Positions 1 through 64,000 of a stretch of DNA of 64,000 nt are shown in pieces. The position numbers and the translations under genes are program-made. The notes under the pieces are model-generated. The model had not been told where the DNA came from. It did not search any database and saw only the letters and a list, made by a program, of their open reading frames with translations. Within the stretch, counting starts at the first letter, position 1, and each line of letters opens with the position of its first letter. Origin of the DNA: a bacterium (lineage in GTDB: Bacteria; Zhuqueibacterota; Zhuqueibacteria; Residuimicrobiales; Krinioviventaceae); the NCBI GenBank assembly GCA_963675755.2, contig CAXXMD010000002.1, forward strand, positions 1,920,001 through 1,984,000, given 5' to 3'.

Positions 1-1042
1 CTCGCAGCATATAAATCATGTTATTCATGAGCACAGGTGAGGGTGTATAGGGTGTATTTTTATCATATTGCCAGACTATGGCATCGGTACCGGTTATATC
101 TCCACTGGCTTTATTCAGATCAATTGCAAGCAAAGCATTACCGCGGTAACCGCTCATAACATAAACAATTCCATCAAGATACAAAGGATTAGGGATAACA
201 TTACGCGTAAGACCACTGCACTGCCATAGAATCTCTCCATTCACAGGATTATAACTGCGTACAAAGTTCGTAGCACTGGTTATGAGCTGATCCATTCCCT
301 CATGCGTTACAACAAAAGGAGTTGCCCACGATGAACCTTCATCCCTCTCTTTTTTCCAGAGCTCTTTACCGGTTAATTTATCAAGAGCCACGATAAAGGA
401 ATCTCCTTCATGGTCCCAAACAATGAATAACATATTTTTGTACAAAACCGGAGAGCTGCCTTCTCCAAAACTGCGTACCTTTTCCATTTTGCCAAAATCT
501 TTTTTCCAAATTAGCTTGCCTTGCATATTAAGACAATAGATTCCTCTAGAACCAAAGTATGCATAGATATGCTCCCCATCAGTAACCGGAGAATTTGAGG
601 CCCAGCTCCCTAGTTCATGTGTACCGTCAGGCGGCTGCTCTTCCAAAACTGTTGTCTGCCAAAGGGTCTTGCCATCTTTAATATCCACCGACAGTACTGA
701 GAAATTTAATATACTTTCTGCAACAAGCGGGGGGCCTCCACTTGCTTTTTCCTGAATATTCGAACCAGTATCTTTTATCCCCGTTTCTATAGCGGTTAAC
801 AATATGACCTGGTTTCCCCATACAATAGGGGTTGCATGTCCCCTACCCGGAACATCAAGTTTCCATTTAATATTTTGTGTCTCACTCCATTCTGTTGGAG
901 GGTTTCCATTGGGAGAAATACCAGTTGCCAGAGGTCCCCGCCATTCCGGCCAGTTGCTCAAATATTCATCCGACCTTTCAATAGCATACAAGGAAACCAA
1001 AACTGATAAAACCAACAAACTGATCATAACTAATTTATTCAT
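1..1042 (-). CDS. PQQ-binding-like (BamB-like) beta-propeller repeat protein, 3' end runs off the window
   Basis: Not in the ORF track. Read manually from ATG at 1042: MNKLVMISLLVLSVLVSLYA (signal peptide), then NWPEWRGP...WSETQNIKWK...PGRGHATPIVWG, with later SPV/TP and W-ending blade motifs. Starts 4 bp after the upstream stop. Confidence 0.85.
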   Translation of the reverse strand, partial: MNKLVMISLLVLSVLVSLYAIERSDEYLSNWPEWRGPLATGISPNGNPPTEWSETQNIKWKLDVPGRGHATPIVWGNQVILLTAIETGIKDTGSNIQEKASGGPPLVAESILNFSVLSVDIKDGKTLWQTTVLEEQPPDGTHELGSWASNSPVTDGEHIYAYFGSRGIYCLNMQGKLIWKKDFGKMEKVRSFGEGSSPVLYKNMLFIVWDHEGDSFIVALDKLTGKELWKKERDEGSSWATPFVVTHEGMDQLITSATNFVRSYNPVNGEILWQCSGLTRNVIPNPLYLDGIVYVMSGYRGNALLAIDLNKASGDITGTDAIVWQYDKNTPYTPSPVLMNNMIYMLR

Positions 1043-1046
1043 ATAA

Positions 1047-3176
1047 TCACTCCTGTTTATCTCTTGTTTTTATGGCATTTAAAATACGTTCCGGGGTCAT
1101 GGGCAGCGTGTGCATTCTTATCCCGATAGCATCACTGACCGCATTGGCAATGACTGCTCCGCTGGTAGTAATTGCAGGTTCTCCACAACCCTGTGGAGCA
1201 AGTTCAGGATTATCAATGAGAACTGCTTCGACTACAGGCGCCCAACTGAATCGGGTGATTGGGTAGGTGTCAAAATTTTCTGTAAAAATCTCACCACCAT
1301 TGAATTCTATTTCTTCACTCAAACAATATCCTATTCCCATGGTAATGCCGCCTTCAATCTGAAGTTTTGCTCCCAATGGATTAATGATCTCACCCATATC
1401 CTGTGCGCTTACCACGCGCTTGACTGTTACTATTCCTGTTCTTTCATCCACCTTAACCTCGGCTATTGTTGCAACATAGGTATTGAGATAATCCGTACAA
1501 GCAATGCCGTATCCCTTTCCACTGGGACCTTTGAAAAATGTTTTACCAAATTGATCTGCAGCCGCTTTTAACACCCGCACCATCCGTTCATCCGTTAAAT
1601 TTTTCAGTCGAAAACTGAGCGGATCCATACCCGCCGCCCAGGCCATCACATCGGTATGCGATTCCATGGCAAAGACATTGGTATTGCTGCCGGGGCCCCG
1701 CCAGGCTCCGGTATCGAATGGATGTACATCACTTGCCCGATTGGATAAAACACGATAATTAGGTATATCATAAATGGGTTCTGCGCTTCGGTTTCCGGGA
1801 TAATAGTGATCAAAGTCCCAGAATGTGATACGCCCTTTTTCATCAATTCCGGATCGGGCATGAATAACTGCCGCGGGTCTGAACGCATCGTAAAAGAACT
1901 CTTCTTTGCGGGTAAAGGCAATCTGCACGGGCTTGCCGGTAATTTTGGCCAGTTGAGCAGCTTCGGTTATTTCAGTACTGGACTTTTTACCGCCAAATCC
2001 ACCACCAATAAAAGGTGTACGTAAATGCACCTGCTCCGGTTTTACGTTGAGGGCATCTGCAATTTTCTCCTGCACACGGAATGGAGTTTGAGAAGAGCAC
2101 CAAACATCGATCATGTCACTCTTTACATCAACCAGGACGGTATGGGTTTCTATGGGCGCATGTGCAACATAGTGGTTATAATATTTTTCATCAAAAGTCT
2201 TGAATCTTTTTGCACCCGCAATATCCCCTTTTTCTGTAACCGGTCTTTTCTCCGATTCCAGATTTAATAAATGATCAAATACCGTTTCATTATTCAATTC
2301 ACTGGCAGGACTATCATACTCTGCCTTTACAAGATCAATGGCTCTTTCTGCAATATCGGGCTGTTCATGTAATACGGCTATCAGACCGTTCTGCTCAACC
2401 ACCGTCACACCGGGCACTGATTTTGCCGTCGTTGTATCTACTGATTTCAATTTTGCATTATGAGACGGAGGACGCAATACTCTGGCGTACAGCATACCGG
2501 GTAAACGGATATCCCCGGTAAATTTGGCTGCACCAGTAACTTTATCCCGGATGTCTGAACGCCTGATAGCTTTACCGGATACCTTGTGCTCGCTAAAATG
2601 TTTTATCTTTGATTCTGCATTGCGTTCAATTCGCCGGCCCTGGGCCAATTCTGCATAGTTAACCGATTTATCCGGATCTGATTTTGAAGATACTACCCCG
2701 TTGCGAACCATCAGCCCTTCAACCGGAATGCCCAGCTTTTCAGATGCCAGTTGCAGCAGTACCGCTCTTGCTTCAGCACCTGCCCGACGAAGCGCAGGAC
2801 CAAACACTTTGGTACTTCGTGATCCGGTGGTACCGCCATCCCAGGGACACAACAATGTATCACCCATGACCATATCCACCTGATCGAGTGCAACATCCAG
2901 CTCTTCTGCCAGCATTTGTGCCAGGGAGGTTATTATACCTTGCCCCATTTCTATCTTGCCCGTATAACAACTCACCCGACCATCTGCACCAATGAGCAGG
3001 TATGCGTTAAAATTACTGGGATATCCCCTTCGGTTCCCCTGTCCAACAGTAATGGTTGGATACAGCGAAAACAATATAGCAATGCCGCCACTGGTTTGAA
3101 TAAATTGTCTACGATCAATCTTTTGTACCTGCAATAATTCAACTAACAGAGATGCGGATATATTCTGATTTTTCAT
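1047..3176 (-). CDS. Xanthine dehydrogenase-family molybdopterin-binding subunit (IorB-like)
   Basis: Tat-like RRQFI; motifs EMGQG, TTGSRS, GGGFGGK, WRGPG, QIEGG, GCGEP. Confidence 0.92.
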   Translation of the reverse strand: MKNQNISASLLVELLQVQKIDRRQFIQTSGGIAILFSLYPTITVGQGNRRGYPSNFNAYLLIGADGRVSCYTGKIEMGQGIITSLAQMLAEELDVALDQVDMVMGDTLLCPWDGGTTGSRSTKVFGPALRRAGAEARAVLLQLASEKLGIPVEGLMVRNGVVSSKSDPDKSVNYAELAQGRRIERNAESKIKHFSEHKVSGKAIRRSDIRDKVTGAAKFTGDIRLPGMLYARVLRPPSHNAKLKSVDTTTAKSVPGVTVVEQNGLIAVLHEQPDIAERAIDLVKAEYDSPASELNNETVFDHLLNLESEKRPVTEKGDIAGAKRFKTFDEKYYNHYVAHAPIETHTVLVDVKSDMIDVWCSSQTPFRVQEKIADALNVKPEQVHLRTPFIGGGFGGKKSSTEITEAAQLAKITGKPVQIAFTRKEEFFYDAFRPAAVIHARSGIDEKGRITFWDFDHYYPGNRSAEPIYDIPNYRVLSNRASDVHPFDTGAWRGPGSNTNVFAMESHTDVMAWAAGMDPLSFRLKNLTDERMVRVLKAAADQFGKTFFKGPSGKGYGIACTDYLNTYVATIAEVKVDERTGIVTVKRVVSAQDMGEIINPLGAKLQIEGGITMGIGYCLSEEIEFNGGEIFTENFDTYPITRFSWAPVVEAVLIDNPELAPQGCGEPAITTSGAVIANAVSDAIGIRMHTLPMTPERILNAIKTRDKQE

Positions 3177-3655
3177 CGTGCACCTCCCTTACGCATTTCC
3201 TCAGTCGCAGTAAAAATGGCCTGTACTATGCGCTTGTACGATCCGCAACGACAAAGATTGTCATCCATGCCCTCTGTTATTTCCTGTTCTGTTGCAGTTG
3301 GATTCTCCATCAATAAGCTATAAGCATTCAGAATCATCCCGGGTGTGCAGAATCCACACTGGACCGCATTGTGTTCAATAAAAGCTTTTTGCAGGGGATG
3401 TAGGCTGCCATTATTGGACAAGCCTTCTATGGTAATGACAGATTTGGATTGCACTGATTTAATCAGTGTCTGGCAGGATCGGACTGCACGCTCATTGACA
3501 AGGACCGTACACGAACCACAGAGTCCCTCTCCGCAGCCGTATTTGGTACCGGTAAGTTCAAACTCGGTCCGCAATACCCATAACAGACTGCGGCTACTGT
3601 CTGTGGATACAGAAACCGATTTACCATTCAAGGTAAAATTTATTGTTTCGTTCAT
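3173..3655 (-). CDS. (2Fe-2S)-binding small subunit (IorA/CoxS-like)
   Basis: GCGEGLCGSC, QCGFCTPG and LCRCG motifs; ATGA overlap with the large subunit. Confidence 0.95.
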   Translation of the reverse strand: MNETINFTLNGKSVSVSTDSSRSLLWVLRTEFELTGTKYGCGEGLCGSCTVLVNERAVRSCQTLIKSVQSKSVITIEGLSNNGSLHPLQKAFIEHNAVQCGFCTPGMILNAYSLLMENPTATEQEITEGMDDNLCRCGSYKRIVQAIFTATEEMRKGGAR

Positions 3656-3871
3656 GGTGTGCTCCTGTAAAATGACAAGAACGTTACCGAAAGCAAAATA
3701 GACAAGTATATTACAGTATAAGCGTTACCTGATAAAGGCGCAACAGTAAAATGCACTTGGATTTACATGAACGTTGTTTTTATCAGCAGTAATCATATTA
3801 AATTTGAATGGCCAGATCAAAAACCATGATTACAGGATTAAAAAGATTTACATGATTAGATTTTCATCGGC

Positions 3872-4115
3872 CCATCCACCAGCTGGCGGATGGAAGCAAA
3901 TGGCAAGGATAAACACTGTTTATCCATTTAATTGGGTTTTTTATATATTTTCAACTACTTGAATTCACATAAACAGAGTTTATGTGTACCATTTCCGTCC
4001 GAAATCGGAATTTCGGACGGAGTAGTATTTGTTTTTTTTTATTCTCGTGCCTTGGCTCTGACTGGGCACGCTATAAACTGATTTTTAGGTTCCGCGGCAG
4101 AGACACGGAACCAGG
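3872..4115. repeat. Cluster of REP/REPIN-like palindromes
   Basis: CCATCCACCAGCTGGCGGATGG, GGATAAACACTGTTTATCC, CACATAAACAGAGTTTATGTG, TCCGTCCGAAATCGGAATTTCGGACGGA, and a CTCGTGCC...GGTTCC...GGAACCAGG doublet. Confidence 0.75.
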
Positions 4116-4304
4116 AAAACCGACATTTTTCTAATCAAGATAATCCTTAAATCAAAATCTTTGATCGCCGGGTATATTTCTTCCCTGTTTGAATTAGGAT
4201 GTATAGGATGGGAAAGTATCCGCTTTTTAAATCCGATAATCCTACTCATCCTAAAAATCTTTTTTCATACGACTGTTTCCGCCCGGCCCGTCGATACGTC
4301 CCGG

Positions 4305-4517
4305 TGACTGTTGAAATAGGTCACGGCTTCAAAACACCAAGGATTCTCCGTCCCAAATTCCGATTTGGGACGGAACTATGGAGCGAAGCTCTGCTTCGCA
4401 AATCTCTGTAAATTAGAGATTTGTGCATTGAGGAATCTTCTCCAAGCACAGCTTGAGGCCAACTTTCCTGCTCAAATTTTATTTGGGCAGGAAAGTTAAT
4501 GGCTTTTTCAACAGTCA
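4305..4517. mobile_element. MITE-like element with IS-type terminal inverted repeats and internal palindromes
   Basis: TGACTGTTGAAA...TTTCAACAGTCA TIRs, with CCGG on both sides (4301-4304, 4518-4521). No transposase ORF. Confidence 0.65.
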
Positions 4518-4540
4518 CCGGGAAGATTTTATTTTTACCT

Positions 4541-5020
4541 GTCTGAATTAGGATGTAAAGGATTCAAGGATAAATAGGATTAGGAAATATCCGTTTTTTA
4601 TATCCAATAATCTTACTCATCCTAAAAATCATAATTCAGACGACTGTTACCTGCCGGCGCTTCGATATGGTCCGTTTCACGGACCTACTCAGCAACCGGT
4701 CTTTTTCCAATCAAGTGAATCAGGATAATCCTTTAATCAAGGTCTTAATTCAGACAATCCACCAGGGCCGGTTCCTGAGTATCTGCCGCAGGCAGAGTAT
4801 CGAAGGACAAGGCCCTGCTATCAATTATCGGCCCTTTGATACTCTCGTGAGCTTGACGCTCACTCGAACTCAGGGCCCGGTTCTGTGCTCATTTATCGCG
4901 TCTCAAGCTTTTACTGAAGACTGATTACTGACTACTGATAACTCCATACTTACAGCTTATAGCTTATAGCTATAGCCCATTTCACCTGTGAACTGAGAAC
5001 TGATAACTGAATACTGACTA
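4541..5020. repeat. REP mosaic: GTCTGAATTAGGAT...AATTCAGAC element, three CTTYGATA...CTCAG hairpin elements, 7-nt ACTGAxx run
   Basis: The same modules recur at 6.8-7.9 kb, 42.1-42.4 kb, 44.2 kb, 48.1 kb and 50.6-51.1 kb. Confidence 0.8.
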
Positions 5021-5037
5021 CTCTAAACAGATAATTC

Positions 5038-5075
5038 TTGACAACCACATTTAATATCACTATATTCATTGAATA
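5038..5075 (+). promoter_or_regulatory. Sigma70-type promoter of the tetR-esterase operon, with an overlapping palindrome (candidate TetR operator)
   Basis: TTGACA(5038)-17 bp-TATATT(5061); TATTCA-T-TGAATA at 5063-5075. Confidence 0.7.
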
Positions 5076-5103
5076 AAATTTCAATCAATAATAGGTATTC
5101 ATT

Positions 5104-5718
5104 TTGGCCAGAAATAAAGAACTGAATGAAAAACTCCGGGACGAGCGTATTGAGCTGATACTTACAACCGCGCTTACCCTTTTTGCGTCCCGTGGACTGG
5201 CAGCAACAAAGATCACGGATATTGCCAAGGCTGCCAACATGTCCCAGGGACTTTTGTATCATTATTACGCTTCAAAGGAAGAGATATTTACCGAACTGGT
5301 GACCCGCGCCTTTGAACGGCTTGTTGCCGCCAGCAAGGGATTGGAAGCTGACCCTTCTTCTCCCGCAGAAAAGATCAAAATGGCAATAAAGGCCCTGCTT
5401 GAAGGATTTGAAAACAGTAAAAATGCGGCCAATTATTACCTTCTCATTGCCCACGCGGAATTGTCTGATGCGAGCCCTGTGGAAGCCAAAACAGCAATTC
5501 AAAAATACTGGCACACCCCCTATCAGGTTATGGAGGGGATCATGCGCCAGGGCCAGCAGGACGGTACCATAAAAAATCATAATCCTGCTGAAATGGCCCA
5601 ATTGTTCTGGAACACTATCAATGGCATTGCCATGTATCGGGCCATGCACCCGGATATTTATAAATCCCCGGATTTGGAGATCATTTCCGGGATGTTTTTA
5701 ACTGAAATCAAGGAGTAA
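5104..5718 (+). CDS. TetR/AcrR family transcriptional regulator
   Basis: N-terminal HTH: ALTLFASRGLAATKITDIAKAANMSQGLLYHYYASKEEIF; TTG start. Confidence 0.93.
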   Translation: MARNKELNEKLRDERIELILTTALTLFASRGLAATKITDIAKAANMSQGLLYHYYASKEEIFTELVTRAFERLVAASKGLEADPSSPAEKIKMAIKALLEGFENSKNAANYYLLIAHAELSDASPVEAKTAIQKYWHTPYQVMEGIMRQGQQDGTIKNHNPAEMAQLFWNTINGIAMYRAMHPDIYKSPDLEIISGMFLTEIKE

Positions 5719-5724
5719 CCATAC

Positions 5725-6657
5725 ATGCCAAGTTTTAAAAGTAAACTGTTTGTATTCATATTAAAGCACCGTCATTTGATGGAGTTCAGATTAAAACGGA
5801 CCACCTCTGTGGATGAACAAACAGACCTTACCAAACTGCGCGCCCAGGTAGAACGCGGCGGCGGGTTCTGGGGCAAACTGCCGAAAGGATTTGAACTCGC
5901 TCCCATTGACATTGACGGGCTGGATGCCGAATGGATGTACCCGCCCAATACGGACAAATCCAAAGCGATCCTCTATTTTCACGGCGGCGGTCTGGTCCTC
6001 GGTTCCATCAGCGCGCACCGCAGTATCGTCGCGAAATTCGTACAGGATACCGGCATAGGCGCCATGCTGTTCGATTATGCCCTGGCGCCGGAGAATCCCT
6101 ACCCCGCAGGATTGAATGATTCGCTCAAAGTCTATCAGCACATGTTGGACAATGGTATAAAACCTGAAAACATTGCCTTTATGGGAGATTCCGGCGGCGG
6201 TAACCTGGTCTATGCAACCATGCTGGCGTTAAAAGAGAAAAACATTCCCCTGCCGGGAGCAGCAGTGAGCTTGTCCGCATGGACCGATCTCACCAACTCT
6301 GGTGAATCGTGGCAGTTTAACGATGAAAAAGATACCCTCTGCTGGAAAGAAGCGCAAAAAGTGTTCAGCGGATATTATTGCGTGGATAATGATCCCAAAA
6401 ATCCCCTGATCTCTCCCCTGTTCGGCGATCTGTCAGGTCTCCCGCCCCTGCTCATGTTTGCCGGTGGTGATGAAGGTATGCTCAGCGATACGACCCGATT
6501 CGCGGAAAAAGCGAAATCCGCAGGTGTGGATGTAACCCTGCGCGTGGGTGAAGGACTCTTTCACTGCTATCCCGCTTGTGCACCCATCTTTCCCGAAGCC
6601 ACAGAAGCCAAAGACGAGATTTGCACGTTTATTAAGGAAAAACTGAATGTAAAATAA
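5725..6657 (+). CDS. Alpha/beta hydrolase (HSL-family esterase)
   Basis: HGGG oxyanion motif, GDSGG nucleophile, LAPENPYPA. Confidence 0.93.
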   Translation: MPSFKSKLFVFILKHRHLMEFRLKRTTSVDEQTDLTKLRAQVERGGGFWGKLPKGFELAPIDIDGLDAEWMYPPNTDKSKAILYFHGGGLVLGSISAHRSIVAKFVQDTGIGAMLFDYALAPENPYPAGLNDSLKVYQHMLDNGIKPENIAFMGDSGGGNLVYATMLALKEKNIPLPGAAVSLSAWTDLTNSGESWQFNDEKDTLCWKEAQKVFSGYYCVDNDPKNPLISPLFGDLSGLPPLLMFAGGDEGMLSDTTRFAEKAKSAGVDVTLRVGEGLFHCYPACAPIFPEATEAKDEICTFIKEKLNVK

Positions 6658-6859
6658 GAAACGGCCTTTTAATTAACGGTGAGTGCGCAGAGTAACGCAG
6701 AGAAATCCTTCGCGGCCTCTGCGTTAATTACTCGTTCCCAAACTCCTATTTGGGAAAGCAATAGAATGGATAAACTCTATTTATCCAATTATTTCCCCTC
6801 GTGTTTGAATTAAGATTTAAGGATGATTAGGATTGATATTGTCTGTTTTTCAAATCTTA

Positions 6860-7906
6860 AAATCTTACTCATCCTACGAATCATAATTCAGACATTTTTT
6901 TGATCGCCGGGTACATTTGTGCCCGGCGGAATTATAGGGCAGGACTTGAGTCCTGCATAAAAATTTAGATAAATATATCACAATGTAATATCATATCACT
7001 TTTTCTGTCTGAATTAGGATGCATAGAATTTAAGGATGAACAGGATTGGGAAATATCCGTTTTTTTTAATCCTATAATCATACTCATCCTAATAATCTTA
7101 ATTCAGACGACTGTTACCGGCCGGCCCTTCGATACTCTCGTGAGCTTGACGCTCACTCGAACTCAGGGTCCGGTTTTCTATCCTAGAATCTTACTCATCC
7201 TACGAATCATAAATCAGACATTTTTTTGTTCGCCGGGTACATTTGTGCCCGGCGGAATTATAGGGCAGGACTTGAGTCCTGCATAAAAATTTAGATAAAT
7301 ATATCACAATGTAATATCATATCACTTTTTCTGTCTGAATTAGGATGCATAGAATTTAAGGATGAACAGGATTGGGAAATATCCGTTTTTTTTAATCCTA
7401 TAATCATATTCATCCTAAAAATCTTAATTCAGACGACTGTTACCGGACGGCCCTTCGATACTCTCTCCGCCAGCCGGCGGATCGAACTCGGCCCGGTTTT
7501 CTATCCTAGAATCTTATTCATCCTATGAATCATAATTCAAACTTTTTTTTGATCGCCGGGTACATTTGTGCCCGGCGGAATTATAGGGCATAACTTGAGT
7601 CCTGCATAAAAATTAAAATAAATATATCACAATGTAATATCATATCATTTTTTCTGTCTGAATTAGGATGCATAGGATTAAAAGATTAACAGGATTAGGA
7701 AATATCCGTTTTTATAATCCTATAATCATATTCATCCCAATAATTTTAATTCAGAAGACTGTTACCGGACGGCCCTTCGATACTCTCTCCGCCAGCCGGC
7801 GGATCGAACTCAGGGTCCGGTTTTCTATCCAATAATCTTATTCATCCTATGAATCATAAATCAGACATTTTTTTGTTCGCCGGGTACATTTGTGCCCGGC
7901 GGAATT
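6860..7906. repeat. Tandem array of ~325-bp composite REP units (3 full copies plus a partial; BIME-like)
   Basis: CGCCGGGTACATTTGTGCCCGGCG at 6905, 7231, 7554 and 7878 (periods 326, 323, 324); intervening sequence is near-identical. Confidence 0.95.
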
Positions 7907-7961
7907 TTTATGACTGAAAGCGTTAACTTTTCAACAAAGGGGCGAGCTACCATTTTTTGCA

Positions 7962-8570
7962 TTATATTGATAAATTTTGGGGAATTCTTTCTAAAATTCT
8001 TTTTCGTTTGCTGTCATTAATCTTTTTAACAAATCCATAGTTTATCCAACGAACATTCTTAATTCCAAGTTTTTTAAATGTTCCATTTACAAGTGCATTG
8101 TAAACACAATTTTTATATTTGAGAGAATACAAAAAATGTGGAGTGTTCATCGTAGTAATTACTGTTACTTTATTCAAAGTATTAGAAATTGCTTTCATTG
8201 AAAATTCACTTTTATATGTATAAAATAATTCTGGAAAAATAACTTTATCAATAAATCCTTTCATCTGTGCTGGCATCAATTCCCACCAGATTGGGAAAAC
8301 CAGAATCAAATGGTCACATCCATTGATCTTTTCTGCAAATTGAACAGAGAGTGGATCCAAATTTTCAATTTTTATTCCGCGTGGAGTTCTTGCCTGCGAA
8401 AATTCAAATAACTCCTTTGCTGTCATTACTGGATTAAATTGAATTTGAGCCAAATCAATGTGCTCTACTGTATGACCTTTATTCTCAAGTAACACCTCTT
8501 TTATTCGCTTGACGATTGCCGCATTGAAGGACTTTTCATAAGGGTGGTAGCTTATTAATACATGTTTCAT
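7962..8570 (-). CDS. NAD(P)H-dependent oxidoreductase, flavodoxin-like fold
   Basis: YHPYEKSFN, FNPV, FPIWWELMPAQMKGFIDKV. Confidence 0.9.
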   Translation of the reverse strand: MKHVLISYHPYEKSFNAAIVKRIKEVLLENKGHTVEHIDLAQIQFNPVMTAKELFEFSQARTPRGIKIENLDPLSVQFAEKINGCDHLILVFPIWWELMPAQMKGFIDKVIFPELFYTYKSEFSMKAISNTLNKVTVITTMNTPHFLYSLKYKNCVYNALVNGTFKKLGIKNVRWINYGFVKKINDSKRKRILERIPQNLSI

Positions 8571-8664
8571 ACGAACTCCTATGCTAATTCAACAGAATTA
8601 AATTTATGATGATGAATTTAAGCACACAGGGTATCTTTTCCATTAACAATTGTTAATTAAGGTA

Positions 8665-9204
8665 TTATTTTGATCGCAATCGACTAAGACTCTCTGGTTT
8701 AATACCAATATATGAAGCTATGTATTTTTGCTTTACACGTTGAATAATATCTGGTCTTGTTTTTACCAATTCGGCGTATCTATCTTTTGCGTTCAATGAC
8801 AATAAAGTCTGCAACCTCATAATATAATCAGACAAACGTTGTTCTAAGCCTTTCATGTACTGATCTTTTAAATCAGGGGATTTAGAATATAATTTTTGTA
8901 AATTGTCTTTGGGAATAACATAAAGCTCACTTTTTTCAATTGTTTCCAGCCAATATGTAGATGGTTTATTATTTAGAAATGATGAAAATGAAGAAACAAA
9001 AGAATTTTCTAAAAAAAATTCAAGGGTAACTTGATCAATATCAGTATAAAAATAAAGTCTAATACCTCCTGTAAGAACAAAATAGGTGGACTTGGCCACA
9101 TTACCTTCTTGTAAAAGAACACACCCTTCGTCTACAGAAATCATTTCTCCAAATTCTTGAACCACACTTTTGTTTATTTCCGGAATAATCATCTGGTTAT
9201 TCAC
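8665..9204 (-). CDS. Crp/Fnr family transcriptional regulator
   Basis: cNMP-binding fold (LLQEG...YFVLTGGIRLY) and C-terminal QKYIASYIGIKPESLSRLR. Confidence 0.92.
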   Translation of the reverse strand: MNNQMIIPEINKSVVQEFGEMISVDEGCVLLQEGNVAKSTYFVLTGGIRLYFYTDIDQVTLEFFLENSFVSSFSSFLNNKPSTYWLETIEKSELYVIPKDNLQKLYSKSPDLKDQYMKGLEQRLSDYIMRLQTLLSLNAKDRYAELVKTRPDIIQRVKQKYIASYIGIKPESLSRLRSK

Positions 9205-9686
9205 CTCAATTCCTGCTCGTAAAAAAAAATTAAAATCATTAACATTTAAAAATAAGAGATACGTTTTTAAGGAACAATACTTTTTACTAATTGTTGTTTA
9301 TTTTCCAAATTAATTTCAAATTACAATCTCTTATTAGGAAAGGCAATGACAATAATAATCCTTGTTCATTAAATAATACAATATCATTTAATAATAAACA
9401 ATTGTCATCCCCCCAAATGTGTTATGTAAATCATTGCCTTCTTTTCGTCTGATTGTGAATCGAGATAAGTAATTATGATGTATTGGATTGAAGAATATCT
9501 GCTTTTTAAATCCAATAATCTTACTCATCCTAATAATCTTAATTCAGACTATTATGCCCGTCTGCGTTTTACCTGATTACTGACAACTGATTACTGATTA
9601 CTGATTACTATAAAATAATTATTTCCAATTCACACCCAAAATCACTAAATTACCAAATAAAAACAAATAAAATACGAGAGAAAACC

Positions 9687-10682
9687 ATGCCCACCCTTTT
9701 GATACAGATTGCGCCGCAACGCAGCACCCAATATTCCGAACTGGCAAGCCAGCTTGCACCCATCGAGATCCAGCTTTCTCCCCTGGGCAAACAGATTACA
9801 TCCATTGAACCCGTTGAACTGGGGGGACAATCTTTTCACAAATGTCAGATCGACACCGAACCGGACGAAAATCTTTTACAAGAGCTGGGCAGACTGGCAA
9901 TGAGCAATGCCAGCTTTACCTATTATGATCAAATTGGTGATCAGCAGGGGCCATTTTTACGTCCCCTTGACACCCAATACCCAACTTTTTTCCCAAAAGA
10001 CCTGATCACAACCCGTCGCTACCAGGGCAAGACCAACGAGCTCTTTACCCAATTCATGTGCAACATTGCCCGATACAGCAGCGATTTCGCAAACAAACCC
10101 TGGACCGATCTGCGCTTATTTGATCCCCTTGCGGGTGGTGGTACTACACTGTTTGTAGGAATGGTTTACGGAGCCGAGACCGCCGGTGTGGAGCAAAATA
10201 AAAAAAGCGCGCAAACCACTTCGGTTTTTATAAAACAATATATGAAACAACAAAATATCCGCTGTATACTCAAAGAAGAACGCCTGAAAAAGATCAATGC
10301 CTACCGGTGGATATATTCCTTTGGCAGAGATCAGTCAATCCGGTGTTTCCTGGGTAAAGGCGAGATCGACCAATCCGTTCAACTGATATCAGGATTTAAA
10401 AAACCGCACATGATCGTTGCGGACCTTCCCTACGGTATCCAACACAAGGGCGCATTAAACGATCTGCTCTCGGAAGCCCTTCCTATATGGAACAACCTGC
10501 TGCTTCCGGGCGGAACACTGGTTTATTCCTGGGATTCAACCCGGTTTACCCGCGAAAAGATGGTCGATCTGGTTAAAAATGTATCGCCATTCCAGGTGCT
10601 GGAAGGCGGCCTCTACGATAACATGGGCCACCGCGTGGACCGTGTAATCAAAAACCGGGATGTAATTGTAGCGCGAGCTTAA
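9687..10682 (+). CDS. Class I SAM-dependent methyltransferase (Trm11/UPF0020-like)
   Basis: LFDPLAGGGT motif I and ADLPYG amino-methyltransferase motif IV. Confidence 0.75.
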   Translation: MPTLLIQIAPQRSTQYSELASQLAPIEIQLSPLGKQITSIEPVELGGQSFHKCQIDTEPDENLLQELGRLAMSNASFTYYDQIGDQQGPFLRPLDTQYPTFFPKDLITTRRYQGKTNELFTQFMCNIARYSSDFANKPWTDLRLFDPLAGGGTTLFVGMVYGAETAGVEQNKKSAQTTSVFIKQYMKQQNIRCILKEERLKKINAYRWIYSFGRDQSIRCFLGKGEIDQSVQLISGFKKPHMIVADLPYGIQHKGALNDLLSEALPIWNNLLLPGGTLVYSWDSTRFTREKMVDLVKNVSPFQVLEGGLYDNMGHRVDRVIKNRDVIVARA

Positions 10683-10851
10683 GATATCAAGCTCGTCATA
10701 ATCCTCAAAAAATTCTGTCTTCGAAACAAATTTTGATCACCTTTTGTATCCTGTCGGCAAATTAAATACTGTTGCTTTTTGTATTTTATTTTTGTTATTT
10801 TGATTATAGCCTGCATTTTTTCTATTCTTTTACAATTTCAAGGAGAGAGCC

Positions 10852-12477
10852 ATGAAGAATAAAGTTCAGATCTTTGTATTGTTTACTATTCTTACCGGAA
10901 TTCTGTTTTTATCCTGCCAACCCAAAGCACCAATAGCTGAAGGTTGGGACCTCGTCCCTCAGATTCTCGCTCGCATTATTCCCCCTCAATTTCCTGATCG
11001 TGATTTTAATATAACGGATTACGGTGCCGTTGGTGACAGCACAACGTTATGCACGGAAGCTATTCAAAAAGCGATTGATGAATGTAACAGCCAGGGTGGC
11101 GGTCGGGTTGTAGTACCAGCCGGCAAGTTTTTGACAGGTGCAATTCGCCTAAAGAGTAATGTTAATCTGTATGTGGACAAGGAAGCAACTTTATTGTTCA
11201 GCACCAAACTAAAAGATTATTTACCTCTGGTTCATTCAAGGTACGAAGGTTCTGAATTGATGAATATATCCGCTTTAATTTATGCCGATGAACAGGAAAA
11301 CATTGCCTTAACCGGTGAAGGCATTCTGGATGGTCAGGCGAGCCGGGAGACCTGGTGGGGCCTGGGTCGTCTTGGCAGACCGGTGCAGGTTCCTGGCAGA
11401 CCGGCAAGGAATTGGCCGGCTGTTGATGAAACAATACTGGAAGGTATGCCGCCCGTAAATCCTGAACGGGCCGATTTGCGTGGAATGAATGAAAAACAAA
11501 TCCCTGTTGAAGAACGGATTTTTGGTCAGGGTCACTATCTCAGGGTAAATTTTGTTCAGCCGTTTAAATGTAAAAATGTTCTGATTGAGGGAGTAACAAT
11601 CAAGCGCTCACCCATGTGGGAATTGCATCCCCTGCTTTGTACCAACGTTACGGTTAGAAATGTAAAAACCATAACACATGGACCCAACAACGACGGCTGT
11701 GATCCTGAATCCTGCAAAGATGTGCTCATCGAAGGTTGTGTCTTTGATACGGGTGATGATTGTATTGCGATCAAATCCGGAAGAAATGATGATGGCCGTC
11801 GAATTGGCGTGCCTTGCGAAAATCTGATCATTCGCAATTGTATCATGAAAGACGGACATGCAGGTGTTGCAATTGGAAGTGAAATTTCGGGCGATTGTCG
11901 TAATGTTTTCGTTGAAGACTGTATAATGGACAGCCCCAATTTGGAAAGGGCCCTCAGAATAAAATCAAACTCTTTGCGTGGTGGAATTGTTGAAAACATA
12001 TATTTCCGAAATGTCAAGGTTGGAGAGGTTGCGGATGCCGTTGTACGTGTTTATTTTTATTATATGGAAGGCGATGCCGGAACCCATAAACCCATGGTCC
12101 GCAATGTTCACGTTGAAAACGTTACCAGTGAGAAAAGCCGATATGGTTTGCTGCTCAAAGGGTATTCGTACTCGCCTGTTACGGATATATATTTAAAAGA
12201 TTGTCAATTTAACAATTGTCGAGATGACAATAATGTTTTAAATGTGGAAAACATCCATCTTGAAAATGTTACGATTAATGGAAAAATGTACAACGAAACC
12301 CTTGATCACAAAGTCCCGGAAAACGTAGAATCCGCCGCAAAGGCAGAACTGGGTGAACGTGTTATATCTGATGTAAATGAAATTGAACTGGATGGTAAAA
12401 AGATTTACGAATTTGTCACACGCCAACGGTTTGAACGCGACACCATCAAGGTTGCACTCGACGGCTCGATTTTATAA
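10852..12477 (+). CDS. Glycoside hydrolase family 28 (polygalacturonase-like) lipoprotein
   Basis: Lipobox LFLSC; GH28 motifs NNDG, DDCIAIKSG, GHAG, RIKS. Confidence 0.93.
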   Translation: MKNKVQIFVLFTILTGILFLSCQPKAPIAEGWDLVPQILARIIPPQFPDRDFNITDYGAVGDSTTLCTEAIQKAIDECNSQGGGRVVVPAGKFLTGAIRLKSNVNLYVDKEATLLFSTKLKDYLPLVHSRYEGSELMNISALIYADEQENIALTGEGILDGQASRETWWGLGRLGRPVQVPGRPARNWPAVDETILEGMPPVNPERADLRGMNEKQIPVEERIFGQGHYLRVNFVQPFKCKNVLIEGVTIKRSPMWELHPLLCTNVTVRNVKTITHGPNNDGCDPESCKDVLIEGCVFDTGDDCIAIKSGRNDDGRRIGVPCENLIIRNCIMKDGHAGVAIGSEISGDCRNVFVEDCIMDSPNLERALRIKSNSLRGGIVENIYFRNVKVGEVADAVVRVYFYYMEGDAGTHKPMVRNVHVENVTSEKSRYGLLLKGYSYSPVTDIYLKDCQFNNCRDDNNVLNVENIHLENVTINGKMYNETLDHKVPENVESAAKAELGERVISDVNEIELDGKKIYEFVTRQRFERDTIKVALDGSIL

Positions 12478-12720
12478 TAGCCTATGGCTAATAACTAATA
12501 GCTATTAGCTTACACTTGACATTAGTCGTCTAACATTTCACTGGATTATAAACAACTATAATCGAAAATCAAGAGTCAACCTCCTAAAGGCTTGGGGCCT
12601 TTGGGAGGTCTTGATAAACATTTTTTAGTCAGGGGTATCTGATTGAATTCATATTCACAAAACATATAAAATTAAAAAACGAATATTTTTAACCAATCAT
12701 AGTAATCCCATAATCCTTTT

Positions 12721-13075
12721 AATCTGGGTGTAATCCTGTTAATGTGGGTTCATCTTTTAATCTTTGCAATCTGGATTTAATTCTTTAAATCTGGATAATC
12801 CTATAATCCTTTTAATCTAGGTTCAATCCTGGTAATCTGGGTGTAATTCTGTTAATGTGGGTTCATCTTTTAATCTTTGCAATCTGGATTCAATTCTTTA
12901 AATCTGGGTAATCCTATAATCCTTTTAATCTAGGTTCAATCCTGGTAATCTGGGTGTAATCCTGTTAATGTGGGTTCATCTTTTAATCTTTGCAATCTGG
13001 ATTCAATTCTTTAAATCTGGGTAATCCTATAATCCTTTTAATCGAGGTTCAATCCTGGTAATCTGGGTTCAATCC
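12721..13075. repeat. 113-bp tandem repeat x3, built from AATC-initiated ~9-11 nt sub-repeats
   Basis: AATGTGGGTTCATCTTTTAATCTTTGC at 12741, 12854 and 12967. Confidence 0.9.
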
Positions 13076-13245
13076 TGGTAATCCGGGTCTATCTTTTTTA
13101 ATCCGGATTATGATTTTCTATTGCTTTTTTCCAAAAAAATAACTTAATTACAATTGGAAGTACAGGGGCGGGCCAAAAGAGAAACCTTTCTATTTTTTAA
13201 CCAACATTTTCTGAATCCAAAAAATAAAGTATTGGGGAAAAAACC
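13060..13245 (+). promoter_or_regulatory. Leader/promoter region of the paralog array, copy 1
   Basis: Near-identical to 27061-27242 (TTCTATTGCTTTTTTCC...TAACTTAATTACAATTGGAAGTACAGGGGCGGGCCAAAAGAGAA). The exact -35/-10 boxes are not certain. Confidence 0.65.
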
Positions 13246-16200
13246 GTGAATACAATTAAATACGTATGCCTGTACATTTTTACATTTATTTCAGTAACTC
13301 TATCTCAAGACCTTCAAGTTCAATGGGTCAAAAATTTTGATTATGCTTACAGCATTGATTTTGCACATGATGGAGGATTTATTTTTCTGGCACGTGATGA
13401 AATATTCAAGATTGATGATCAAGGCACTGTTAAAGATGTTTGGCCGCTGGATTCAGAACATGAAAACCGACATTTTTATAATCTCCAAAAGTGCAATGAA
13501 GGGTATATAACAATTGGTACTGATGTGATTGAAAGCGGATATCTAGAACGCGTATTGTTAAAAAAAATTGACAATCAGGGCCGGCTGGTATGGGAAAGAT
13601 CAGATTACTCTTTCGGTGAAGATAGTGGTATATTAGCCAAACAAACACGTGACAATGGATACATACTTTATTACACTCACTGGAATCCGGCTGACCCACC
13701 GGCAAGCGGCCCCGATGACGATTTGATAATGAAAACGAACCCAAATGGAGAAGAAGAGTGGGATTATGAAGTTAGCTCTTCTGAAGGCGGCATCAATGCA
13801 TTACATCAAACAGCAGATAATGGTTATTTAGTAGCCTTTAACCAGGTTGGCGATTATGATGGTTTGTATGGTAGATTGCTCCGGTTAACCGCTGATGGTC
13901 AGGAACTCTGGGTAACAAAATATAAAGAGTATTTACAATACGCTTTACCAGTAGATAATGGTGGTTTCCTTATATGCGGTAACAATTATTCAAAGGACAA
14001 CCCTGTACGTGACACTGCTTACTTTAAAAAGGTAGATGAAAATGGAGATGAAATCTGGAAAAAGACCTTTCAATGTAAAATGTTAAATGCCAATTTAAAC
14101 AACATAACAAAATTGGACGACAATAGCTATCTGATATATGGATATATATATGATTCTTATTCGCAAACAAAAGGTTGGTTAATCAAAACGGATAATTTAG
14201 GCAATAAAATCTGGGAAAAGACATTTACAGAAATTGATAACATAAAACAAATTTTAAAAATATCTAACAATGAATTTCTTTTATTGGGTAAAAAAGATGA
14301 CTATAAAACGTTAATAAAACTACAAGAAAACACCCAGCAAGATCCCTCAAATTTTGCATTGTTAGACCCTTCGTTTTATAAATTGGGTATTGGTAAGCAG
14401 CTTGTTCTGGATTGGACCAGTATTGCCAATGCTTCATCATACCTCGTTGAAATAGCTGAAAACATTGAAATGTCAAATCCTTTCATTTCAAAAACGATTA
14501 CAAACAGTTCTTGTATCATCGATAGTTTGTCATATTCCACACAATATTATTGGAGGGTTAAAGCCCAATTCCCGGATGGCTCCGGTAAATGGTCTGGTAT
14601 CAGCACATTTACAACAATGATCCCTCCACACATAGAGTTTACTGGAACTGATAGGAATATCCTGTCATATGTAGATGTGGGCGATCAATATTACACGGAC
14701 AGAGATTATACTATAATAGAACTGCCTGATCCATTAAAAAATTGCCTGTGGATCAAAACACAAAATAGCGACAAATATTTAACTGATGATAATTATATTC
14801 AATTCCAGTTAACCAGAGATGCAACTGTCTATATTGCCTATGATAACCGGGCCAGCTCTGTTCCCTATTGGTTATCATCAAATTTTGAACAAACCGGGTA
14901 CACCATTCAGTGCTCTGATGAAGAAAGCAATTTTAATGTATGGAAGGGCCATTTTTCTACTGGTGATGTAACATTGGGAGCAAATTCAGCAAGCGGTGCA
15001 GAAGGTGTACTAACAAATTATGTTGTATTAATAGATATACCCATCCAGATGCTCGATCCCAGGGACAACAAATCAGGGGTTGGAAATAATTTGTACTTTA
15101 GCTGGGAACCATTGGGCAATTTCGGGGCCCATGATTTGCAAATCAGCAATACGCCAAACATGTCATCGCCCTTGTATAACATTACGAATATTGGGAATTC
15201 CAGGTATCTATTTGAAGGATTAGAGTACAATAATGACTATTATTGGAGAGTCAAAGCCCACAATCGTAACGATGAGAATGCATGGTGCCAGATACAAAAA
15301 TTTCATACAATGGATTACCCTAAAGTTAGTATTCATAGTTGGGATGATTATGTATTAACCTGGATTGAAGAAAATGATCAATACTATATTGACCGAAATG
15401 ATGTGGTTCTTTCCATCCCGGATCAGTTGAAAAATTTATTATGGATTAAAACCTCAAATAATAAAGAATATAATATTTTTGAAATTTACCTGAGGAATAA
15501 AGCAACTATCTATGTTGGATTTGATTCAAGGGCCACATCCCTGCCCAATTGGGTAACAGATAATTTTAGTAATACCGGTTTGAACATAAAAGTTTCGGAT
15601 GAAGCAAATGAATTAAATATATGGTCCAGAAATGTTGAAAAGGGCTATACCTACCTCCTGGCAAATATGGCCGAAGGTGCTGAAAATATCAAAAGCCATT
15701 ATATCGTTTTAATAGATACCAACCAGGTCCCTGCACTATCCGCTCATTTTGGTTCAGATGTAACCTCAGGAGTACTCCCATTGACTGTTAATTTCGCAGA
15801 CAGTTCTAAGGGTTTTATAACATCATGGTTATGGGATTTTGGCGACGGAATAACCTCTACTGAAAAAAATCCCACCTACACCTATGAAAACGTGGGCAGC
15901 TATTCAGTCAGCCTGACTGTAAGTAATTATGACAGTTCTAATACCATAACAAAAGAAAATTATATTACAGTTAAAAACATGATTGCTAATTTCAGTGCGG
16001 ATGTAACCATGGGACAAGCACCGCTTACCGTTAGTTTTACCGACAGTTCACTGGGCGAAATTGACGCATGGTTGTGGAAATTTGGAGACGGACTCACAAG
16101 CACATCACAAAATCCTACACACGTGTACACAAATGGCGACTCGTTCACCGTATCACTTTTTGTGCGCGGACCAGGTGGATCAAATACAATGGTCAAATCG

Positions 16201-16518
16201 AATTATATAATAGTCGACCATCCAACATCTATTGACGACATGGCCGGCATACCGGATAAATTCGATTTACTACCCAATTACCCCAATCCATTCAATCCGC
16301 AAACTACAATCCGGTTTGCAGTACCGAAAAGGTCATTTGTAAAAATTACTATATTTGATATAAACGGAAAACTGGTCCAGAACTTATTTTCCGGCACCAA
16401 AAATCCGGGGAATTATGCTATAACCTGGAACGCCTCAGGCTTTCCATCCGGCATGTACTTTATCAAAATGGATACAGATAGCTTTACGTCTGTTCAAAAA
16501 TGTATATTGGTTAAATGA
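13246..16518 (+). CDS. Secreted multidomain protein, array paralog 1 (type A, 2 PKD)
   Basis: Signal peptide; WEK/DGG propeller-like blades; FN3 (YYWRV) x2; unnamed YYxDR...WIKT...(L)GAN domain x2; PKD (WDFGDG) x2; NYPNPFNP C-terminal sorting domain. Confidence 0.9.
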   Translation: MNTIKYVCLYIFTFISVTLSQDLQVQWVKNFDYAYSIDFAHDGGFIFLARDEIFKIDDQGTVKDVWPLDSEHENRHFYNLQKCNEGYITIGTDVIESGYLERVLLKKIDNQGRLVWERSDYSFGEDSGILAKQTRDNGYILYYTHWNPADPPASGPDDDLIMKTNPNGEEEWDYEVSSSEGGINALHQTADNGYLVAFNQVGDYDGLYGRLLRLTADGQELWVTKYKEYLQYALPVDNGGFLICGNNYSKDNPVRDTAYFKKVDENGDEIWKKTFQCKMLNANLNNITKLDDNSYLIYGYIYDSYSQTKGWLIKTDNLGNKIWEKTFTEIDNIKQILKISNNEFLLLGKKDDYKTLIKLQENTQQDPSNFALLDPSFYKLGIGKQLVLDWTSIANASSYLVEIAENIEMSNPFISKTITNSSCIIDSLSYSTQYYWRVKAQFPDGSGKWSGISTFTTMIPPHIEFTGTDRNILSYVDVGDQYYTDRDYTIIELPDPLKNCLWIKTQNSDKYLTDDNYIQFQLTRDATVYIAYDNRASSVPYWLSSNFEQTGYTIQCSDEESNFNVWKGHFSTGDVTLGANSASGAEGVLTNYVVLIDIPIQMLDPRDNKSGVGNNLYFSWEPLGNFGAHDLQISNTPNMSSPLYNITNIGNSRYLFEGLEYNNDYYWRVKAHNRNDENAWCQIQKFHTMDYPKVSIHSWDDYVLTWIEENDQYYIDRNDVVLSIPDQLKNLLWIKTSNNKEYNIFEIYLRNKATIYVGFDSRATSLPNWVTDNFSNTGLNIKVSDEANELNIWSRNVEKGYTYLLANMAEGAENIKSHYIVLIDTNQVPALSAHFGSDVTSGVLPLTVNFADSSKGFITSWLWDFGDGITSTEKNPTYTYENVGSYSVSLTVSNYDSSNTITKENYITVKNMIANFSADVTMGQAPLTVSFTDSSLGEIDAWLWKFGDGLTSTSQNPTHVYTNGDSFTVSLFVRGPGGSNTMVKSNYIIVDHPTSIDDMAGIPDKFDLLPNYPNPFNPQTTIRFAVPKRSFVKITIFDINGKLVQNLFSGTKNPGNYAITWNASGFPSGMYFIKMDTDSFTSVQKCILVK

Positions 16519-16533
16519 TATTAGGAAAAAATC

Positions 16534-19500
16534 GTGAATACTTTAAAAAACGTATGCCTGTTTCTTATCTTAAGCTTTTCAGTAGTATTATCTCAGGACC
16601 TCCAAATTCAATGGGCAAAAACATATGATTATGAATATGCCAATAACATTGACTTTGCACATGATGGAGGATATATTTTTACAACAGGTGATGATAATAA
16701 AGCCATTGTCAAGATTGACAAACATGGCATTGTTCAGGAAGATTGGCCGCTAGACCCTGGCCAAATCCCCGATTATCGTTATCTACAAAAGTGCAATGAA
16801 GGATATATATTAATAGGTAGTCCAAATGATGTAATGTTGAAAAAACTTGACAATCAGGGCCAGCAGGAATGGGAAAAATTCTTTTACAATAAGGATTCCA
16901 AGTCTGATGAGGCTAGCTATTCTTATTACGATTATGGCAGATTGGTAATACAAACACATGACAATGGTTACATTCTTGCGTGTAATTCAAGGGAAACTGT
17001 AAGTATTTGGGGACAATATGATATCTCCAAAGACATTTGGATAATAAAAACTGACCCAAATGGGGAAAAACAGTGGGATTGTTGGATTTGGGGTGGTTAC
17101 TTTTCCGAGGAACCTCGAGCAATACATCAAACATCTGACAATGGTTATATTGTCGCCTGTAACGACAATAAAGACGATTATGGCCATCTATATCGGTTAA
17201 CATCAGACGGCCAGATAATCTGGCAAAAAGAATATAACGAGTATATAGGATACGCGTTACCAGCAGATGATGGTGGATTCTATATATGTGGTAAAAATTA
17301 TTTAAAAAAGGTAGACAAAGATGGAGATTTAATTTGGGAAAAGACTTTACAATATGAATTGTCAGATTCTAATTTAAAAAACATGATAAAATTTGATGAC
17401 AACAGCTATCTATTATGTGGAAACGTTTTTGATTCAGATACGCAATCATGGAAGAATTTATTAATCAAAACGGATAACTTTGGCAATAAAATATGGGAAA
17501 AAACATTTACAGAAATTTCTGGTATAAGTCAAGTTTTGAAAATCACCAATAATGAATTTATTTTATTTGGTAGCAAGGGAGGCCTTGTAACAATAGTAAA
17601 AATTATTGAAAAAATCCAACAAGATCCCACAAAAATTGAATTATTAGATCCTGTAAACTATAAAATGGGAGTTGGTACACAAGTTTGTCTGGATTGGACC
17701 AGCATCTCAAATGCCTCCTCATATCTCCTTGAATTAGATGATGATAGCGACATGTCTAGCCCCATCATTTCAAAAACAATTACAAACAGTTCAAATTGTA
17801 TTATTAACGACCTTTCATACTCTACTCAATATTATTGGAGGGTCATGGCCCAATTCCCGGATGAATCTGGTAATTGGTCTGATATCAGAACTTTTATTAC
17901 AATGCTTCCTCCACACATAGAGTCTAGTGAACCGGAAGGTTACTACTTGTCATATGTGGATGTAGGAGATCAATATTATACAGACAGAGATTATACCATA
18001 ACAGAATTGCCTGATCAGTTGAACAATTGCATATGGATCAAAACCCAAAATAGTGACAAATATTTAACAGATGACAATTACATTCAATTTCAGTTAACCA
18101 GAGATGCAACTGTCTATATTGCCTACGACAACCGTGCCAGTGCTGTTCCCCAATGGTTAACATCTAATTTTGAGCAAACCCAATTCACTATAGAAAGTAC
18201 TGATGAATACTGTAATTTTAATGTCTGGAAGGGCAAATTCTCAGCAGGTGATGTAACACTGGGTGCCAATTTGGCAACCGGAGCAGAGGGTGTGCAAACA
18301 AATTATGTTGTATTCATAGATATACCAATCCAAATGCTCGACCCCAGGGAAAACAAATCAGGTGTTGGAAAAAATTTATACTTAAGCTGGGAAGCATTGG
18401 GCAATTTCGGGAAATACGATTTTCAAATCAGTGATAATCAGGACATGTCAAACCCCTTTTATAATATAACCAACATAGAGTATACCAGGTATAAAATAAG
18501 AGACTTGGAATATAATAAAGACTATTATTGGAGGGTCAAAGCACACAATCGTAACGATGAGGATGCGTGGTGCCAGACACATAAATTTCATACAATGGAT
18601 GATCACAATATTTATTTTTGGGTTAATAGTAATTATGCATTATCCTGGCTTGAAGAAAATGATCAATACTATGTTGATCGAAATGATGTGGTCCTCTCCA
18701 TCCCCGATCCGTTAAAAAATTTACTGTGGATCAAAACGAAAGATGATAATGCAGATATAGATGAGCCTATTGGACATCTCATGGAAATTGAATTTAAAAA
18801 AGAAGCAACCCTCTATGTCGGTTTCGATTCAAGGGCTGTTTCACTACCAAACTGGGTAACAAACTATTATAAAAATACCGGATTGACCATAAAAGTTTCT
18901 GACGAAGCAAATGAATTAAATATATGGTCCAGAAATGTTACAAAAGGCTGGGTCTACTTGGGATTCAATATGGCAAAAGGCGCTGAAAACATCAACAGTC
19001 ATTATGTCGTTTTAATAGACACCAACCAGGTACAACCTCTCTCTGCTCATTTCAGTTCAGATGTGACATCAGGAGTGTCCCCGTTAACCGTTAATTTCTC
19101 TGACAGTTCTCAAGGTCTGATAACATCTTGGGCATGGAATTTTGGCGACGGAAAAACCTCAACAGAAAAAAATCCCTCCCACACCTATGGAAACGCGGAA
19201 AGTTACACCGTTAGCTTGACCGTGAGTGGTATGGGCGGTTCTGATACCATAGAAAAAGAAAATTACATAACCGTATATGAAACAACACCACTTGCTAAAT
19301 TCGGTTCAGACAAAATATCAGGAGAACTACCATTGACCGTCAATTTTTCTGACAGTTCTCATGGGATAATAGAATCCTGGGTATGGAATTTTGGTGATGA
19401 GTCAACATCTACAGAACAGAATCCTTCACACACCTATGAAAACGCGGGACGGTATACAGTCAGCTTGACAGTAAGTGGGCCATACGGTTCTGATACCTTA

Positions 19501-20076
19501 ACAAAAGAAAATTACATTATCGTAAAAAAAGCGGTCCCAATAGCAAATTTTGGTTCAGATGTAATCATGGGGCAAGCTCCGCTAACTGTCAGCTTTAGAG
19601 ACAGTTCGCTGGGTGAAATCGATTCCTGGTTGTGGAAATTTGGAGACGGACTCACAAGTACAGCGCAAAATCCAACTCACGTGTACACATCTGCAGACTC
19701 TTTTACTGTAACATTATTCGTATATGGACCCGGTGGATCAAATACAATGATCAAATCGAATTATATAATAGTTGACCACCCAACATCCATAAACGACATG
19801 GCCGGGATACCGAAAAAATTCAATCTGCTACCCAATTACCCCAATCCATTCAATCCGCAAACCACTATCCGCTTTGCGGTACCCAAAAGGTCATTTGTAA
19901 AAATAAATGTATATGATGTAAATGGTAAACGGGTAAACAATTTGTTCTCCGGAATCAAAAACCCGGGATATTTTTCACTCACATGGGATGCAACAGGATT
20001 TCCATCCGGCATGTATTTCATCAAAATGGATACGGATACTTTTACGTCTGTTAAGAAATGTATCTTGGTCAAATAA
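16534..20076 (+). CDS. Secreted multidomain protein, array paralog 2 (type B, 3 PKD)
   Basis: Same architecture with three PKD repeats; GTG start 15 bp after the previous stop. Confidence 0.9.
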   Translation: MNTLKNVCLFLILSFSVVLSQDLQIQWAKTYDYEYANNIDFAHDGGYIFTTGDDNKAIVKIDKHGIVQEDWPLDPGQIPDYRYLQKCNEGYILIGSPNDVMLKKLDNQGQQEWEKFFYNKDSKSDEASYSYYDYGRLVIQTHDNGYILACNSRETVSIWGQYDISKDIWIIKTDPNGEKQWDCWIWGGYFSEEPRAIHQTSDNGYIVACNDNKDDYGHLYRLTSDGQIIWQKEYNEYIGYALPADDGGFYICGKNYLKKVDKDGDLIWEKTLQYELSDSNLKNMIKFDDNSYLLCGNVFDSDTQSWKNLLIKTDNFGNKIWEKTFTEISGISQVLKITNNEFILFGSKGGLVTIVKIIEKIQQDPTKIELLDPVNYKMGVGTQVCLDWTSISNASSYLLELDDDSDMSSPIISKTITNSSNCIINDLSYSTQYYWRVMAQFPDESGNWSDIRTFITMLPPHIESSEPEGYYLSYVDVGDQYYTDRDYTITELPDQLNNCIWIKTQNSDKYLTDDNYIQFQLTRDATVYIAYDNRASAVPQWLTSNFEQTQFTIESTDEYCNFNVWKGKFSAGDVTLGANLATGAEGVQTNYVVFIDIPIQMLDPRENKSGVGKNLYLSWEALGNFGKYDFQISDNQDMSNPFYNITNIEYTRYKIRDLEYNKDYYWRVKAHNRNDEDAWCQTHKFHTMDDHNIYFWVNSNYALSWLEENDQYYVDRNDVVLSIPDPLKNLLWIKTKDDNADIDEPIGHLMEIEFKKEATLYVGFDSRAVSLPNWVTNYYKNTGLTIKVSDEANELNIWSRNVTKGWVYLGFNMAKGAENINSHYVVLIDTNQVQPLSAHFSSDVTSGVSPLTVNFSDSSQGLITSWAWNFGDGKTSTEKNPSHTYGNAESYTVSLTVSGMGGSDTIEKENYITVYETTPLAKFGSDKISGELPLTVNFSDSSHGIIESWVWNFGDESTSTEQNPSHTYENAGRYTVSLTVSGPYGSDTLTKENYIIVKKAVPIANFGSDVIMGQAPLTVSFRDSSLGEIDSWLWKFGDGLTSTAQNPTHVYTSADSFTVTLFVYGPGGSNTMIKSNYIIVDHPTSINDMAGIPKKFNLLPNYPNPFNPQTTIRFAVPKRSFVKINVYDVNGKRVNNLFSGIKNPGYFSLTWDATGFPSGMYFIKMDTDTFTSVKKCILVK

Positions 20077-20091
20077 TATTAGGGGGAAACC

Positions 20092-23000
20092 GTGAATAAA
20101 ATAAAAAAAATATGTCTATTTATCTTCTCAATTGTTTCAATAGCACTATCTCAAGACCTGCAAATTCAATGGTCAAAAACATATGATTATAAATATGCTA
20201 ATAACATTGACTTTGCACATGATGGAGGATATGTTTTCACAACATATGACGATAAAACTATTGTAAAGATTGACAAACATGGCATTGTTCAGGAAGATTG
20301 GCCGCTAAATTCTGGAGAAAATCCCATCATTAGTTATCTACAAAAGTGCAATGAAGGCTATATAATATTAAGTACTACTCCAATGTTGATAAAACTTGAC
20401 AACCAGGGCCGGCAGGAATGGGAAAAACAATATTACGAAAATAAATATGGTGAAGTTGATTATTGGTACACTGGTGAATTTGTCAAACAAACTCATGACA
20501 ATGGATACATTCTTTTTTGTACTAAAAACAATAATGCTGATCCCTCGGGTTCCCGCAAGAGCTTTATGTTTATTAAAACGGACCTCAATGGGGAAAAAGA
20601 GTGGCAAAGTGGGGCCAGTGGTGATTATTATGGAAAAAATACGTCTAAAGCAGTACATCAATTATCAGATGGTGGCTATATTTTCGCCTACAACAACGAT
20701 GATGGCGGCCTGACCCGGTTATCACCAGACGGCAAGGATATCTGGGAGAAAAGATATGACGAATATTTAGAATATACCTTGCCAGCAGATGATGGTGGAT
20801 TCTTTATTTGCGGTCGAGATTATACTAAAGATACCTATTCTTCCGAAACCGCTTATTTAAAAAAAGTAGACCAAAATGGAGATGAAATTTGGAAAAAAAC
20901 ATTCCAAAATGCTTCATCCTATTCTTTGCTCAATAACATTGAATTATTGAATGATGGTAATATTTTGGTATGTGGTAAAATAGTAGATACATCTGATTGG
21001 TCCTCTTCTGAGTGCTGGCTAATTAAAACGGATAGTTTAGGCAATAAAATATGGGAAAAAACTTTTTCAGAACTTGATGACATAAAACAAATTTTGAAAA
21101 TTGATAACAATGAATTCCTTTTATTCGGCATAAAGGACTATTATACAACGATAATGAAAATCAAAGAAAACGATCCCAAAGACCCCTCAAGTTTTGCATT
21201 ATTAGATCCTGTATTCCATAAATTGGGAGTTGGTACCCAACTTTGTCTGGATTGGTCCAGCATTGCAAATGCGTCATCATACCTCGTTGAAATTGATGAC
21301 AGCATTGACATGTCAAATCCCCTCATTTCAAAAACAGTTTCAAACAGTTCAGGTTGCATAATTAAGGACCTGACCTACTCAACTCAATATTATTGGAGGG
21401 TCAGGGCCCAATTCCCGGATGGATCCGGCAAATGGTCCGGTATCAGCACCTTTACAACAATGATTCCTCCACACATAGAGCTTGATGGTAAAAAAAACAA
21501 CATGTCTTATGTGGACGTCAGAGATCAATACTATACAGACAGAGATTACACAGTGACAGGACTTTCTGATGAATTGAAAAATTGTCTATGGATAAAAACT
21601 CAAAACAGCGACAAATATTTAACTGATGACAATTACATACAGTTTAATTTAAAAAGAGATGCAACTGTCTATGTAGCCTATGACAACCGGGCAAGTTCTG
21701 TACCCCATTGGTTATCATCAGGATTTGAACTAACTGAACACACCATTCAGAATTCTGATGAAGAAAGTAATTTTAATATCTGGAAGGGCAGATTCCCGGC
21801 AGGTGACGTAACATTAGGGGCCAATTCGGCAAGCGGAGCAGAGGGTGCGCAGACAAATTATGTTGTATTAATAGATGTTCCACTGCAGATACTTGACCCC
21901 AGGGACAACAAATCAGGGATTGGTAATGATTTAATCTTGAGCTGGGAGACACTGGGCAATTTCGGGTCATATGACCTACAAATCAGCGAATATCAGGACA
22001 TGTCCATTCCATTATATAATATTACAAACATCATGAATCCCAAGTATCGGATTGAAGAGCTGGACTATAATAAAGATTATTTTTGGAGAATCAAAGCACA
22101 CAATCGTAACGATGAGAATGCATGGTATCAGACACAAAAATTTCATACAATGCGTGAACCTCACATTAAAATTTTGTGGCAAGACGAATATTTATTATCC
22201 TGGCTTGAAGAAAATGAACAATATTATATTGACTGTAATCATGTGGTCCTTTCTATCCCTGATCAATTAAAAAATTTACTGTGGATCAAAACAGCAAATG
22301 ACGATGCGGATATAATTTATAGTTTTCCTCTGGAATTTCGATTACAAAGTGATGCAACCATCTATGTGGGCTTTGATTCAAGGGCCACTGCATTGCCAAA
22401 CTGGGTAACTGAACATTATAGCAACACCGGTTTATCCATAACAGTTTCTGATTCAGCAAATGAATTAAATATATGGGCCAGAAATGTTATAAAAGGTGAT
22501 ATCGAGTTGGGATTTAATATGGCAGAAGGCGCTGAAAATATCAAAAGTCATTATGTCGTTTTGATAGACACCAATCAGGTCCCCCCCTTGTCCGCTCATT
22601 TTGGTTCAGATGTAACCTCAGGAGTACTCCCATTGACCGTTAATTTCGCAGACAGTTCTAAGGGTTTTATAACATCATGGTTATGGGATTTTGGTGATGG
22701 AACGACCTCTACAGAAAAAAATCCCTCCCACACCTTTAAAAACTCGGGAAACTATAACGTTAGCCTAACCGTGATTGGTATGGGAAGTTCTGATACAATA
22801 ACAAAAGAAAATAATATTACAGTTAAAAACATGATTGTAAATTTCAGTGCGGATGTGACCATGGGAAAAGCGCCACTCACTGTGAGTTTTACCGACAGTT
22901 CACTGGGCGAAATTGACGCATGGTTATGGAAATTTGGAGACGGACTCACAAGCACGTCTCAAAATCCAACGCATGTATACACATCTGGCGACTCGTTCAC

Positions 23001-23370
23001 CGTATCGCTTTTTGTGCGCGGACCAGGTGGATCTAATACAATGGTAAAAACGAATTTCATAATAGTAGACCATCCAACATCCATTGATGACATGGCCGGT
23101 ATACCGGATAAATTCGATTTACTTCCCAATTATCCCAATCCGTTTAATCCGCAAACCACAATCCGGTTTGCGGTACCTAAAAAGTCTTTTGTAACATTAA
23201 CAGTATATGATATAAACGGAAAACAGGTAAGCAATTTGTTCTCCGGAATCAAAAACCCGGGATATTTTTCACTCACATGGAACGCCTCAGGCTTTCCATC
23301 CGGCATGTATTTCATCAAAATGGATACGGATACCTACTCGTCTGTTCAAAAATGTATACTGGTTAAATAA
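20092..23370 (+). CDS. Secreted multidomain protein, array paralog 3 (type A, 2 PKD)
   Basis: Same architecture; 15-bp spacer. Confidence 0.9.
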   Translation: MNKIKKICLFIFSIVSIALSQDLQIQWSKTYDYKYANNIDFAHDGGYVFTTYDDKTIVKIDKHGIVQEDWPLNSGENPIISYLQKCNEGYIILSTTPMLIKLDNQGRQEWEKQYYENKYGEVDYWYTGEFVKQTHDNGYILFCTKNNNADPSGSRKSFMFIKTDLNGEKEWQSGASGDYYGKNTSKAVHQLSDGGYIFAYNNDDGGLTRLSPDGKDIWEKRYDEYLEYTLPADDGGFFICGRDYTKDTYSSETAYLKKVDQNGDEIWKKTFQNASSYSLLNNIELLNDGNILVCGKIVDTSDWSSSECWLIKTDSLGNKIWEKTFSELDDIKQILKIDNNEFLLFGIKDYYTTIMKIKENDPKDPSSFALLDPVFHKLGVGTQLCLDWSSIANASSYLVEIDDSIDMSNPLISKTVSNSSGCIIKDLTYSTQYYWRVRAQFPDGSGKWSGISTFTTMIPPHIELDGKKNNMSYVDVRDQYYTDRDYTVTGLSDELKNCLWIKTQNSDKYLTDDNYIQFNLKRDATVYVAYDNRASSVPHWLSSGFELTEHTIQNSDEESNFNIWKGRFPAGDVTLGANSASGAEGAQTNYVVLIDVPLQILDPRDNKSGIGNDLILSWETLGNFGSYDLQISEYQDMSIPLYNITNIMNPKYRIEELDYNKDYFWRIKAHNRNDENAWYQTQKFHTMREPHIKILWQDEYLLSWLEENEQYYIDCNHVVLSIPDQLKNLLWIKTANDDADIIYSFPLEFRLQSDATIYVGFDSRATALPNWVTEHYSNTGLSITVSDSANELNIWARNVIKGDIELGFNMAEGAENIKSHYVVLIDTNQVPPLSAHFGSDVTSGVLPLTVNFADSSKGFITSWLWDFGDGTTSTEKNPSHTFKNSGNYNVSLTVIGMGSSDTITKENNITVKNMIVNFSADVTMGKAPLTVSFTDSSLGEIDAWLWKFGDGLTSTSQNPTHVYTSGDSFTVSLFVRGPGGSNTMVKTNFIIVDHPTSIDDMAGIPDKFDLLPNYPNPFNPQTTIRFAVPKKSFVTLTVYDINGKQVSNLFSGIKNPGYFSLTWNASGFPSGMYFIKMDTDTYSSVQKCILVK

Positions 23371-23385
23371 TATTAGGGAAAAACC

Positions 23386-26300
23386 GTGAACACAATAAAA
23401 AATATATGTTTGTTTCTTGTTTTGAGCTTTTCAATAGTATTATCTCAAGACCTTCAAATTCAATGGTCAAAAACATATGATTATAAATATAAACTTGGCA
23501 ATAACATTGATTATGCACATGATGGCGGATTTATTTTTACAAAAGGGAATAATGGGATTGTTAAGATTGATAATCAAGGTATTATTCAAGAGGATTGGCC
23601 ACTGGATACAGTGCCTGATAACCAATCCATAAATTATCTCCAAAAGTGCAATGAAGGTTATATAACAATAGGTACTAATTATCAGGTGGATGGAGGCAAA
23701 CGCAAGGTCGTGCTGAATAAACTTGACAATCAGGGCAGAATTGAATGGGAAAAACTCTATTATAATGAAAATTATCTTAATGAAGAGGGACAAGAAGTCA
23801 AAGTTCACGACTTTGGTGATTTGATTAAACAGACACGCGACAATGGTTACATTCTTGCGTGTACTTCAATGGATAGATATGAGGAGCAATCGGTTTTCAC
23901 CGCAAATTTTTGGTTAATTAAAATTGACCAAAATGGAGAAATAGAATGGGAAACCAGGTTTGGGGGTGATTTCAATGAATACTATTCTTTTAGTACAGTA
24001 TATCAAACACCGGACGATGGCTTTTTGTTTTCCTTTAACGACAAAAAAGAAGGATTGCTCAGATTAACACCAGATGGTCAGGAAATCTGGAGAAAAAAAT
24101 ATGATGAAGCCATAAATCAAACCTTACCAGCAGATGATGGCGGGTTCTCTGTAAGCGGGGGAAATTATTTACAAAAGGTAGACGAAAATGGTGATGAAAT
24201 TTGGAAAAAGACCATTCAACATGAATCAGTAAATTCCGCTTTAAGAGACATGGTTATATTGGATGACAATAGCTATCTCTTGTGTGGAGGAATTTTAGAA
24301 TCATATCCATATTTCACAAAGGGCTGGTTAATCAAAACGGATAGTTTAGGTAATAAAATATGGGAAAAAACTTTTCCAGAAATTGATATCATTAAGCAAG
24401 TTTTACAAATCTCCAACAATGAATTTATTTTATTTGGTGAAAAGGATGAATATATAACGATAATAAAAATCAAAGAAACAGACCCAAATGACCCAACAAA
24501 ACTTGAATTATTAGAACCGGTAAATTATAAAATGGGAATAGGCAATCAACTTGTTCTGGATTGGACCAGCATTGCCAATGCGTCATCATACTTTATAGAA
24601 ATAGATGAAAACATTGAAATGTCAAATCCTCTCATTTCAAAAACAATATCTAACAATTCAAATTGTATTATTAAAGATTTATCCTATTCAACACAATATT
24701 ACTGGAGAGTCAGGGCCCAATTCCCGGATGGTTCCGGTAACTGGTCTGGCATCAGCACATTTACAACAATGTCCCCTCCACACATCGAGTTTAATGGACA
24801 AAAAGAATTCAACATGTCTTATGTGGATATTGGGGACCAATATTACACGGACAGAGAGTATACAATAACAGGACTGCCGGAAGCATTAAAAAATTGTCTG
24901 TGGATGAAAACCTCAAATAGAGAAAAATATTTAACAGATGACAATTACGTTCAATTTCAGTTAAAAAGAGACGCAACCATCTATATTGCCTATGACAACC
25001 GGGCCAGCGCCGTTCCCTATTGGTTATCATCCGGGTTTGAACAAACCGAATATACCATTCAGAATTCTGATTCAGAAAGTAATTTTAATGTCTGGAAAGG
25101 TCAATTCTCAACAGGTGATGTAACACTGGGGGCCAATATGGCAACCGGAGCCGAGGGTGTGCAAACAAACTATACTGTATTAATAGTTATACCGTTACAA
25201 ATGCTTGATCCCAGAGATAATAAAACAGGTATTGGTAATAATGTTATCTTTAGCTGGGAAGCAATAGGTAATTTTGAGAATTATGATTTACAAATCAGTG
25301 ATAATCAGGACATATCAAATCCCATTTATGATATTACCGATATAGAGTACACCAGTCATAAAATAAGAAATTTAGACTATAATAAAGACTATTACTGGAG
25401 GATCAAAGCACACAATCGTGACGATGAGGATGCCTGGTACCAGACACAAAAATTTCATACTATGGATGATCCCCATATTCGTGTATGGGGTAGTCGAGGG
25501 GGTTATGTTTTATCCTGGCTTGAAGAAAATGAACAATACTATGTTGATCGTAATCATGTAATTCTTTCTATCCCTGATCCATTAAAAAATCTACTATGGA
25601 TTAAAACAAATAATGATGATGCAAATCTGGATACAGAAATAAATTTTGATTATGGTCGTCCTCTGGCAATTAAATTAGAAAATAAAGCGACTATTTATGT
25701 GGGTTTTGATTCAAGGGCGACATCCCTGCCAAACTGGGTAACAGACTATTATAAAAATACCGGATTGACTATATCAGTTTCTGACAAAGCAAAAGAATTA
25801 AATATATGGGCCAGAAAGGTTTACAAAGGTGAAACTGTCCTGGGTTCGAATATGGCAAAAGGCGCTGAAAACATAAAAAGTCAGTATATCGTTTTACTGG
25901 ATTTATACCCCCTGTTGGCTAAATTCGATTCAGATGTAACAAAAGGAGTACTACCTTTGACCGTAAATTTCTCAGACAGTTCTCAGGGAAAAATAGAATC
26001 CTGGGCGTGGGATTTCGGTGATGGATCGACCTCTTTAGAACAGAATCCCTCCCACACCTATAAAAACGCGGGAAGTTATACCGTTAGCCTGACAGTAAGT
26101 GGTCCTGACACTTTTGATACAATCATAAAAGAAAATTTTATTACCGTATACAAAACAACACCGGTTGCCAATTTCGATTCAGACAAAACATCAGGAGTAC
26201 TACCGTTAACTGTTAATTTCTCCGACAGCTCTAATGGGCTTATCGAATCCTGGGCTTGGGATTTTGGTGACGGCGTTACTTCTACAGAGCAAAATCCTTC

Positions 26301-26949
26301 CCATACCTATGAAAACGTGGGCAGCTATACAGTCAGCCTTACAGTCAGTAATCTAGACAGTTCTGATACCATAATAAAAGAAAATTACATTACAGTAAAA
26401 AAACCGTCCCCTATTGCAAATTTTGGTGCCGATGTTACAAATGGCCTACTACCACTTAGTGTTAGTTTTACAGACAGTTCACTAGGAGATATTGTTTTCT
26501 GGTACTGGAGCTTTGGTGACGGACTCACAAGCACGTCTCAAAATCCAACGCACGTGTACTCATCTGCTGACTCGTTCACTGTGTCCTTAACGGTATGTGA
26601 TCCCCGGGGATCAGATACAATGGTCAAAACGAAATATATTATTGTGGATCATCCAACATCCATTGATGACATGGCCGGTATACCGGATAAATTCGATTTA
26701 CTTCCCAATTATCCCAATCCATTTAATCCGCAAACTACAATCAGGTTTGCGATACCGAAAAAATCATTTGTAAAAATAAATGTATATGATGTAAATGGTA
26801 AATGGGTAAGCAATTTAATCTCCGGAATCAAAAACCCGGGGAATTATGCTATAACCTGGAATGCCTCAAGCTTTTCATCCGGCATGTATTTCATCAAGAT
26901 GGATACGGATGCCTACTCTTCTGTTCAAAAATGTATACTGGTTAAATAA
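23386..26949 (+). CDS. Secreted multidomain protein, array paralog 4 (type B, 3 PKD)
   Basis: Same architecture; 15-bp spacer. Confidence 0.9.
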   Translation: MNTIKNICLFLVLSFSIVLSQDLQIQWSKTYDYKYKLGNNIDYAHDGGFIFTKGNNGIVKIDNQGIIQEDWPLDTVPDNQSINYLQKCNEGYITIGTNYQVDGGKRKVVLNKLDNQGRIEWEKLYYNENYLNEEGQEVKVHDFGDLIKQTRDNGYILACTSMDRYEEQSVFTANFWLIKIDQNGEIEWETRFGGDFNEYYSFSTVYQTPDDGFLFSFNDKKEGLLRLTPDGQEIWRKKYDEAINQTLPADDGGFSVSGGNYLQKVDENGDEIWKKTIQHESVNSALRDMVILDDNSYLLCGGILESYPYFTKGWLIKTDSLGNKIWEKTFPEIDIIKQVLQISNNEFILFGEKDEYITIIKIKETDPNDPTKLELLEPVNYKMGIGNQLVLDWTSIANASSYFIEIDENIEMSNPLISKTISNNSNCIIKDLSYSTQYYWRVRAQFPDGSGNWSGISTFTTMSPPHIEFNGQKEFNMSYVDIGDQYYTDREYTITGLPEALKNCLWMKTSNREKYLTDDNYVQFQLKRDATIYIAYDNRASAVPYWLSSGFEQTEYTIQNSDSESNFNVWKGQFSTGDVTLGANMATGAEGVQTNYTVLIVIPLQMLDPRDNKTGIGNNVIFSWEAIGNFENYDLQISDNQDISNPIYDITDIEYTSHKIRNLDYNKDYYWRIKAHNRDDEDAWYQTQKFHTMDDPHIRVWGSRGGYVLSWLEENEQYYVDRNHVILSIPDPLKNLLWIKTNNDDANLDTEINFDYGRPLAIKLENKATIYVGFDSRATSLPNWVTDYYKNTGLTISVSDKAKELNIWARKVYKGETVLGSNMAKGAENIKSQYIVLLDLYPLLAKFDSDVTKGVLPLTVNFSDSSQGKIESWAWDFGDGSTSLEQNPSHTYKNAGSYTVSLTVSGPDTFDTIIKENFITVYKTTPVANFDSDKTSGVLPLTVNFSDSSNGLIESWAWDFGDGVTSTEQNPSHTYENVGSYTVSLTVSNLDSSDTIIKENYITVKKPSPIANFGADVTNGLLPLSVSFTDSSLGDIVFWYWSFGDGLTSTSQNPTHVYSSADSFTVSLTVCDPRGSDTMVKTKYIIVDHPTSIDDMAGIPDKFDLLPNYPNPFNPQTTIRFAIPKKSFVKINVYDVNGKWVSNLISGIKNPGNYAITWNASSFSSGMYFIKMDTDAYSSVQKCILVK

Positions 26950-27060
26950 GGGAATCATTCCAAGCCCAGGGTTTTATGACCTGGGCAACCGAATTGTTCA
27001 CAAAGGATCATCTTTTAATCCTGTTAATCATGTTTTATCGTGGTAATCATATAATCCTGT

Positions 27061-27242
27061 TAATCTGGGTTCAATCTTGTTAATCCGGGTTTATCTTTTT
27101 AATCCGGATTTAGGATTTCTATTGCTTTTTTCCCCAAAAATAACTTAATTACAATTGGAAGTACAGGGGCGGGCCAAAAGAGAACCTTTCTATTTTTTTT
27201 AAAAACATTTTTCCAACCAAAAACAAGTATTAGGAAAGTAGA
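27061..27242 (+). promoter_or_regulatory. Leader/promoter region of the paralog array, copy 2
   Basis: Duplicate of 13060-13245; preceded by a hairpin GCCCAGG...CCTGGGC (~26964-26986) after paralog 4. Confidence 0.65.
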
Positions 27243-30200
27243 ATGAATACGATTAAAAACGTATGCCTGTTTATCTTGTCAATTATTTCAATAACACTAT
27301 CACAAGACCTTCAAATTCAATGGGCAAAAACATATGATTATGAATCTGGTAGTTACATGAACATTGACTTTGCACATGATGGCGGATTTGTTTTCACAAC
27401 ATATGACGATAAAACTATTGTCAAGATTGACAATCATGGTATTGTTCAGGAAGACTGGCCGCTGGATTTAGGAAAAATTCCCATCTATGGTTATCTACAA
27501 AAGTGCAATGAAGGATATATATTAATAAGCACTGTTCGTCATGAAGGCAAATTGAAGGCATTACTGAAAAAACTTGACAATCAGGGTCGTCTGGAATGGG
27601 AAAAATACTATTACGAAGATGATCATGGTGAAGTTAATGTCTGGAACTCGGGTGAATTTGTTAAACAAACACAAGACAATGGTTACATTCTTTTTTGTAC
27701 TTCAAACAATAATGCTGATCCATCGGGTTCTCGCTTGAGCTTTTGGTTTATTAAAACAGACCCTTATGGAGAAATCGAGTGGGAAAGTGGGGCCAGTGGT
27801 GATTTTTATGGATCAAATACATCTATAGATGTACATCAATTATCTGATGGTGGTTATATTTTCGCATATAACAACGATGATGGCGGCTTGACCCGGTTAT
27901 CACCAGACGGTCATGATATTTGGGAAAAAAGATATGACCAATATATAAAATACGTTTTACCAGCAAATAATAGTGGTTTCTTTATTGGCGGTAATTATTA
28001 TTTATCAGATGCTAATACACAAGGTACCGTCTATTTAAAAAAGGTTGACGAAAATGGAGATGAAATTTGGATTAAGACTTTTCAAAATGACTCGAAAGCT
28101 TTATATACAAGAAACATGATACTGTTGGATGACAATAGCTGTCTATTATGTGGGAGTAGTTTAGAACCAGGTTCGTATACATCAAATGGTTGGATAATCA
28201 AAGCTGACAGTTTAGGTAATAAAATCTGGGAAAAAAATTTCCCAGAAATTAATAACATAAATCAAGTTTTAAAAATATCCGAAAATGAATTTCTTGTATT
28301 CGGTGAAAAAGATGATCGGGTAACCATAATAAAACTACAAGAAAACGACCCCAACGATCCCACAAAACTTGAATTATTAGAACCAGTAAACCATAAATTA
28401 GGGGTAGGCAATCAACTCTGTCTGGACTGGACCAGCGTGGCCAATGCTTCATCATATCTCGTTGAATTAGATGATGACAGTGACATGTCAAGCCCCCTCC
28501 TTTCCAAAACAGTTTCAAACAGTTCAAGTTGTATAATAAACGACCTGGCAGATTCAACACAGTATTATTGGAGAGTCAGGGCCCAATTCCCGGAAGGCCC
28601 GGGTAACTGGTATGGTATTAACACATTTACAACCATGCTCCCTCCACACATGGAATTTAGTGAACAGGAAGGTTACTACTTGTCATATGTAGATGTTGGT
28701 GATCAATATTATACAGACAGAGATTACACAATAACGGAACTGCCAGATCAATTTAAAAATTGTATATGGATCAAAACCCCGGATAGTGAAAAATATTTAA
28801 CAGATGACAATTACATTCAATTTCAGTTAAAAAGAAACGCAACCGTCTATATTGCCTATGACAACCGGGCAAGCTCTGTTCCCTATTGGTTATCATCCGG
28901 GTTTGAACAAACCGAATACACCATACAGAATTCTGATGAAGAAAGTAATTTCACTGTCTGGAAAGGCCAATTCACAGCAGGGGATGTAGCATTAGGGGCC
29001 AATTCAGCAAGCGGCGCAGAAGGTGTACTAACAAATTATGTTGCATTCATAGATATCCCACTTCAAATGCTTGACCCCAGGGACAACAAGTCCGGAGTGG
29101 GAAAAGATTTAAGCTTTAGCTGGGAAGCGATAGGAAATTTCGAAAATTACGATCTGCAAATCAGCGATAATCAGGTCATGTCAAGTCCCTTATCTTATAT
29201 TACCAACATAAAGTATACCCGCTATATTTTAAGAGATCTGGATTATAATAAAGACTATTACTGGAGGATCAAAGCTCACAATTGCAACGATGAAAATTCA
29301 TGGTACCAGACACAAAAGTTCCATACTATGAATGAACCTATAGTTAAATTGAGTGAATATGAATATTATATATTATCCTGGCTCGAAGAAAATGATCAAT
29401 ATTATATTAACCAAAATGATGTAATTCTTTCCATTCCAGATCAGTTAAAAGGTTTACTGTGGGTCAAAACTGCAAATAATGATTTAGCCTTGGAATATGA
29501 TTCATTTTATATTCACCCGGAGAAAGAAGTAACTATTTATGTCGGTTTTGATTCAAGGGCCACCTCACTTCCAAACTGGGTAACAGACGACTTTAAAAAC
29601 ACAGGGTTAACCATAACTGTTTCTGATTCAGCAAATGAATTAAATATATGGACCAGAAATTTAAACAAAAGCATATTTTCCTTTGGCGAATGCTGGGCAG
29701 AAGGCGCTGAAAACATTAAAAGCCAGTATGTCGTTTTAATAGACACCAACCAGGTAGCGCCCCTATCCGCAAAATTTGATTCAGATGTGACATTGGGAGT
29801 ACCCCCGTTGACTGTTAATTTCTCAGACAGTTCTCAGGGCTTTATAACATCATGGCTATGGGATTTTGGCGACGGAATAACCTCTACTGAAAAAAATCCC
29901 ACCCACACCTATGAAAACGTGGGCAGCTATTCAGTCAGCCTGACTGTAAGTAATTATGACAGTTCTAATACCATAACAAAAGAAAATTATATTACAGTTA
30001 AAAACATGATTGCTAATTTCAGTGCGGATGTAACCATGGGACAAGCACCGCTTACCGTTAGTTTTACCGACAGTTCACTGGGCGAAATTGACGCATGGTT
30101 GTGGAAATTTGGAGACGGACTCACAAGCACATCACAAAATCCTACACACGTGTACACATATGGCGACTCGTTCACCGTATCACTTTTTGTGCGCGGACCA

Positions 30201-30545
30201 GGTGGATCAAATACAATGGTCAAATCGAATTATATAATAGTCGACCATCCAACATCTATTGACGACATGGCCGGCATACCGGATAAATTCGATTTACTAC
30301 CCAATTACCCCAATCCATTCAATCCGCAAACCACAATCCGGTTTGCGATACCCAAAAGGTCATTTGTAAAAATTACTATATTTGATATAAACGGAAAACT
30401 GGTCCAGAACTTATTTTCCGGCACCAAAAATCCGGGGCATTATGCCATCACATGGAACGCCTCAGGCTTTCCATCTGGTATGTATTTCATCAAAATGGAT
30501 ACGGATGCCTACTCGTCAGTTAGAAAATGTATCTTGGTCAAATAA
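27243..30545 (+). CDS. Secreted multidomain protein, array paralog 5 (type A, 2 PKD)
   Basis: Same architecture; ATG start after the duplicated leader. Confidence 0.9.
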   Translation: MNTIKNVCLFILSIISITLSQDLQIQWAKTYDYESGSYMNIDFAHDGGFVFTTYDDKTIVKIDNHGIVQEDWPLDLGKIPIYGYLQKCNEGYILISTVRHEGKLKALLKKLDNQGRLEWEKYYYEDDHGEVNVWNSGEFVKQTQDNGYILFCTSNNNADPSGSRLSFWFIKTDPYGEIEWESGASGDFYGSNTSIDVHQLSDGGYIFAYNNDDGGLTRLSPDGHDIWEKRYDQYIKYVLPANNSGFFIGGNYYLSDANTQGTVYLKKVDENGDEIWIKTFQNDSKALYTRNMILLDDNSCLLCGSSLEPGSYTSNGWIIKADSLGNKIWEKNFPEINNINQVLKISENEFLVFGEKDDRVTIIKLQENDPNDPTKLELLEPVNHKLGVGNQLCLDWTSVANASSYLVELDDDSDMSSPLLSKTVSNSSSCIINDLADSTQYYWRVRAQFPEGPGNWYGINTFTTMLPPHMEFSEQEGYYLSYVDVGDQYYTDRDYTITELPDQFKNCIWIKTPDSEKYLTDDNYIQFQLKRNATVYIAYDNRASSVPYWLSSGFEQTEYTIQNSDEESNFTVWKGQFTAGDVALGANSASGAEGVLTNYVAFIDIPLQMLDPRDNKSGVGKDLSFSWEAIGNFENYDLQISDNQVMSSPLSYITNIKYTRYILRDLDYNKDYYWRIKAHNCNDENSWYQTQKFHTMNEPIVKLSEYEYYILSWLEENDQYYINQNDVILSIPDQLKGLLWVKTANNDLALEYDSFYIHPEKEVTIYVGFDSRATSLPNWVTDDFKNTGLTITVSDSANELNIWTRNLNKSIFSFGECWAEGAENIKSQYVVLIDTNQVAPLSAKFDSDVTLGVPPLTVNFSDSSQGFITSWLWDFGDGITSTEKNPTHTYENVGSYSVSLTVSNYDSSNTITKENYITVKNMIANFSADVTMGQAPLTVSFTDSSLGEIDAWLWKFGDGLTSTSQNPTHVYTYGDSFTVSLFVRGPGGSNTMVKSNYIIVDHPTSIDDMAGIPDKFDLLPNYPNPFNPQTTIRFAIPKRSFVKITIFDINGKLVQNLFSGTKNPGHYAITWNASGFPSGMYFIKMDTDAYSSVRKCILVK

Positions 30546-30560
30546 TATTAGGGGAAAATC

Positions 30561-33500
30561 GTGAATACAATACAAAAAATATGTCTGTTTATCTTGTCGA
30601 TTGTTTCAATAACACTATCTCAAGACATTCAAATTCAATGGTCAAAAGCATATGATTATAAAAAGGGTAATTTCATTGACTTTGCTCATGATGAAGGTTT
30701 TGTTTTCACCCTCTATTATAATTATTATGAGGGGGAAATTATAAAAATAGATGACCAAGGCGCTGTACAAGATGTTTGGCTCTCTGATCCTGCTTTTGAA
30801 GACCAGGAGTATTATCATGTACAAAAATGCACTGAAGGCTATATAGCAGCCGGCTTTATAGAGCTGGATGATTCAAATAAAATGATGGCAATATTAAAAA
30901 AACTTGACAATCAGGGCCGACAGGAATGGGAAAAATTCTATTATCATGATGATGTTTCGGAAAATGACTATACCGATGGCTATCATGTTGACAACTATGG
31001 CATATTGGTCAAACAAACACGTGATAAAGGTTACATTCTCTTATGTGAAGAAATAGAAGATGATGGCAAATGGGGTATCGACAAAGACTTTTGGTTAATA
31101 AAAACAGACCCATATGGGGAAAAAGAGTGGGATTATAGGATTTGGGCTGATTACAGTTTTGTCGATGCTGCCCGAGCAATACATCAAACATCTGATGATG
31201 GTTATATTATCGCTTATAACGACAGTGATGACGAATTTGGCCATCTGCTCCGGTTTACTGCAGACGGCCGGAAAATCTGGGAAAAAGAATATAAAGAGTA
31301 TATAAGATACGCTTTACCAACAGAGGATGGTGGAAACATTATATGCGGTAGCAAATTTTTAAAAAAGGTAGACCAAAATGGAGATGAAATATGGGAAAAG
31401 ACTATACAATATGAATCATTAAAACCTTATTTAAATAACATGACAAAATTGGATGACAATAGTTATTTATTGTGTGGGGTGGTTTGGGATTCAGACACGC
31501 AATCACGAAAAGGCTGCTTAATCAAAACGGACAACCTGGGTAATAAAATATGGGAAAAAACATTTACTGAATTTGATGATTTATATCAAGTTTTACAAAT
31601 TTCTAACAATGAATTTATTTTATTCGGTGAAAAAAAAGAATATGTAACGATAGTAAAAATCAAGGTAAACGCTCAGCAAGATCCCACAACATTTGAATTA
31701 TTAAACCCTGTAAACAATAAATTGGGGGTTGGTACCCAGCTTGTTCTGGATTGGACCAGCATTGCCAATGCGTCATCATATCTCCTTGAATTAGATGATA
31801 AAAGAGATATGTCAAGTCCCCTCATTTCAAAAACAATAACAAACAGTTCAAATTGTATTATTAAAGATTTATCTGATTCAACACAATATTACTGGAAAGT
31901 CAGGGCCCAATTCCCGGATGGATCAGGTTATTGGACAGAGACCAGCACCTTTACAACAATGCCTCCTCCACATATCGAATTTAATGGACCGGATGGTTAT
32001 TACTTTTCATATGTGGACGTTGGAGATCAATACTATACAGACAGAGAGTATACAATAACAGGATTTCCAAATCAATTGAATAATTGTTTATGGATCAAAA
32101 CCCGAAACAGTGAAAAGTATATAACCGATGATAATTACATTCAATTTCAGTTAAAAAGAGATGCAACCGTCTATATCGCTTATGACAACCGGGCCAGCTC
32201 TGTTCCTCATTGGTTATCATCAAATTTTGAGCAAACTGAATACACTATTGAGAATTCTGATGAAGAAAGTAATTTTACTGTTTGGAAGGGCCGGTTCCCG
32301 GCAGGTGATGTAACATTAGGGGCCAATTCGGCAAGCGGAGCAGAGGGTGTACAAACAAATTATGTTGTACTTGTAGATATACCGATACAGATGCTTGACC
32401 CAAGAAACAACAAAACAGGTGTTGGGAATGATGTAATCTTGAGCTGGGAACCTCTGGGCAATTTCGGGACATATGATATACAACTCGGTGAAGATCAGGA
32501 CATGTCAAATCCCTTAAATAATAATACCAACATAAAGCGTACCAGGAATAGTATAAGAGACTTGGATTATAATAAAGACTATTACTGGAGAGTCAAAGCT
32601 CACAATCGTGACGATGAGGATGCCTGGTCCCAAACGCAAAAGTTTCATACAATGGATGAACCGCCAGTTGAAATAATTACAAGCTGGTATAATCCTGTAT
32701 TTGCCTGGCTTGAAGAAAATGATCAATACTATATTGATCGAAATGATGTAGTTCTTTCCCTCCCGGATCAGTTGAAAAATTCATTATGGATTAAAACAGC
32801 TAATAATGATGCACAAAACACTTTTAATTATTATAATCTGCGTCTTCGATTTGAAAAAGAAGCAACCCTCTATGTGGGTTTTGATAAAAGGGCGACATCC
32901 CTGCCAACCTGGGTAACAGATCATTATAGCAATACCGGCTTGACCATAAAAGTTTCGGATGAAGCAAATGAATTAAATATATGGTCCAGAAATGTAGAAA
33001 AAGGCGAAATCAAGTTGGAGGCAAACATGGCGGAAGGCGGTGAAAATATCAAAAGTCATTATGTCGTTTTAATAGACACCAACCAGGTACAGACCCTTTC
33101 TGCAAATTTCGGTTCAGATGTAACAACGGGAGTGCTACCGTTAACCGTCAGTTTCTCAGACAGTTCTCAAGGCTTAATCACAGCATGGTTATGGGATTTT
33201 GGTGATGGCGCAACCTCTACAGAACAGAATCCTTCCCATACCTATGAAAACAGGGGAATCTATACCGTTAGCCTGACAGTCAATAATCAATACAGTTCTG
33301 ATACAACTATAAAAGAAAATTACATTACCGCATACGAAACAGCGCCGGTGGCTAAATTCGGTTCAGACAAAATATCAGGATATCTGCCATTGACTGTCAG
33401 TTTCTCCGACAGTTCTCATGGGATTATCGAATCTTGGGCTTGGGATTTTGGTGACGGGACAACATCAACAGAACAGAACCCTTCTCACACCTACGAAAAC

Positions 33501-34133
33501 ATGGGCAGCTATACTGTCAGCCTGACAGTCAGTAATCAAGACAGTTCTGATACAATGATAAAAGAGAATTACATAAAAGCATATATTGTACCGCCAACTG
33601 CTAACTTTGGTGCGGATGTAACTAATGGCCTACTACCGCTAACCGTTAGTTTCACCGACAGTTCGCTGGGTGAAATCGACTCCTGGTTGTGGAAATTTGG
33701 AGACGGACTCACAAGCACAGTGCAAAATCCAAAGCACATGTACACATCTGGCGACTCTTTTACGGTATCACTTTTTGTGAGTGGGCCCGGTGGATCAAAT
33801 ACAATGGTCAAAACAAATTATATTTTAGTGGACCATCAAACATCCATTGACGACATGGCCGGGATACCGGAAAAGTTCGATTTACTGCCCAATTATCCCA
33901 ATCCATTCAATCCGCAAACCACAATCCGGTTTGCGGTACCGCAAAAATCACATGTAACATTAACAGTATTTGACATAAACGGAAAACAAATAAGCAATTT
34001 GTTCTCCGGGATTAAAAATCCGGGACATTATGCTATAACCTGGAATGCCTCAGGCTTTTCATCCGGTATGTATTTCATCAAAATGGATACGGACACCTAC
34101 TCTTCTGTTAGAAAATGTATCTTGGTTAAATAA
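30561..34133 (+). CDS. Secreted multidomain protein, array paralog 6 (type B, 3 PKD)
   Basis: Same architecture; 15-bp spacer. Confidence 0.9.
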   Translation: MNTIQKICLFILSIVSITLSQDIQIQWSKAYDYKKGNFIDFAHDEGFVFTLYYNYYEGEIIKIDDQGAVQDVWLSDPAFEDQEYYHVQKCTEGYIAAGFIELDDSNKMMAILKKLDNQGRQEWEKFYYHDDVSENDYTDGYHVDNYGILVKQTRDKGYILLCEEIEDDGKWGIDKDFWLIKTDPYGEKEWDYRIWADYSFVDAARAIHQTSDDGYIIAYNDSDDEFGHLLRFTADGRKIWEKEYKEYIRYALPTEDGGNIICGSKFLKKVDQNGDEIWEKTIQYESLKPYLNNMTKLDDNSYLLCGVVWDSDTQSRKGCLIKTDNLGNKIWEKTFTEFDDLYQVLQISNNEFILFGEKKEYVTIVKIKVNAQQDPTTFELLNPVNNKLGVGTQLVLDWTSIANASSYLLELDDKRDMSSPLISKTITNSSNCIIKDLSDSTQYYWKVRAQFPDGSGYWTETSTFTTMPPPHIEFNGPDGYYFSYVDVGDQYYTDREYTITGFPNQLNNCLWIKTRNSEKYITDDNYIQFQLKRDATVYIAYDNRASSVPHWLSSNFEQTEYTIENSDEESNFTVWKGRFPAGDVTLGANSASGAEGVQTNYVVLVDIPIQMLDPRNNKTGVGNDVILSWEPLGNFGTYDIQLGEDQDMSNPLNNNTNIKRTRNSIRDLDYNKDYYWRVKAHNRDDEDAWSQTQKFHTMDEPPVEIITSWYNPVFAWLEENDQYYIDRNDVVLSLPDQLKNSLWIKTANNDAQNTFNYYNLRLRFEKEATLYVGFDKRATSLPTWVTDHYSNTGLTIKVSDEANELNIWSRNVEKGEIKLEANMAEGGENIKSHYVVLIDTNQVQTLSANFGSDVTTGVLPLTVSFSDSSQGLITAWLWDFGDGATSTEQNPSHTYENRGIYTVSLTVNNQYSSDTTIKENYITAYETAPVAKFGSDKISGYLPLTVSFSDSSHGIIESWAWDFGDGTTSTEQNPSHTYENMGSYTVSLTVSNQDSSDTMIKENYIKAYIVPPTANFGADVTNGLLPLTVSFTDSSLGEIDSWLWKFGDGLTSTVQNPKHMYTSGDSFTVSLFVSGPGGSNTMVKTNYILVDHQTSIDDMAGIPEKFDLLPNYPNPFNPQTTIRFAVPQKSHVTLTVFDINGKQISNLFSGIKNPGHYAITWNASGFSSGMYFIKMDTDTYSSVRKCILVK

Positions 34134-34148
34134 TATTTGGGGAAAACC

Positions 34149-37100
34149 GTGAACACAATAAAAAACGTATGCCTGTTTCTTTTTTTGAGCGTTTCAATAG
34201 CACTATCTCAAGACATTCAAATTCAATGGGCAAAAACATATGATTATGAATCTGATGGACACTTTATTTTTACATATGATGAAGGACTTTTTTTCATAAC
34301 AGGTGGTGAAGAAATTGTCAGTATTGATAACCAGGGCGCTGAGCAAAATGTCTGGTCGCTTGATCCTGATCATAAATATGAATACATGGGTGATATTGTA
34401 TTTAAAAAGTGCAATGAAGGATATATAATAACAGGTTCGATTCGTCTTGAAGATGAAAACAAAATCAAGGTATTGCTGAAAAAACTTGACAATCAAGGGC
34501 AGCAGGAATGGGAAAAACTCTTTTTCAAAGATGATTATATTAGTGATTATGATGAAGAAGAAGCAAACGTTTCCGTTAACAACTATGGTGGATTTGTCAA
34601 ACAAACACGCGACAATGGTTACATTCTATTTTGTAAAGGATTAGAGTCTGACAGTTTTTATTTCGACGGCTACATGTGGATAATTAAAACAAACCCATAT
34701 GGGGAAAAAGAATGGGACTATAAATTTGGCACTTTTGGCCACCACATAGCATTACATCAAACATCTGATGATGGTTATTTAGTGGCATATAGCAAGCACG
34801 ACGACTATGATGGCGATACTGACCATCTGCTCCGGTTAACACCAGATGGAAAAAAAGAATGGGATTATACATTTAGCACTGACAGGGACGTTAAATCAAT
34901 ACAGCCAACATCTGATGATGGTTATCTTGTCGCTTATAACCGTGATAACGATTCCGGCAATCTGCTCAGGTTAACAGCAGATGGTCAGGAAGTCTGGGAG
35001 AAAAGTTATAAAGAGTTATTAGGATACACCAAACCAGCAGACGATGGCGGATTCTATATATACGGTAACAATCATTCAAAGGATAACCCTGCATGGGATA
35101 CCATATATTTGAAAAAAGTAGCTGAAAATGGTGATGAAATTTGGAAAAAGACTTTTCAAGGTGATATGTCATATGCCTGGTTTTACAACATGATTAAATT
35201 GGATGACAATGGTTACCTGTTATATGGTCATTTTTCAGAGTTTGCTTGGCATACAGGACAAAAGGGCTGGTTAATCAAAACGGACAATTCAGGTAATAAA
35301 ATATGGGAAAAAACATTTACAAGCATTAATAGCATAACTCAAATTCTAAAAATTTCCCCAAACAAATTTATTTTAGCAGGGCATAAAGACGGTTATAAAA
35401 CTATAATTAAAGTCCAGGAAACCACTGAAAATTCCACAACATTTGAATTATTAAGCCCTGTAAACAATAAATCGGGAACTGGAACTCAACTTGTTCTGGA
35501 TTGGACCCCTGTCGATAACGCTTCATCATATCTTGTTGAATTAGATGATAATAGAGACATGTCAAGTCTTGTCATCTCAAAAACTGTATCAAATGAATCA
35601 AACTGCATAGTAGATGGTTTATCCTATTCTACACAATATTATTGGAAAGTCAGGGCACAATTCCCGGATGGATCAGGTTATTGGACAGAGTCCGGCACAT
35701 TTAAAACAATGCCTCCTCCACACATAGAGTTTAATGATAAAGAATACAATATGTCTTATGTGGATGCTGGCGATCAATATTACACGGACAGAGAGTATAC
35801 CATAACAGATCTACCTGATCCATTAAAAAATTGCCTGTGGATCAAAATCCCAAACAGTGAAAAGTATTCAACAGATGACAATTACATTCAATTTCAATTA
35901 AAAAGAGATGCAACTATCTATATCGCTTATGACAACCGGGCCAGCGCTGTCCCAGTTTGGTTATCATCCGAATTTGAGAAAACCGAATACACCATTGAGA
36001 ATACTGATGAAGAAAGTAATTTTAATGTATGGAAGGGCCAATTTGCAGCAGGTGATGTAACATTGGGAGCCAATTTAGCAAACGGCGCAGAGGGTGTCTT
36101 GACAAATTATGTTGTGTTAATAGATATCCCCACCCAAATGCTTGACCCCAGGCACAACAAAACCGGGATTGGAAATGATTTATACTTTAGCTGGGAACCA
36201 TTGGGCAATTTCGGGCCATACGATATAAAAGTCAGCGAAAATCAGGACATGTCAAATCCCTTATATCATATTACCAACATAGAGTATGCCAGGTATAAAA
36301 TAAGAGATTTAGACTATAATAAAGACTATTACTGGAGGATCAAAGCGCACAATCGTAATGATGAGAATGCGTGGTACCAGACACGAAAATTCCATACAAT
36401 GGATGATCCCAATATTCGTCTCTGGGGGCAACAATGGTATACATTTTCCTGGCTTGAAGAAAATGATCAATATTATAATGACCGGAATGATGTGGTTCTT
36501 TCTATCCCTGATCCGTTAAAAAATTTATTGTGGATTAAAACAGATAATGATGATGCAGCTAATGATTCTAACGATCATCTGGAATTTAGATTATATTATA
36601 ACGCAACCCTCTATGTTGGTTTTGATTCAAGAGCTACATCCCTGCCAAACTGGGTAACAGATGATTTTAGTAATACCGGTTTGACCATAACCGTTTCTGA
36701 TTCGGCAAAAGAATTAAATATATGGTCAAAAAATTTCAATAATAGCTGGGTCGCATTGGGATCTAATATGGCCAAAGGCGCTGAAAACATCAAAAGTCAT
36801 TATGTCGTTTTAATAGATACCAACCAGGTACAACCTATCTCTGCTCATTTTGGTTCAGATGTGACATCAGGTGCACTACCCTTAACCGTTAATTTCGCAG
36901 ACAGTTCCCAAGGCCTTATCACAGCATGGGAATGGGATTTTGGTGATGGAACAACCTCTACAGAAAAGAATCCCTCCCATACCTATGAAAATACGGGAAA
37001 TTATTCGGTGAGTTTAACAGTACACGCACCAGACAGCTCTGACACAATCATAAAAGAAAATTACATTACAGTTAAAAATGTGATAGCAAATTTCAGTGCA

Positions 37101-37619
37101 GATGTGACCACGGGGCAAGCGCCACTCACTGTGAGTTTTACCGACAGTTCGCTGGGTGAAATTGATTCCTGGTTATGGAAATTTGGTGACGGACTCACAA
37201 GCACATCACAAAATCCTACACACGTGTACACATCTGGCGACTCGTTCACCGTATCGTTATTTGTGCGTAATTCCAGTGGATCAAATACAATGGTCAAATC
37301 GAATTATATAATAGTTGACCACCCAACATCCATTGACGATATGGCCGGGATACCGGACAAATTCGATTTACTGCCCAATTACCCAAATCCATTCAATCCG
37401 CAAACCACAATCCGGTTTGCAGTACCGAAAAGGTCATTTGTAAAATTAACTATATATGATATCAACGGAAAGCAGGTCCAGAACTTATTCTCCGGCACCA
37501 AAAATCCGGGGAATTATGCCATCACATGGAACGCCTCAGGCTTTTCTTCCGGCATGTATTTCATCAAAATGAATACGGACACCTACTCGTCTGTTAGAAA
37601 ATGTATGCTGGTCAAATAA
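34149..37619 (+). CDS. Secreted multidomain protein, array paralog 7 (type A, 2 PKD, one extra propeller blade)
   Basis: Start moved to GTG 34149 (MNTIKNV) by analogy with the other paralogs and the 15-bp spacer. Confidence 0.9.
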   Translation: MNTIKNVCLFLFLSVSIALSQDIQIQWAKTYDYESDGHFIFTYDEGLFFITGGEEIVSIDNQGAEQNVWSLDPDHKYEYMGDIVFKKCNEGYIITGSIRLEDENKIKVLLKKLDNQGQQEWEKLFFKDDYISDYDEEEANVSVNNYGGFVKQTRDNGYILFCKGLESDSFYFDGYMWIIKTNPYGEKEWDYKFGTFGHHIALHQTSDDGYLVAYSKHDDYDGDTDHLLRLTPDGKKEWDYTFSTDRDVKSIQPTSDDGYLVAYNRDNDSGNLLRLTADGQEVWEKSYKELLGYTKPADDGGFYIYGNNHSKDNPAWDTIYLKKVAENGDEIWKKTFQGDMSYAWFYNMIKLDDNGYLLYGHFSEFAWHTGQKGWLIKTDNSGNKIWEKTFTSINSITQILKISPNKFILAGHKDGYKTIIKVQETTENSTTFELLSPVNNKSGTGTQLVLDWTPVDNASSYLVELDDNRDMSSLVISKTVSNESNCIVDGLSYSTQYYWKVRAQFPDGSGYWTESGTFKTMPPPHIEFNDKEYNMSYVDAGDQYYTDREYTITDLPDPLKNCLWIKIPNSEKYSTDDNYIQFQLKRDATIYIAYDNRASAVPVWLSSEFEKTEYTIENTDEESNFNVWKGQFAAGDVTLGANLANGAEGVLTNYVVLIDIPTQMLDPRHNKTGIGNDLYFSWEPLGNFGPYDIKVSENQDMSNPLYHITNIEYARYKIRDLDYNKDYYWRIKAHNRNDENAWYQTRKFHTMDDPNIRLWGQQWYTFSWLEENDQYYNDRNDVVLSIPDPLKNLLWIKTDNDDAANDSNDHLEFRLYYNATLYVGFDSRATSLPNWVTDDFSNTGLTITVSDSAKELNIWSKNFNNSWVALGSNMAKGAENIKSHYVVLIDTNQVQPISAHFGSDVTSGALPLTVNFADSSQGLITAWEWDFGDGTTSTEKNPSHTYENTGNYSVSLTVHAPDSSDTIIKENYITVKNVIANFSADVTTGQAPLTVSFTDSSLGEIDSWLWKFGDGLTSTSQNPTHVYTSGDSFTVSLFVRNSSGSNTMVKSNYIIVDHPTSIDDMAGIPDKFDLLPNYPNPFNPQTTIRFAVPKRSFVKLTIYDINGKQVQNLFSGTKNPGNYAITWNASGFSSGMYFIKMNTDTYSSVRKCMLVK

Positions 37620-37910
37620 AGTGTTACCCCGGGTAACTTGCCCGGGATTTTCCCATTGACACTTTATCCCGGGTGCGAGCTCCAAGCTATCAACTTGCTA
37701 AAAGCTGACAGCTAACAGCTTTTAGCATATACCTCCATTCAGCTGCCTCACGTTTCATCTACCTACTGAAAACTGACCACTGAATACTGACAACTTTATA
37801 TCGCAAACATTTTTGAATTTTTAAAAACTTTTATTTATTCATATTTATATTTATATTCTAATCTCGATTTATATACCATCAATCCGCATATATTCAATGC
37901 AGGAGTACAT

Positions 37911-39119
37911 TTGAAAAAATTGCTTTTAGCATCATTAATTTTATCATTCTGCATGAACTGCAGCAAGGCAGACAATACCCCGTCCCCAAAAACGGTCAAG
38001 GTTACGGTTGCTTGTTATTATTTCCCCAACTATCATCCTACTGATGCCCGTAACCAAAAACTCAAGGGCGACGGATGGTCTGAATGGGAGCTTGTAAAAG
38101 CAGCCAAATCCCGTTTCCCCGGACATTTACAGCCCAATGTTCCCATGTGGGGATACACGGATGAATCTGATCCTGTGCAAATGGCGAAAAAGATCAATGC
38201 TGCTACAACGCATGGTATTGATGCATTCATCTTTGACTGGTACTGGTTCAATGACGGATCATTTTTAGAATCAGGATTAGACAAGGGCTTTTTACAGGCG
38301 TCAAATAATGATCAGTTAAAATTTGCGCTCATGTGGGCCAATCATGATTGGCTGGATATCCATCCGTACACACGGGGAGAAAAAGCCAAAATCCTCTATC
38401 CCGGCAAGATAAAAAAAGAGACATTCGAGATCATATGCGACCATGTTATCGAATCCTATTTCAAGCACCCCTCCTACTGGAAAATCGATGGTAAACCCTA
38501 TTTCTCCATCTATGAACTCAACAAATTGATGGAAAGCTTTGGCAGCATTGAGGCCACACGTTCGGCATTGGACGAATTCAGGGCCAAAGCCATAAAAGCT
38601 GGCCTGCCCGGAATTCATCTCAATGCTGTAGTCTGGGGACGCTCTATCCTGCCCGGTGAGTCAAAACCTGCAGATGCCGCGGATGTTGTAGAACAGCTCG
38701 GTTTTGACAGCGTCACTTCCTATGTATGGATACACCATGTCCAGTTGCCGGGAATGCAGACAGATTACCCTTACGTACAGGAAGAGTATTTTAAATACTG
38801 GACCAAAGCAGATGCCATGTTTAATGTGCCCTATTTCCCCAATGTAACCATGGGCTGGGATTCGAGTCCCAGGGCAAACCAGGAACAACCATATGGCAAT
38901 TTCGGATATCCGTTTATGCACACCATATCGGGCAATACGCCCCAACGTTTTGAGCAGGCCTTGCTTGCCACAAAAAACCGTGTATTGCAGCAACAAGATG
39001 GACCCAAAATCATCACAATAAATTGCTGGAACGAATGGACCGAAGGCAGCTATCTTGAACCGGATACCCGCAACGGTATGGCATATCTTGAAGCAGTAAA
39101 AAATGTATATAAAAACTAG
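37911..39119 (+). CDS. GH99-like / WbsX-family glycoside hydrolase domain protein
   Basis: YYFPNYH, FIFDWYW, WANHDW, NCWNEWTEGSYLEPD; AGGAG RBS with TTG start; signal peptide. Confidence 0.85.
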   Translation: MKKLLLASLILSFCMNCSKADNTPSPKTVKVTVACYYFPNYHPTDARNQKLKGDGWSEWELVKAAKSRFPGHLQPNVPMWGYTDESDPVQMAKKINAATTHGIDAFIFDWYWFNDGSFLESGLDKGFLQASNNDQLKFALMWANHDWLDIHPYTRGEKAKILYPGKIKKETFEIICDHVIESYFKHPSYWKIDGKPYFSIYELNKLMESFGSIEATRSALDEFRAKAIKAGLPGIHLNAVVWGRSILPGESKPADAADVVEQLGFDSVTSYVWIHHVQLPGMQTDYPYVQEEYFKYWTKADAMFNVPYFPNVTMGWDSSPRANQEQPYGNFGYPFMHTISGNTPQRFEQALLATKNRVLQQQDGPKIITINCWNEWTEGSYLEPDTRNGMAYLEAVKNVYKN

Positions 39120-39141
39120 TATGATTTATTGGAGCCGGAAA

Positions 39142-42090
39142 ATGAAGAACAAGAAACAAACGCAACAGACGGAATTATCTATTCAAACTCTCACAGTAAT
39201 AACAATGGCGTTCATCCTGCTATTAAGCGCCGTAATCTGTTTTGGCTCGGATACGTCCGACAGGGATTACACGGCACTGGTCGATCCCTTTATCGGCAAC
39301 CTGGATTACGGCAACACTTTTTCAGGTCCCGCAACCCCGTACGGGATGATCCAGCTTACTCCCCATCTAAAATTTACCGACGAAGAAGGTTCGGGTATCC
39401 TTTACGGATTTCAGCATACCACCAACAGCGGCAGTGCCGGCGGCGGTAATACGGTCCGCGGTGATATCCTTTTCATGCCCTTTGCAATAAAAAACGCAGA
39501 GATTCCGGCGGATATGTCTTTTCAGTCCAAATTTTCCCACAAAAATGAAACCGCATCCCCGGGATATTTCAAAACCCTGCTGGAGGATTACAACATTACC
39601 GCTGAACTGACCGCAGCATGCCGGACCGGATTTCATAAATATAGCTTTCCCGAATCAGATAACGCCGGTATTGTGCTCAAGCTCGCCAGGGGATCAGTAA
39701 CCATATCGAGTGATGAGATGTCCGGTTATGAACAATCCCCTTCCAACGGTAACCGTGTGTACTTTTATGCAAAACTCTTGAATCCTGCTGACAGCTATGA
39801 GATTATTCATGGTGATAAAATCATCAAAGACATAGACACCCTGGAAGGAAGCGATATAAAAGCGATTTTCAAATTTAAATCCAATACTGACAAACCCATT
39901 ATGTTCAAAGTGGGGATTTCTTTTGTGAGCAAAGAGGGCGCAAAAAACAACCTTGAACAAGAAATACCGGATTGGGATTTCAACAAGATCAGGAACAACA
40001 CCGTTTCGGAATGGAACCGGGAGCTTGGCAAAATCGAGGTTAGCGGCGGTACAGAGACCGAACAGACCATTTTCTATACCGCTCTATATCATTCGCTGAT
40101 TCACCCCAGCATTTATATGGATGTGGACGGTAAATATCATAGCGCGAACGGAAATAACTATACTGCCGAAAAAGGTTTTGAAAATTATACCACTTTTTCC
40201 TTGTGGGACACATTCAGGGCGCTGCATCCGCTTTATACAATCATTAATCAAAAGAGAACATCCCAATTTATCAGAGCCTTTATGGAGCGTTATGATCACC
40301 GGGGCCGTATGCTGATCATGGATTTCCGCGGTGTAGAAGGTCAACAACCCCCAATGATCGGGTATCATTCGCTTTCTGTTCTGGCAGATGCATATGTTAA
40401 AGACATCCGCGATTATGATGTGGCCAAAGCCTATAAAGCCATGGTACATCTGGCAAAAAATTCCGGCAGACAGGGTATGGAGCTTTATCTAAATTACGGT
40501 TACATTCCTTCAGACCTGGTGGGTCAATCGGTCTCCAGAACGTTGGAATATTGTTATGATGATTGGTGTGTCACACGTCTGGCAAAAGATTTTAACAATG
40601 CGGATTATCAGTATTTCAGCCGTCGCGGTCAGTTTTTTAAAAACGTTTTCTCGCAAGAGGTTAATTTTATGCGGGGACGTAAAAGCAATTTCGAGTTTGT
40701 ACCCAATTTTGATCCCATGGAAACCATTAACCACTATACCGAAGCCAACGCATATCAGTACAGCACATATGTACCGCAGGATGTGGAAGGTCTGATCAAT
40801 TTGATGGGTGGCGACAAGGTATTTGAAGCCTGGTTGGACGCCTGTTTTACCACCCAAACCGATTTTTCCAAAATCAATGTTGCCGATGTTACCGGTCTCA
40901 TTGGCCAGTACGCGCACGGTAATGAACCCAGTCATCATATCTCTTATTTGTACAACTATGTGGGTACTCCCTGGAAAACCCAGGAAATGACCCGCAAGAT
41001 CATGGCCACTCTGTATAAAGCCACACCTGATGGAATTGACGGCAACGAAGATTGCGGACAGATGTCCGCCTGGTACGTAATGAGCGCTATGGGGCTCTAT
41101 TCCGTCACACCCGGACAAACATATTATACCATTGGAAGTCCGGCTTTTAACAATATCAAGATCCATTTGGAAAATGGCAAAACCTTTGAAATCGTTGCAA
41201 ACAACAACAGGCCGGAGAATGTATATATCCAATCCGCGCAGCTGAACGGTAATAGCTATTCAAAAACCTTTCTGGAACATGAGGATATTATGAACGGCGG
41301 TACAATTGTTTTTGAAATGTCGAATGTTCCCAACAAAACCCGCGGAACAGCCAAAGCAGACCGTCCCTACGCGCCAGAGCATTCATTTGTTATAGCAAAA
41401 GCGCCCGAGATATCATTCCCCAACATCCTGTTCCTGGACCATACCACCATTACCATGGCGCCTGCAGAAGCGGGTGCAGAAATCCGCTATACACTGGACG
41501 GATCAGAACCGAACAAGATGTCCATGCTTTATACCCAACCCATTACCATCGGGCAGGAAACCCTTTTCAAAACAAAAAGCTATGTGGATGGGAAACTTGC
41601 AAGCGATACCAAAACCGTACATTTTAAAACCATTGAAATGCTGGACGCGGTTACAGTAACCGATGAATTGCAACCCGGTGTCAGTTATTTATACAAAGAA
41701 GGAAACATAGCAGACTGCCGCGACCTGCCCAACCACAAGACTCTGAAAACCGGTGTACTGGAATATTTCCATGTAAACGAGATTCCTGACTCTCGCCAAT
41801 TCGGATACAATCTTGAAGGGTATTTACTCGTTCCTGAAACAGGTGTATACAGTTTTGGACTGGAAGCCAACGACGGTGCGGTATTGTACCTGAATGACAA
41901 AATCATCATTGACAATGACGGCGGCCACCGTGCGCAGCGATTGGACACCAAAATTGGACTCAAAAAAGGCTGGCACCCCATTCGGGTAGATTATTTTCAA
42001 CAAGGTCTGGCAAAAAGCCTGGATGTCTATTGGACAGGCCCCGGCATCGAGTACCAGGCACTCGCTCCGGAAGTGCTGTTTCATAAATAG
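39142..42090 (+). CDS. GH92 alpha-mannosidase-like protein with Fn3-associated and PA14 domains
   Basis: VDPFIG, FSLWDTFRA, QYAHGNEPSHH, GNEDCGQMSAW; IRYTLDGSEP; C-terminal ANDG...DNDGGH (PA14). The start codon is uncertain (39103, 39142 or 39205). Confidence 0.92.
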   Translation: MKNKKQTQQTELSIQTLTVITMAFILLLSAVICFGSDTSDRDYTALVDPFIGNLDYGNTFSGPATPYGMIQLTPHLKFTDEEGSGILYGFQHTTNSGSAGGGNTVRGDILFMPFAIKNAEIPADMSFQSKFSHKNETASPGYFKTLLEDYNITAELTAACRTGFHKYSFPESDNAGIVLKLARGSVTISSDEMSGYEQSPSNGNRVYFYAKLLNPADSYEIIHGDKIIKDIDTLEGSDIKAIFKFKSNTDKPIMFKVGISFVSKEGAKNNLEQEIPDWDFNKIRNNTVSEWNRELGKIEVSGGTETEQTIFYTALYHSLIHPSIYMDVDGKYHSANGNNYTAEKGFENYTTFSLWDTFRALHPLYTIINQKRTSQFIRAFMERYDHRGRMLIMDFRGVEGQQPPMIGYHSLSVLADAYVKDIRDYDVAKAYKAMVHLAKNSGRQGMELYLNYGYIPSDLVGQSVSRTLEYCYDDWCVTRLAKDFNNADYQYFSRRGQFFKNVFSQEVNFMRGRKSNFEFVPNFDPMETINHYTEANAYQYSTYVPQDVEGLINLMGGDKVFEAWLDACFTTQTDFSKINVADVTGLIGQYAHGNEPSHHISYLYNYVGTPWKTQEMTRKIMATLYKATPDGIDGNEDCGQMSAWYVMSAMGLYSVTPGQTYYTIGSPAFNNIKIHLENGKTFEIVANNNRPENVYIQSAQLNGNSYSKTFLEHEDIMNGGTIVFEMSNVPNKTRGTAKADRPYAPEHSFVIAKAPEISFPNILFLDHTTITMAPAEAGAEIRYTLDGSEPNKMSMLYTQPITIGQETLFKTKSYVDGKLASDTKTVHFKTIEMLDAVTVTDELQPGVSYLYKEGNIADCRDLPNHKTLKTGVLEYFHVNEIPDSRQFGYNLEGYLLVPETGVYSFGLEANDGAVLYLNDKIIIDNDGGHRAQRLDTKIGLKKGWHPIRVDYFQQGLAKSLDVYWTGPGIEYQALAPEVLFHK

Positions 42091-42103
42091 GGAATTATCG
42101 GAT

Positions 42104-42357
42104 CGGTTCCTGTGCTTCGACAAGCTCAGCAACCATTTCCGCCGCAGGTGGAGTATCGAAGGATAAGGTCAGGAATATAAACAACTTGATCGCCGGGTAC
42201 ATTGGTGCCCGGCGGTATTATAATGCAGGACTTGTCCTGCTTTTTTTTTGTAGAAATCTCGTCTGAATTGGGATGAAAGGATTAAAAGATGAATAGGATT
42301 GAATCCCCCCCCATTCCAATCCTGTCATCCTTTAATCCTACGAATCTAAATTCAGAC
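42104..42357. repeat. REP mosaic after GH92
   Basis: Inverted CCTTCGATAC element containing CTTCGACAAGCTCAG; GATCGCCGGGTACA..GTGCCCGGCGG; GCAGGAC..GTCCTGC; GTCTGAATT...AATTCAGAC. Confidence 0.85.
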
Positions 42358-42360
42358 AAT

Positions 42361-42402
42361 AAAAAAGCGCCGATTACTGCATGATTAGCAGTGCCGGCGC
42401 TT
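42361..42402 (-). terminator. Intrinsic terminator downstream of Rhs cassette 1
   Basis: Minus strand AAGCGCCG...CGGCGCTT followed by a T-run; homologous copy at 48164-48208. Confidence 0.65.
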
Positions 42403-42552
42403 ATAGTAAACACTTGCTATATAATGGCACGAGTATTATGATTGTAATGCATAGATGTAGAAAACGGATAAAAAAATCGTGCCACAGGCACGGGCTACCA
42501 ACTGGGAATCCTGTTCCAAGGACATGGACATCATTCTATTCATTGTAAGGAA

Positions 42553-42969
42553 TCAAGCACAATCATAGCTCCAATGAATTCTAAATAGTAAATCAATTGC
42601 CGCATTATACCTATTCGATTCATGAAATGGTACAAACAGCAGAATTGGTATTATACACTCAAGAATAATATTGTAACTTGGATTGAGCATATTGAAAATT
42701 AAAATGGATAAAACGATATGATAAAAAATCAACTTAACTTGTTTAGGACATTTGTTATCACTTTCTTTTGGATAAATTTTAAAAATGGCCATCCCAGCGG
42801 TTCGCCCTTTTAATAAAAATAATTCTCCAATTTGAGTTATAATAAAAAAGAATAGAAATGAAAAAACCAAATTACCACCTGCATAATTAACTGCAATAGC
42901 AGGCAAAAAAGAACTAAAAAAATCAAAAAGTATAGACAATACTCTTTTAATAATCATAAGTAACTCCAT
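42553..42969 (-). CDS. RDD-family-like membrane protein, putative immunity protein of Rhs tip 1
   Basis: KRVLSILFDF and GRTAGMAIFKI resemble RDD motifs; multiple TM segments; AT-rich; directly downstream of the Rhs tip. Confidence 0.6.
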   Translation of the reverse strand: MELLMIIKRVLSILFDFFSSFLPAIAVNYAGGNLVFSFLFFFIITQIGELFLLKGRTAGMAIFKIYPKESDNKCPKQVKLIFYHIVLSILIFNMLNPSYNIILECIIPILLFVPFHESNRYNAAIDLLFRIHWSYDCA

Positions 42970-42991
42970 TGTTTGCCGAATAATTTATATC

Positions 42992-43932
42992 TTAGTTTTC
43001 TTCTTCGTCATCTTCTTCCAATTGATCGCTTTGTTCATTTTTTTCTATTATTTCTTGAATTTGCTTTCCCCTTTCAATAATATTGTTTCGAAGATCCCCT
43101 GTAATTTGTGCAGTATTAATAAGAGCTTCAATTAATTTTAAAGCTCTACCATCTACAGCCAACTTACCAATATTTATACCACCTGTTAAAATATCTTCCG
43201 TAAGTCCAACGATTTCCAGCTTAGTACCCTCAATGCCTGCTCCTTGAGCTACTTCATAGGAGAGATTTCCGAATGCATTTGCATCAATACCATCAGGAAC
43301 ACTAGCTGCCAATCTAAAATCTTCAATTCCAGTGGCTGCTGAAAAACCTCCAGCGACTTTCAATGCTTCACCGCCTACTACCAAGCCAACACCAAGAGCT
43401 GAAAATCCACCTACAGAAGCGATTGTTACTCCAACTCCTTTAATTTGTAGAACCCATCCAGCAGCATAAGTTAAACCACCTCCTACTGTCTTTATACCGG
43501 CTTCTAACATAGCAGATTTATCTTTTTCGCCACTTGGATCAATTCGATTTACCGGATTATTTGAACAATAGTGAAAAGGTGTTAATCCAGGGTATTTCTC
43601 TGCCAACGGATCAACGCTGATAAACCGCCCGACGACCGGGTCGTGGTATCGTGCTCCAAAGCTGCAGGTCCGACCCCTGGCGGATAGTAAAGATCAAGGC
43701 CGTGCTCGTCGTCCAACTCTTTGCCGGTGAATTTCTGGATCGTTTCTATAGAACTGTTAACCGAACTGCGCGATACCGAGCCGAAAGGATAATAATCGTA
43801 GCGCTCAACTACGTTCTTGTCCGCGTCTACAACCACCCGGGTATTGCCCAGGTGGTCGTGAATATGAAAATAATATTGCCCTGCTGACGCAACACTGTAT
43901 TGCATCATAACCAAAATAACGCAAAAAAACAA
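42992..43932 (-). pseudogene. Orphan Rhs core plus C-terminal toxin tip, frameshifted by a 23-nt insertion
   Basis: HDHLGNTR...YYPFG...FTGKELDDEHGLDLYY | 23-nt insert (43661-43683) | FGARYHDPVVGRFISVDPLAEKYPGLTPFHYCSNNPVNRIDPSG, then a Gly-rich hydrophobic tip. Confidence 0.88.
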
Positions 43933-44298
43933 ATGTTTTAATCAAACGTTTTTTTATCCGTGAAGATCCGTGTGAATCCGTGGCCGAATTGACAGATAGG
44001 AAATTAGCCACTGATCTCCACAGATCAGCACGGATGAGAATTGCAATATTTTGTATTTAGGTGCCTTGGTAAGCAAGGAGACGATTGTGACGGAGACAAT
44101 CCCCCCCATGATTAGATTTACAACGTCAATTCAATCCTGTAATCCTACAAATCATAATTCAGACAGATATGAACATTTTGATTAACCGGCCCTTCGATAC
44201 GCTCGTCCGCAAAAGCGGACTCACACTCAGGGACCTAAATTATTCTAATCAAGTTAATCCGGTTAATCCTTTAATCAGGGTGAGCTTTACCCGAAAAA

Positions 44299-45180
44299 TT
44301 AGACACAAAGAAAAGCTCGTTTTTGATTAAATTGGTTTTCAAAGTTAATAGGTGACAAATAATCCAAACTTGAATGAAGCCGTTTATAATTATAAAAGAT
44401 GTCAATATAATCAAAGATTTTTTGTTCAGCATCCTGAAAGGATTCAAATCGTTCAAAAGAATAAAACTCAGATTTGAATGTACCAAAAAAAGATTCCATA
44501 ACGGCATTATCATAACAGTCACCTTTGCGACTCATACTTTGAACAATACCCTGTTCTTTCAAAAATGCTTTTACTTCAATACTTGCATACTGGATGCCGC
44601 GATCGGAATGAAAGATCAACCCTTTTTCGGGTTTTCGTTTGGCAACAGCATCTTTTAGTGACTTTAACACAAAGTCCAAAGATAGATCACGACTTAAGTG
44701 CCAGCTAATGATCTGTCTGGAAAACAAATCCATAATGGCTACAAGATACATCCACTGCTTCTGGACTTTGATATATGTAATGTCTGACAGCCAAATCTGA
44801 TCCGGCCGTTCAGCATGAAAGTTTTGGTTTAGCAAATTTGCGGCAACACGAAACCGGTGTTTTGAATATGTCGTAGCCTTATATTTTTTCTTAACTTTAG
44901 AACGTATATCATTCTCACGCATCAAGCGAGCAACACGGTTTTTGCTGCAATTGTTATTCATTGCTTTAAGCTCGGCTGTAATTCGCGGACTGCCGTAAAT
45001 ATATCGACTTTGCTCATGAACCTGTTTAATGAGTTTGAGTAATTTTTCATTTTCAAGTTCGCGCTGACTGGATCCGCGTCTTCGCCAGGCATAATATCCG
45101 CTCCGGGATACTTTAAAAGCTTCACACATCTTCTGCAGCCGAAATCTGGAGCGGTGCAGAAAAATGAATTCACATTTCAT
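44299..45180 (-). CDS. IS3 transposase OrfB (DDE/rve)
   Basis: WLSDITY, FHSDRGIQY, CYDNAVMESFF, YNYKRLHSSL. Confidence 0.97.
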   Translation of the reverse strand: MKCEFIFLHRSRFRLQKMCEAFKVSRSGYYAWRRRGSSQRELENEKLLKLIKQVHEQSRYIYGSPRITAELKAMNNNCSKNRVARLMRENDIRSKVKKKYKATTYSKHRFRVAANLLNQNFHAERPDQIWLSDITYIKVQKQWMYLVAIMDLFSRQIISWHLSRDLSLDFVLKSLKDAVAKRKPEKGLIFHSDRGIQYASIEVKAFLKEQGIVQSMSRKGDCYDNAVMESFFGTFKSEFYSFERFESFQDAEQKIFDYIDIFYNYKRLHSSLDYLSPINFENQFNQKRAFLCV

Positions 45181-45479
45181 TTCGGCAGTTTGGAGAAGAT
45201 GCTGATTGCTTTTTTTAAGATTTCGTTCTCCTCTTCGAGGTCAACGAGTTTCTTTTTGAGATCACGTAGTTCCTGATCAGCAGGCTTCAAATGTCCTTTG
45301 CCTGGAAAAGCATTTTCTTCATCTTGAAGGTACTCTCTTTTCCAATTGCGAAGTGTTGAAGGATTTATTCCAAGTTCTCGGGCAACTGCTTTTAATGGCC
45401 TTTGCCCATCGATGATCAATTTAACTGTTTTGACCTTAAATTCCGTACTAAATGAGCGTCTTGGTTTTCGTTCATTCAT
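45177..45479 (-). CDS. IS3 transposase OrfA (HTH)
   Basis: FSTEFK...VARELGINPSTLRNW...ENEILKKA. Confidence 0.96.
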   Translation of the reverse strand: MNERKPRRSFSTEFKVKTVKLIIDGQRPLKAVARELGINPSTLRNWKREYLQDEENAFPGKGHLKPADQELRDLKKKLVDLEEENEILKKAISIFSKLPK

Positions 45480-45546
45480 AACACACCTCCATTGTTGTAA
45501 TATACGAACTTTTCGGTGTGTCTACAATATCAGGTAAAGGTTAGGG

Positions 45547-46290
45547 TTATATTACCCAGGACAAAATAAAACTAACATTCCCAGCCTTGTATTGTTCCAA
45601 CCCGAATGTATAGAAAAAATTCATTTGAAAATAACGTTGATAATGCCCCAATCCCAGTTGATATCGTCTGGACTGCTTGTATTGAATATGGGACAATATG
45701 ATATAATCATGTTCCAGAAATCTGTAAACCGTATTGATCGATTCTGAATATTGTTTACGGTAATATTGCATAGTCAGCTGATTTTGCAGCATGGTCATAG
45801 ATATAGCCTGTCCATCAGGATAAATGGACGCGGACATTCTTGTCCCCAAAACCTGAGCAGGATATCTCATATGCAATCCCGTCAAGTTGGGATATATATT
45901 ATGAATTTTGTATTTCTGCAATAACACACGTGCACGGTTAGCCCCTTGCTGCGCAACCAGCCCGGCCATAACCCAGCCCATAATATCTCGTTTGGTGGTT
46001 TCAGGATTTCGGTTCATTCGCCATGCAAACAACTCTAATGGCTCGTAGAAATTTACAGCATTTCCTTTACTAAAGCGGGTCAGTTTTATGAGATTATACT
46101 TTAATCGACGTTCATCCATATTGACACGAAATCCATTAAACAAAAAATAATTCAACGAATTCGTTCTCTGATAGGAACCAAGGGAATCCAGGATGACGTA
46201 ACGATCATACGATACCGGTTGAGCAGTCAAAATAGAATTAGTGAATGGGAACAGTCTGAGAATCATCCAAATTACAACTAGCTTTTTCAT
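45547..46290 (-). CDS. Hypothetical exported protein, possibly outer-membrane
   Basis: Likely start at ATG 46290 (MKKLVVIW, signal-like); aromatic-rich alternating C-terminal strands. The stop codon abuts the IS3 duplication. Confidence 0.6.
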   Translation of the reverse strand: MKKLVVIWMILRLFPFTNSILTAQPVSYDRYVILDSLGSYQRTNSLNYFLFNGFRVNMDERRLKYNLIKLTRFSKGNAVNFYEPLELFAWRMNRNPETTKRDIMGWVMAGLVAQQGANRARVLLQKYKIHNIYPNLTGLHMRYPAQVLGTRMSASIYPDGQAISMTMLQNQLTMQYYRKQYSESINTVYRFLEHDYIILSHIQYKQSRRYQLGLGHYQRYFQMNFFYTFGLEQYKAGNVSFILSWVI

Positions 46291-46471
46291 AGTTTTTCCT
46301 GGATGAATACATGTATTTTTAAACCCGGGTAATGAGAAAAACATCAACAACTAACAATTAAACGCTGAATCCAGGATTCGGTTCCTGGCCTGACCAACAA
46401 ACTGGATTTACACTGATACACTCGCCATTCAATTGGGTAAACAAGGATTTAAATATATTATTAAAACATTA

Positions 46472-46500
46472 TTGCAATACATGTAAATTCTTAATATCTT
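46472..46500 (+). promoter_or_regulatory. Sigma70-like promoter of the sulfatase gene
   Basis: TTGCAA-17 bp-TATCTT. Confidence 0.45.
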
Positions 46501-46522
46501 TAAAAAAATCAGGGAAAAAACC

Positions 46523-48022
46523 ATGAAAACCTCAATATCAAGACGTAGATTTTTATCTGCCAGCGCCGCTACTACTCTGTTTCCATATTTTATATATTGT
46601 AAATCAAAACCAGGCAAACCCAATATCATTTTTTTGATGGATGATCAGCACAGGTGGGACGCCCTGGGTTTTGTTGATAACAAGACGATTACCCCGAATC
46701 TTGACAAACTGGCAAATAATGGGATTTTCTTTGACCAGGCTGTCTGTCAGGCACCCATGTGCACACCCAGCAGAAACTCGATGATGTTCGGGCTTTATCC
46801 GAACCAGATTGGCGTTTTACGAAATGGGACCGGTATTCCGGACGATAAACTGCCTGCAAAAACACTCCCCCAACTGCTCAAAGAAGCTGGTTACCAAACC
46901 GCAGGGTTCGGCAAGACACATTGGGGACTGGACTGTTCCACACGCGGATTTGAAACCCGCGACATCGCCCAATGCTTTGAATACGATGCAATCATGATGA
47001 AAGACGATGCTCCGGAAGACAAAAAACTTTACGATGCCGAAAGTATTACCATGGGCGGAGGTGAAGAAAATAATCATGGCTATCTCGGGTTTACCAGTTC
47101 GCTGACTGAGGAACAACATCGTGACGGCTGGGTAACCAAGAAATGTCTGGAATTTATTGAAAATGGTACCGATCCAAATCGGCCCTTGTTCCTTTACCTG
47201 TCATTTCTCAAACCGCATGCAGGGCACAATGTGCCTGCAGGGTATGAGGAAAAGTATGACCCCGATCAAGTCCAATATGCTCAACAACCGCCCTGGAAGC
47301 AGGACAATTCTCCTCACGCGCTGGGTATTAACAGACGCGATATGTATATCAATTATTGGAGCAAAGCAACAGATGAGCAATGGCGATTGATGACCATGCG
47401 CTATCGGGCCAATTGCACCTGGATCGATGACATGTTTGGCAGAGCGGTAAAAGCGCTTGAACAAAAAGGATTATTGGAAAACGCCTTGATTGTTTATTGT
47501 TCGGACCATGGAGAAATGCTGGGTGAAAGATTTTACAGATTTAACAAATATTGCCTCTATGAATCCAGTGTACGGGTACCCGTAATTTTATCAGGATCTG
47601 TAGTGCCTGCGGAATCACATGGCACGAAAGACCATAGACCGGCACAACTTGTAGATCTGTATCCCACTCTGCTTAAAGCAGCAAATTTACAGGTCCCAAA
47701 CAGTGCTGTGGGCCTGGATTTGTTTAGCGATAAAAAAAGGACTGCATCATTCAGCGCATTGCATGAGCGGGAAACAGAAGCTGCTTTTATGTGGCGTACT
47801 CCCGCATACAAATTAATACTTGTCATGAATCGCAAGGCGGATGCCAGTCAATATACAAAAGCGGACATCAAGGACGGTGAATTTTATAATCTTGAAAATG
47901 ATCCCCGGGAATGGAACAATCTATATAATGATCCACTTGAATCGTCTAAAATTCAAAAAATGACCAAAGAACTGTTATCACATCTCGGTGGATTATCACC
48001 TGTGATACCAAATCCCGTCTAG
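46523..48022 (+). CDS. Formylglycine-dependent sulfatase, Tat-exported
   Basis: SRRRFL Tat motif; PNIIFLMDDQ, CTPSR, GKTH, SDHGE. Confidence 0.95.
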   Translation: MKTSISRRRFLSASAATTLFPYFIYCKSKPGKPNIIFLMDDQHRWDALGFVDNKTITPNLDKLANNGIFFDQAVCQAPMCTPSRNSMMFGLYPNQIGVLRNGTGIPDDKLPAKTLPQLLKEAGYQTAGFGKTHWGLDCSTRGFETRDIAQCFEYDAIMMKDDAPEDKKLYDAESITMGGGEENNHGYLGFTSSLTEEQHRDGWVTKKCLEFIENGTDPNRPLFLYLSFLKPHAGHNVPAGYEEKYDPDQVQYAQQPPWKQDNSPHALGINRRDMYINYWSKATDEQWRLMTMRYRANCTWIDDMFGRAVKALEQKGLLENALIVYCSDHGEMLGERFYRFNKYCLYESSVRVPVILSGSVVPAESHGTKDHRPAQLVDLYPTLLKAANLQVPNSAVGLDLFSDKKRTASFSALHERETEAAFMWRTPAYKLILVMNRKADASQYTKADIKDGEFYNLENDPREWNNLYNDPLESSKIQKMTKELLSHLGGLSPVIPNPV

Positions 48023-48067
48023 TCTAAACTGCGCCAGGGGATATCAGGATGATCGTTATGGGTTCTT

Positions 48068-48212
48068 GTCTGAATTAGGATGAAAGGATTAAAAGATGCA
48101 TAGGATTTAATCCCCCCCATTCCAATGCTGTTATCCATTAATCCTACAAATCATAATTCAGACAAAAAAAGCGCCGGACAATGCATGGTTAGCAGTGAGA
48201 CGGCGCTTATAG
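48068..48212. repeat. REP element plus terminator, a direct copy of 42261-42406
   Basis: GTCTGAATTRGGATGAAAGGATTAAAAGATG..TAGGATT.AATCCCCCCC..ATTCCAAT...AATTCAGAC-AAAAAAGCGCCG...CGGCGCTTATAG. Confidence 0.88.
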
Positions 48213-48251
48213 GAAAATTGGTCAGAGGTCCATGCTACGAACAAAAGATTA

Positions 48252-49280
48252 TCACTCTAAATCAAACTCTTTAATATCCCAATTAAAACAATTATAAAAG
48301 CTACTTCGACTTTGATATAACTTTATAAATTGACTTTTTTGATGGGTGAAAATATTATATTTCATAAATTTAATATTAGTAAATATCTCAAAACGTCTGG
48401 TAAAATCGACAAAATATAAACAATTATTGTAAATAGTTATACTACTGCCTTTATCAAATAACACAAAACTTTGTTTATTTTGTAAATCAAACAGTTCGAT
48501 AAATCTTTTCCCTCTATCCTCAGAATAACGATTAATAATCAATGAATCATTATTAATCCATTCAAAACTTGAAACATTATCAAGTATGGGTACAAATTTA
48601 AATTGTTGTAAATCCAAAAAAGTTAAATATCTTTTCCCATTTCCTCCTATATATCTTGCTCCAATAAAATTATTATCTGGACTTATTCGCACTTCACCAT
48701 AAACAGATGAAAAATCACCCAACTCATAAGGATTTAAAATTTTCCTGGTAGAAATTTGATCGCCATTAATTATTAATAATACTTTTTCAAGATCATTTTT
48801 ATTATTTAATAGTTGTAAACATAAATAAATTATTTTATCCTTTTTCAATATCCATTCAAAATTATTAATACTTTGATAGCTATCTTTATAAATTAATTTT
48901 AAATCATAATTGTGTTTATTATCATATTCAACTACACTTATTGAATCACCAGAAAAGCATGCCCAAACACTTTGATTATAAACAAATTCATTATGGTTAA
49001 AATCAGGTAATTGCGTCACAGTTTTTTTTAATATATCTACAATATAATGATTACGATCTCCCCCTTCTCCTATAATTGCAGTATTTGAAAAAAACTTGAA
49101 ATCTAAAAACCTTCTTGTTAATGGTGTAACAAAATCCATAACCAAAGAATCTTTTTTCATATCACGAATTACAAACCGGTATTGATTATCTTTTGCGGGT
49201 TCATAATATACCAACAATGTTGTTTCTGCATATATAACGGATGCATAAACAAGGATGAAAAGAAATAATTTAAATTTCAC
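48252..49280 (-). CDS. Exported beta-rich (TolB-like propeller?) protein, putative immunity protein of Rhs tip 2
   Basis: Signal peptide; ISPDNNFI and FEWINNDSL blade-like motifs; very AT-rich; 14 bp downstream of the toxin gene; GAGGTG RBS. Confidence 0.6.
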   Translation of the reverse strand: MKFKLFLFILVYASVIYAETTLLVYYEPAKDNQYRFVIRDMKKDSLVMDFVTPLTRRFLDFKFFSNTAIIGEGGDRNHYIVDILKKTVTQLPDFNHNEFVYNQSVWACFSGDSISVVEYDNKHNYDLKLIYKDSYQSINNFEWILKKDKIIYLCLQLLNNKNDLEKVLLIINGDQISTRKILNPYELGDFSSVYGEVRISPDNNFIGARYIGGNGKRYLTFLDLQQFKFVPILDNVSSFEWINNDSLIINRYSEDRGKRFIELFDLQNKQSFVLFDKGSSITIYNNCLYFVDFTRRFEIFTNIKFMKYNIFTHQKSQFIKLYQSRSSFYNCFNWDIKEFDLE

Positions 49281-49294
49281 TATTTCACCTCACT

Positions 49295-50377
49295 TTAGTA
49301 TTTCTGCTTTGATAAAAATGTTTGTTTTGCTATCCAAGTCAAACCATCAGCAGGTCCATACCCCCCACTGAAAACGGCTGTTGAAAGCCGAACGGGCAAT
49401 GTATTACCTAACAACTGATTAGGTAAAAATGTCTTACCTATGGCCTTACGTATTGTTTGTGCAGCTTGTTGATGACATACATTCCTGGAGATATATTCCC
49501 ACCATCCTCGTTTTGAAGGTACAAAACCTCCCTTTGGAGCAGCCATAGCTGCATGGATTCCCCCATGGCGGGCTATACCGCTAAGTTTTTTATCATAATA
49601 TATATTATAAGAACCACTATGTAATGGTTCTTGGTCAGCAAGTGTTATTGCATCACGACCTATTTGTCCATCAGCCCAAGCCCAACCATTCGTTTCATCT
49701 TCTATAAATTTATCTATTTCGTCTTCTGACATAGTAGTCTTTGAAACTTGAAGTTTTGGATCAGTTGGCATAATTTTGTTAAACACAGCTCCCTCTAAAA
49801 ATGTGGGTCCTAAAAAGTTTAACGTTTTATCCAAATCTCTTCCAATATTGTTAGCGACAAAATTACTCACGCCAGTTTCATTATATGCAGTATTCCACAC
49901 TGCCTTTCCTGCAACCTCTGCTCCAAGTTTTTGCATGGCAGCTTCTACACCACCAGCAGATACTAATCCCATTGCTCCAAATGCAGCCCCAATGAAAAAA
50001 TCTGTTTCAAAATTTGATTGCCCATTTGAAAAAATCTTATTCATAACAGCATTTGAAAAACCACCAAATAAAATTGGCGCAAGAAAAGCAAACTCCCCAT
50101 CAGGATCCACTATACTTAACGGGTTATTGCCGCAATATACATATGGGCTAAATCCCTGTCCGGCGGGGTCGGGCGTAAACCAACGACCAATGCCAGGATT
50201 GTAGTATCTTGCTCCAAAATAATAAAGCCCGATATCCGAATCAAGCTCTTTTTGCGAGAACTGGTAATTGTTATCATTGTTACCCGAAGCCACCAGGGTT
50301 TCTCCAAAGGGGGTGTAATCGCGCGTCATATCAGTATTGCTCAGCCGTCGCGTACTACCAACCTGATCTTGATACAC
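49295..50377 (-). CDS. Orphan Rhs core plus C-terminal toxin tip
   Basis: DQVGSTR...DYTPFG...FSQKELDSDIGLYYFGARYYNPGIGRWFTPDP...YVYCGNNPLSIVDPDG, followed by an unrelated tip; no upstream YD-repeat body. Confidence 0.9.
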   Translation of the reverse strand: MYQDQVGSTRRLSNTDMTRDYTPFGETLVASGNNDNNYQFSQKELDSDIGLYYFGARYYNPGIGRWFTPDPAGQGFSPYVYCGNNPLSIVDPDGEFAFLAPILFGGFSNAVMNKIFSNGQSNFETDFFIGAAFGAMGLVSAGGVEAAMQKLGAEVAGKAVWNTAYNETGVSNFVANNIGRDLDKTLNFLGPTFLEGAVFNKIMPTDPKLQVSKTTMSEDEIDKFIEDETNGWAWADGQIGRDAITLADQEPLHSGSYNIYYDKKLSGIARHGGIHAAMAAPKGGFVPSKRGWWEYISRNVCHQQAAQTIRKAIGKTFLPNQLLGNTLPVRLSTAVFSGGYGPADGLTWIAKQTFLSKQKY

Positions 50378-50414
50378 AAAACGGTAGCCTTCGGTTAGAT
50401 AAAGCTCGGGATAA

Positions 50415-51160
50415 GCGGATTCACACTCAGGGACCTAAATTTTCCAAATCAAGTTAATCAGGTTCATCCTTTAATCAGGGTTGTCTCCTCATGCCCAGGC
50501 TCTGTCTGGGTGCGAATTGCTTGCTATAGGGTTCCAGGGCCGTGTCTTGGTACCAGGATGGGACATTTCTCACCAGCCCTTTGATACACTCGTCCAAAAA
50601 TGCGGACTCGCACTCAGGGACCTGGATTTTTGATCGCCGGGTACATTTGTGCCCGGCGGTATTATTGTGCAGGACTTGAGTCCTGCATAAATGACATCGT
50701 AGTTATCTTAAACTCAGTTTGCATGTTCCCAAACTCCCCAGGAGTACAGTCCGTTTATGGACTGTGTGCGGATCGCAGATCCGCTTAATGACATAGAATC
50801 TATTAGAATCTCAGTTTTAACCAGGCGGAACATTTCTCACCAGCCCTTTAATACACTCGCCCGCAAAAGCGGACTCGCACTCAGGGACGTGGATTTTTGA
50901 TCGCCGGGTACATTTGTGCCCGGCGGAATTATAATGCAGGACTTGAGTCCTGCATAAATGACATCGTAGTTATCTTAAACTCAGTTATGGGTTCCAAGGC
51001 CGAGCCTTGGTAACAGGGTGGAAAGAATTTCCTTGATCGCCGGGTACATTTGTGCCCGGCGGTATTATTGAGCAGGACTTGAGTCCTGCATAAATGACAT
51101 CGTAGTTATTTTAAGCTCAGTTATAGGGTTCCAAGGTCGAGCCTTGGAACCAGGGTGGTA
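50415..51160. repeat. REP mosaic with two ~160-bp direct repeats plus a partial third copy
   Basis: ACATTTCTCACCAGCCCTTT.ATACACTCG...CTCAGGGAC...GATCGCCGGGTACATTTGTGCCCGGCGG...GCAGGACTTGAGTCCTGCATAAATGACATCGTAGTTAT at ~50563 and ~50830; partial copy at ~51034. Confidence 0.9.
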
Positions 51161-51200
51161 TCAGGGTGAAAATCTCGCGACTGACACCTTACCAGATGAA

Positions 51201-51905
51201 TCAAACAAACTGTACCTGCTTGACCTTTTTAAAACAGATATCCTGCAATTTCAGTTTTTCCACAGCTTTTTTAAAATTTTCTGTTACAATGATTATTTCA
51301 GGTAATTCCTTGATACGAAAGATCTCTTCATCCAGTTGTTCGGGTACTATACTGATCTTGAGGTGATCAGGCTTGGTGATTGAATTTTTACCGCATCGTT
51401 TGCAGGTTTTAACATTGCTATCCATTAATGCAGCTTTGGCATGGATCTGAAATTCATAATATTTGAAATCACTTTGATCGCTCATTCGAATTTGTGTTGG
51501 CGCAATAGCAGGCAAATTTATATTTTGCTCCTTTAATTGCTGGTAGGCTTTGAAACTGATGAGCGGAGTCCAAGGATTTGGCCATGCAAAATCATAACCA
51601 TTCCAATGAGCAATTCCTCTCAATGGACCAAATCTAGTTCCCGGCAGAACAAACAAATCGTTAAAGATTTTATCCGTAGCCGGCTTCATTTCATGATGCA
51701 CAGCCCATTGATAAGGTTTTGGTCTTGAATAATAGTCTTTATACTGCATGCAGGATTCATTAATATTTACTTTAGGATATTGTAAGCCAATAGCCAGCCA
51801 GCTACTGTTACATACATTGCAGATTATACCCGGTACACAGTATTGATGTATTGCACGTATCAAATAATTGGTCGCATTGTCATATGTCATTTCAAAATAG
51901 TTCAT
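51201..51905 (-). CDS. Double-CXXCG motif protein (SitI6-like immunity family), orphan
   Basis: IHQYCVPGIICNVC...YPKV, LPGTRFGPLRG, CKRCG, IFRI...IIVTENF resemble the myxobacterial double-CXXCG family as I recall it. Start taken at ATG 51905. Confidence 0.75.
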   Translation of the reverse strand: MNYFEMTYDNATNYLIRAIHQYCVPGIICNVCNSSWLAIGLQYPKVNINESCMQYKDYYSRPKPYQWAVHHEMKPATDKIFNDLFVLPGTRFGPLRGIAHWNGYDFAWPNPWTPLISFKAYQQLKEQNINLPAIAPTQIRMSDQSDFKYYEFQIHAKAALMDSNVKTCKRCGKNSITKPDHLKISIVPEQLDEEIFRIKELPEIIIVTENFKKAVEKLKLQDICFKKVKQVQFV

Positions 51906-52092
51906 ATTCTGGTATCCCAATAGTAAATACTTTTTTCCTCATGCCCAGACTCTACCTGGATACGAATAGCTTGTTTGGATTCCAGGGCCTAGCCTTGAAC
52001 CAGGTTGAATTCTTACAGCTACAAGCTTTACTTGCCTCACCTGATTACTGATTACTACAGCTTTTCACGTTAATCGTCTTTCGTCTGCTATC

Positions 52093-54396
52093 TCACTTGA
52101 GCAGCAGCATCTTTTTTGTTTCGATACGTTCACCATTCACAATAAAAGTATAAAAATAAAGTCCGCTTGCAAACTCATTGGCTTGCCAGGAATACTCGTA
52201 CCAACCGGCACTCAAAATTTCATCGGCAATTACGGTTACCTGTTGACCTGAAGCGTTAAAAATTACTACCGATGCCCGGCCCTGATCCGGCAAATAAAAC
52301 CGGATATTTGTTTCAGGATTAAAGGGATTGGGATAATTTTGCTCCAAAATATACTGCGAGGGAATTTTATCTTCATTTTTAATATCTGTAGATGTACCCT
52401 GATTTGCAGCAGCAAAGGTCGGTTCCATTTGTACAAAAGCCCCGGTCCCGTCAGGAAAACGTCCGGTAGTGCGATCATCTGTCTGTTCAGAAAAAGTCAC
52501 CTGATCAACAATACTCGTATCGGAATTGGACAGATATATGGCCTCACCAGATGCGGATAGCTTGAAATTCGCATGTAATCCGGTTTGATCATCATCTTTA
52601 TCCGCCCAGATAATCAAATAATTATGAGCGGCAATAACAGTATCCGGAAAGGACCATTGCGTCAAATCATTGTTATCATCAGTGAGGAAATAACCGCCTA
52701 GTTGAATTGTTTCATCAGTATTATTATAGAGCTCTATCCAGTCGTCAAATTCTCCATTAGCATCTGTTACTGTGGATTCATTACTGGCCATAAACTCGTT
52801 TATTACAACATCACCTTGTACATTAATTTCAAACAATTCATATTGCGCACGTGCAGGTAAAAAACTGGCAGCGTTCTCATTTTCAGCATATATATAATAT
52901 TGAAATCCTGTTGCTCCTGCATTGACCGCAATACCATATATACCGTCCCCTGCATCTCCATCATCATGATTACCATCATCATACATCCGGGCTTGAACAA
53001 ATGCATCAGTAGCTCCATAGCGATAAACCATTTGGACCACATCAGCATTATCCACCCCGGCCGTAATTGTAACAGCAGAATGTGCTGACACCTGCGAAGG
53101 ATTAACAGATATATCATGAACAACGGGTGGATCTGCCAGGAATTCAGGTTGAGCATTCAGGAAATCGAGTCGTGCTTGCATCAATTCGGTAATTCCAATG
53201 ATTGGCTGGTTACCGGGCCCCGGAGGGCCACCACCCCCTATACTGTTATCAATATTGTTTTTAAAATCTGTATAGGTGTAAAACTTGTTGGGATCATTCA
53301 TTACTTCCGTATCAATAATACTTTGCAATTCCTGCGCACGGGTTTTGTACCAACCATTACTGAAAACATCATCCATGATTGTTTTCATGTGTGCAATATA
53401 TATTTTTTGATATGCCGGCTCTGAAAGTATTTTAGAAATAATGGGATAATTGTCATTTTCAACATTCAAAAACGGGTCCAGTTGTTGTATTCCGGTAATA
53501 CTGGAGACATTACTACCAAAAAGATTGGTAAATACTCCAAAGTTTTCATTCAGGTCCCAAATAACAGGATTAAATAACCCTGCATCATCTTTATATAAAT
53601 AATAATTATGTCCAAAATTAACTGGCGAGTCCAGATTTACCATTAGAATGTCAAACGCCAACATCCACAAATGTCTGTCTATATTTAAATAATTTTCAAT
53701 ATCATTTGTATTATTGTTCAGCACATCCAGAAAATCAATCAAATCTTTCCATCCATAATCAGACTCGATTTCAAAAAAAGGCGTATAACTGGATGAATCA
53801 GCACCCCAATAGCCCCATACAACAGTTTCCTGCTGCATATTGTTATTTGTCAATTCTCCTTTAAAATATGCATTATCATCACTGTAAAAATGGGTCCTCA
53901 TAAAATGTTTGTCAACATCCTGAACATTGGTATATAAACCCAGGTAGGTCCCATTAATCCAAACCTTGCAATAATTTGCCTGACTTGCCGGCATATATTT
54001 ACGGGCAATCTCATAACTCAATGTTTCCCGCACAAAACTGGGATCTTTGTAAACGTTTGCCAGCTTGAGAGTTCCATAACCCTGGTGTTCCTGATCATCT
54101 ATCAAATAATCCAGTTTTATGTTCAATGGATTTTTGATCAGGCTGGAATTATAACTGCTGTTTCCTTTATAACGTACTCCCACACTGTCATATTGTATAC
54201 CATTTACAATTGCTGTACCCAGCAACCGATCCTCATTGCCTTCTGCATAGAGATTGTCAAGCAGTTCATCCCAGTTTGATTCCGCAAAAGTCAACTCGAT
54301 GGTATTGATGGTATCTATATCGTAAAAATCCTGACAAAAGATTTTGGTCGCAACAACAAGCAGGAAAATCATTCCCCAAAGTGGTTTTGTTTTCAT
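52093..54396 (-). CDS. CotH-family kinase with lamin-tail domain and C-terminal sorting domain
   Basis: GVRYKGNSS, DPSFVRE, HNYYLY, IWDLNE; MYDDG.HDDG.AGDG motif; VINEFMASN...DWIELYN; NYPNPFNP. Start at ATG 54396 (MKTKPLWG). Confidence 0.92.
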   Translation of the reverse strand: MKTKPLWGMIFLLVVATKIFCQDFYDIDTINTIELTFAESNWDELLDNLYAEGNEDRLLGTAIVNGIQYDSVGVRYKGNSSYNSSLIKNPLNIKLDYLIDDQEHQGYGTLKLANVYKDPSFVRETLSYEIARKYMPASQANYCKVWINGTYLGLYTNVQDVDKHFMRTHFYSDDNAYFKGELTNNNMQQETVVWGYWGADSSSYTPFFEIESDYGWKDLIDFLDVLNNNTNDIENYLNIDRHLWMLAFDILMVNLDSPVNFGHNYYLYKDDAGLFNPVIWDLNENFGVFTNLFGSNVSSITGIQQLDPFLNVENDNYPIISKILSEPAYQKIYIAHMKTIMDDVFSNGWYKTRAQELQSIIDTEVMNDPNKFYTYTDFKNNIDNSIGGGGPPGPGNQPIIGITELMQARLDFLNAQPEFLADPPVVHDISVNPSQVSAHSAVTITAGVDNADVVQMVYRYGATDAFVQARMYDDGNHDDGDAGDGIYGIAVNAGATGFQYYIYAENENAASFLPARAQYELFEINVQGDVVINEFMASNESTVTDANGEFDDWIELYNNTDETIQLGGYFLTDDNNDLTQWSFPDTVIAAHNYLIIWADKDDDQTGLHANFKLSASGEAIYLSNSDTSIVDQVTFSEQTDDRTTGRFPDGTGAFVQMEPTFAAANQGTSTDIKNEDKIPSQYILEQNYPNPFNPETNIRFYLPDQGRASVVIFNASGQQVTVIADEILSAGWYEYSWQANEFASGLYFYTFIVNGERIETKKMLLLK

Positions 54397-54422
54397 ATTA
54401 AAATCCTGATTCGTGATTAAGA

Positions 54423-56261
54423 TTATTTCAACAAGATCATACGTTTTGTTTCCGCAAAAGCCCCACTGGTCAACGTATAAAAATAGGTCCCACTGGATAA
54501 ATCTGATGCCTGCCACTGAATATCATGCCAGCCCCCGGGCATTTCATCGTTTATCAAAGATGCTACCTGTCTTCCATTGGTATTAAAAATAACCAGTTTT
54601 ACCCGCTCCTGACAGGGCAGGTAAAACCGGATTGTTGTTTGAGGATTAAAAGGATTGGGATAATTCTGCGCCAACTGGTATTCCGTTGGCATCGCAATCT
54701 GAACTGTAATCTCGTCCGTAAATGTATAGCTTCCATCAAGATCGATCTGCTTTAATCGATACTGATAAGCAGATAACTGTGTATCTGAATTCACCAATAC
54801 ATCCGTATATTCATATTGGACATGTTCAGAGATGGTATTTCCCCCGGAAACAAAATCCAACACTTCCCACCAGTCACCATTTTTTCTTTCAATCTCAAAG
54901 CCATAATTACGGCTTTCGCTATAGGTGTCCCAGGCCAGTTGAACTGTATTATCATCTGGGAGATAGGTCCCTTCCAGTGTTCCAAACTCTACGGGGGTGG
55001 TGGTATTGAGGTCTGCGTCTCTAACCAGTCGGACATAATTGTAGATACGTATCACATCACCCTGCGGACCATTACCATAGGGGTAATCATCCGGATCACC
55101 AATTTTAGGATCACTGCGCTGAGCACCTGCTCCATGTACATCCTGGAGTATATAATTTCCTGAAAAATCCTGCATCCAGCCCAACGCTTCACCAAAACAG
55201 ACATAAACTCCTCTATCCGGATAGGGGCCATCACAATGCGTTGTAGATGCCCAATAAAAAGGATAATTGGCACCGCCGCCTTCATCTACAATGACCGGTA
55301 CATTAAACAGCGGCGAGATTGCAGCCGAGTTGGTATATGACAAACTGCGTTCATAATCTACAATGCTTTGTAATTCTTTGGCGTTTGGCAGACGCCAGTC
55401 ATTGTGCCCCAGGTAATTTTCACTGTTTTTCTTTTGGGTCCAGGCAAACGCCTCTTTCCACCCCATGCCCTCGCTGCTGCCGGCCTGATCCCACATTAAA
55501 CCTGTTGCAAGATCGGTTATGGTACCATCATTGTTATCTGAAAAATCGTTGGTACCATAATCCGATCTGCCCCTTACCACCTTGACCTCAAAATCCTTGT
55601 TCACAGGATACCCCTTTATCCTTCCGTCAACAAAATTAACGCCGAACATGGTCACGTTTCCACCCATAGTGGTACCTTTATAAATAGTCGAGGTTGCATA
55701 CTGTGCATCAATAATCCGTTCATCCGAAATCACCGTACCGCCAAAACGGAAGTCAAAAGCATCGGTGTCAATATAGGGAATACACTGATCTTCAGTCATC
55801 ATGGTTTTACCGCTAAACAGAATCAGTGAATACAGTTCCTGTATAGTAGGTAATCTCCAATCCGTATAACCTGCAAGTGTACAGGTATCGGCATAGGTCT
55901 GACAAACACTCTGGGAGTATTTGCCTTCCGGCAGACCTTTTTGCCACATCAAACCGGTTACATTGTCTGTAACAGTTCCATCGCCATTGTCAGTATAAGA
56001 GGGTTGATTCCCATTATATTGTGCATCCTGACCATAAAAATCACTCCCGGAGGAGGGTGCGGATATAGCAGCCGAGTTGTTATAGCATACTGTCTGGCCG
56101 GTATCTACAATGGGATAGGTGATTGTGCTTTGGGTTGATGGGGATTTTGCAACCGCTGAATGTGTAGTGATCACATCCGGGTAAACCCGGGCAAATACAT
56201 TCACCGCATTGCTCAACAGCAGGAAGGTTAAAACTGTGATGTAAGTGATGTTCCGCTTCAT
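54423..56261 (-). CDS. DUF1566 (Lcl C-terminal) tandem-domain protein with C-terminal sorting domain
   Basis: Two copies of DNxDGTxTDxxTGLMW...DWRLPxxxELxS; signal peptide; NYPNPFNP. Confidence 0.9.
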   Translation of the reverse strand: MKRNITYITVLTFLLLSNAVNVFARVYPDVITTHSAVAKSPSTQSTITYPIVDTGQTVCYNNSAAISAPSSGSDFYGQDAQYNGNQPSYTDNGDGTVTDNVTGLMWQKGLPEGKYSQSVCQTYADTCTLAGYTDWRLPTIQELYSLILFSGKTMMTEDQCIPYIDTDAFDFRFGGTVISDERIIDAQYATSTIYKGTTMGGNVTMFGVNFVDGRIKGYPVNKDFEVKVVRGRSDYGTNDFSDNNDGTITDLATGLMWDQAGSSEGMGWKEAFAWTQKKNSENYLGHNDWRLPNAKELQSIVDYERSLSYTNSAAISPLFNVPVIVDEGGGANYPFYWASTTHCDGPYPDRGVYVCFGEALGWMQDFSGNYILQDVHGAGAQRSDPKIGDPDDYPYGNGPQGDVIRIYNYVRLVRDADLNTTTPVEFGTLEGTYLPDDNTVQLAWDTYSESRNYGFEIERKNGDWWEVLDFVSGGNTISEHVQYEYTDVLVNSDTQLSAYQYRLKQIDLDGSYTFTDEITVQIAMPTEYQLAQNYPNPFNPQTTIRFYLPCQERVKLVIFNTNGRQVASLINDEMPGGWHDIQWQASDLSSGTYFYTLTSGAFAETKRMILLK

Positions 56262-56317
56262 GATGTTCTCCTTACATGATGTGATGTTTTCATGATGTTC
56301 TCTCGTTCTATTAATTC

Positions 56318-56344
56318 TGACGCTGCTTTTGAGAAAACCTTGCG
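56318..56344 (-). promoter_or_regulatory. ECF sigma-type promoter, copy upstream of DUF1566/cotH
   Basis: CGCAAGGTT-N13-CGTCA. Confidence 0.75.
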
Positions 56345-56580
56345 GTTGGTTGTAAAAAAAAAACCATGATTATCATGATTTGACCTTGATTACCATGATT
56401 GACCTTAATTACAATGATTGACCTTAATTACAATGATTAAAGGATTGGAGGATGAAAACTGGAATGTTAAATTAAAAATCCCTTTTATACAATAGGTAGG
56501 GACCGGTCTGAGACCGGTTCCTTCATGATAAAAAATCTCTGGACTGAATGATTAAAGGATATTTCTCCTTCCCAAATTCC

Positions 56581-56847
56581 CAGACTGTGTGAAACCCAAA
56601 AAAAAATGTGTTTTTGGAGTGCGGCGCCTTTATGCGCCGCGTCGGGCCGAAGGTCCGAAATAGATATGACTTCATTGTCCAATATTTTAAACCATTGTAA
56701 TAAGATTAGTTCAATATTATTATAAGAATATAATTATATTATGGCCGTCTACGACGGCCCGCATTACATAAAGGTAATGCACTCCACACTATTTTGACTT
56801 ATCTCAAGCTCAACATTTTTTTAATTAATTCATTTTAACAGAGTCTG
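56581..56847. mobile_element. MITE-like element inserted in a REP hairpin loop
   Basis: Imperfect TIRs CAGACTGTGTGAAA and CAGACTCTGTTAAA; TCC duplication (56578-56580, 56848-56850); the flanks rejoin into TCTCCTTCCCAAATTCCGATTTGGGAAGGAGA. Confidence 0.7.
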
Positions 56848-57040
56848 TCCGATTTGGGAAGGAGATTACATGCTTTTTTTAACATTCACCAAGGGGAATT
56901 GAAAATATTTCAAAATTTCTAGCACCCATCTTCATGCAGGTTACAGAATAAAAAAATCCTCCCAAAGGATAAGCCTTCAAGGAGGATGAATATATATACA
57001 AACAGCTTTTAACGTTTGCCTATTGCCGTTTTACGTCTCG

Positions 57041-58690
57041 CTATTTTATCAATACCATCTTTTGTGTTTTTACCGGCTCACCACCAACATAGAGTGTATA
57101 GAAATAAATGCCGCTGGCAAAGGACCCTGCCTGCCATGTGAAGGAATGTAATCCTGCATTCAATTCCTGATTAACCAGCGTTGCCACCTGCTGTCCTTTT
57201 GCATTATAGATCACCAGAGATGCCAGGTCCTGCACAGGCAGATAAAAATCTATATTTGTGACCGGATTAAAAGGATTGGGATAATTTGCATCCAATTCAA
57301 TAGCAGTCGGTATCTGTTCATGCGTGTTGATACCTGTAAACAATCCGCTTTCAAAATCAGAGTCATAATATCGAACTGCTCTGAACACCGAATTGCTTTC
57401 CAGATCCATTGGATTTGAAGACTCGATGGGATTCACATACTCCCATACCGTCTCTCCCGCTTCGGTCACCTCAAAAAAGGTTCCGGCAGGACCATTACAG
57501 ATTAGTGTGTTTCCGTTAGGCAATCTCTGTGCACCCGAGATGTGATCAGCGTAAAATGACCGGGGTGGAGTGGCTTTATAGGTCCAGGTTGAGGTTTCAG
57601 GTCCATACGCCGCATCATTTTCGTGCGCATAGCTGCCGTTAACATAATCCGGCAGTGTTATCTGTTCAACTGTTGAATAATAGCCGTCCTGACGGCCACG
57701 GCCGTTATTAAATATCAAAACATCACCGGCACCGGGCAAGCCATCGGCAATCCAGTGACCATCGTGCGGTACAAACAGCTTTTGATCATCATCCGTACCA
57801 TGATCATAGGTTTGCGGGTTACCCCAGCGGTATAACAGATCGCCCTTACTTCCTGCGGCTTCTTCTGTTGTAGTATTATGGTCTATAATCCAGATTTCAC
57901 TAAAATTGTGCACAGTAATCATAACCTGATCACGCTCCGCGTTATACTCTACCGCATTGGTGTGGGTCCAATCTGCTGCAGCCGTATCATCAATTCTTCG
58001 CAGGTAAAAATTGAGATTAATCTTTTCAGGATGCTCTGAAATTACACCATAATTGGGTTTTGTTTCATCATAATCCTGAACCAAATGGTCCCAAACATGC
58101 CATTCCCACACAATATTACCACCTTCGGGGTATACTGGCTCAACTTCTATGATCTTGTCCGGCCAGAGTCCTTCATCCCCAAGTGTTTCAGGATCTCTAC
58201 CCTGCGCTAATGCTTCCTCAACGGATTTCTGTTCCCAGGAAATCATGAGTATATTGCCATTTGGCAAATATTCCACATCGTGATGCAGAAGGTAATTTTC
58301 ACTATTGTGTTCAAAAGACCAGAGCAGGTTCGCCTCCCAGTCTAAAAGCTGAACAATTCCACCGCTGCCACCGGTACCGCCAAATACCGGATTCACCTGT
58401 TTTCCAACTGTACATGTACGTAACAAGGATTTATCAGAAAGCAGATACACAGAATGCCCGGGAGTATAATCACCCGGCCAGGTTTTGACAAAATTCTCAT
58501 CTGCATCCATGAGATAGGTCGTTGTAGAGCCAAGAGGTGCAAACAGTGTATATCCACCGGATTCGTAACCATTTACAGTTAAATTCTGAACCTGGGGATT
58601 GGCATAACTCTCCCCATAGACACCCAAAATCATTAAAAGAATAAAATAAAGCATATTACCAATTTTAAAACTTTTAGTACCTGACAACAT
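57041..58690 (-). CDS. Aryl-sulfate sulfotransferase (ASST) family protein with C-terminal sorting domain
   Basis: HHDVEYLPNGN, DWTHTNAV, LLYRWGNP, PHDGH, SGAQRLPNGNTLI; NYPNPFNP. Confidence 0.9.
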   Translation of the reverse strand: MLSGTKSFKIGNMLYFILLMILGVYGESYANPQVQNLTVNGYESGGYTLFAPLGSTTTYLMDADENFVKTWPGDYTPGHSVYLLSDKSLLRTCTVGKQVNPVFGGTGGSGGIVQLLDWEANLLWSFEHNSENYLLHHDVEYLPNGNILMISWEQKSVEEALAQGRDPETLGDEGLWPDKIIEVEPVYPEGGNIVWEWHVWDHLVQDYDETKPNYGVISEHPEKINLNFYLRRIDDTAAADWTHTNAVEYNAERDQVMITVHNFSEIWIIDHNTTTEEAAGSKGDLLYRWGNPQTYDHGTDDDQKLFVPHDGHWIADGLPGAGDVLIFNNGRGRQDGYYSTVEQITLPDYVNGSYAHENDAAYGPETSTWTYKATPPRSFYADHISGAQRLPNGNTLICNGPAGTFFEVTEAGETVWEYVNPIESSNPMDLESNSVFRAVRYYDSDFESGLFTGINTHEQIPTAIELDANYPNPFNPVTNIDFYLPVQDLASLVIYNAKGQQVATLVNQELNAGLHSFTWQAGSFASGIYFYTLYVGGEPVKTQKMVLIK

Positions 58691-58736
58691 GAGTTACTCC
58701 TTTACTGCATTTACCGAATATCTCTTTAATAATTTT

Positions 58737-58763
58737 TGACGATAAAAGTAACACAACCCTGCG
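58737..58763 (-). promoter_or_regulatory. ECF sigma-type promoter, copy upstream of the ASST gene
   Basis: CGCAGGGTT-N13-CGTCA. Confidence 0.72.
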
Positions 58764-58855
58764 GGGAGGATTTTAAATTCAGGGTTATTTTAAATAAGAC
58801 AAGAATCGGGCCAGAGTAAGAGGAAGGTAAAAAAATTCTGGAATGATAAAATTCA

Positions 58856-58893
58856 AAAAAAAAAAGCCAATAACATTAAAGTTATTAGCTTTT
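58856..58893 (-). terminator. Intrinsic terminator after the Spy-like gene
   Basis: Minus strand AAAAGCTAATAAC-TTTAAT-GTTATTGGCTTTT followed by a long T-run. Confidence 0.6.
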
Positions 58894-58902
58894 GAATACA
58901 AA

Positions 58903-59439
58903 TTAAGGACGACCTATTAGCGGTCGTTGTCCTGCTGCAGGAGGTGCCGGTCTGCCACCTCCCTGCCCCTGCGGTGGATGCATTTGAAAGAATTCGCCCA
59001 CTAGTTGTCGCAATTTGTCAACCTGGTTATCCTCGCAAAATGTTTTCAATTCCTGAAAATGAGCAAAGGTTAAACGTTCAATTTCCGTCTGCTTGTCACC
59101 AATTTGTTCAGATAACATTTTAACCTGGGCACTGTCAACTGTATCCTCAAATACCAAATCCATCAGTTGTTTTTTTAGAGCGCGGATCTCTATATTAATA
59201 TCCTGCGCTTTTCTTGCGTGCTGCTGTCGAATTCGGTCCAGTTGCTGCATCTGCTGATCTGACAATCCCAGTTCGCTTTGCAAAAATCGGGATGTACGTT
59301 GTGCGGGTGGGCCCAGTGGCGGCCCCGCAACCGGTTTGTTTTTCTGCATATCCCTTATGATATACAGTGTGAATGCATTCAAAATAATAAGCAATACAAT
59401 GACAAGCATGGTCATTTTTTGTTTTAAAAAGATATTCAT
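58903..59439 (-). CDS. Spy/CpxP/ZraP-like periplasmic sensor or chaperone
   Basis: N-terminal TM segment, ELGLSDQQ (LTxxQ-like), helical body, Pro/Gly tail. Confidence 0.82.
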   Translation of the reverse strand: MNIFLKQKMTMLVIVLLIILNAFTLYIIRDMQKNKPVAGPPLGPPAQRTSRFLQSELGLSDQQMQQLDRIRQQHARKAQDINIEIRALKKQLMDLVFEDTVDSAQVKMLSEQIGDKQTEIERLTFAHFQELKTFCEDNQVDKLRQLVGEFFQMHPPQGQGGGRPAPPAAGQRPLIGRP

Positions 59440-59451
59440 AATTTGCCTCTG

Positions 59452-59790
59452 TTAATTCTCAAAAATAAACAGGTTATTTGAATTGCTGTTCAATGAAAAC
59501 GTTTTGGCAAATTCAATTACCATCTGTTCACGCGAAACCTCTTGAACAGTTTCAGGAGTGGCAAAATAACTGCTAATGGTAAAAATATTGATAGCCGCAA
59601 TCAACACCAGTAAAGCAGGCTTTAAAATCGGCCATATGGTTTGCAGACCAAACCTTTTATGACCAGGATTATCAATCTCTGCTTTGACCCGGTTGTAAAA
59701 CCAGGAATCACCCTCTAGTCGTTCTGATTTCTCAAAACAAGACAGGGTTTTTTCTATTTCCTGCTCTATTTTTTCTTTTTTATTCATCAC
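59452..59790 (-). CDS. Putative membrane anti-sigma factor
   Basis: Small single-TM protein directly downstream of the ECF sigma; D.WFYNRV.A.I motif. Confidence 0.7.
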   Translation of the reverse strand: MMNKKEKIEQEIEKTLSCFEKSERLEGDSWFYNRVKAEIDNPGHKRFGLQTIWPILKPALLVLIAAINIFTISSYFATPETVQEVSREQMVIEFAKTFSLNSNSNNLFIFEN

Positions 59791-59810
59791 AATACTCTTC
59801 CTGATATATT

Positions 59811-59837
59811 TGACGCTAATAGTTTTAAAACCTTGCG
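59811..59837 (-). promoter_or_regulatory. ECF sigma-type promoter between the sigma and anti-sigma genes
   Basis: CGCAAGGTT-N13-CGTCA. Confidence 0.75.
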
Positions 59838-59841
59838 CTGA

Positions 59842-60414
59842 TTATATATTTTTTTCAAAATAATTGTATAATTTATTATGCAAATTCTTTCTGGCCCGAT
59901 GCAGCAGCGACTCTACCGATGATACGGAAGTTTCCAAAATTTCAGCAATTTCTTTATTACTAAATCCATCATACTTGCTCAAGGTAATGGCAGTTTTTTG
60001 ATTTTCCGGTAAGGAGTCTATTGCCGCATTCAGAATATCCGTACGCTCTTTCACTTCCAGATCCTGCAACGGATCACTCTCACTTTTGATGTAAACAGGT
60101 TCAGAATCCTCTCCCTCACCAAAAATCGATAAAACATAACCAAACCGCTTTTTACGTTTCTTTTTTCGCAGCAGATCCAGTGATTTGTTCACTGCGATTC
60201 TATAAATCCAGGTGGAAAGCTGGGCATCGCTTCTAAAGGAATGCACAGACTGATACACCTCTACAAACACTTCCTGAGCGGTATCCTGCGCATCAAGATG
60301 GTTGTGTAAAAAATGAAAGCAGGTGTTCAGTACCTTGTCTTTATACATTTCGACACAGGTCTGAAAAGCCCCTTCATTACCCGCTTTTAATTTTTTGACC
60401 AGCTCATTATCCAT
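59842..60414 (-). CDS. ECF (sigma-70 group 4) RNA polymerase sigma factor
   Basis: DAQDTAQEVF, STWIYRIAVN, LPENQK...FSNKEIAEIL...VESLLHRAR. Confidence 0.95.
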   Translation of the reverse strand: MDNELVKKLKAGNEGAFQTCVEMYKDKVLNTCFHFLHNHLDAQDTAQEVFVEVYQSVHSFRSDAQLSTWIYRIAVNKSLDLLRKKKRKKRFGYVLSIFGEGEDSEPVYIKSESDPLQDLEVKERTDILNAAIDSLPENQKTAITLSKYDGFSNKEIAEILETSVSSVESLLHRARKNLHNKLYNYFEKNI

Positions 60415-60560
60415 AATATTCCGGGATTCTTGAATAAACTACAATATACTCAATTCATGACCATTAATGCAACCCATGAAATGTATCAATCCGACAAAAT
60501 ATATATAAAATTAACATAAATTAATCCGGACAAATAAAATGTGTCGGAATCAACTCGCTA

Positions 60561-60589
60561 TTGATATTGTTTTTAAATTTCAATAAATT
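60561..60589 (+). promoter_or_regulatory. Sigma70-like promoter of the TonB-dependent receptor
   Basis: TTGATA-17 bp-TAAATT. Confidence 0.5.
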
Positions 60590-60635
60590 ACCAAATCCAC
60601 CAAATTAACATAAAATGAACAGGAGAAATGCTTTA

Positions 60636-62777
60636 ATGAAAAGAAAACGAATAGTTGTATTCGGTTTATTGATTCTAGGGGTCGTTTTCAATCAGGCCTT
60701 TTCACAAGATGCACTCAAAAAGTATACATCAGAAGATACCGTATATGTTTCTGCGGACAAAGATCCCAGAATTGCAGAGTTTAACAGTATAGCGATTAAA
60801 ATGCCGTTAACCATGCAAAAAACGCCGGCCACTGTGCAGGCCATTACCCAATCTACTCTTGAAGATCAGAACAGCATGGTACTGTCGGACGCGATGGAGA
60901 ACATTAGCGGTGTAAATCCCCAGAGTGGTTATGGAACACATGATTATTTCATGATTCGTGGTTTCGATACCCTTGAAAACGGATTGATGTTAACGGACGG
61001 AACCATTGAACCCGAAGCGATTATCCACAATATGTATAATATTGAACGCGTTGAAGTATTAAAAGGACCAGGCGCCTTTTTGTACGGTGGCAATCCTCTT
61101 TCAGGGACCATTAATCTTGTACGCAAAATGGCACAATATCAGAACTTTGCCAATGCTACGGTGTCTGGCGGTAGTTTCAATACCATGCGTGGCGTTGCGG
61201 ATGTAAATGTGAGCAACAACAAAGATCTGGCATTCCGTTTTAATGGTGTTTATCAACAATCAGACATGTACCGTGATGACAAAGAAAGCTCAGTATACGG
61301 TATTAATCCCGCGTTTTCATGGAAACCTGCACTGCAAAGCCAGCTGGATGTTAATTACGAATATCTGAACAGCCAGTACAGTCCCGATGCCGGTCTTCCA
61401 CTTTTATTAAATACCAATACCTACCAATTGGATGCTCTTGCAGATGTGCCGCGTGACCGTTCATATCAAACCCCCTTTGATGAATCGGAACAGATCATGC
61501 AGCGACTCAAGATCCATTATACCCATACATTTAACGATCATTTAAAATTGAGTAACCGTTTTTTCTATACCGATCTGAAATGGGATTCGCAGGGTGCCAT
61601 GGTAAACGGTGCATACCCGTCTTTTAACCAGGCTACCATGAGTTTGGTTACAGTGGTGAACCGCAGCATGCAGATTCTTGATGATCATCAAAAAATCACC
61701 GGCAACCAGTTCGAGTTGACATTCAGCAAAGAATTTGGCAAAACCCAATACCAATTACTCACTGGTATTGAGGCCCACCATTTCACCGATGTGTATACCA
61801 TTGATGTCGTCAATTCACTGCCATTCATAGACCTGTATAATCCTGTAGAAACATTTAATGGCGATTTCTCCAACGCTTACCGCTACCAGCAGGGTGACGC
61901 GGTTACCAATACTGTTGCTCCCTATATTATGAACGCATTAACATTACCGCAGGGATTCAATTTTATGGCAGGCGGACGTTTTGATAATGCCACTTATAAA
62001 GACGATCTCAACAGTGTGGACAAGACCTATAAACAGTTCAGCCCCATGGTAGGTGCAGGATACAGCCCCTTTAAATCCACATATCTCTATGCAAATGCAG
62101 GCCAGGCATTTTCCACACCTTCCGTGCGCTTGATGGGCGCACTTGATCCTGAAGAGAGCTTTCAGGTAGAAGCAGGTATTAAACAGAGTTTTCTAAAAGG
62201 GAAAATCAAATCCTCTCTTGCGGTTTACTCGCTCGAGAAAAAGAACATCGCTGTACCAGACCGCACCGGTTTGACCAAACAAGCAGGCAGCCAAAAATCA
62301 CAAGGTCTTGAATTTGAGGTTACTGCTCAAATGACAAAACACTGTGCAAGTATTTTCACCTATGCGTATACCGATGCAGAGATGACGGATTATTCTGAAA
62401 TGCTTATTGTGGGTTATGATGAAATTGGCTATCCTCAATATATGTATACAGACCGTTCAGGAAACAAGGCAACATTTGCACCTGAACACATTCTAAATTT
62501 CTGGCATTGGCGTGAATTTGGAGCATTCGAAATTGGGTTTGGCGTTCGTTATGTAAGCGAACAGTTTATCTATTATGACAATCTGTTCAAAATCGATTCC
62601 TACTATACCCTGAATGCAATGGCGAGCTATTCATTCAAGAACCTGAAATGGTTCATCAATGCAAAAAATATTACAGACAGTGAATATGAATTGAGTGGAT
62701 TTAGTGGATATTCGGTTATTCCGGCGGCACCTTTTGCAATTTACAGCGGTATCCGCTTTAATCTGGATTCTTTATAA
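60636..62777 (+). CDS. TonB-dependent (siderophore-type) receptor
   Basis: Plug motifs IRGF and NIERVEVLKGP...LYG...GTIN; C-terminal NITD...PAAP...GIRFN; AGGAG RBS before ATG 60636. Confidence 0.93.
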   Translation: MKRKRIVVFGLLILGVVFNQAFSQDALKKYTSEDTVYVSADKDPRIAEFNSIAIKMPLTMQKTPATVQAITQSTLEDQNSMVLSDAMENISGVNPQSGYGTHDYFMIRGFDTLENGLMLTDGTIEPEAIIHNMYNIERVEVLKGPGAFLYGGNPLSGTINLVRKMAQYQNFANATVSGGSFNTMRGVADVNVSNNKDLAFRFNGVYQQSDMYRDDKESSVYGINPAFSWKPALQSQLDVNYEYLNSQYSPDAGLPLLLNTNTYQLDALADVPRDRSYQTPFDESEQIMQRLKIHYTHTFNDHLKLSNRFFYTDLKWDSQGAMVNGAYPSFNQATMSLVTVVNRSMQILDDHQKITGNQFELTFSKEFGKTQYQLLTGIEAHHFTDVYTIDVVNSLPFIDLYNPVETFNGDFSNAYRYQQGDAVTNTVAPYIMNALTLPQGFNFMAGGRFDNATYKDDLNSVDKTYKQFSPMVGAGYSPFKSTYLYANAGQAFSTPSVRLMGALDPEESFQVEAGIKQSFLKGKIKSSLAVYSLEKKNIAVPDRTGLTKQAGSQKSQGLEFEVTAQMTKHCASIFTYAYTDAEMTDYSEMLIVGYDEIGYPQYMYTDRSGNKATFAPEHILNFWHWREFGAFEIGFGVRYVSEQFIYYDNLFKIDSYYTLNAMASYSFKNLKWFINAKNITDSEYELSGFSGYSVIPAAPFAIYSGIRFNLDSL

Positions 62778-62806
62778 AAAAAGGGAGCAAATGCTCCCCA
62801 TTTTTT
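62776..62806. terminator. Bidirectional intrinsic terminator
   Basis: A-run, GGGAGCA-AA-TGCTCCC, T-run, located between convergent genes. Confidence 0.75.
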
Positions 62807-63203
62807 ATTCAATAATAATTGCCGGGGGTGACTGGCCCCTGGCAAATTCTTTATCCTTGATACAAAATACAGCATAAGGATTAGAGCCCGATTTTGCTCC
62901 ATTGCCCACATTCAGTACCAGTTTTTGTCCATCCTTCAAAGTGCGGGTATAGTTGCCCACTAGCTTTTCATCCATGAACTGAAAATAAACATCAGAACCT
63001 TCAGCGGTCCAGATGATCTGTTCTCCACGTTTAGAACGAACAACCGATTTTGAATTGTCCTCACTGTCGACTACTCTCCACTCGTTATTGATCTTTTTTA
63101 TGGTTACCTGGTGTTTTTTTACATCTTGTCCCGTCATTGTAAAAAAAAGTCCACTACCCAAAATCAAAACAGATATGAAAAGTAAAATGATATGTTTTTT
63201 CAC
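62805..63203 (-). CDS. Hypothetical exported small beta protein
   Basis: AGGAG RBS, GTG start, signal/TM segment, beta-rich body. Confidence 0.65.
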   Translation of the reverse strand: MKKHIILLFISVLILGSGLFFTMTGQDVKKHQVTIKKINNEWRVVDSEDNSKSVVRSKRGEQIIWTAEGSDVYFQFMDEKLVGNYTRTLKDGQKLVLNVGNGAKSGSNPYAVFCIKDKEFARGQSPPAIIIE

Positions 63204-63224
63204 GTATTCTCCTTTATTTAATGA

Positions 63225-64000
63225 TCAAAAATTGTCAACAATCCCGGCGAACCGATCATCCTGAACAAGCCCCTTTAATTCAGGCTGATATCGGATCTCT
63301 GATACAGAATACCCCATACGGATGGCCCGCTCAATCCAATATAGCGCTACTTCACGGTTCCCCAATTGTTCATAAACCGTTGCAGCTCTATACAATACCG
63401 GTACATTTTCTGGCGCCAGCTTTAAAGAATGCTCTATCAATGCTTTTGATTTTTCATCCTCTCCCAGCATGCTGTAATACGCCGCCAATTGCGATAAAAC
63501 AACCGGATCGTTTTGATTGACATTTTTGCGTTCCAAGGCGCGCGAAATTGCCTGACGATAAGTATCCGCTACAACGGAACTATCATAACCCGCCCAATAA
63601 TATGCAGATGCCAAATTTCCCCATACCTGGTAATCATGTTCATTGAGCTGTAACGCAAGTTTGTACATGTCAATTGCCTTTTTATACTCTCCTTCAATAT
63701 AATACAGGGTTCCCAGGTTGGATGAAGCGCTATAGGTTGGTTTTAATTCAATAGATTTTTCAAACATGTTGCGCGCATCCGGCCAGCGTTTTAAAAGATA
63801 ATAGATTCCCCCCAGATTGTTATAGCCTTTATAGTTATCCGGGGTGAGCGTATTAACCTGTTCAAATTGTACAATAGCTTCATCATATCGTGCTTGTTGA
63901 AAATAAAAAACGCCCAAATCATTGTATCCGCCCCAATAACCGGATTTCAGTTGGATGGCCTTTTTATATGTTTTTTCAGCCTCTTTCTGCATGTTCATCG
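63225..64000 (-). CDS. TPR-repeat protein, C-terminal part (5' end outside the window)
   Basis: Consecutive TPRs (YNDLG, YNNLG, SNLG, WGNLA). The tail AIRMGYS...PEL..L..D.RF resembles that of Ser/Thr kinase-TPR proteins. Confidence 0.85.
   Translation of the reverse strand, partial: MNMQKEAEKTYKKAIQLKSGYWGGYNDLGVFYFQQARYDEAIVQFEQVNTLTPDNYKGYNNLGGIYYLLKRWPDARNMFEKSIELKPTYSASSNLGTLYYIEGEYKKAIDMYKLALQLNEHDYQVWGNLASAYYWAGYDSSVVADTYRQAISRALERKNVNQNDPVVLSQLAAYYSMLGEDEKSKALIEHSLKLAPENVPVLYRAATVYEQLGNREVALYWIERAIRMGYSVSEIRYQPELKGLVQDDRFAGIVDNF

Follow-up and report, generated by a model that had tools for sequence, protein, structure and literature searches.

The seven paralogous genes that lie head to tail in the 64,000-nt stretch of DNA analysed here (the window) are best read, with moderate confidence, as a lineage-specific repertoire of putative binding proteins that are exported by type IX secretion (the T9SS route) and whose probable ligands are glycans or particles. 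The host is an uncultured, sediment-type and apparently free-living bacterium. Each protein consists, in order, of a putative signal peptide, a seven-bladed beta-propeller, two repeats of an FN3 domain followed by a beta-sandwich (termed X), two or three PKD domains, and a T9SS type A sorting domain. The family amounts to a clean natural experiment: its scaffold is conserved, a single face of the propeller is hypervariable, and the limits of recombination are clear.

A first-pass annotation of the window had described seven intact, co-oriented genes of one common architecture, and examination of the open reading frames confirms this: all seven lie on the + strand between 13246 and 37619 without internal stops (Table 1), encode proteins of 1090-1190 aa, and are 67-71% identical to gene 1 (mean column identity in the seven-protein alignment, 71%). 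Three PKD domains occur in genes 2, 4 and 6. The reported 15-nt spacing at five of the six junctions also holds: junctions 1, 2, 3 and 5 fit TATTWGGRRRAAAYC-GTG, and so does junction 6 provided that translation of A7 begins from the homologous GTG (34149) instead of the TTG at 34137; junction 4 measures 293 nt (26950-27242). The genome contains nine intact full-length copies in total (the array of seven plus B1-B2 on another contig), and a comparison of copy number with a related genome, which had been proposed as a check, returned eight copies (6+2) in a sister species, whose array is syntenic. The earlier statement that no copy is pseudogenised can thus be extended to 17 of 17 copies across two species.

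Table 1. Coordinates of genes, domains and intergenic features (positions in the window)
Feature	Position	Strand	Details
Gene A1	13246..16518	+	1090 aa; GTG start; 2 PKD
A1 domains	putative signal peptide 13246-13305; propeller 13306-14340; FN3a 14341-14619; X1 14620-15039	+	
A1 domains, continued	FN3b 15040-15312; X2 15313-15723; 2 PKD 15724-16245; T9SS sorting domain 16246-16515	+	
Gene A2	16534..20076	+	1180 aa; 3 PKD domains
Gene A3	20092..23370	+	1092 aa; 2 PKD domains
Gene A4	23386..26949	+	1187 aa; 3 PKD domains
Gene A5	27243..30545	+	1100 aa; ATG start
Gene A6	30561..34133	+	1190 aa; 3 PKD domains
Gene A7	34149..37619	+	1156 aa from homologous GTG; start given by ORF lister, TTG 34137
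15-nt junctions	16519..16533; likewise 20077-20091, 23371-23385, 30546-30560, 34134-34148	+	purine-rich Shine-Dalgarno-like run
Gene-conversion tract in A1	15830..16410	+	last PKD and sorting domain; 99.0% over 581 nt to A5 29857-30437
Gene-conversion partner in A5	29857..30437	+	
AATC repeats upstream of A1	12703..13100	+	about 400 nt, 10-nt periodic; 113-nt higher-order unit repeated 3.4 times (94% identity)
Leader/promoter region, transcription unit 1	13117..13245	+	homologous to leaders of A5, B1, gA1, gB1; 34-nt invariant block 13165-13198
Spacer A4-A5	26950..27242	+	293 nt; AATC repeats; second family leader, invariant block 27166-27198

It is unlikely that the array is an artefact produced by the assembly of strain alleles, because neighbouring copies differ by a dS of about 0.75-1.05, because the depth of the unique heads is similar (one sample), and because the syntenic array of the sister species is contained in a single 6.5-Mb contig. 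Short joints in Logan contigs were considered as variants and rejected; since the sides of these joints (20-23 nt) lie within conserved stalk sequence, we read them as repeat collapses. As judged from sequence divergence, the same range of dS shows the duplicates to be old.

The sorting domain assigned to the C-terminus in the initial annotation belongs to T9SS type A and exceeds the curated cut-offs (TIGR04183, 45.3 and 44.5 bits vs. a cut-off of 23; PF18962, Por_Secre_tail, 43.1-51.3 bits vs. 27). Because the genome also encodes a SprA_N (PF14349) homologue (135.9 bits, at G000:C3:1882417), along with 150 or more further ORFs whose sorting domain scores over the cut-off, predicted export via the T9SS is supported. 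When inspected by eye, all 17 copies possess a hydrophobic N-terminus followed by LS/QD. The putative Sec signal peptide would take each protein over the inner membrane, and the outer membrane would be crossed through the T9SS by means of the type A sorting domain. If the protein then behaves as other type A cargo does, it would be anchored on the cell surface or set free. The PKD domains and the two FN3-X modules would form a conserved stalk, with the propeller presented at its end.

Among known T9SS cargo, SprB and RemA of Flavobacterium johnsoniae are multi-copy gliding adhesins with Ig-like or PKD stalks, and T9SS adhesin paralogs, of which there are several per genome, are thought to confer different surface-binding specificities. 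The array proteins resemble such cargo in their large size, putative N-terminal signal peptide, C-terminal sorting domain and multiplicity of paralogs, but differ in that the paralogs are arranged head to tail with 15-nt spacers, in that variability is limited to one propeller face, and in their type of sorting domain, that of SprB being type B. We know of no described T9SS cargo that combines a propeller, two FN3-X modules and PKD domains, and among the literature matches listed there was no prior description of such a tandem propeller family or of type IX secretion in KSB1. To our knowledge, sorted proteins number in the hundreds in sediment and soil bacteria that possess the T9SS, and their binding targets have scarcely been described.

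The N-terminal domain had been called propeller-like, and its AlphaFold model (pLDDT 86.7, pTM 0.85) contains 28 strands, i.e., seven four-stranded blades. The head of A7 includes one additional blade-like repeat of about 45 aa and, on this sequence evidence, probably has an eighth blade. The framework motifs named in the original description are visible in the protein alignment. Pfam matches in the array proteins comprise fn3, two or three PKD_4 stretches and Por_Secre_tail. PQQ_2 (PF13360) matches the heads weakly (E 4.7e-5 to 0.013; 15.6 bits for A1 and 23.6 bits for A7), and assignment of the heads to this BamB-like family was rejected, the scores being below the 27.6-bit gathering cut-off. 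Head-like sequences of 22-30% identity occur in many phyla, where they are joined to other appendages, and heads of other genera are weak matches at most.

The top PDB matches of the head are all propellers, and the best of them is the Friedel-Crafts enzyme CylK (7FH6 and 7ROO; TMq 0.76, E 1.7e-13). This match would accord with the array encoding secreted enzymes, i.e., catalytic propellers (polysaccharide lyases or hydrolases, or CylK-like transferases) whose copies differ in substrate and whose X and PKD domains are substrate-binding appendages. The array is adjoined by genes for GH28, GH92 with PA14, a WbsX-like protein and a sulfatase, a setting that counts toward the binding-protein reading; the GH28, GH92 and sulfatase genes likewise favor an enzymatic role. 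The neighbors of B1-B2 are peptidase S9, two-component and MFS genes, none of which is carbohydrate-active, so that genomic context lends weak support to glycan ligands.

The relatives of X also speak for enzymes, in that X is found with esterase, GH31 and apiosidase-like domains (other partners being peptidase, VWA or cadherin-like, and T9SS sorting domains) and in that its sole relatives of solved structure are attached to glycoside hydrolases. X1 and X2 are themselves homologues (35-42% identity), match no Pfam family at E up to 10, and retrieve only unnamed clusters from the ESM Atlas (score ≤0.87); the sorting domain was the sole named match in NCBIfam. Relatives of X populate 3216 representative clusters, and our analysis thereby brings to light a widespread beta-sandwich that is without a Pfam model. 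Both solved examples are C-terminal domains, one from a GH2 beta-glucuronidase (6HPD, residues 848-990; Z 17.2, rmsd 2.4 over 137 residues) and the other from the GH138 enzyme BP0997 (6HZE, residues 731-873; Z 11.8, rmsd 3.4 over 131 residues). A profile search with X reaches 6HPD at E=1e-4, with the common motifs YTD..Y...LP..L...T.N.D and D..xxxP.WL. Characterised CBMs attain Z ≤3.6 at best, the stronger matches being uncharacterised GH2 and GH138 C-terminal domains. In 6HPD and 6HZE, a domain of the same fold is one appendage of a catalytic protein, whereas each array protein has X twice, each time after an FN3 domain, and no recognised catalytic domain. Because such beta-sandwiches otherwise occur at the C-termini of glycoside hydrolases, the X modules may, by analogy, bind carbohydrate; the literature on the 6HPD and GH138 C-terminal domains yielded nothing relevant to function and no demonstrated ligand for relatives of X.

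Features of the head itself nevertheless make an enzymatic role unlikely. The array heads have seven four-stranded blades, as do CylK and the PQQ_2/BamB/YxaL-type propellers, but their identity to CylK is just 13-15%, they have no catalytic or calcium-domain partner, and non-enzymatic propellers also match them in number in the PDB structure search. No catalytic Pfam or NCBIfam family matched the array proteins. Propeller active sites usually reside on the face that corresponds to the variable loops here, yet of the 37 residues that are invariant among the heads, none is in these loops; they are instead the structural W, G, D and K repeated in each blade.

The initial claim that the loops between framework elements differ in length and sequence in every copy can be made more specific: the differences are concentrated in loops on a single axial face. 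With faces assigned from the order of strands in the DSSP string of the head model, entropy is 1.81 bits in the loops after the W-x-K strand and 2.09 bits in those after the GYIL strand, as opposed to 0.62 and 0.64 bits in the DNG-type turns of the opposite face, and the variable-face loops hold 79 of the 86 insertion columns. On this model, variable positions are clustered on one face and not scattered. The loops had also been described as rich in Tyr, Asp and Trp, which stands for Asp (17.5%) and Tyr (11.6%), with Ser (10.1%), Asn (9.3%) and Gly (9.1%) also common; Trp falls outside the ten commonest residues, so its enrichment is unconfirmed. Many loops vary by indels, a form of variation that argues against a diversity-generating retroelement.

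That the array proteins are binding proteins would assign the role of ligand-binding surface to this variable face. Because the face is unique to each copy, each would recognise a different target, with polysaccharides or particle surfaces the most plausible; the suggestion that the proteins act as phage decoys found no support.

Selection on the different parts of the protein is uneven. With the caveats that loop alignments are uncertain and paralog dS is close to saturation, the 36 pairs of paralogs within this genome give a median omega of 0.69 for the variable loops; the corresponding medians are 0.16 (opposite-face loops), 0.23 (stalk), and 0.15 (PKD and sorting domains). The common stalk, rightly described as well conserved, is therefore under purifying selection (omega 0.15-0.23). 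Estimates from the head tree are 0.75-1.08 for the variable loops and 0.26 for the opposite-face loops (a further head-tree value is 0.52), and the five closest inter-species pairs give 0.41 for the variable loops vs. about 0.30 elsewhere in the head. On the question raised at the outset of whether loop dN/dS lies well below 1, the values taken together do not, but neither do they stand above it, and positive selection was not detected by any of the three measures.

Since loop omega is not greater than 1, relaxed constraint by itself could account for the variability, and the array might then consist of redundant duplicates of one secreted protein whose head loops drift without any repertoire function. 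This possibility gains from the observations that loop omega is at most about 1 by all measures, that it exceeds 1 in just 3 of the 36 paralog pairs, and that in the close pairs the loops barely surpass the strands (0.29). We consider it improbable all the same: old duplicates have stayed intact in both species, the head framework and opposite face are under purifying selection (omega 0.16-0.26), distinct head lineages have been kept across the species split, and head-bearing tracts have recently passed between species, which is unexpected for redundant genes.

This last point derives from the pattern of recombination. Trees of different gene segments disagree, and the array genes are mosaics in which heads have been exchanged on orthologous stalks. 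The X1-X2 stalk of A4 is closest to that of gA5 in the sister species (89-99% nt identity in 150-nt windows; pS 0.136), but the A4 and gA5 heads are unrelated. Positions 27384-29756 of A5 are 97.3% identical to gA3, and the head tract of A6 at 30730-31333 is 98.7% identical to gA4. The 3' ends of genes are homogenised within one genome: upstream of their conversion tract, A1 and A5 are only 72.4% identical. For some head-and-stalk tracts, inter-species divergence is 4-10 times below that of the flanking genes (the flank pair PQQ_347 was left out of this comparison, its ORF being cut by the window edge and its alignment 25.8% identical), pointing to recent exchange between the two species. The sharply bounded low-dS tracts suggest that, compared with other parts of the genome, the heads of surface proteins are passed more quickly from one species to another, a matter of relevance to the adaptation of uncultured bacteria to substrates or phages.

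A repertoire of binding proteins would thus be renewed in three ways: by head swaps, by homogenisation of 3' ends within a genome, and by transfer of heads with stalks between species. A more tentative extension is that the heads could form a pool of putative binding specificities that co-existing species share and exchange by homologous recombination of head-and-stalk cassettes, its diversity being kept by frequency-dependent or niche-dependent selection. Conserved sequence in the signal peptide and at X2/PKD would delimit the cassettes, and the 3' sorting end would be native to each genome. If true, this would be a bacterial counterpart to a combinatorial receptor repertoire, made from T9SS cargo.

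In surface families such as Helicobacter bab/hop, Treponema tpr and Chlamydia pmp, evolution proceeds through gene conversion and recombination into mosaics, and, like the array (581 nt at 99%, discordant segment trees), they combine conserved ends and variable binding regions with conversion within a genome. However, their members are beta-barrels of the outer membrane or autotransporters, and the bacteria that carry them are host-associated pathogens, whereas the array encodes T9SS cargo of an uncultured bacterium in which switching was not seen. Phase or antigenic switching, with one or few copies expressed at once and variants that provide an escape from phages, predators or a host, would suit a multigene surface family with conversion tracts, each unit of which is preceded by a repeat-rich leader with A and T runs. 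We regard it as highly improbable, given that each copy has its own ribosome-binding spacer within an operon-like array and that the contigs of two array-bearing runs contain no insertion or deletion variants. Cassette-type antigenic variation is ruled out because each of the 9 copies is full-length and has a start and spacer to itself, and the genome has no partial or silent cassettes and no partial heads. A diversity-generating retroelement is ruled out by the absence of a reverse transcriptase gene (PF00078 is unmatched in the 98% complete genome, and control genomes were positive), and an invertible promoter by the 0 inverted repeats of ≥12 nt in 12478-13300 and 26900-27300, the regions around the leaders. 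Without silent cassettes, an invertible promoter, a reverse transcriptase or read-level variation, the "variable-receptor repertoire" of the first-pass annotation holds as an analogy only.

The leader RNA folds no better than shuffled sequences (z 0.80), and neither did promoter and terminator scans of three intergenic regions outperform shuffles. The AATC repeats upstream of A1 were dropped as a family-specific regulatory array because they are present at many unrelated intergenic sites. The spacer between A4 and A5, which carries the second family leader, probably begins a second transcription unit.

The array is real, and the first-pass annotation, which described seven co-oriented, intact genes with five of six junctions at 15 bp, described it well. 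All seven ORFs lie on the + strand, translate without internal stops into 1090-1190 residues and align end to end, at 67-71% identity to the first gene (A1) over their full length. Junctions 1, 2, 3 and 5 are 15 nt and take the form TATTWGGRRRAAAYC followed by GTG; junction 6 has this form provided that A7 begins at the homologous GTG (34149), and junction 4 is 293 nt. GTG is the start codon in 15 of the 17 family genes of this genome and its sister species, with ATG used only in A5 and B1.

The genome assembly (6.48 Mb in three contigs, C1-C3) is 98% complete, and the window occupies C2:1920001-1984000. Two runs of one sample, which may be the source sample, yielded contigs that cover 30 of 30 bins of 13001-33000, with none spanning a junction-rich stretch; each unique head (the N-terminal propeller domain) is matched exactly in them, at a depth of 7.5-12.7, and their array-holding contigs contain no indel variants in that interval. 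A switching system, the one alternative that was directly tested, though in part, is a less likely reading. Contigs from runs of a second study hold a tract like gA3, a copy of the sister species, alone, at about 96-97%; this fits the sister species and argues against an assembly artefact.

Two extra full-length copies, B1 and B2, stand in tandem on contig C3. When 5.8 billion proteins were searched with the head, the family architecture was confined to this genome and one other. Of 41 related genomes, 13 have something that matches the head at E up to 1e-5, and matches above 46% identity occurred only in the genome under study and its congener, the sister species, which carries 6 + 2 copies (gA1-gA6, gB1-gB2) at syntenic positions with junctions of 14-16 nt. 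A genome from another genus encodes a single 1043-aa protein of similar architecture, in which the PKD stretch occurs once and the head is 29% identical. We found no prior description of the family in open-access full text.

Pfam recognizes fn3, two or three PKD_4 stretches and Por_Secre_tail in the array proteins, and NCBIfam assigns the tail to the T9SS type A sorting domain (45.3 bits; cut-off 23). The head gives only sub-threshold PQQ_2 and BNR_2 matches, and the two X domains match no Pfam model even with E up to 10. Because X1 and X2 are homologous (35-42% identity), each protein can be described as a signal peptide, head, two FN3 + X units, two or three PKD domains (three in A2, A4, A6, B2 and gA5) and a sorting domain. 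The genome encodes an SprA homologue (PF14349, 135.9 bits). Of 279 candidate ORFs for a sorting domain, 150 were scored and every one exceeded the cut-off, so that the genome has at least 150 such ORFs and the array represents seven members of a very large cargo set; the window itself holds three more T9SS-sorted proteins, two of whose ORFs, as listed, overlap by 94 nt. In all 17 family proteins, cleavage at the predicted signal-peptidase site (residues 19-22; LS/QD or QA/QD) would give a mature protein that starts with Gln. Such a 'Q-rule' is described as typical for Bacteroidetes and not for the entire FCB group (PMC5837995).

The head was modelled by AlphaFold from an alignment of 16 of the 17 family heads (gA4, which crosses a locus boundary, was omitted) plus the homologue from the other genus. 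The model (pLDDT 86.7, pTM 0.85) has 28 strands, and thus seven four-stranded blades, and Foldseek returned only propellers, the top match being CylK (TMq 0.76, 13-15% identity). Each repeat runs from a W-x-K strand through a variable loop to a strand ending QT.D and a DNG-type turn, and then from a GYIL strand through a second variable loop to an LIKTD strand and an xNG turn. Strand topology assigns both classes of variable loop to one face of the propeller and both classes of conserved turn to the other, since alternate loops of an antiparallel meander emerge from opposite faces. The earlier claim that variation is clustered in loops on a shared framework holds: over these 17 sequences, entropy is 1.81 and 2.09 bits in the variable loop classes against 0.62 and 0.64 bits in the conserved turns and 0.75-1.39 bits in strands. 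Variable-face loops contain 79 of the 86 insertion columns, some of which represent one extra blade-like repeat of A7, whereas the 37 head residues that are invariant all lie outside these loops. The loops are rich in Asp, Tyr, Ser, Asn and Gly. In A7, one blade (residues about 160-215) is tandemly duplicated as two consecutive TSDDGYLVAY...LLRLT.DG..W units, and its head may have eight blades instead of seven.

Across the 36 paralog pairs of the genome, whose mean dS is 0.75-1.05, median Nei-Gojobori omega (dN/dS) was 0.69 in variable loops (3 of 36 pairs above 1), 0.16 in opposite-face loops, 0.42 in head strands, 0.23 in the FN3a-X2 stalk and 0.15 in the PKD + sorting domain; pooled over the five closest inter-species pairs, the corresponding values were 0.41, 0.30, 0.29, 0.22 and 0.12; and codon parsimony on the head tree gave 0.75 for aligned and 1.08 for insertion columns of variable loops, 0.26 for opposite-face loops and 0.52 for strands, all figures being limited by loop misalignment and dS saturation. 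By these contrasts, constraint on the variable face is three to four times weaker than on the opposite face, and its rates are near neutral. Neither pairwise nor tree-based omega demonstrated positive selection. Such rates might be read as drift; all 17 copies across both species are intact, and we consider drift the less likely reading.

Trees of the head, FN3a-X1, FN3b-X2 and the last PKD + sorting domain are mutually discordant. The X1-X2 stalk of A4 has its nearest partner in gA5 (89-99% nucleotide identity in 150-nt windows, pS 0.136), while the heads of the two belong to separate clades. Orthologs flanking the loci (n = 6, after a misaligned seventh pair was discarded) have a dS of 0.36-0.85 between species, and A1-gA1 is flank-like from head to X2 (pS 0.342). 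From head to X2, however, pS is 0.073 for A5-gA3 and 0.083 for B1-gB1, against 0.48 and 0.46 in their PKD + sorting regions, and the heads of A6 and gA4 differ by a pS of 0.037. Compared with the least diverged flank gene, the four low-pS tracts gave Fisher p values of 1.6e-4 to 1.3e-12. The simplest reading, with two genomes compared, is that these tracts reflect recent recombinational exchange of head and stalk between species, with breakpoints that would lie in conserved sequence. Within genomes, near-identical tracts all fall in the last PKD + sorting-domain region: A1 and A5 have 581 nt in common at 99.0% (72.4% upstream), gA1 and gA5 215 nt at 100%, and gB1 and gB2 185 nt at 99.5%. We read the array as a lineage-specific repertoire of putative binding proteins, exported by the T9SS and probably held at the cell surface, that evolves through recombination.

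Domain X is modelled as a beta-sandwich (pLDDT 82.1). Against about 48,000 representative chains, just two exceeded Z 5, the C-terminal domains of a GH2 beta-glucuronidase (6hpd, residues 848-990; Z 17.2) and a GH138 enzyme (6hze, residues 731-873; Z 11.8), and characterised CBMs reached at most Z 3.6. An X profile retrieved 6hpd from PDB sequences (E = 1e-4, with motifs in common) and, from 1.84 billion representatives, 3216 proteins at an E threshold of 1e-3 and 1593 at one of 1e-10. Among 40 of 150 listed matches, selected non-randomly by size, X accompanies GDSL esterases, 3-keto-disaccharide-hydrolase-like domains, M14 and reprolysin peptidases, GH31 and apiosidase-like domains, and VWA, FG-GAP, cadherin-like and PKD domains; 16 of these 40 proteins also carry a T9SS sorting domain. 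This range marks X as an unnamed accessory module widespread among secreted proteins, and from the company it keeps we infer a carbohydrate-binding role. Such partners might also suggest that the array proteins are enzymes, which we regard as less likely than binding.

The four paralogs of a second tandem array (1020-1033 aa) each combine an unannotated N-terminal part with three PKD stretches and a T9SS sorting domain. Parts of them match the X2-PKD-sorting-domain end of A1 at 40-53% identity, and contig C1 carries a related single gene. Judged by this similarity, the same stalk is reused with other heads.

The leaders of all units of the family in the two genomes, upstream of A1, A5, B1, gA1 and gB1, are homologous. 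Each contains, about 50 nt 5' of the start codon, an invariant block that is 33-34 nt long and GC-rich/A-rich. A genome-wide ungapped pattern search (up to 6 substitutions) found it before A1 and A5 only, the B1 block having a 1-nt deletion visible in the leader alignment. The block is likely an operator or promoter element, and its sites probably define three transcription units, A1-A4, A5-A7 and B1-B2. Neither RNA structure nor inverted repeats turned up in the leaders examined, and promoter and terminator scans scored no better than expected by chance.

Coordinates of the array and associated features (window positions unless a contig or locus is named)
Feature	Position	Strand	Remark
A1 ORF	13246-16518	+	
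A2 ORF	16534-20076	+	
A3 ORF	20092-23370	+	
A4 ORF	23386-26949	+	
A5 ORF	27243-30545	+	
A6 ORF	30561-34133	+	
A7 ORF	34137-37619	+	as listed; homologous GTG at 34149
A1/A5 common tract	15830-16410; 29857-30437		
A7 duplicated blade	34600-34760		
Leader block	13165-13198; 27166-27198; L001 about 8170-8205		
AATC repeat	12703-13100; 26990-27110; C3:450882-451222; C3:2086916-2087220; C3:2113594-2113893; C2:1649348-1649625		
GH28 gene	10852-12477		
IS3-type transposase pair	44299-45479	-	HTH_Tnp_1 + rve
Gmx_para_CXXCG protein	51201-51920	-	PF09535, E 1.5e-28
T9SS-sorted protein	52093-54516	-	CotH kinase + lamin-tail domain
T9SS-sorted protein	54423-56261	-	Lcl C-terminal domain
T9SS-sorted protein	57041-58690	-	arylsulfotransferase-like propeller
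Second tandem array	C2:1326574-1339006 (L002 4574-17006)	-	four paralogs
Related single gene	C1:85613-89335		

A dispersed intergenic repeat of 10-nt-periodic AATC units (TAATCCNNNN / AATCAAGGTAATCC) occurs at dozens of unrelated sites in the genome, and also in the sister species; upstream of A1, where a 113-nt higher-order unit is present, it reaches as much as about 400 nt. The units are phased at a single helical turn, which would suit bent DNA or an arrayed binding site. Between the array and a conserved 331-aa ORF lies the GH28 gene; at the syntenic place in the sister species it is missing, and gA1 comes directly after the 331-aa ORF. The transposase pair, about 7 kb downstream of the array, seems to be absent from the corresponding place in the sister species, as the ORF pattern there differs. 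The Pfam name of the Gmx_para_CXXCG protein points to myxobacterial paralogs, whereas the genome under study belongs to a different phylum.

Follow-up and report, generated by a model that had tools for sequence, protein, structure and literature searches.

The closest described relatives of the domain examined here, designated X, are the C-terminal domains of the GH2 beta-glucuronidase 6HPD and of the GH138 protein BP0997 (6HZE/6HZF), which have the same fold as X and sequence homology with it. Both serve as accessory modules in secreted proteins that act on glycans. However, in 6HPD and 6HZE the module is single and C-terminal on a catalytic protein, whereas each protein of the locus described here carries two copies and is a non-catalytic surface protein built from propeller, fn3, and PKD domains. 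The 6HPD module is also without several residues that are conserved in the family (DL for DR, DT for DxR). Carbohydrate-binding modules (CBMs) of the beta-jelly-roll type (e.g., CBM4, 27, 28, 29, and 35) are, like X, beta-sandwich accessory modules of ~140 aa on CAZymes and esterases, and binding sites on the sheet face and in the end loops are both known among them. They differ from X in having no sequence relation to it, and sugar binding by X is putative; comparison of X2, the second X domain, with CBM structures yielded Z scores of 3.3–4.6 (TmCBM27, 4.6; CBM28, 3.9; CBM4 and others), a weak similarity within the range of common arrangements and chance fold resemblance.

At the level of the gene family, recombining bacterial surface-protein families of the cassette type likewise comprise tandem paralogs with a conserved framework, hypervariable tracts, and independent mosaic blocks. 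Unlike in those families, all copies here are full-length and apparently co-expressed, and neither silent cassettes nor invertible promoters were seen. Antibody and VLR binders and the variable proteins of diversity-generating retroelements (DGRs) offer a functional analogy, in that a rigid scaffold carries a small number of hypervariable segments, which probably meet on a single surface. X differs from these systems in that its fold appears to be another one, its strands vary as well as its loops, its diversity lies among germline paralogs and is not somatic, and it is found without a reverse transcriptase (0 RVT_1 matches in a 98% complete genome).

Gene array and domain architecture

The window, a stretch of 64,000 nucleotides, holds a tandem array of seven of the nine paralogs in the genome, the other two being located elsewhere in it. 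A sister genome encodes eight further paralogs, and these were combined with the nine into a larger set of 17 genes. Their host, an environmental bacterium of the KSB1 type, is uncultured. The nine copies, each a complete gene, arose by tandem duplication and lie in tight operon-like arrays, with intergenic gaps of ≤15 nt except for one of 293 nt. The seven genes in the window are on the forward strand: paralog 1 (w1; 13246–16518; 1090 aa, two PKD domains), an open reading frame with Pfam matches to fn3, PKD_4, and Por_Secre_tail above cut-off; paralog 2 (w2; 16534–20076; 1180 aa, three PKD); paralog 3 (w3; 20092–23370; 1092 aa); paralog 4 (w4; 23386–26949; 1187 aa, three PKD); paralog 5 (w5; 27243–30545; 1100 aa), which follows the sole long gap of the array; paralog 6 (w6; 30561–34133; 1190 aa, three PKD); and paralog 7 (w7; 34137–37619; 1160 aa), which has an alternative GTG start at 34149 and an additional blade-like insert in its N-domain. 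The locus is flanked by genes for GH28, GH92, a WbsX/GH99-like protein, and a sulfatase.

Each paralog comprises a signal peptide, a seven-bladed propeller, fn3, X1, fn3, X2, two to three PKD domains, and a sorting domain. A hydrophobic N-terminus followed by LSQD was recognized by eye in all seven translations as a putative Sec signal peptide. The N-domain of paralog 1 (13306–14355) was modeled by AF2 (pLDDT 84.2) with 28 strands that form seven four-stranded blades, and Foldseek identified the CylK propeller as its best match (TMq 0.74), with the BamB and YxaL propellers also matched. X1 of paralog 1 (14620–15042), delimited by alignment, is a canonical conserved X sandwich (dN/dS 0.17) and is followed by the second fn3-like domain (15043–15312), the boundaries of which were also taken from the alignment. 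Among the three paralogs scanned, the latter domain was matched by Pfam in paralog 7 only (Ig_Rha78A_N, residues 717–754, 28.0 bits against a cut-off of 27.4). The Pfam fn3 model itself matched one stretch in paralog 1 (385–455, the first fn3) and two stretches in paralogs 4 and 7. No catalytic domain was found by the Pfam scan of three of the window's own proteins.

The C-terminal sorting domain of paralog 1 (16279–16506) matched both PF18962 (51.3 bits, cut-off 27) and TIGR04183 (45.3 bits, cut-off 23). Among the three of seven paralogs scanned, PF18962 (Por_Secre_tail) scored 45–51 bits in every case, and this C-terminal domain (CTD) is near-invariant across all seven paralogs in the window. 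SprA (TIGR04189) is encoded in the same genome (G000:C3:1879556-1885587; 518 bits, cut-off 200), split over two open frames. Judged from these sequence matches, the proteins are T9SS type A cargo, and they are probably anchored at the cell surface.

The X family and the variable segments of X2

X is a large and widespread family of accessory, jelly-roll-like beta-sandwich domains. At E ≤ 1e-3, 3172 representative clusters (50% identity) were recovered, often with two to six tandem copies of X per protein, and partner domains among relatives include GDSL esterases, GH43-like domains, DUF1080, peptidases, and GH5, in addition to GH2 and GH138. No model in Pfam or NCBIfam covers X, and the clusters matched in the ESM Atlas are all unnamed. 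X2 of paralog 1 (15313–15726) was predicted by AF2 with high confidence (pLDDT 94.1, pTM 0.89, no segment <50). The model aligned with residues 848–990 of 6hpd_A at a VIA Z of 18.4 (rmsd 2.3, 134 of 138 residues) and with residues 731–873 of 6hze_A at 12.6, the next-best structure reaching 5.4; the corresponding Foldseek TMq values were 0.80 and 0.72. A profile of 55 X domains matched 6hpd_A 865–988 (E = 2.8e-15). X and the C-terminal domains of these two proteins are thus homologs. Matches from a PDB sequence search with X1-fn3-X2 (MS2 coat protein, E ≥ 1e-4, 50 residues) were dismissed as chance and superseded by 6HPD from the profile and fold searches. A literature search that did not extend to the primary 6HPD and 6HZE papers returned no demonstrated ligand for any X-family member, and full-text searches returned no primary description of 6HPD or GH138.

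Twelve residues are conserved in the family (Y25, D27, R28, T47, N49, D71, R73, P78, W80, L115, N118, and Y130). All are kept in X1, and they are kept in most of the 17 X2 copies. In X2 of w5 and of its ortholog rA3, D27, R28, and N118 are lost; the loss of these three polar-cluster residues in w5 looks like decay. The family motif NDDK is also degenerate in X2, with K52 replaced by A in 13 of the 17 copies.

The initial annotation had described, at 15300–15725, a domain with a near-invariant framework that is broken by three segments unique to each paralog, while its sister X1 stays conserved. This span is X2 of paralog 1, and the strings quoted for all three segments were recovered from the seven translated reading frames, the segments also being present in the 17-gene set. 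The framework motifs were recovered with small departures (LWVKT in paralog 5; AKG for AEG in paralogs 2, 4, and 7). In paralog 1, V1 (15313–15351; X2 residues 1–13) covers the linker, strand b1, and the b1-b2 loop; V2 (15454–15501; residues 48–63) the length-variable b4-b5 loop, strand b5, and a turn; and V3 (15634–15666; residues 108–118) the b8-b9 turn, strand b9, and the next loop. By alignment, X2, V1, V2, and V3 lie at 18598–19029, 18598–18636, 18739–18804, and 18937–18969 in paralog 2; at 22153–22578, 22153–22191, 22294–22353, and 22486–22518 in paralog 3; at 25465–25902, 25465–25506, 25609–25686 (the longest V2, 26 aa), and 25819–25851 in paralog 4; at 29331–29753, 29331–29369, 29472–29528, and 29661–29693 in paralog 5; at 32655–33086, 32655–32696, 32799–32861, and 32994–33026 in paralog 6; and at 36402–36827, 36402–36440, 36543–36602, and 36735–36767 in paralog 7, all on the forward strand.

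In the alignment of the seven sequences, entropy peaks at A1 columns 781–790 (1.83), 831–850 (1.42–1.79), and 891–905 (0.90–1.16), and is 0.2–0.6 over the remainder of X2 and X1. When the same seven paralogs were profile-aligned, mean entropy in X2 was 1.77 for V columns versus 0.38 for others, and in X1 0.65 for the equivalent columns versus 0.43 for others. Entropy in X2 exceeded that in X1 on the 42 V columns (Wilcoxon p = 6.6e-8; p = 0.42 on other columns). High-entropy columns were clustered in 11 runs, versus 22.1 expected, and none of 10000 permutations gave so low a number. Across the 17 paralogs, 14 X2 columns, all within V, exceeded the entropy threshold, versus 0 in X1. Among the genome's own nine paralogs, V1–V3 together averaged 26.4% identity, compared to 81.0% in the X2 framework, 76.8% in X1, and ~70% in the fn3 domains. 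The conservation of X1 therefore stands within the 17 genes, except that its V1-equivalent, the first strand and loop, is also variable (A1 columns 551–560; entropy 1.46, dN/dS 0.42).

The antibody-like layout of three loops initially proposed is not what the structure suggests, since each V segment combines one strand (b1, b5, or b9) with its adjoining loops on a jelly-roll-like sandwich related to 6HPD and 6HZE. Ig-like structures matched X2 only at Z ~3.4–3.5, and its best relatives are non-Ig sandwiches. The segments are ordered rather than disordered linkers (block pLDDT 80–98), and inward positions of their strands stay hydrophobic while outward positions and loop lengths vary. Covariation was analyzed by mean-field DCA (583 domains, Meff 457, 9453 pairs ranked). 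Pairs between b5 and b9 were reciprocal best partners (58-113, rank 28; 57-114, rank 103; 55-116, rank 113; 59-112, rank 171), from which we infer that the strands of V2 and V3 lie side by side. Pairs between b1 and b5 ranked modestly (8-55, rank 81; 6-57, rank 484; 4-59, rank 616). The couplings fit two sheet orders, in which the neighbor of b5 is either b1 or b4, and the ranks of exposed pairs favor b1, so that the strand of V1 probably adjoins that of V2. The notion of a single exposed face formed by V1–V3 derives from covariation, which fits it with modest ranks for b1.

Evolutionary rates, mosaic history, and competing readings

Synonymous divergence (dS) among the paralogs is 0.55–0.9 in every domain, suggesting that they are old. 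Outside of V they are under purifying selection: omega is 0.14–0.20 in the fn3 domains, X1, the X2 framework, the last PKD domain, and the CTD, and rises to 0.31 for the signal peptide and to 0.46 for the propeller, compared to 0.99 in V1, 1.01 in V2, and, with dS saturated, 0.27 in V3. Positions were classed as exposed or buried by hydrophobicity in the family, independently of the paralogs; omega at exposed positions is 0.74 in the V segments of X2, 0.18 elsewhere in X2, and 0.20 at the equivalents of V in X1, and buried V positions are also fast (0.80). The V segments evolve near the synonymous rate, at an omega of about 0.74–1.0 versus 0.13–0.2 elsewhere. In four recent ortholog pairs, nonsynonymous and synonymous differences (Nd/Sd) numbered 14/5 in V and 21.5/30.5 in the framework (Fisher OR 3.8, p = 0.031). 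Positive selection was not demonstrated: no omega exceeds ~1, so diversifying selection and absent constraint are indistinguishable by rate. Conservation of V between orthologs was rejected as a sign of purifying selection; it is uninformative because the two genomes are too close (ortholog dS 0.03–0.15; in V, the w5-rA3 pair differs by 1 N and 0 S and the c1-rB1 pair by 0 N and 1 S).

The genes are mosaics generated by recombination between paralogs, and separate histories were recovered for the V segments, the X1-fn3-X2 block, the propeller, and the PKD/CTD tail. The X1-fn3-X2 blocks of w4 and rA5 are 97–100% identical in nucleotide sequence, and their V segments match at 94%, but their propellers are unrelated (52% identity, dS 0.71). 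In incongruent trees, w1 groups with rA1 in the N-domain and with rA2 in X2; w1 and rA1 have the propeller in common (82%) but not V, and their X2 sequences include short tracts at V1 and V2 with 67% nucleotide identity versus 82–96% in the windows between and after. AU tests, on groups that were named after the trees were seen, rejected w1+rA2 with the N data (p = 3e-5) and w1+rA1 with the X2 data (p = 0.0019).

We consider V1–V3 of X2 to be a candidate paralog-specific ligand-recognition face, a reading for which the chances seem about even. Its main rival is relaxed constraint, whereby X2 is a duplicated structural spacer and a partnerless b1/b5/b9 face drifts neutrally while the fold is kept. 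Omega values that approach but do not surpass ~1 in V are consistent with such drift, as are the degenerate NDDK motif and the lost polar residues of w5 and rA3. So is the content of Tyr, which is 8.3% at exposed V positions versus 0.4% at other exposed X2 positions; because random codons in this AT-rich gene set would give 6.4%, the enrichment is not diagnostic, and we rejected aromatic or Tyr enrichment as a decisive signature of binding. However, exposed V positions are still polar (I+L+V 4.9% versus 28% expected from random codons), and it would be unusual for a purely unconstrained patch to be limited to three adjacent strands when other exposed X2 positions, X1, fn3, and PKD remain at an omega of 0.13–0.2. 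Moreover, the X2 surface outside of V is nearly invariant even at positions that are highly variable across the wider family, which argues that X2 as a whole is under strong selection. Relaxed constraint is a possible but doubtful account of the patch.

Three further explanations appear less probable. The patch might pack against the propeller, which is just as variable, or against a partner protein that varies, and co-vary with that surface; the propeller is the sole other strongly variable domain and the most variable of all (mean identity 48.5% among the nine own paralogs), and N and V were inherited together in three of the four recent ortholog pairs. Yet the w4/rA5 and w1/rA1 comparisons and both AU tests oppose this, with the reservation on group choice given above, and fn3, X1, and fn3 separate the propeller from X2 in sequence. 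Since X2 and propeller have been reassorted between genomes, the co-evolution with the N-domain put forward in the initial annotation is contradicted as an obligate link by w4/rA5 and w1/rA1/rA2, and an interface of this kind is very unlikely. Somewhat less remote, but still improbable, is escape from recognition, in which the patch would be the part of an abundant surface protein most exposed as an epitope or receptor site, diversifying under pressure from phages, predators, or competitors, with recombination between paralogs shuffling the variants. Mosaicism with short diverged tracts that coincide with V1 and V2 (w1 versus rA1), the incongruence of X2 and N-domain trees, and T9SS surface display would all fit, but the nine complete genes in operon-like arrays do not resemble an expression site with silent cassettes, and V is identical or nearly so across two species in the orthologs w5/rA3 and c1/rB1. 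Targeted hypermutation by a DGR is essentially refuted. The resemblance, hypervariable segments within a conserved scaffold, is superficial, and a DGR is unlikely because a search that did match control genomes detected no reverse transcriptase in the 98% complete genome; in addition, the V segments are located mid-protein and have indels of up to 10 residues between them, and it is paralogs that differ from one another, not a variable repeat from its template.

A candidate ligand face and its implications

If V1–V3 form a recognition face, the adjacency of b5 and b9 and the probable adjacency of b1 and b5 would bring them together as a single solvent-exposed patch, with its upper loops adjoining the conserved polar cluster of the family (D27, R28, N49, D71, R73, D96, and N118). 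The patch would then most likely be a ligand face that determines specificity, with glycans as the probable ligands, while X1 would contribute a conserved binding function shared by all copies. The array may thereby constitute a repertoire of related cell-surface receptors in a neighborhood of GH28, GH92, WbsX/GH99-like, and sulfatase genes. More tentatively, we propose a germline repertoire of surface receptors on an unnamed CBM-like scaffold, in which X1 would be the constant anchor site, the three-strand hypervariable patch of X2 and the propeller would give paralog-specific recognition, and new specificities would arise from short-tract recombination between paralogs that independently reassorts the V segments, X1-fn3-X2, the propeller, and the stalk. 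An uncultured KSB1-type bacterium would then possess a natural binder system made of a framework and a hypervariable face.

Regardless of the role of the patch, these results flag a large domain family that is without a Pfam or NCBIfam model and has two solved representatives (6HPD and 6HZE). If the patch does set specificity, X2 would represent a compact, well-folded scaffold of 140 residues with a naturally tolerant three-strand face, and an uncultured polysaccharide-degrading lineage would be building a panel of related receptors by duplication and modular recombination, without dedicated mutagenic machinery.

Genomic setting of the array and its proteins

Seven head-to-tail open reading frames (ORFs) coding for proteins of 1090-1190 aa occupy positions 13246-37619 of the forward strand, spaced by 15 nt or less with the sole exception of 293 nt ahead of the fifth ORF. 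Every string that the initial annotation quoted was recovered in these ORFs. Domains detected above the Pfam cut-off were fn3, two to three PKD, and Por_Secre_tail (the T9SS type A sorting domain), with weak Pfam hints of PQQ_2 and BNR in the N-terminal 350 residues. The two copies of the X domain (X1 and X2; ~140 residues each) had no match in Pfam or NCBIfam. The N-domain is predicted to fold as a seven-bladed propeller of 28 strands (pLDDT 84.2), and the solved structures nearest to it are the CylK, BamB, and YxaL propellers. Paralog 7 (34137-37619) carries an additional blade-like repeat of ~43 residues in the propeller region (columns 215-257 of the seven-paralog alignment) and, given this repeat, may have eight blades.

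The array is flanked by a GH28 gene on one side and by a WbsX/GH99-like gene and a GH92 gene with PA14 on the other, with a sulfatase and an IS3-type transposase close by (neighbors at 10852-12477, 37911-42090, 46523-48022, and 44299-45180). These surroundings are a glycan-degradation neighborhood. Ahead of paralog 1, the intergenic stretch at 12690-13110 is packed with ~120 bp tandem repeats composed of short aatcc..taatctgg-type units, and is possibly regulatory or a recombination hotspot.

The host genome (6.48 Mb, 3 contigs, 98% complete) encodes the T9SS translocon SprA. The SprA match (G000:C3:1879556-1885587) is split across two adjoining open frames (654 aa and 1456 aa), which could reflect a frameshift, a misassembly, or a gene divided in two. 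An hmmsearch of the genome identified two extra paralogs with both X1 and X2 on another contig (C3:43242-50118) and eight other proteins in which X occurs once. Within the genus, another genome (G001) encodes eight paralogs in a 6 + 2 layout, and a genome of the same family encodes a copy at 49% identity; the nearest relative outside the genus, P0015, carries the source label of candidate division KSB1. The host is therefore probably a KSB1-type bacterium. The genome has another tandem array beyond the window (G000:C2:1326577-1339102), which codes for four T9SS proteins (1021-1062 aa) that have one X and three PKD domains apiece; in two of the four (C2_1332780 and C2_1329648) the X motifs are degenerate and the YD.RA motif is gone.

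Structure of the X domain and placement of its variable segments

A profile built from the 14 X domains of the window matched 3172 representative clusters (clustered at 50% identity) with the threshold set to E <= 1e-3, and 1546 with E <= 1e-10. Among the X-matching proteins sampled, 162 of 179 carry 2-6 copies, and the partners of X include GDSL esterases, a GH43-like domain, DUF1080, M4/M28/C1 peptidases, GH5, Kelch, FG-GAP, PKD, and T9SS tails. Proteins with X, which has neither a Pfam nor an NCBIfam model and is usually present as 2-6 tandem copies, occur in many phyla (P0017 and P0121-P0341 examined).

The AF2 model of X2 from paralog 1 (55-sequence alignment; pLDDT 94.1, pTM 0.89) has ten strands (b) and one short helix. 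It aligned with residues 848-990 of 6hpd_A, a GH2 beta-glucuronidase (Z 18.4, rmsd 2.3, 134 aligned residues, 19% identity), and with residues 731-873 of 6hze_A, a GH138 (Z 12.6); the best structural match thereafter had Z 5.4, and classical CBMs gave Z 3.3-4.6. Since the X family profile also matches 6hpd_A (E = 2.8e-15), the relationship is one of homology, beyond fold resemblance. The nearest known domains by descent are the functionally unassigned C-terminal domains of 6HPD and 6HZE; by function, the closest analogies are CBMs of the beta-sandwich type and multigene surface-protein families that recombine. The likeness to antibodies proposed in the initial annotation is purely functional.

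Entropy peaks in X2 fall on the three hypervariable segments described there: V1 (X2 residues 1-13) spans a linker, b1 (5-8), and the b1-b2 loop; V2 (48-63) spans a b4-b5 loop of variable length, b5 (56-60), and a turn; and V3 (108-118) spans the b8-b9 turn, b9 (111-115), and the loop after b9. Block pLDDT values of 80-98 (AF2) across V1-V3 show that these segments are not disordered linkers. Across the seven paralogs, profile-aligned V columns are much more variable in X2 than in X1 (Wilcoxon p = 6.6e-8), whereas non-V columns do not differ (p = 0.42), and high-entropy columns are clustered (11 runs versus 22 expected; none of 10000 permutations as low). In the larger set of 17 genes, X2 has 14 columns above the entropy threshold, all within V, and X1 has none. 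X1 thus stays conserved in this set, and the outcome named by the initial annotation as refuting its reading, equal variability of X1 among more homologs, did not occur. Moderate variability was observed in the first strand and loop of X1 itself. The b9 strand is conserved in the second array; the V-type pattern is therefore not general to X arrays.

Positions that are hydrophobic family-wide (5, 7, 56, 58, 60, 113, and 115) remain so in 17/17 X2 copies, and variability is maximal at the alternating polar positions (4, 6, 8, 57, 59, 112, and 114) and loops. Outside V, X2 is near-invariant among paralogs, including at positions with entropy >3 in the wider family. Beside V2, X2 deviates from the family motif NDDK, with K52 replaced by A in 13 of 17 copies.

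Mean-field DCA on 454, later 583, X domains (Meff 363, later 457) served as a stand-in for model geometry, and its positive controls (the b7-b8 hairpin and b6-b8 ladder) scored highly, as expected. Exposed residues of b5 and b9 were mutual best partners, with pairs 58-113, 57-114, 55-116, and 59-112 ranking 28, 103, 113, and 171 among 9453. Pairs in the b1-b5 register, 8-55, 6-57, and 4-59, ranked 81, 484, and 616. Core pair 45-58 was the only one in favor of the alternative, in which b4 pairs with b5. Covariation thus gives good support for V2 adjoining V3, and V1 probably adjoins V2. Strong couplings also link D27, R28, N49, D71, R73, D96, N118, and S128, a conserved polar cluster in the end loops at the same end as the V1 loop, V2 loop, and V3 tail. 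Judged from covariation rather than measured geometry, V1-V3 would fit a single exposed patch bordering this cluster. In paralog 5 (X2 at 29331-29753) and its G001 ortholog rA3, D27, R28, and N118, which are mutually coupled in DCA, are jointly lost from X2 (D27N, R28Q, and N118C); this hints that the three form one site given up in this lineage.

Evolutionary rates and exchange among paralogs

Paralog dS is high throughout (0.55-0.9), indicating that the framework is maintained by purifying selection rather than recent homogenization. Omega was 0.14-0.20 in the fn3 domains, X1, X2 framework, last PKD, and sorting domain, 0.31 in the signal peptide, 0.46 in the propeller, and 0.99, 1.01, and 0.27 in V1, V2, and V3 (dS saturated in V3). 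With residues classed as buried or exposed from hydrophobicity in distant family members, independent of the paralogs, omega in X2 was 0.74 (V-exposed), 0.80 (V-buried), and 0.18 (non-V exposed); the matching classes in X1 gave 0.20, 0.05, and 0.20. Four recent ortholog pairs showed a nonsynonymous excess in V (14 N/5 S versus 21.5 N/30.5 S in the framework; Fisher p = 0.031). Because omega is nowhere clearly >1, positive selection in V is not demonstrated.

The chief rival to a recognition role is that the V face of X2 lacks a partner and is drifting, and rate data alone do not separate the two. Tyr is enriched at V-exposed positions (8.3% versus 0.4% at other exposed X2 positions), but this matches the random-codon expectation for this AT-rich gene set (6.4%). 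I, L, and V are avoided there (4.9% versus 28% expected), so the sequence at these positions is not merely random.

Nucleotide identity between the two congeneric genomes, followed in sliding windows, revealed sharply bounded blocks. Paralog 4 (w4) and rA5 of G001 are 97-100% identical solely at ~residues 481-822 (X1-fn3-X2), versus 56-87% across the propeller plus the first fn3 and 66-89% across the PKD/sorting-domain tail. Two other ortholog pairs (w5/rA3, and c1/rB1 from outside the window) share mostly 95-100% identity to ~residue 822, with a few windows at 89-94%, and 71-96% beyond it. Their dS of 0.65-0.77 in the C-terminal part, versus 0.03-0.15 upstream, shows that paralogs have swapped the stalk, and have done so separately in each genome. 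The number of PKD domains also varies, between two and three, in this tail (residues ~830-1090; G001 loci L031-L033).

Between w1 and rA1, identity falls to 67% precisely in the V1 and V2 windows, with flanks at 82-96%, and V1 of w1 resembles that of rA2, unlike that of rA1. Domain trees are likewise incongruent: the partner of w1 is rA1 in the N-domain tree (support 100) and rA2 in the X2 tree (support 96), and w4 groups with rA5 in the X2 tree alone (support 99). In AU tests on groups chosen after viewing the trees, N-domain data rejected w1+rA2 (p = 3e-5) and X2 data rejected w1+rA1 (p = 0.0019); w4+rA5 had p = 0.076 on N-domain data. Collectively, these discordances indicate that the propeller and V patch are not obligately coupled, which weakens the earlier proposal that X2 co-evolves with the variable N-domain. 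A diversity-generating retroelement (DGR) is excluded for practical purposes: no reverse transcriptase was found in the 98% complete genome, and indels distinguish the V segments from one another.

Putative role of the variable patch

The V segments form a structured patch, probably contiguous, on a domain that is elsewhere under strong constraint, in a protein displayed at the cell surface. Each paralog has its own version of the patch, and recombination reshuffles it. In functional terms, the simplest interpretation is that the patch is a putative recognition face that sets specificity and lies next to a conserved core site, X1 being the constant copy. While this function is putative, the pattern of a framework with a hypervariable patch is real and unusually clean, and it lies on an unnamed, widespread module that may warrant an entry of its own as a domain or CBM family.
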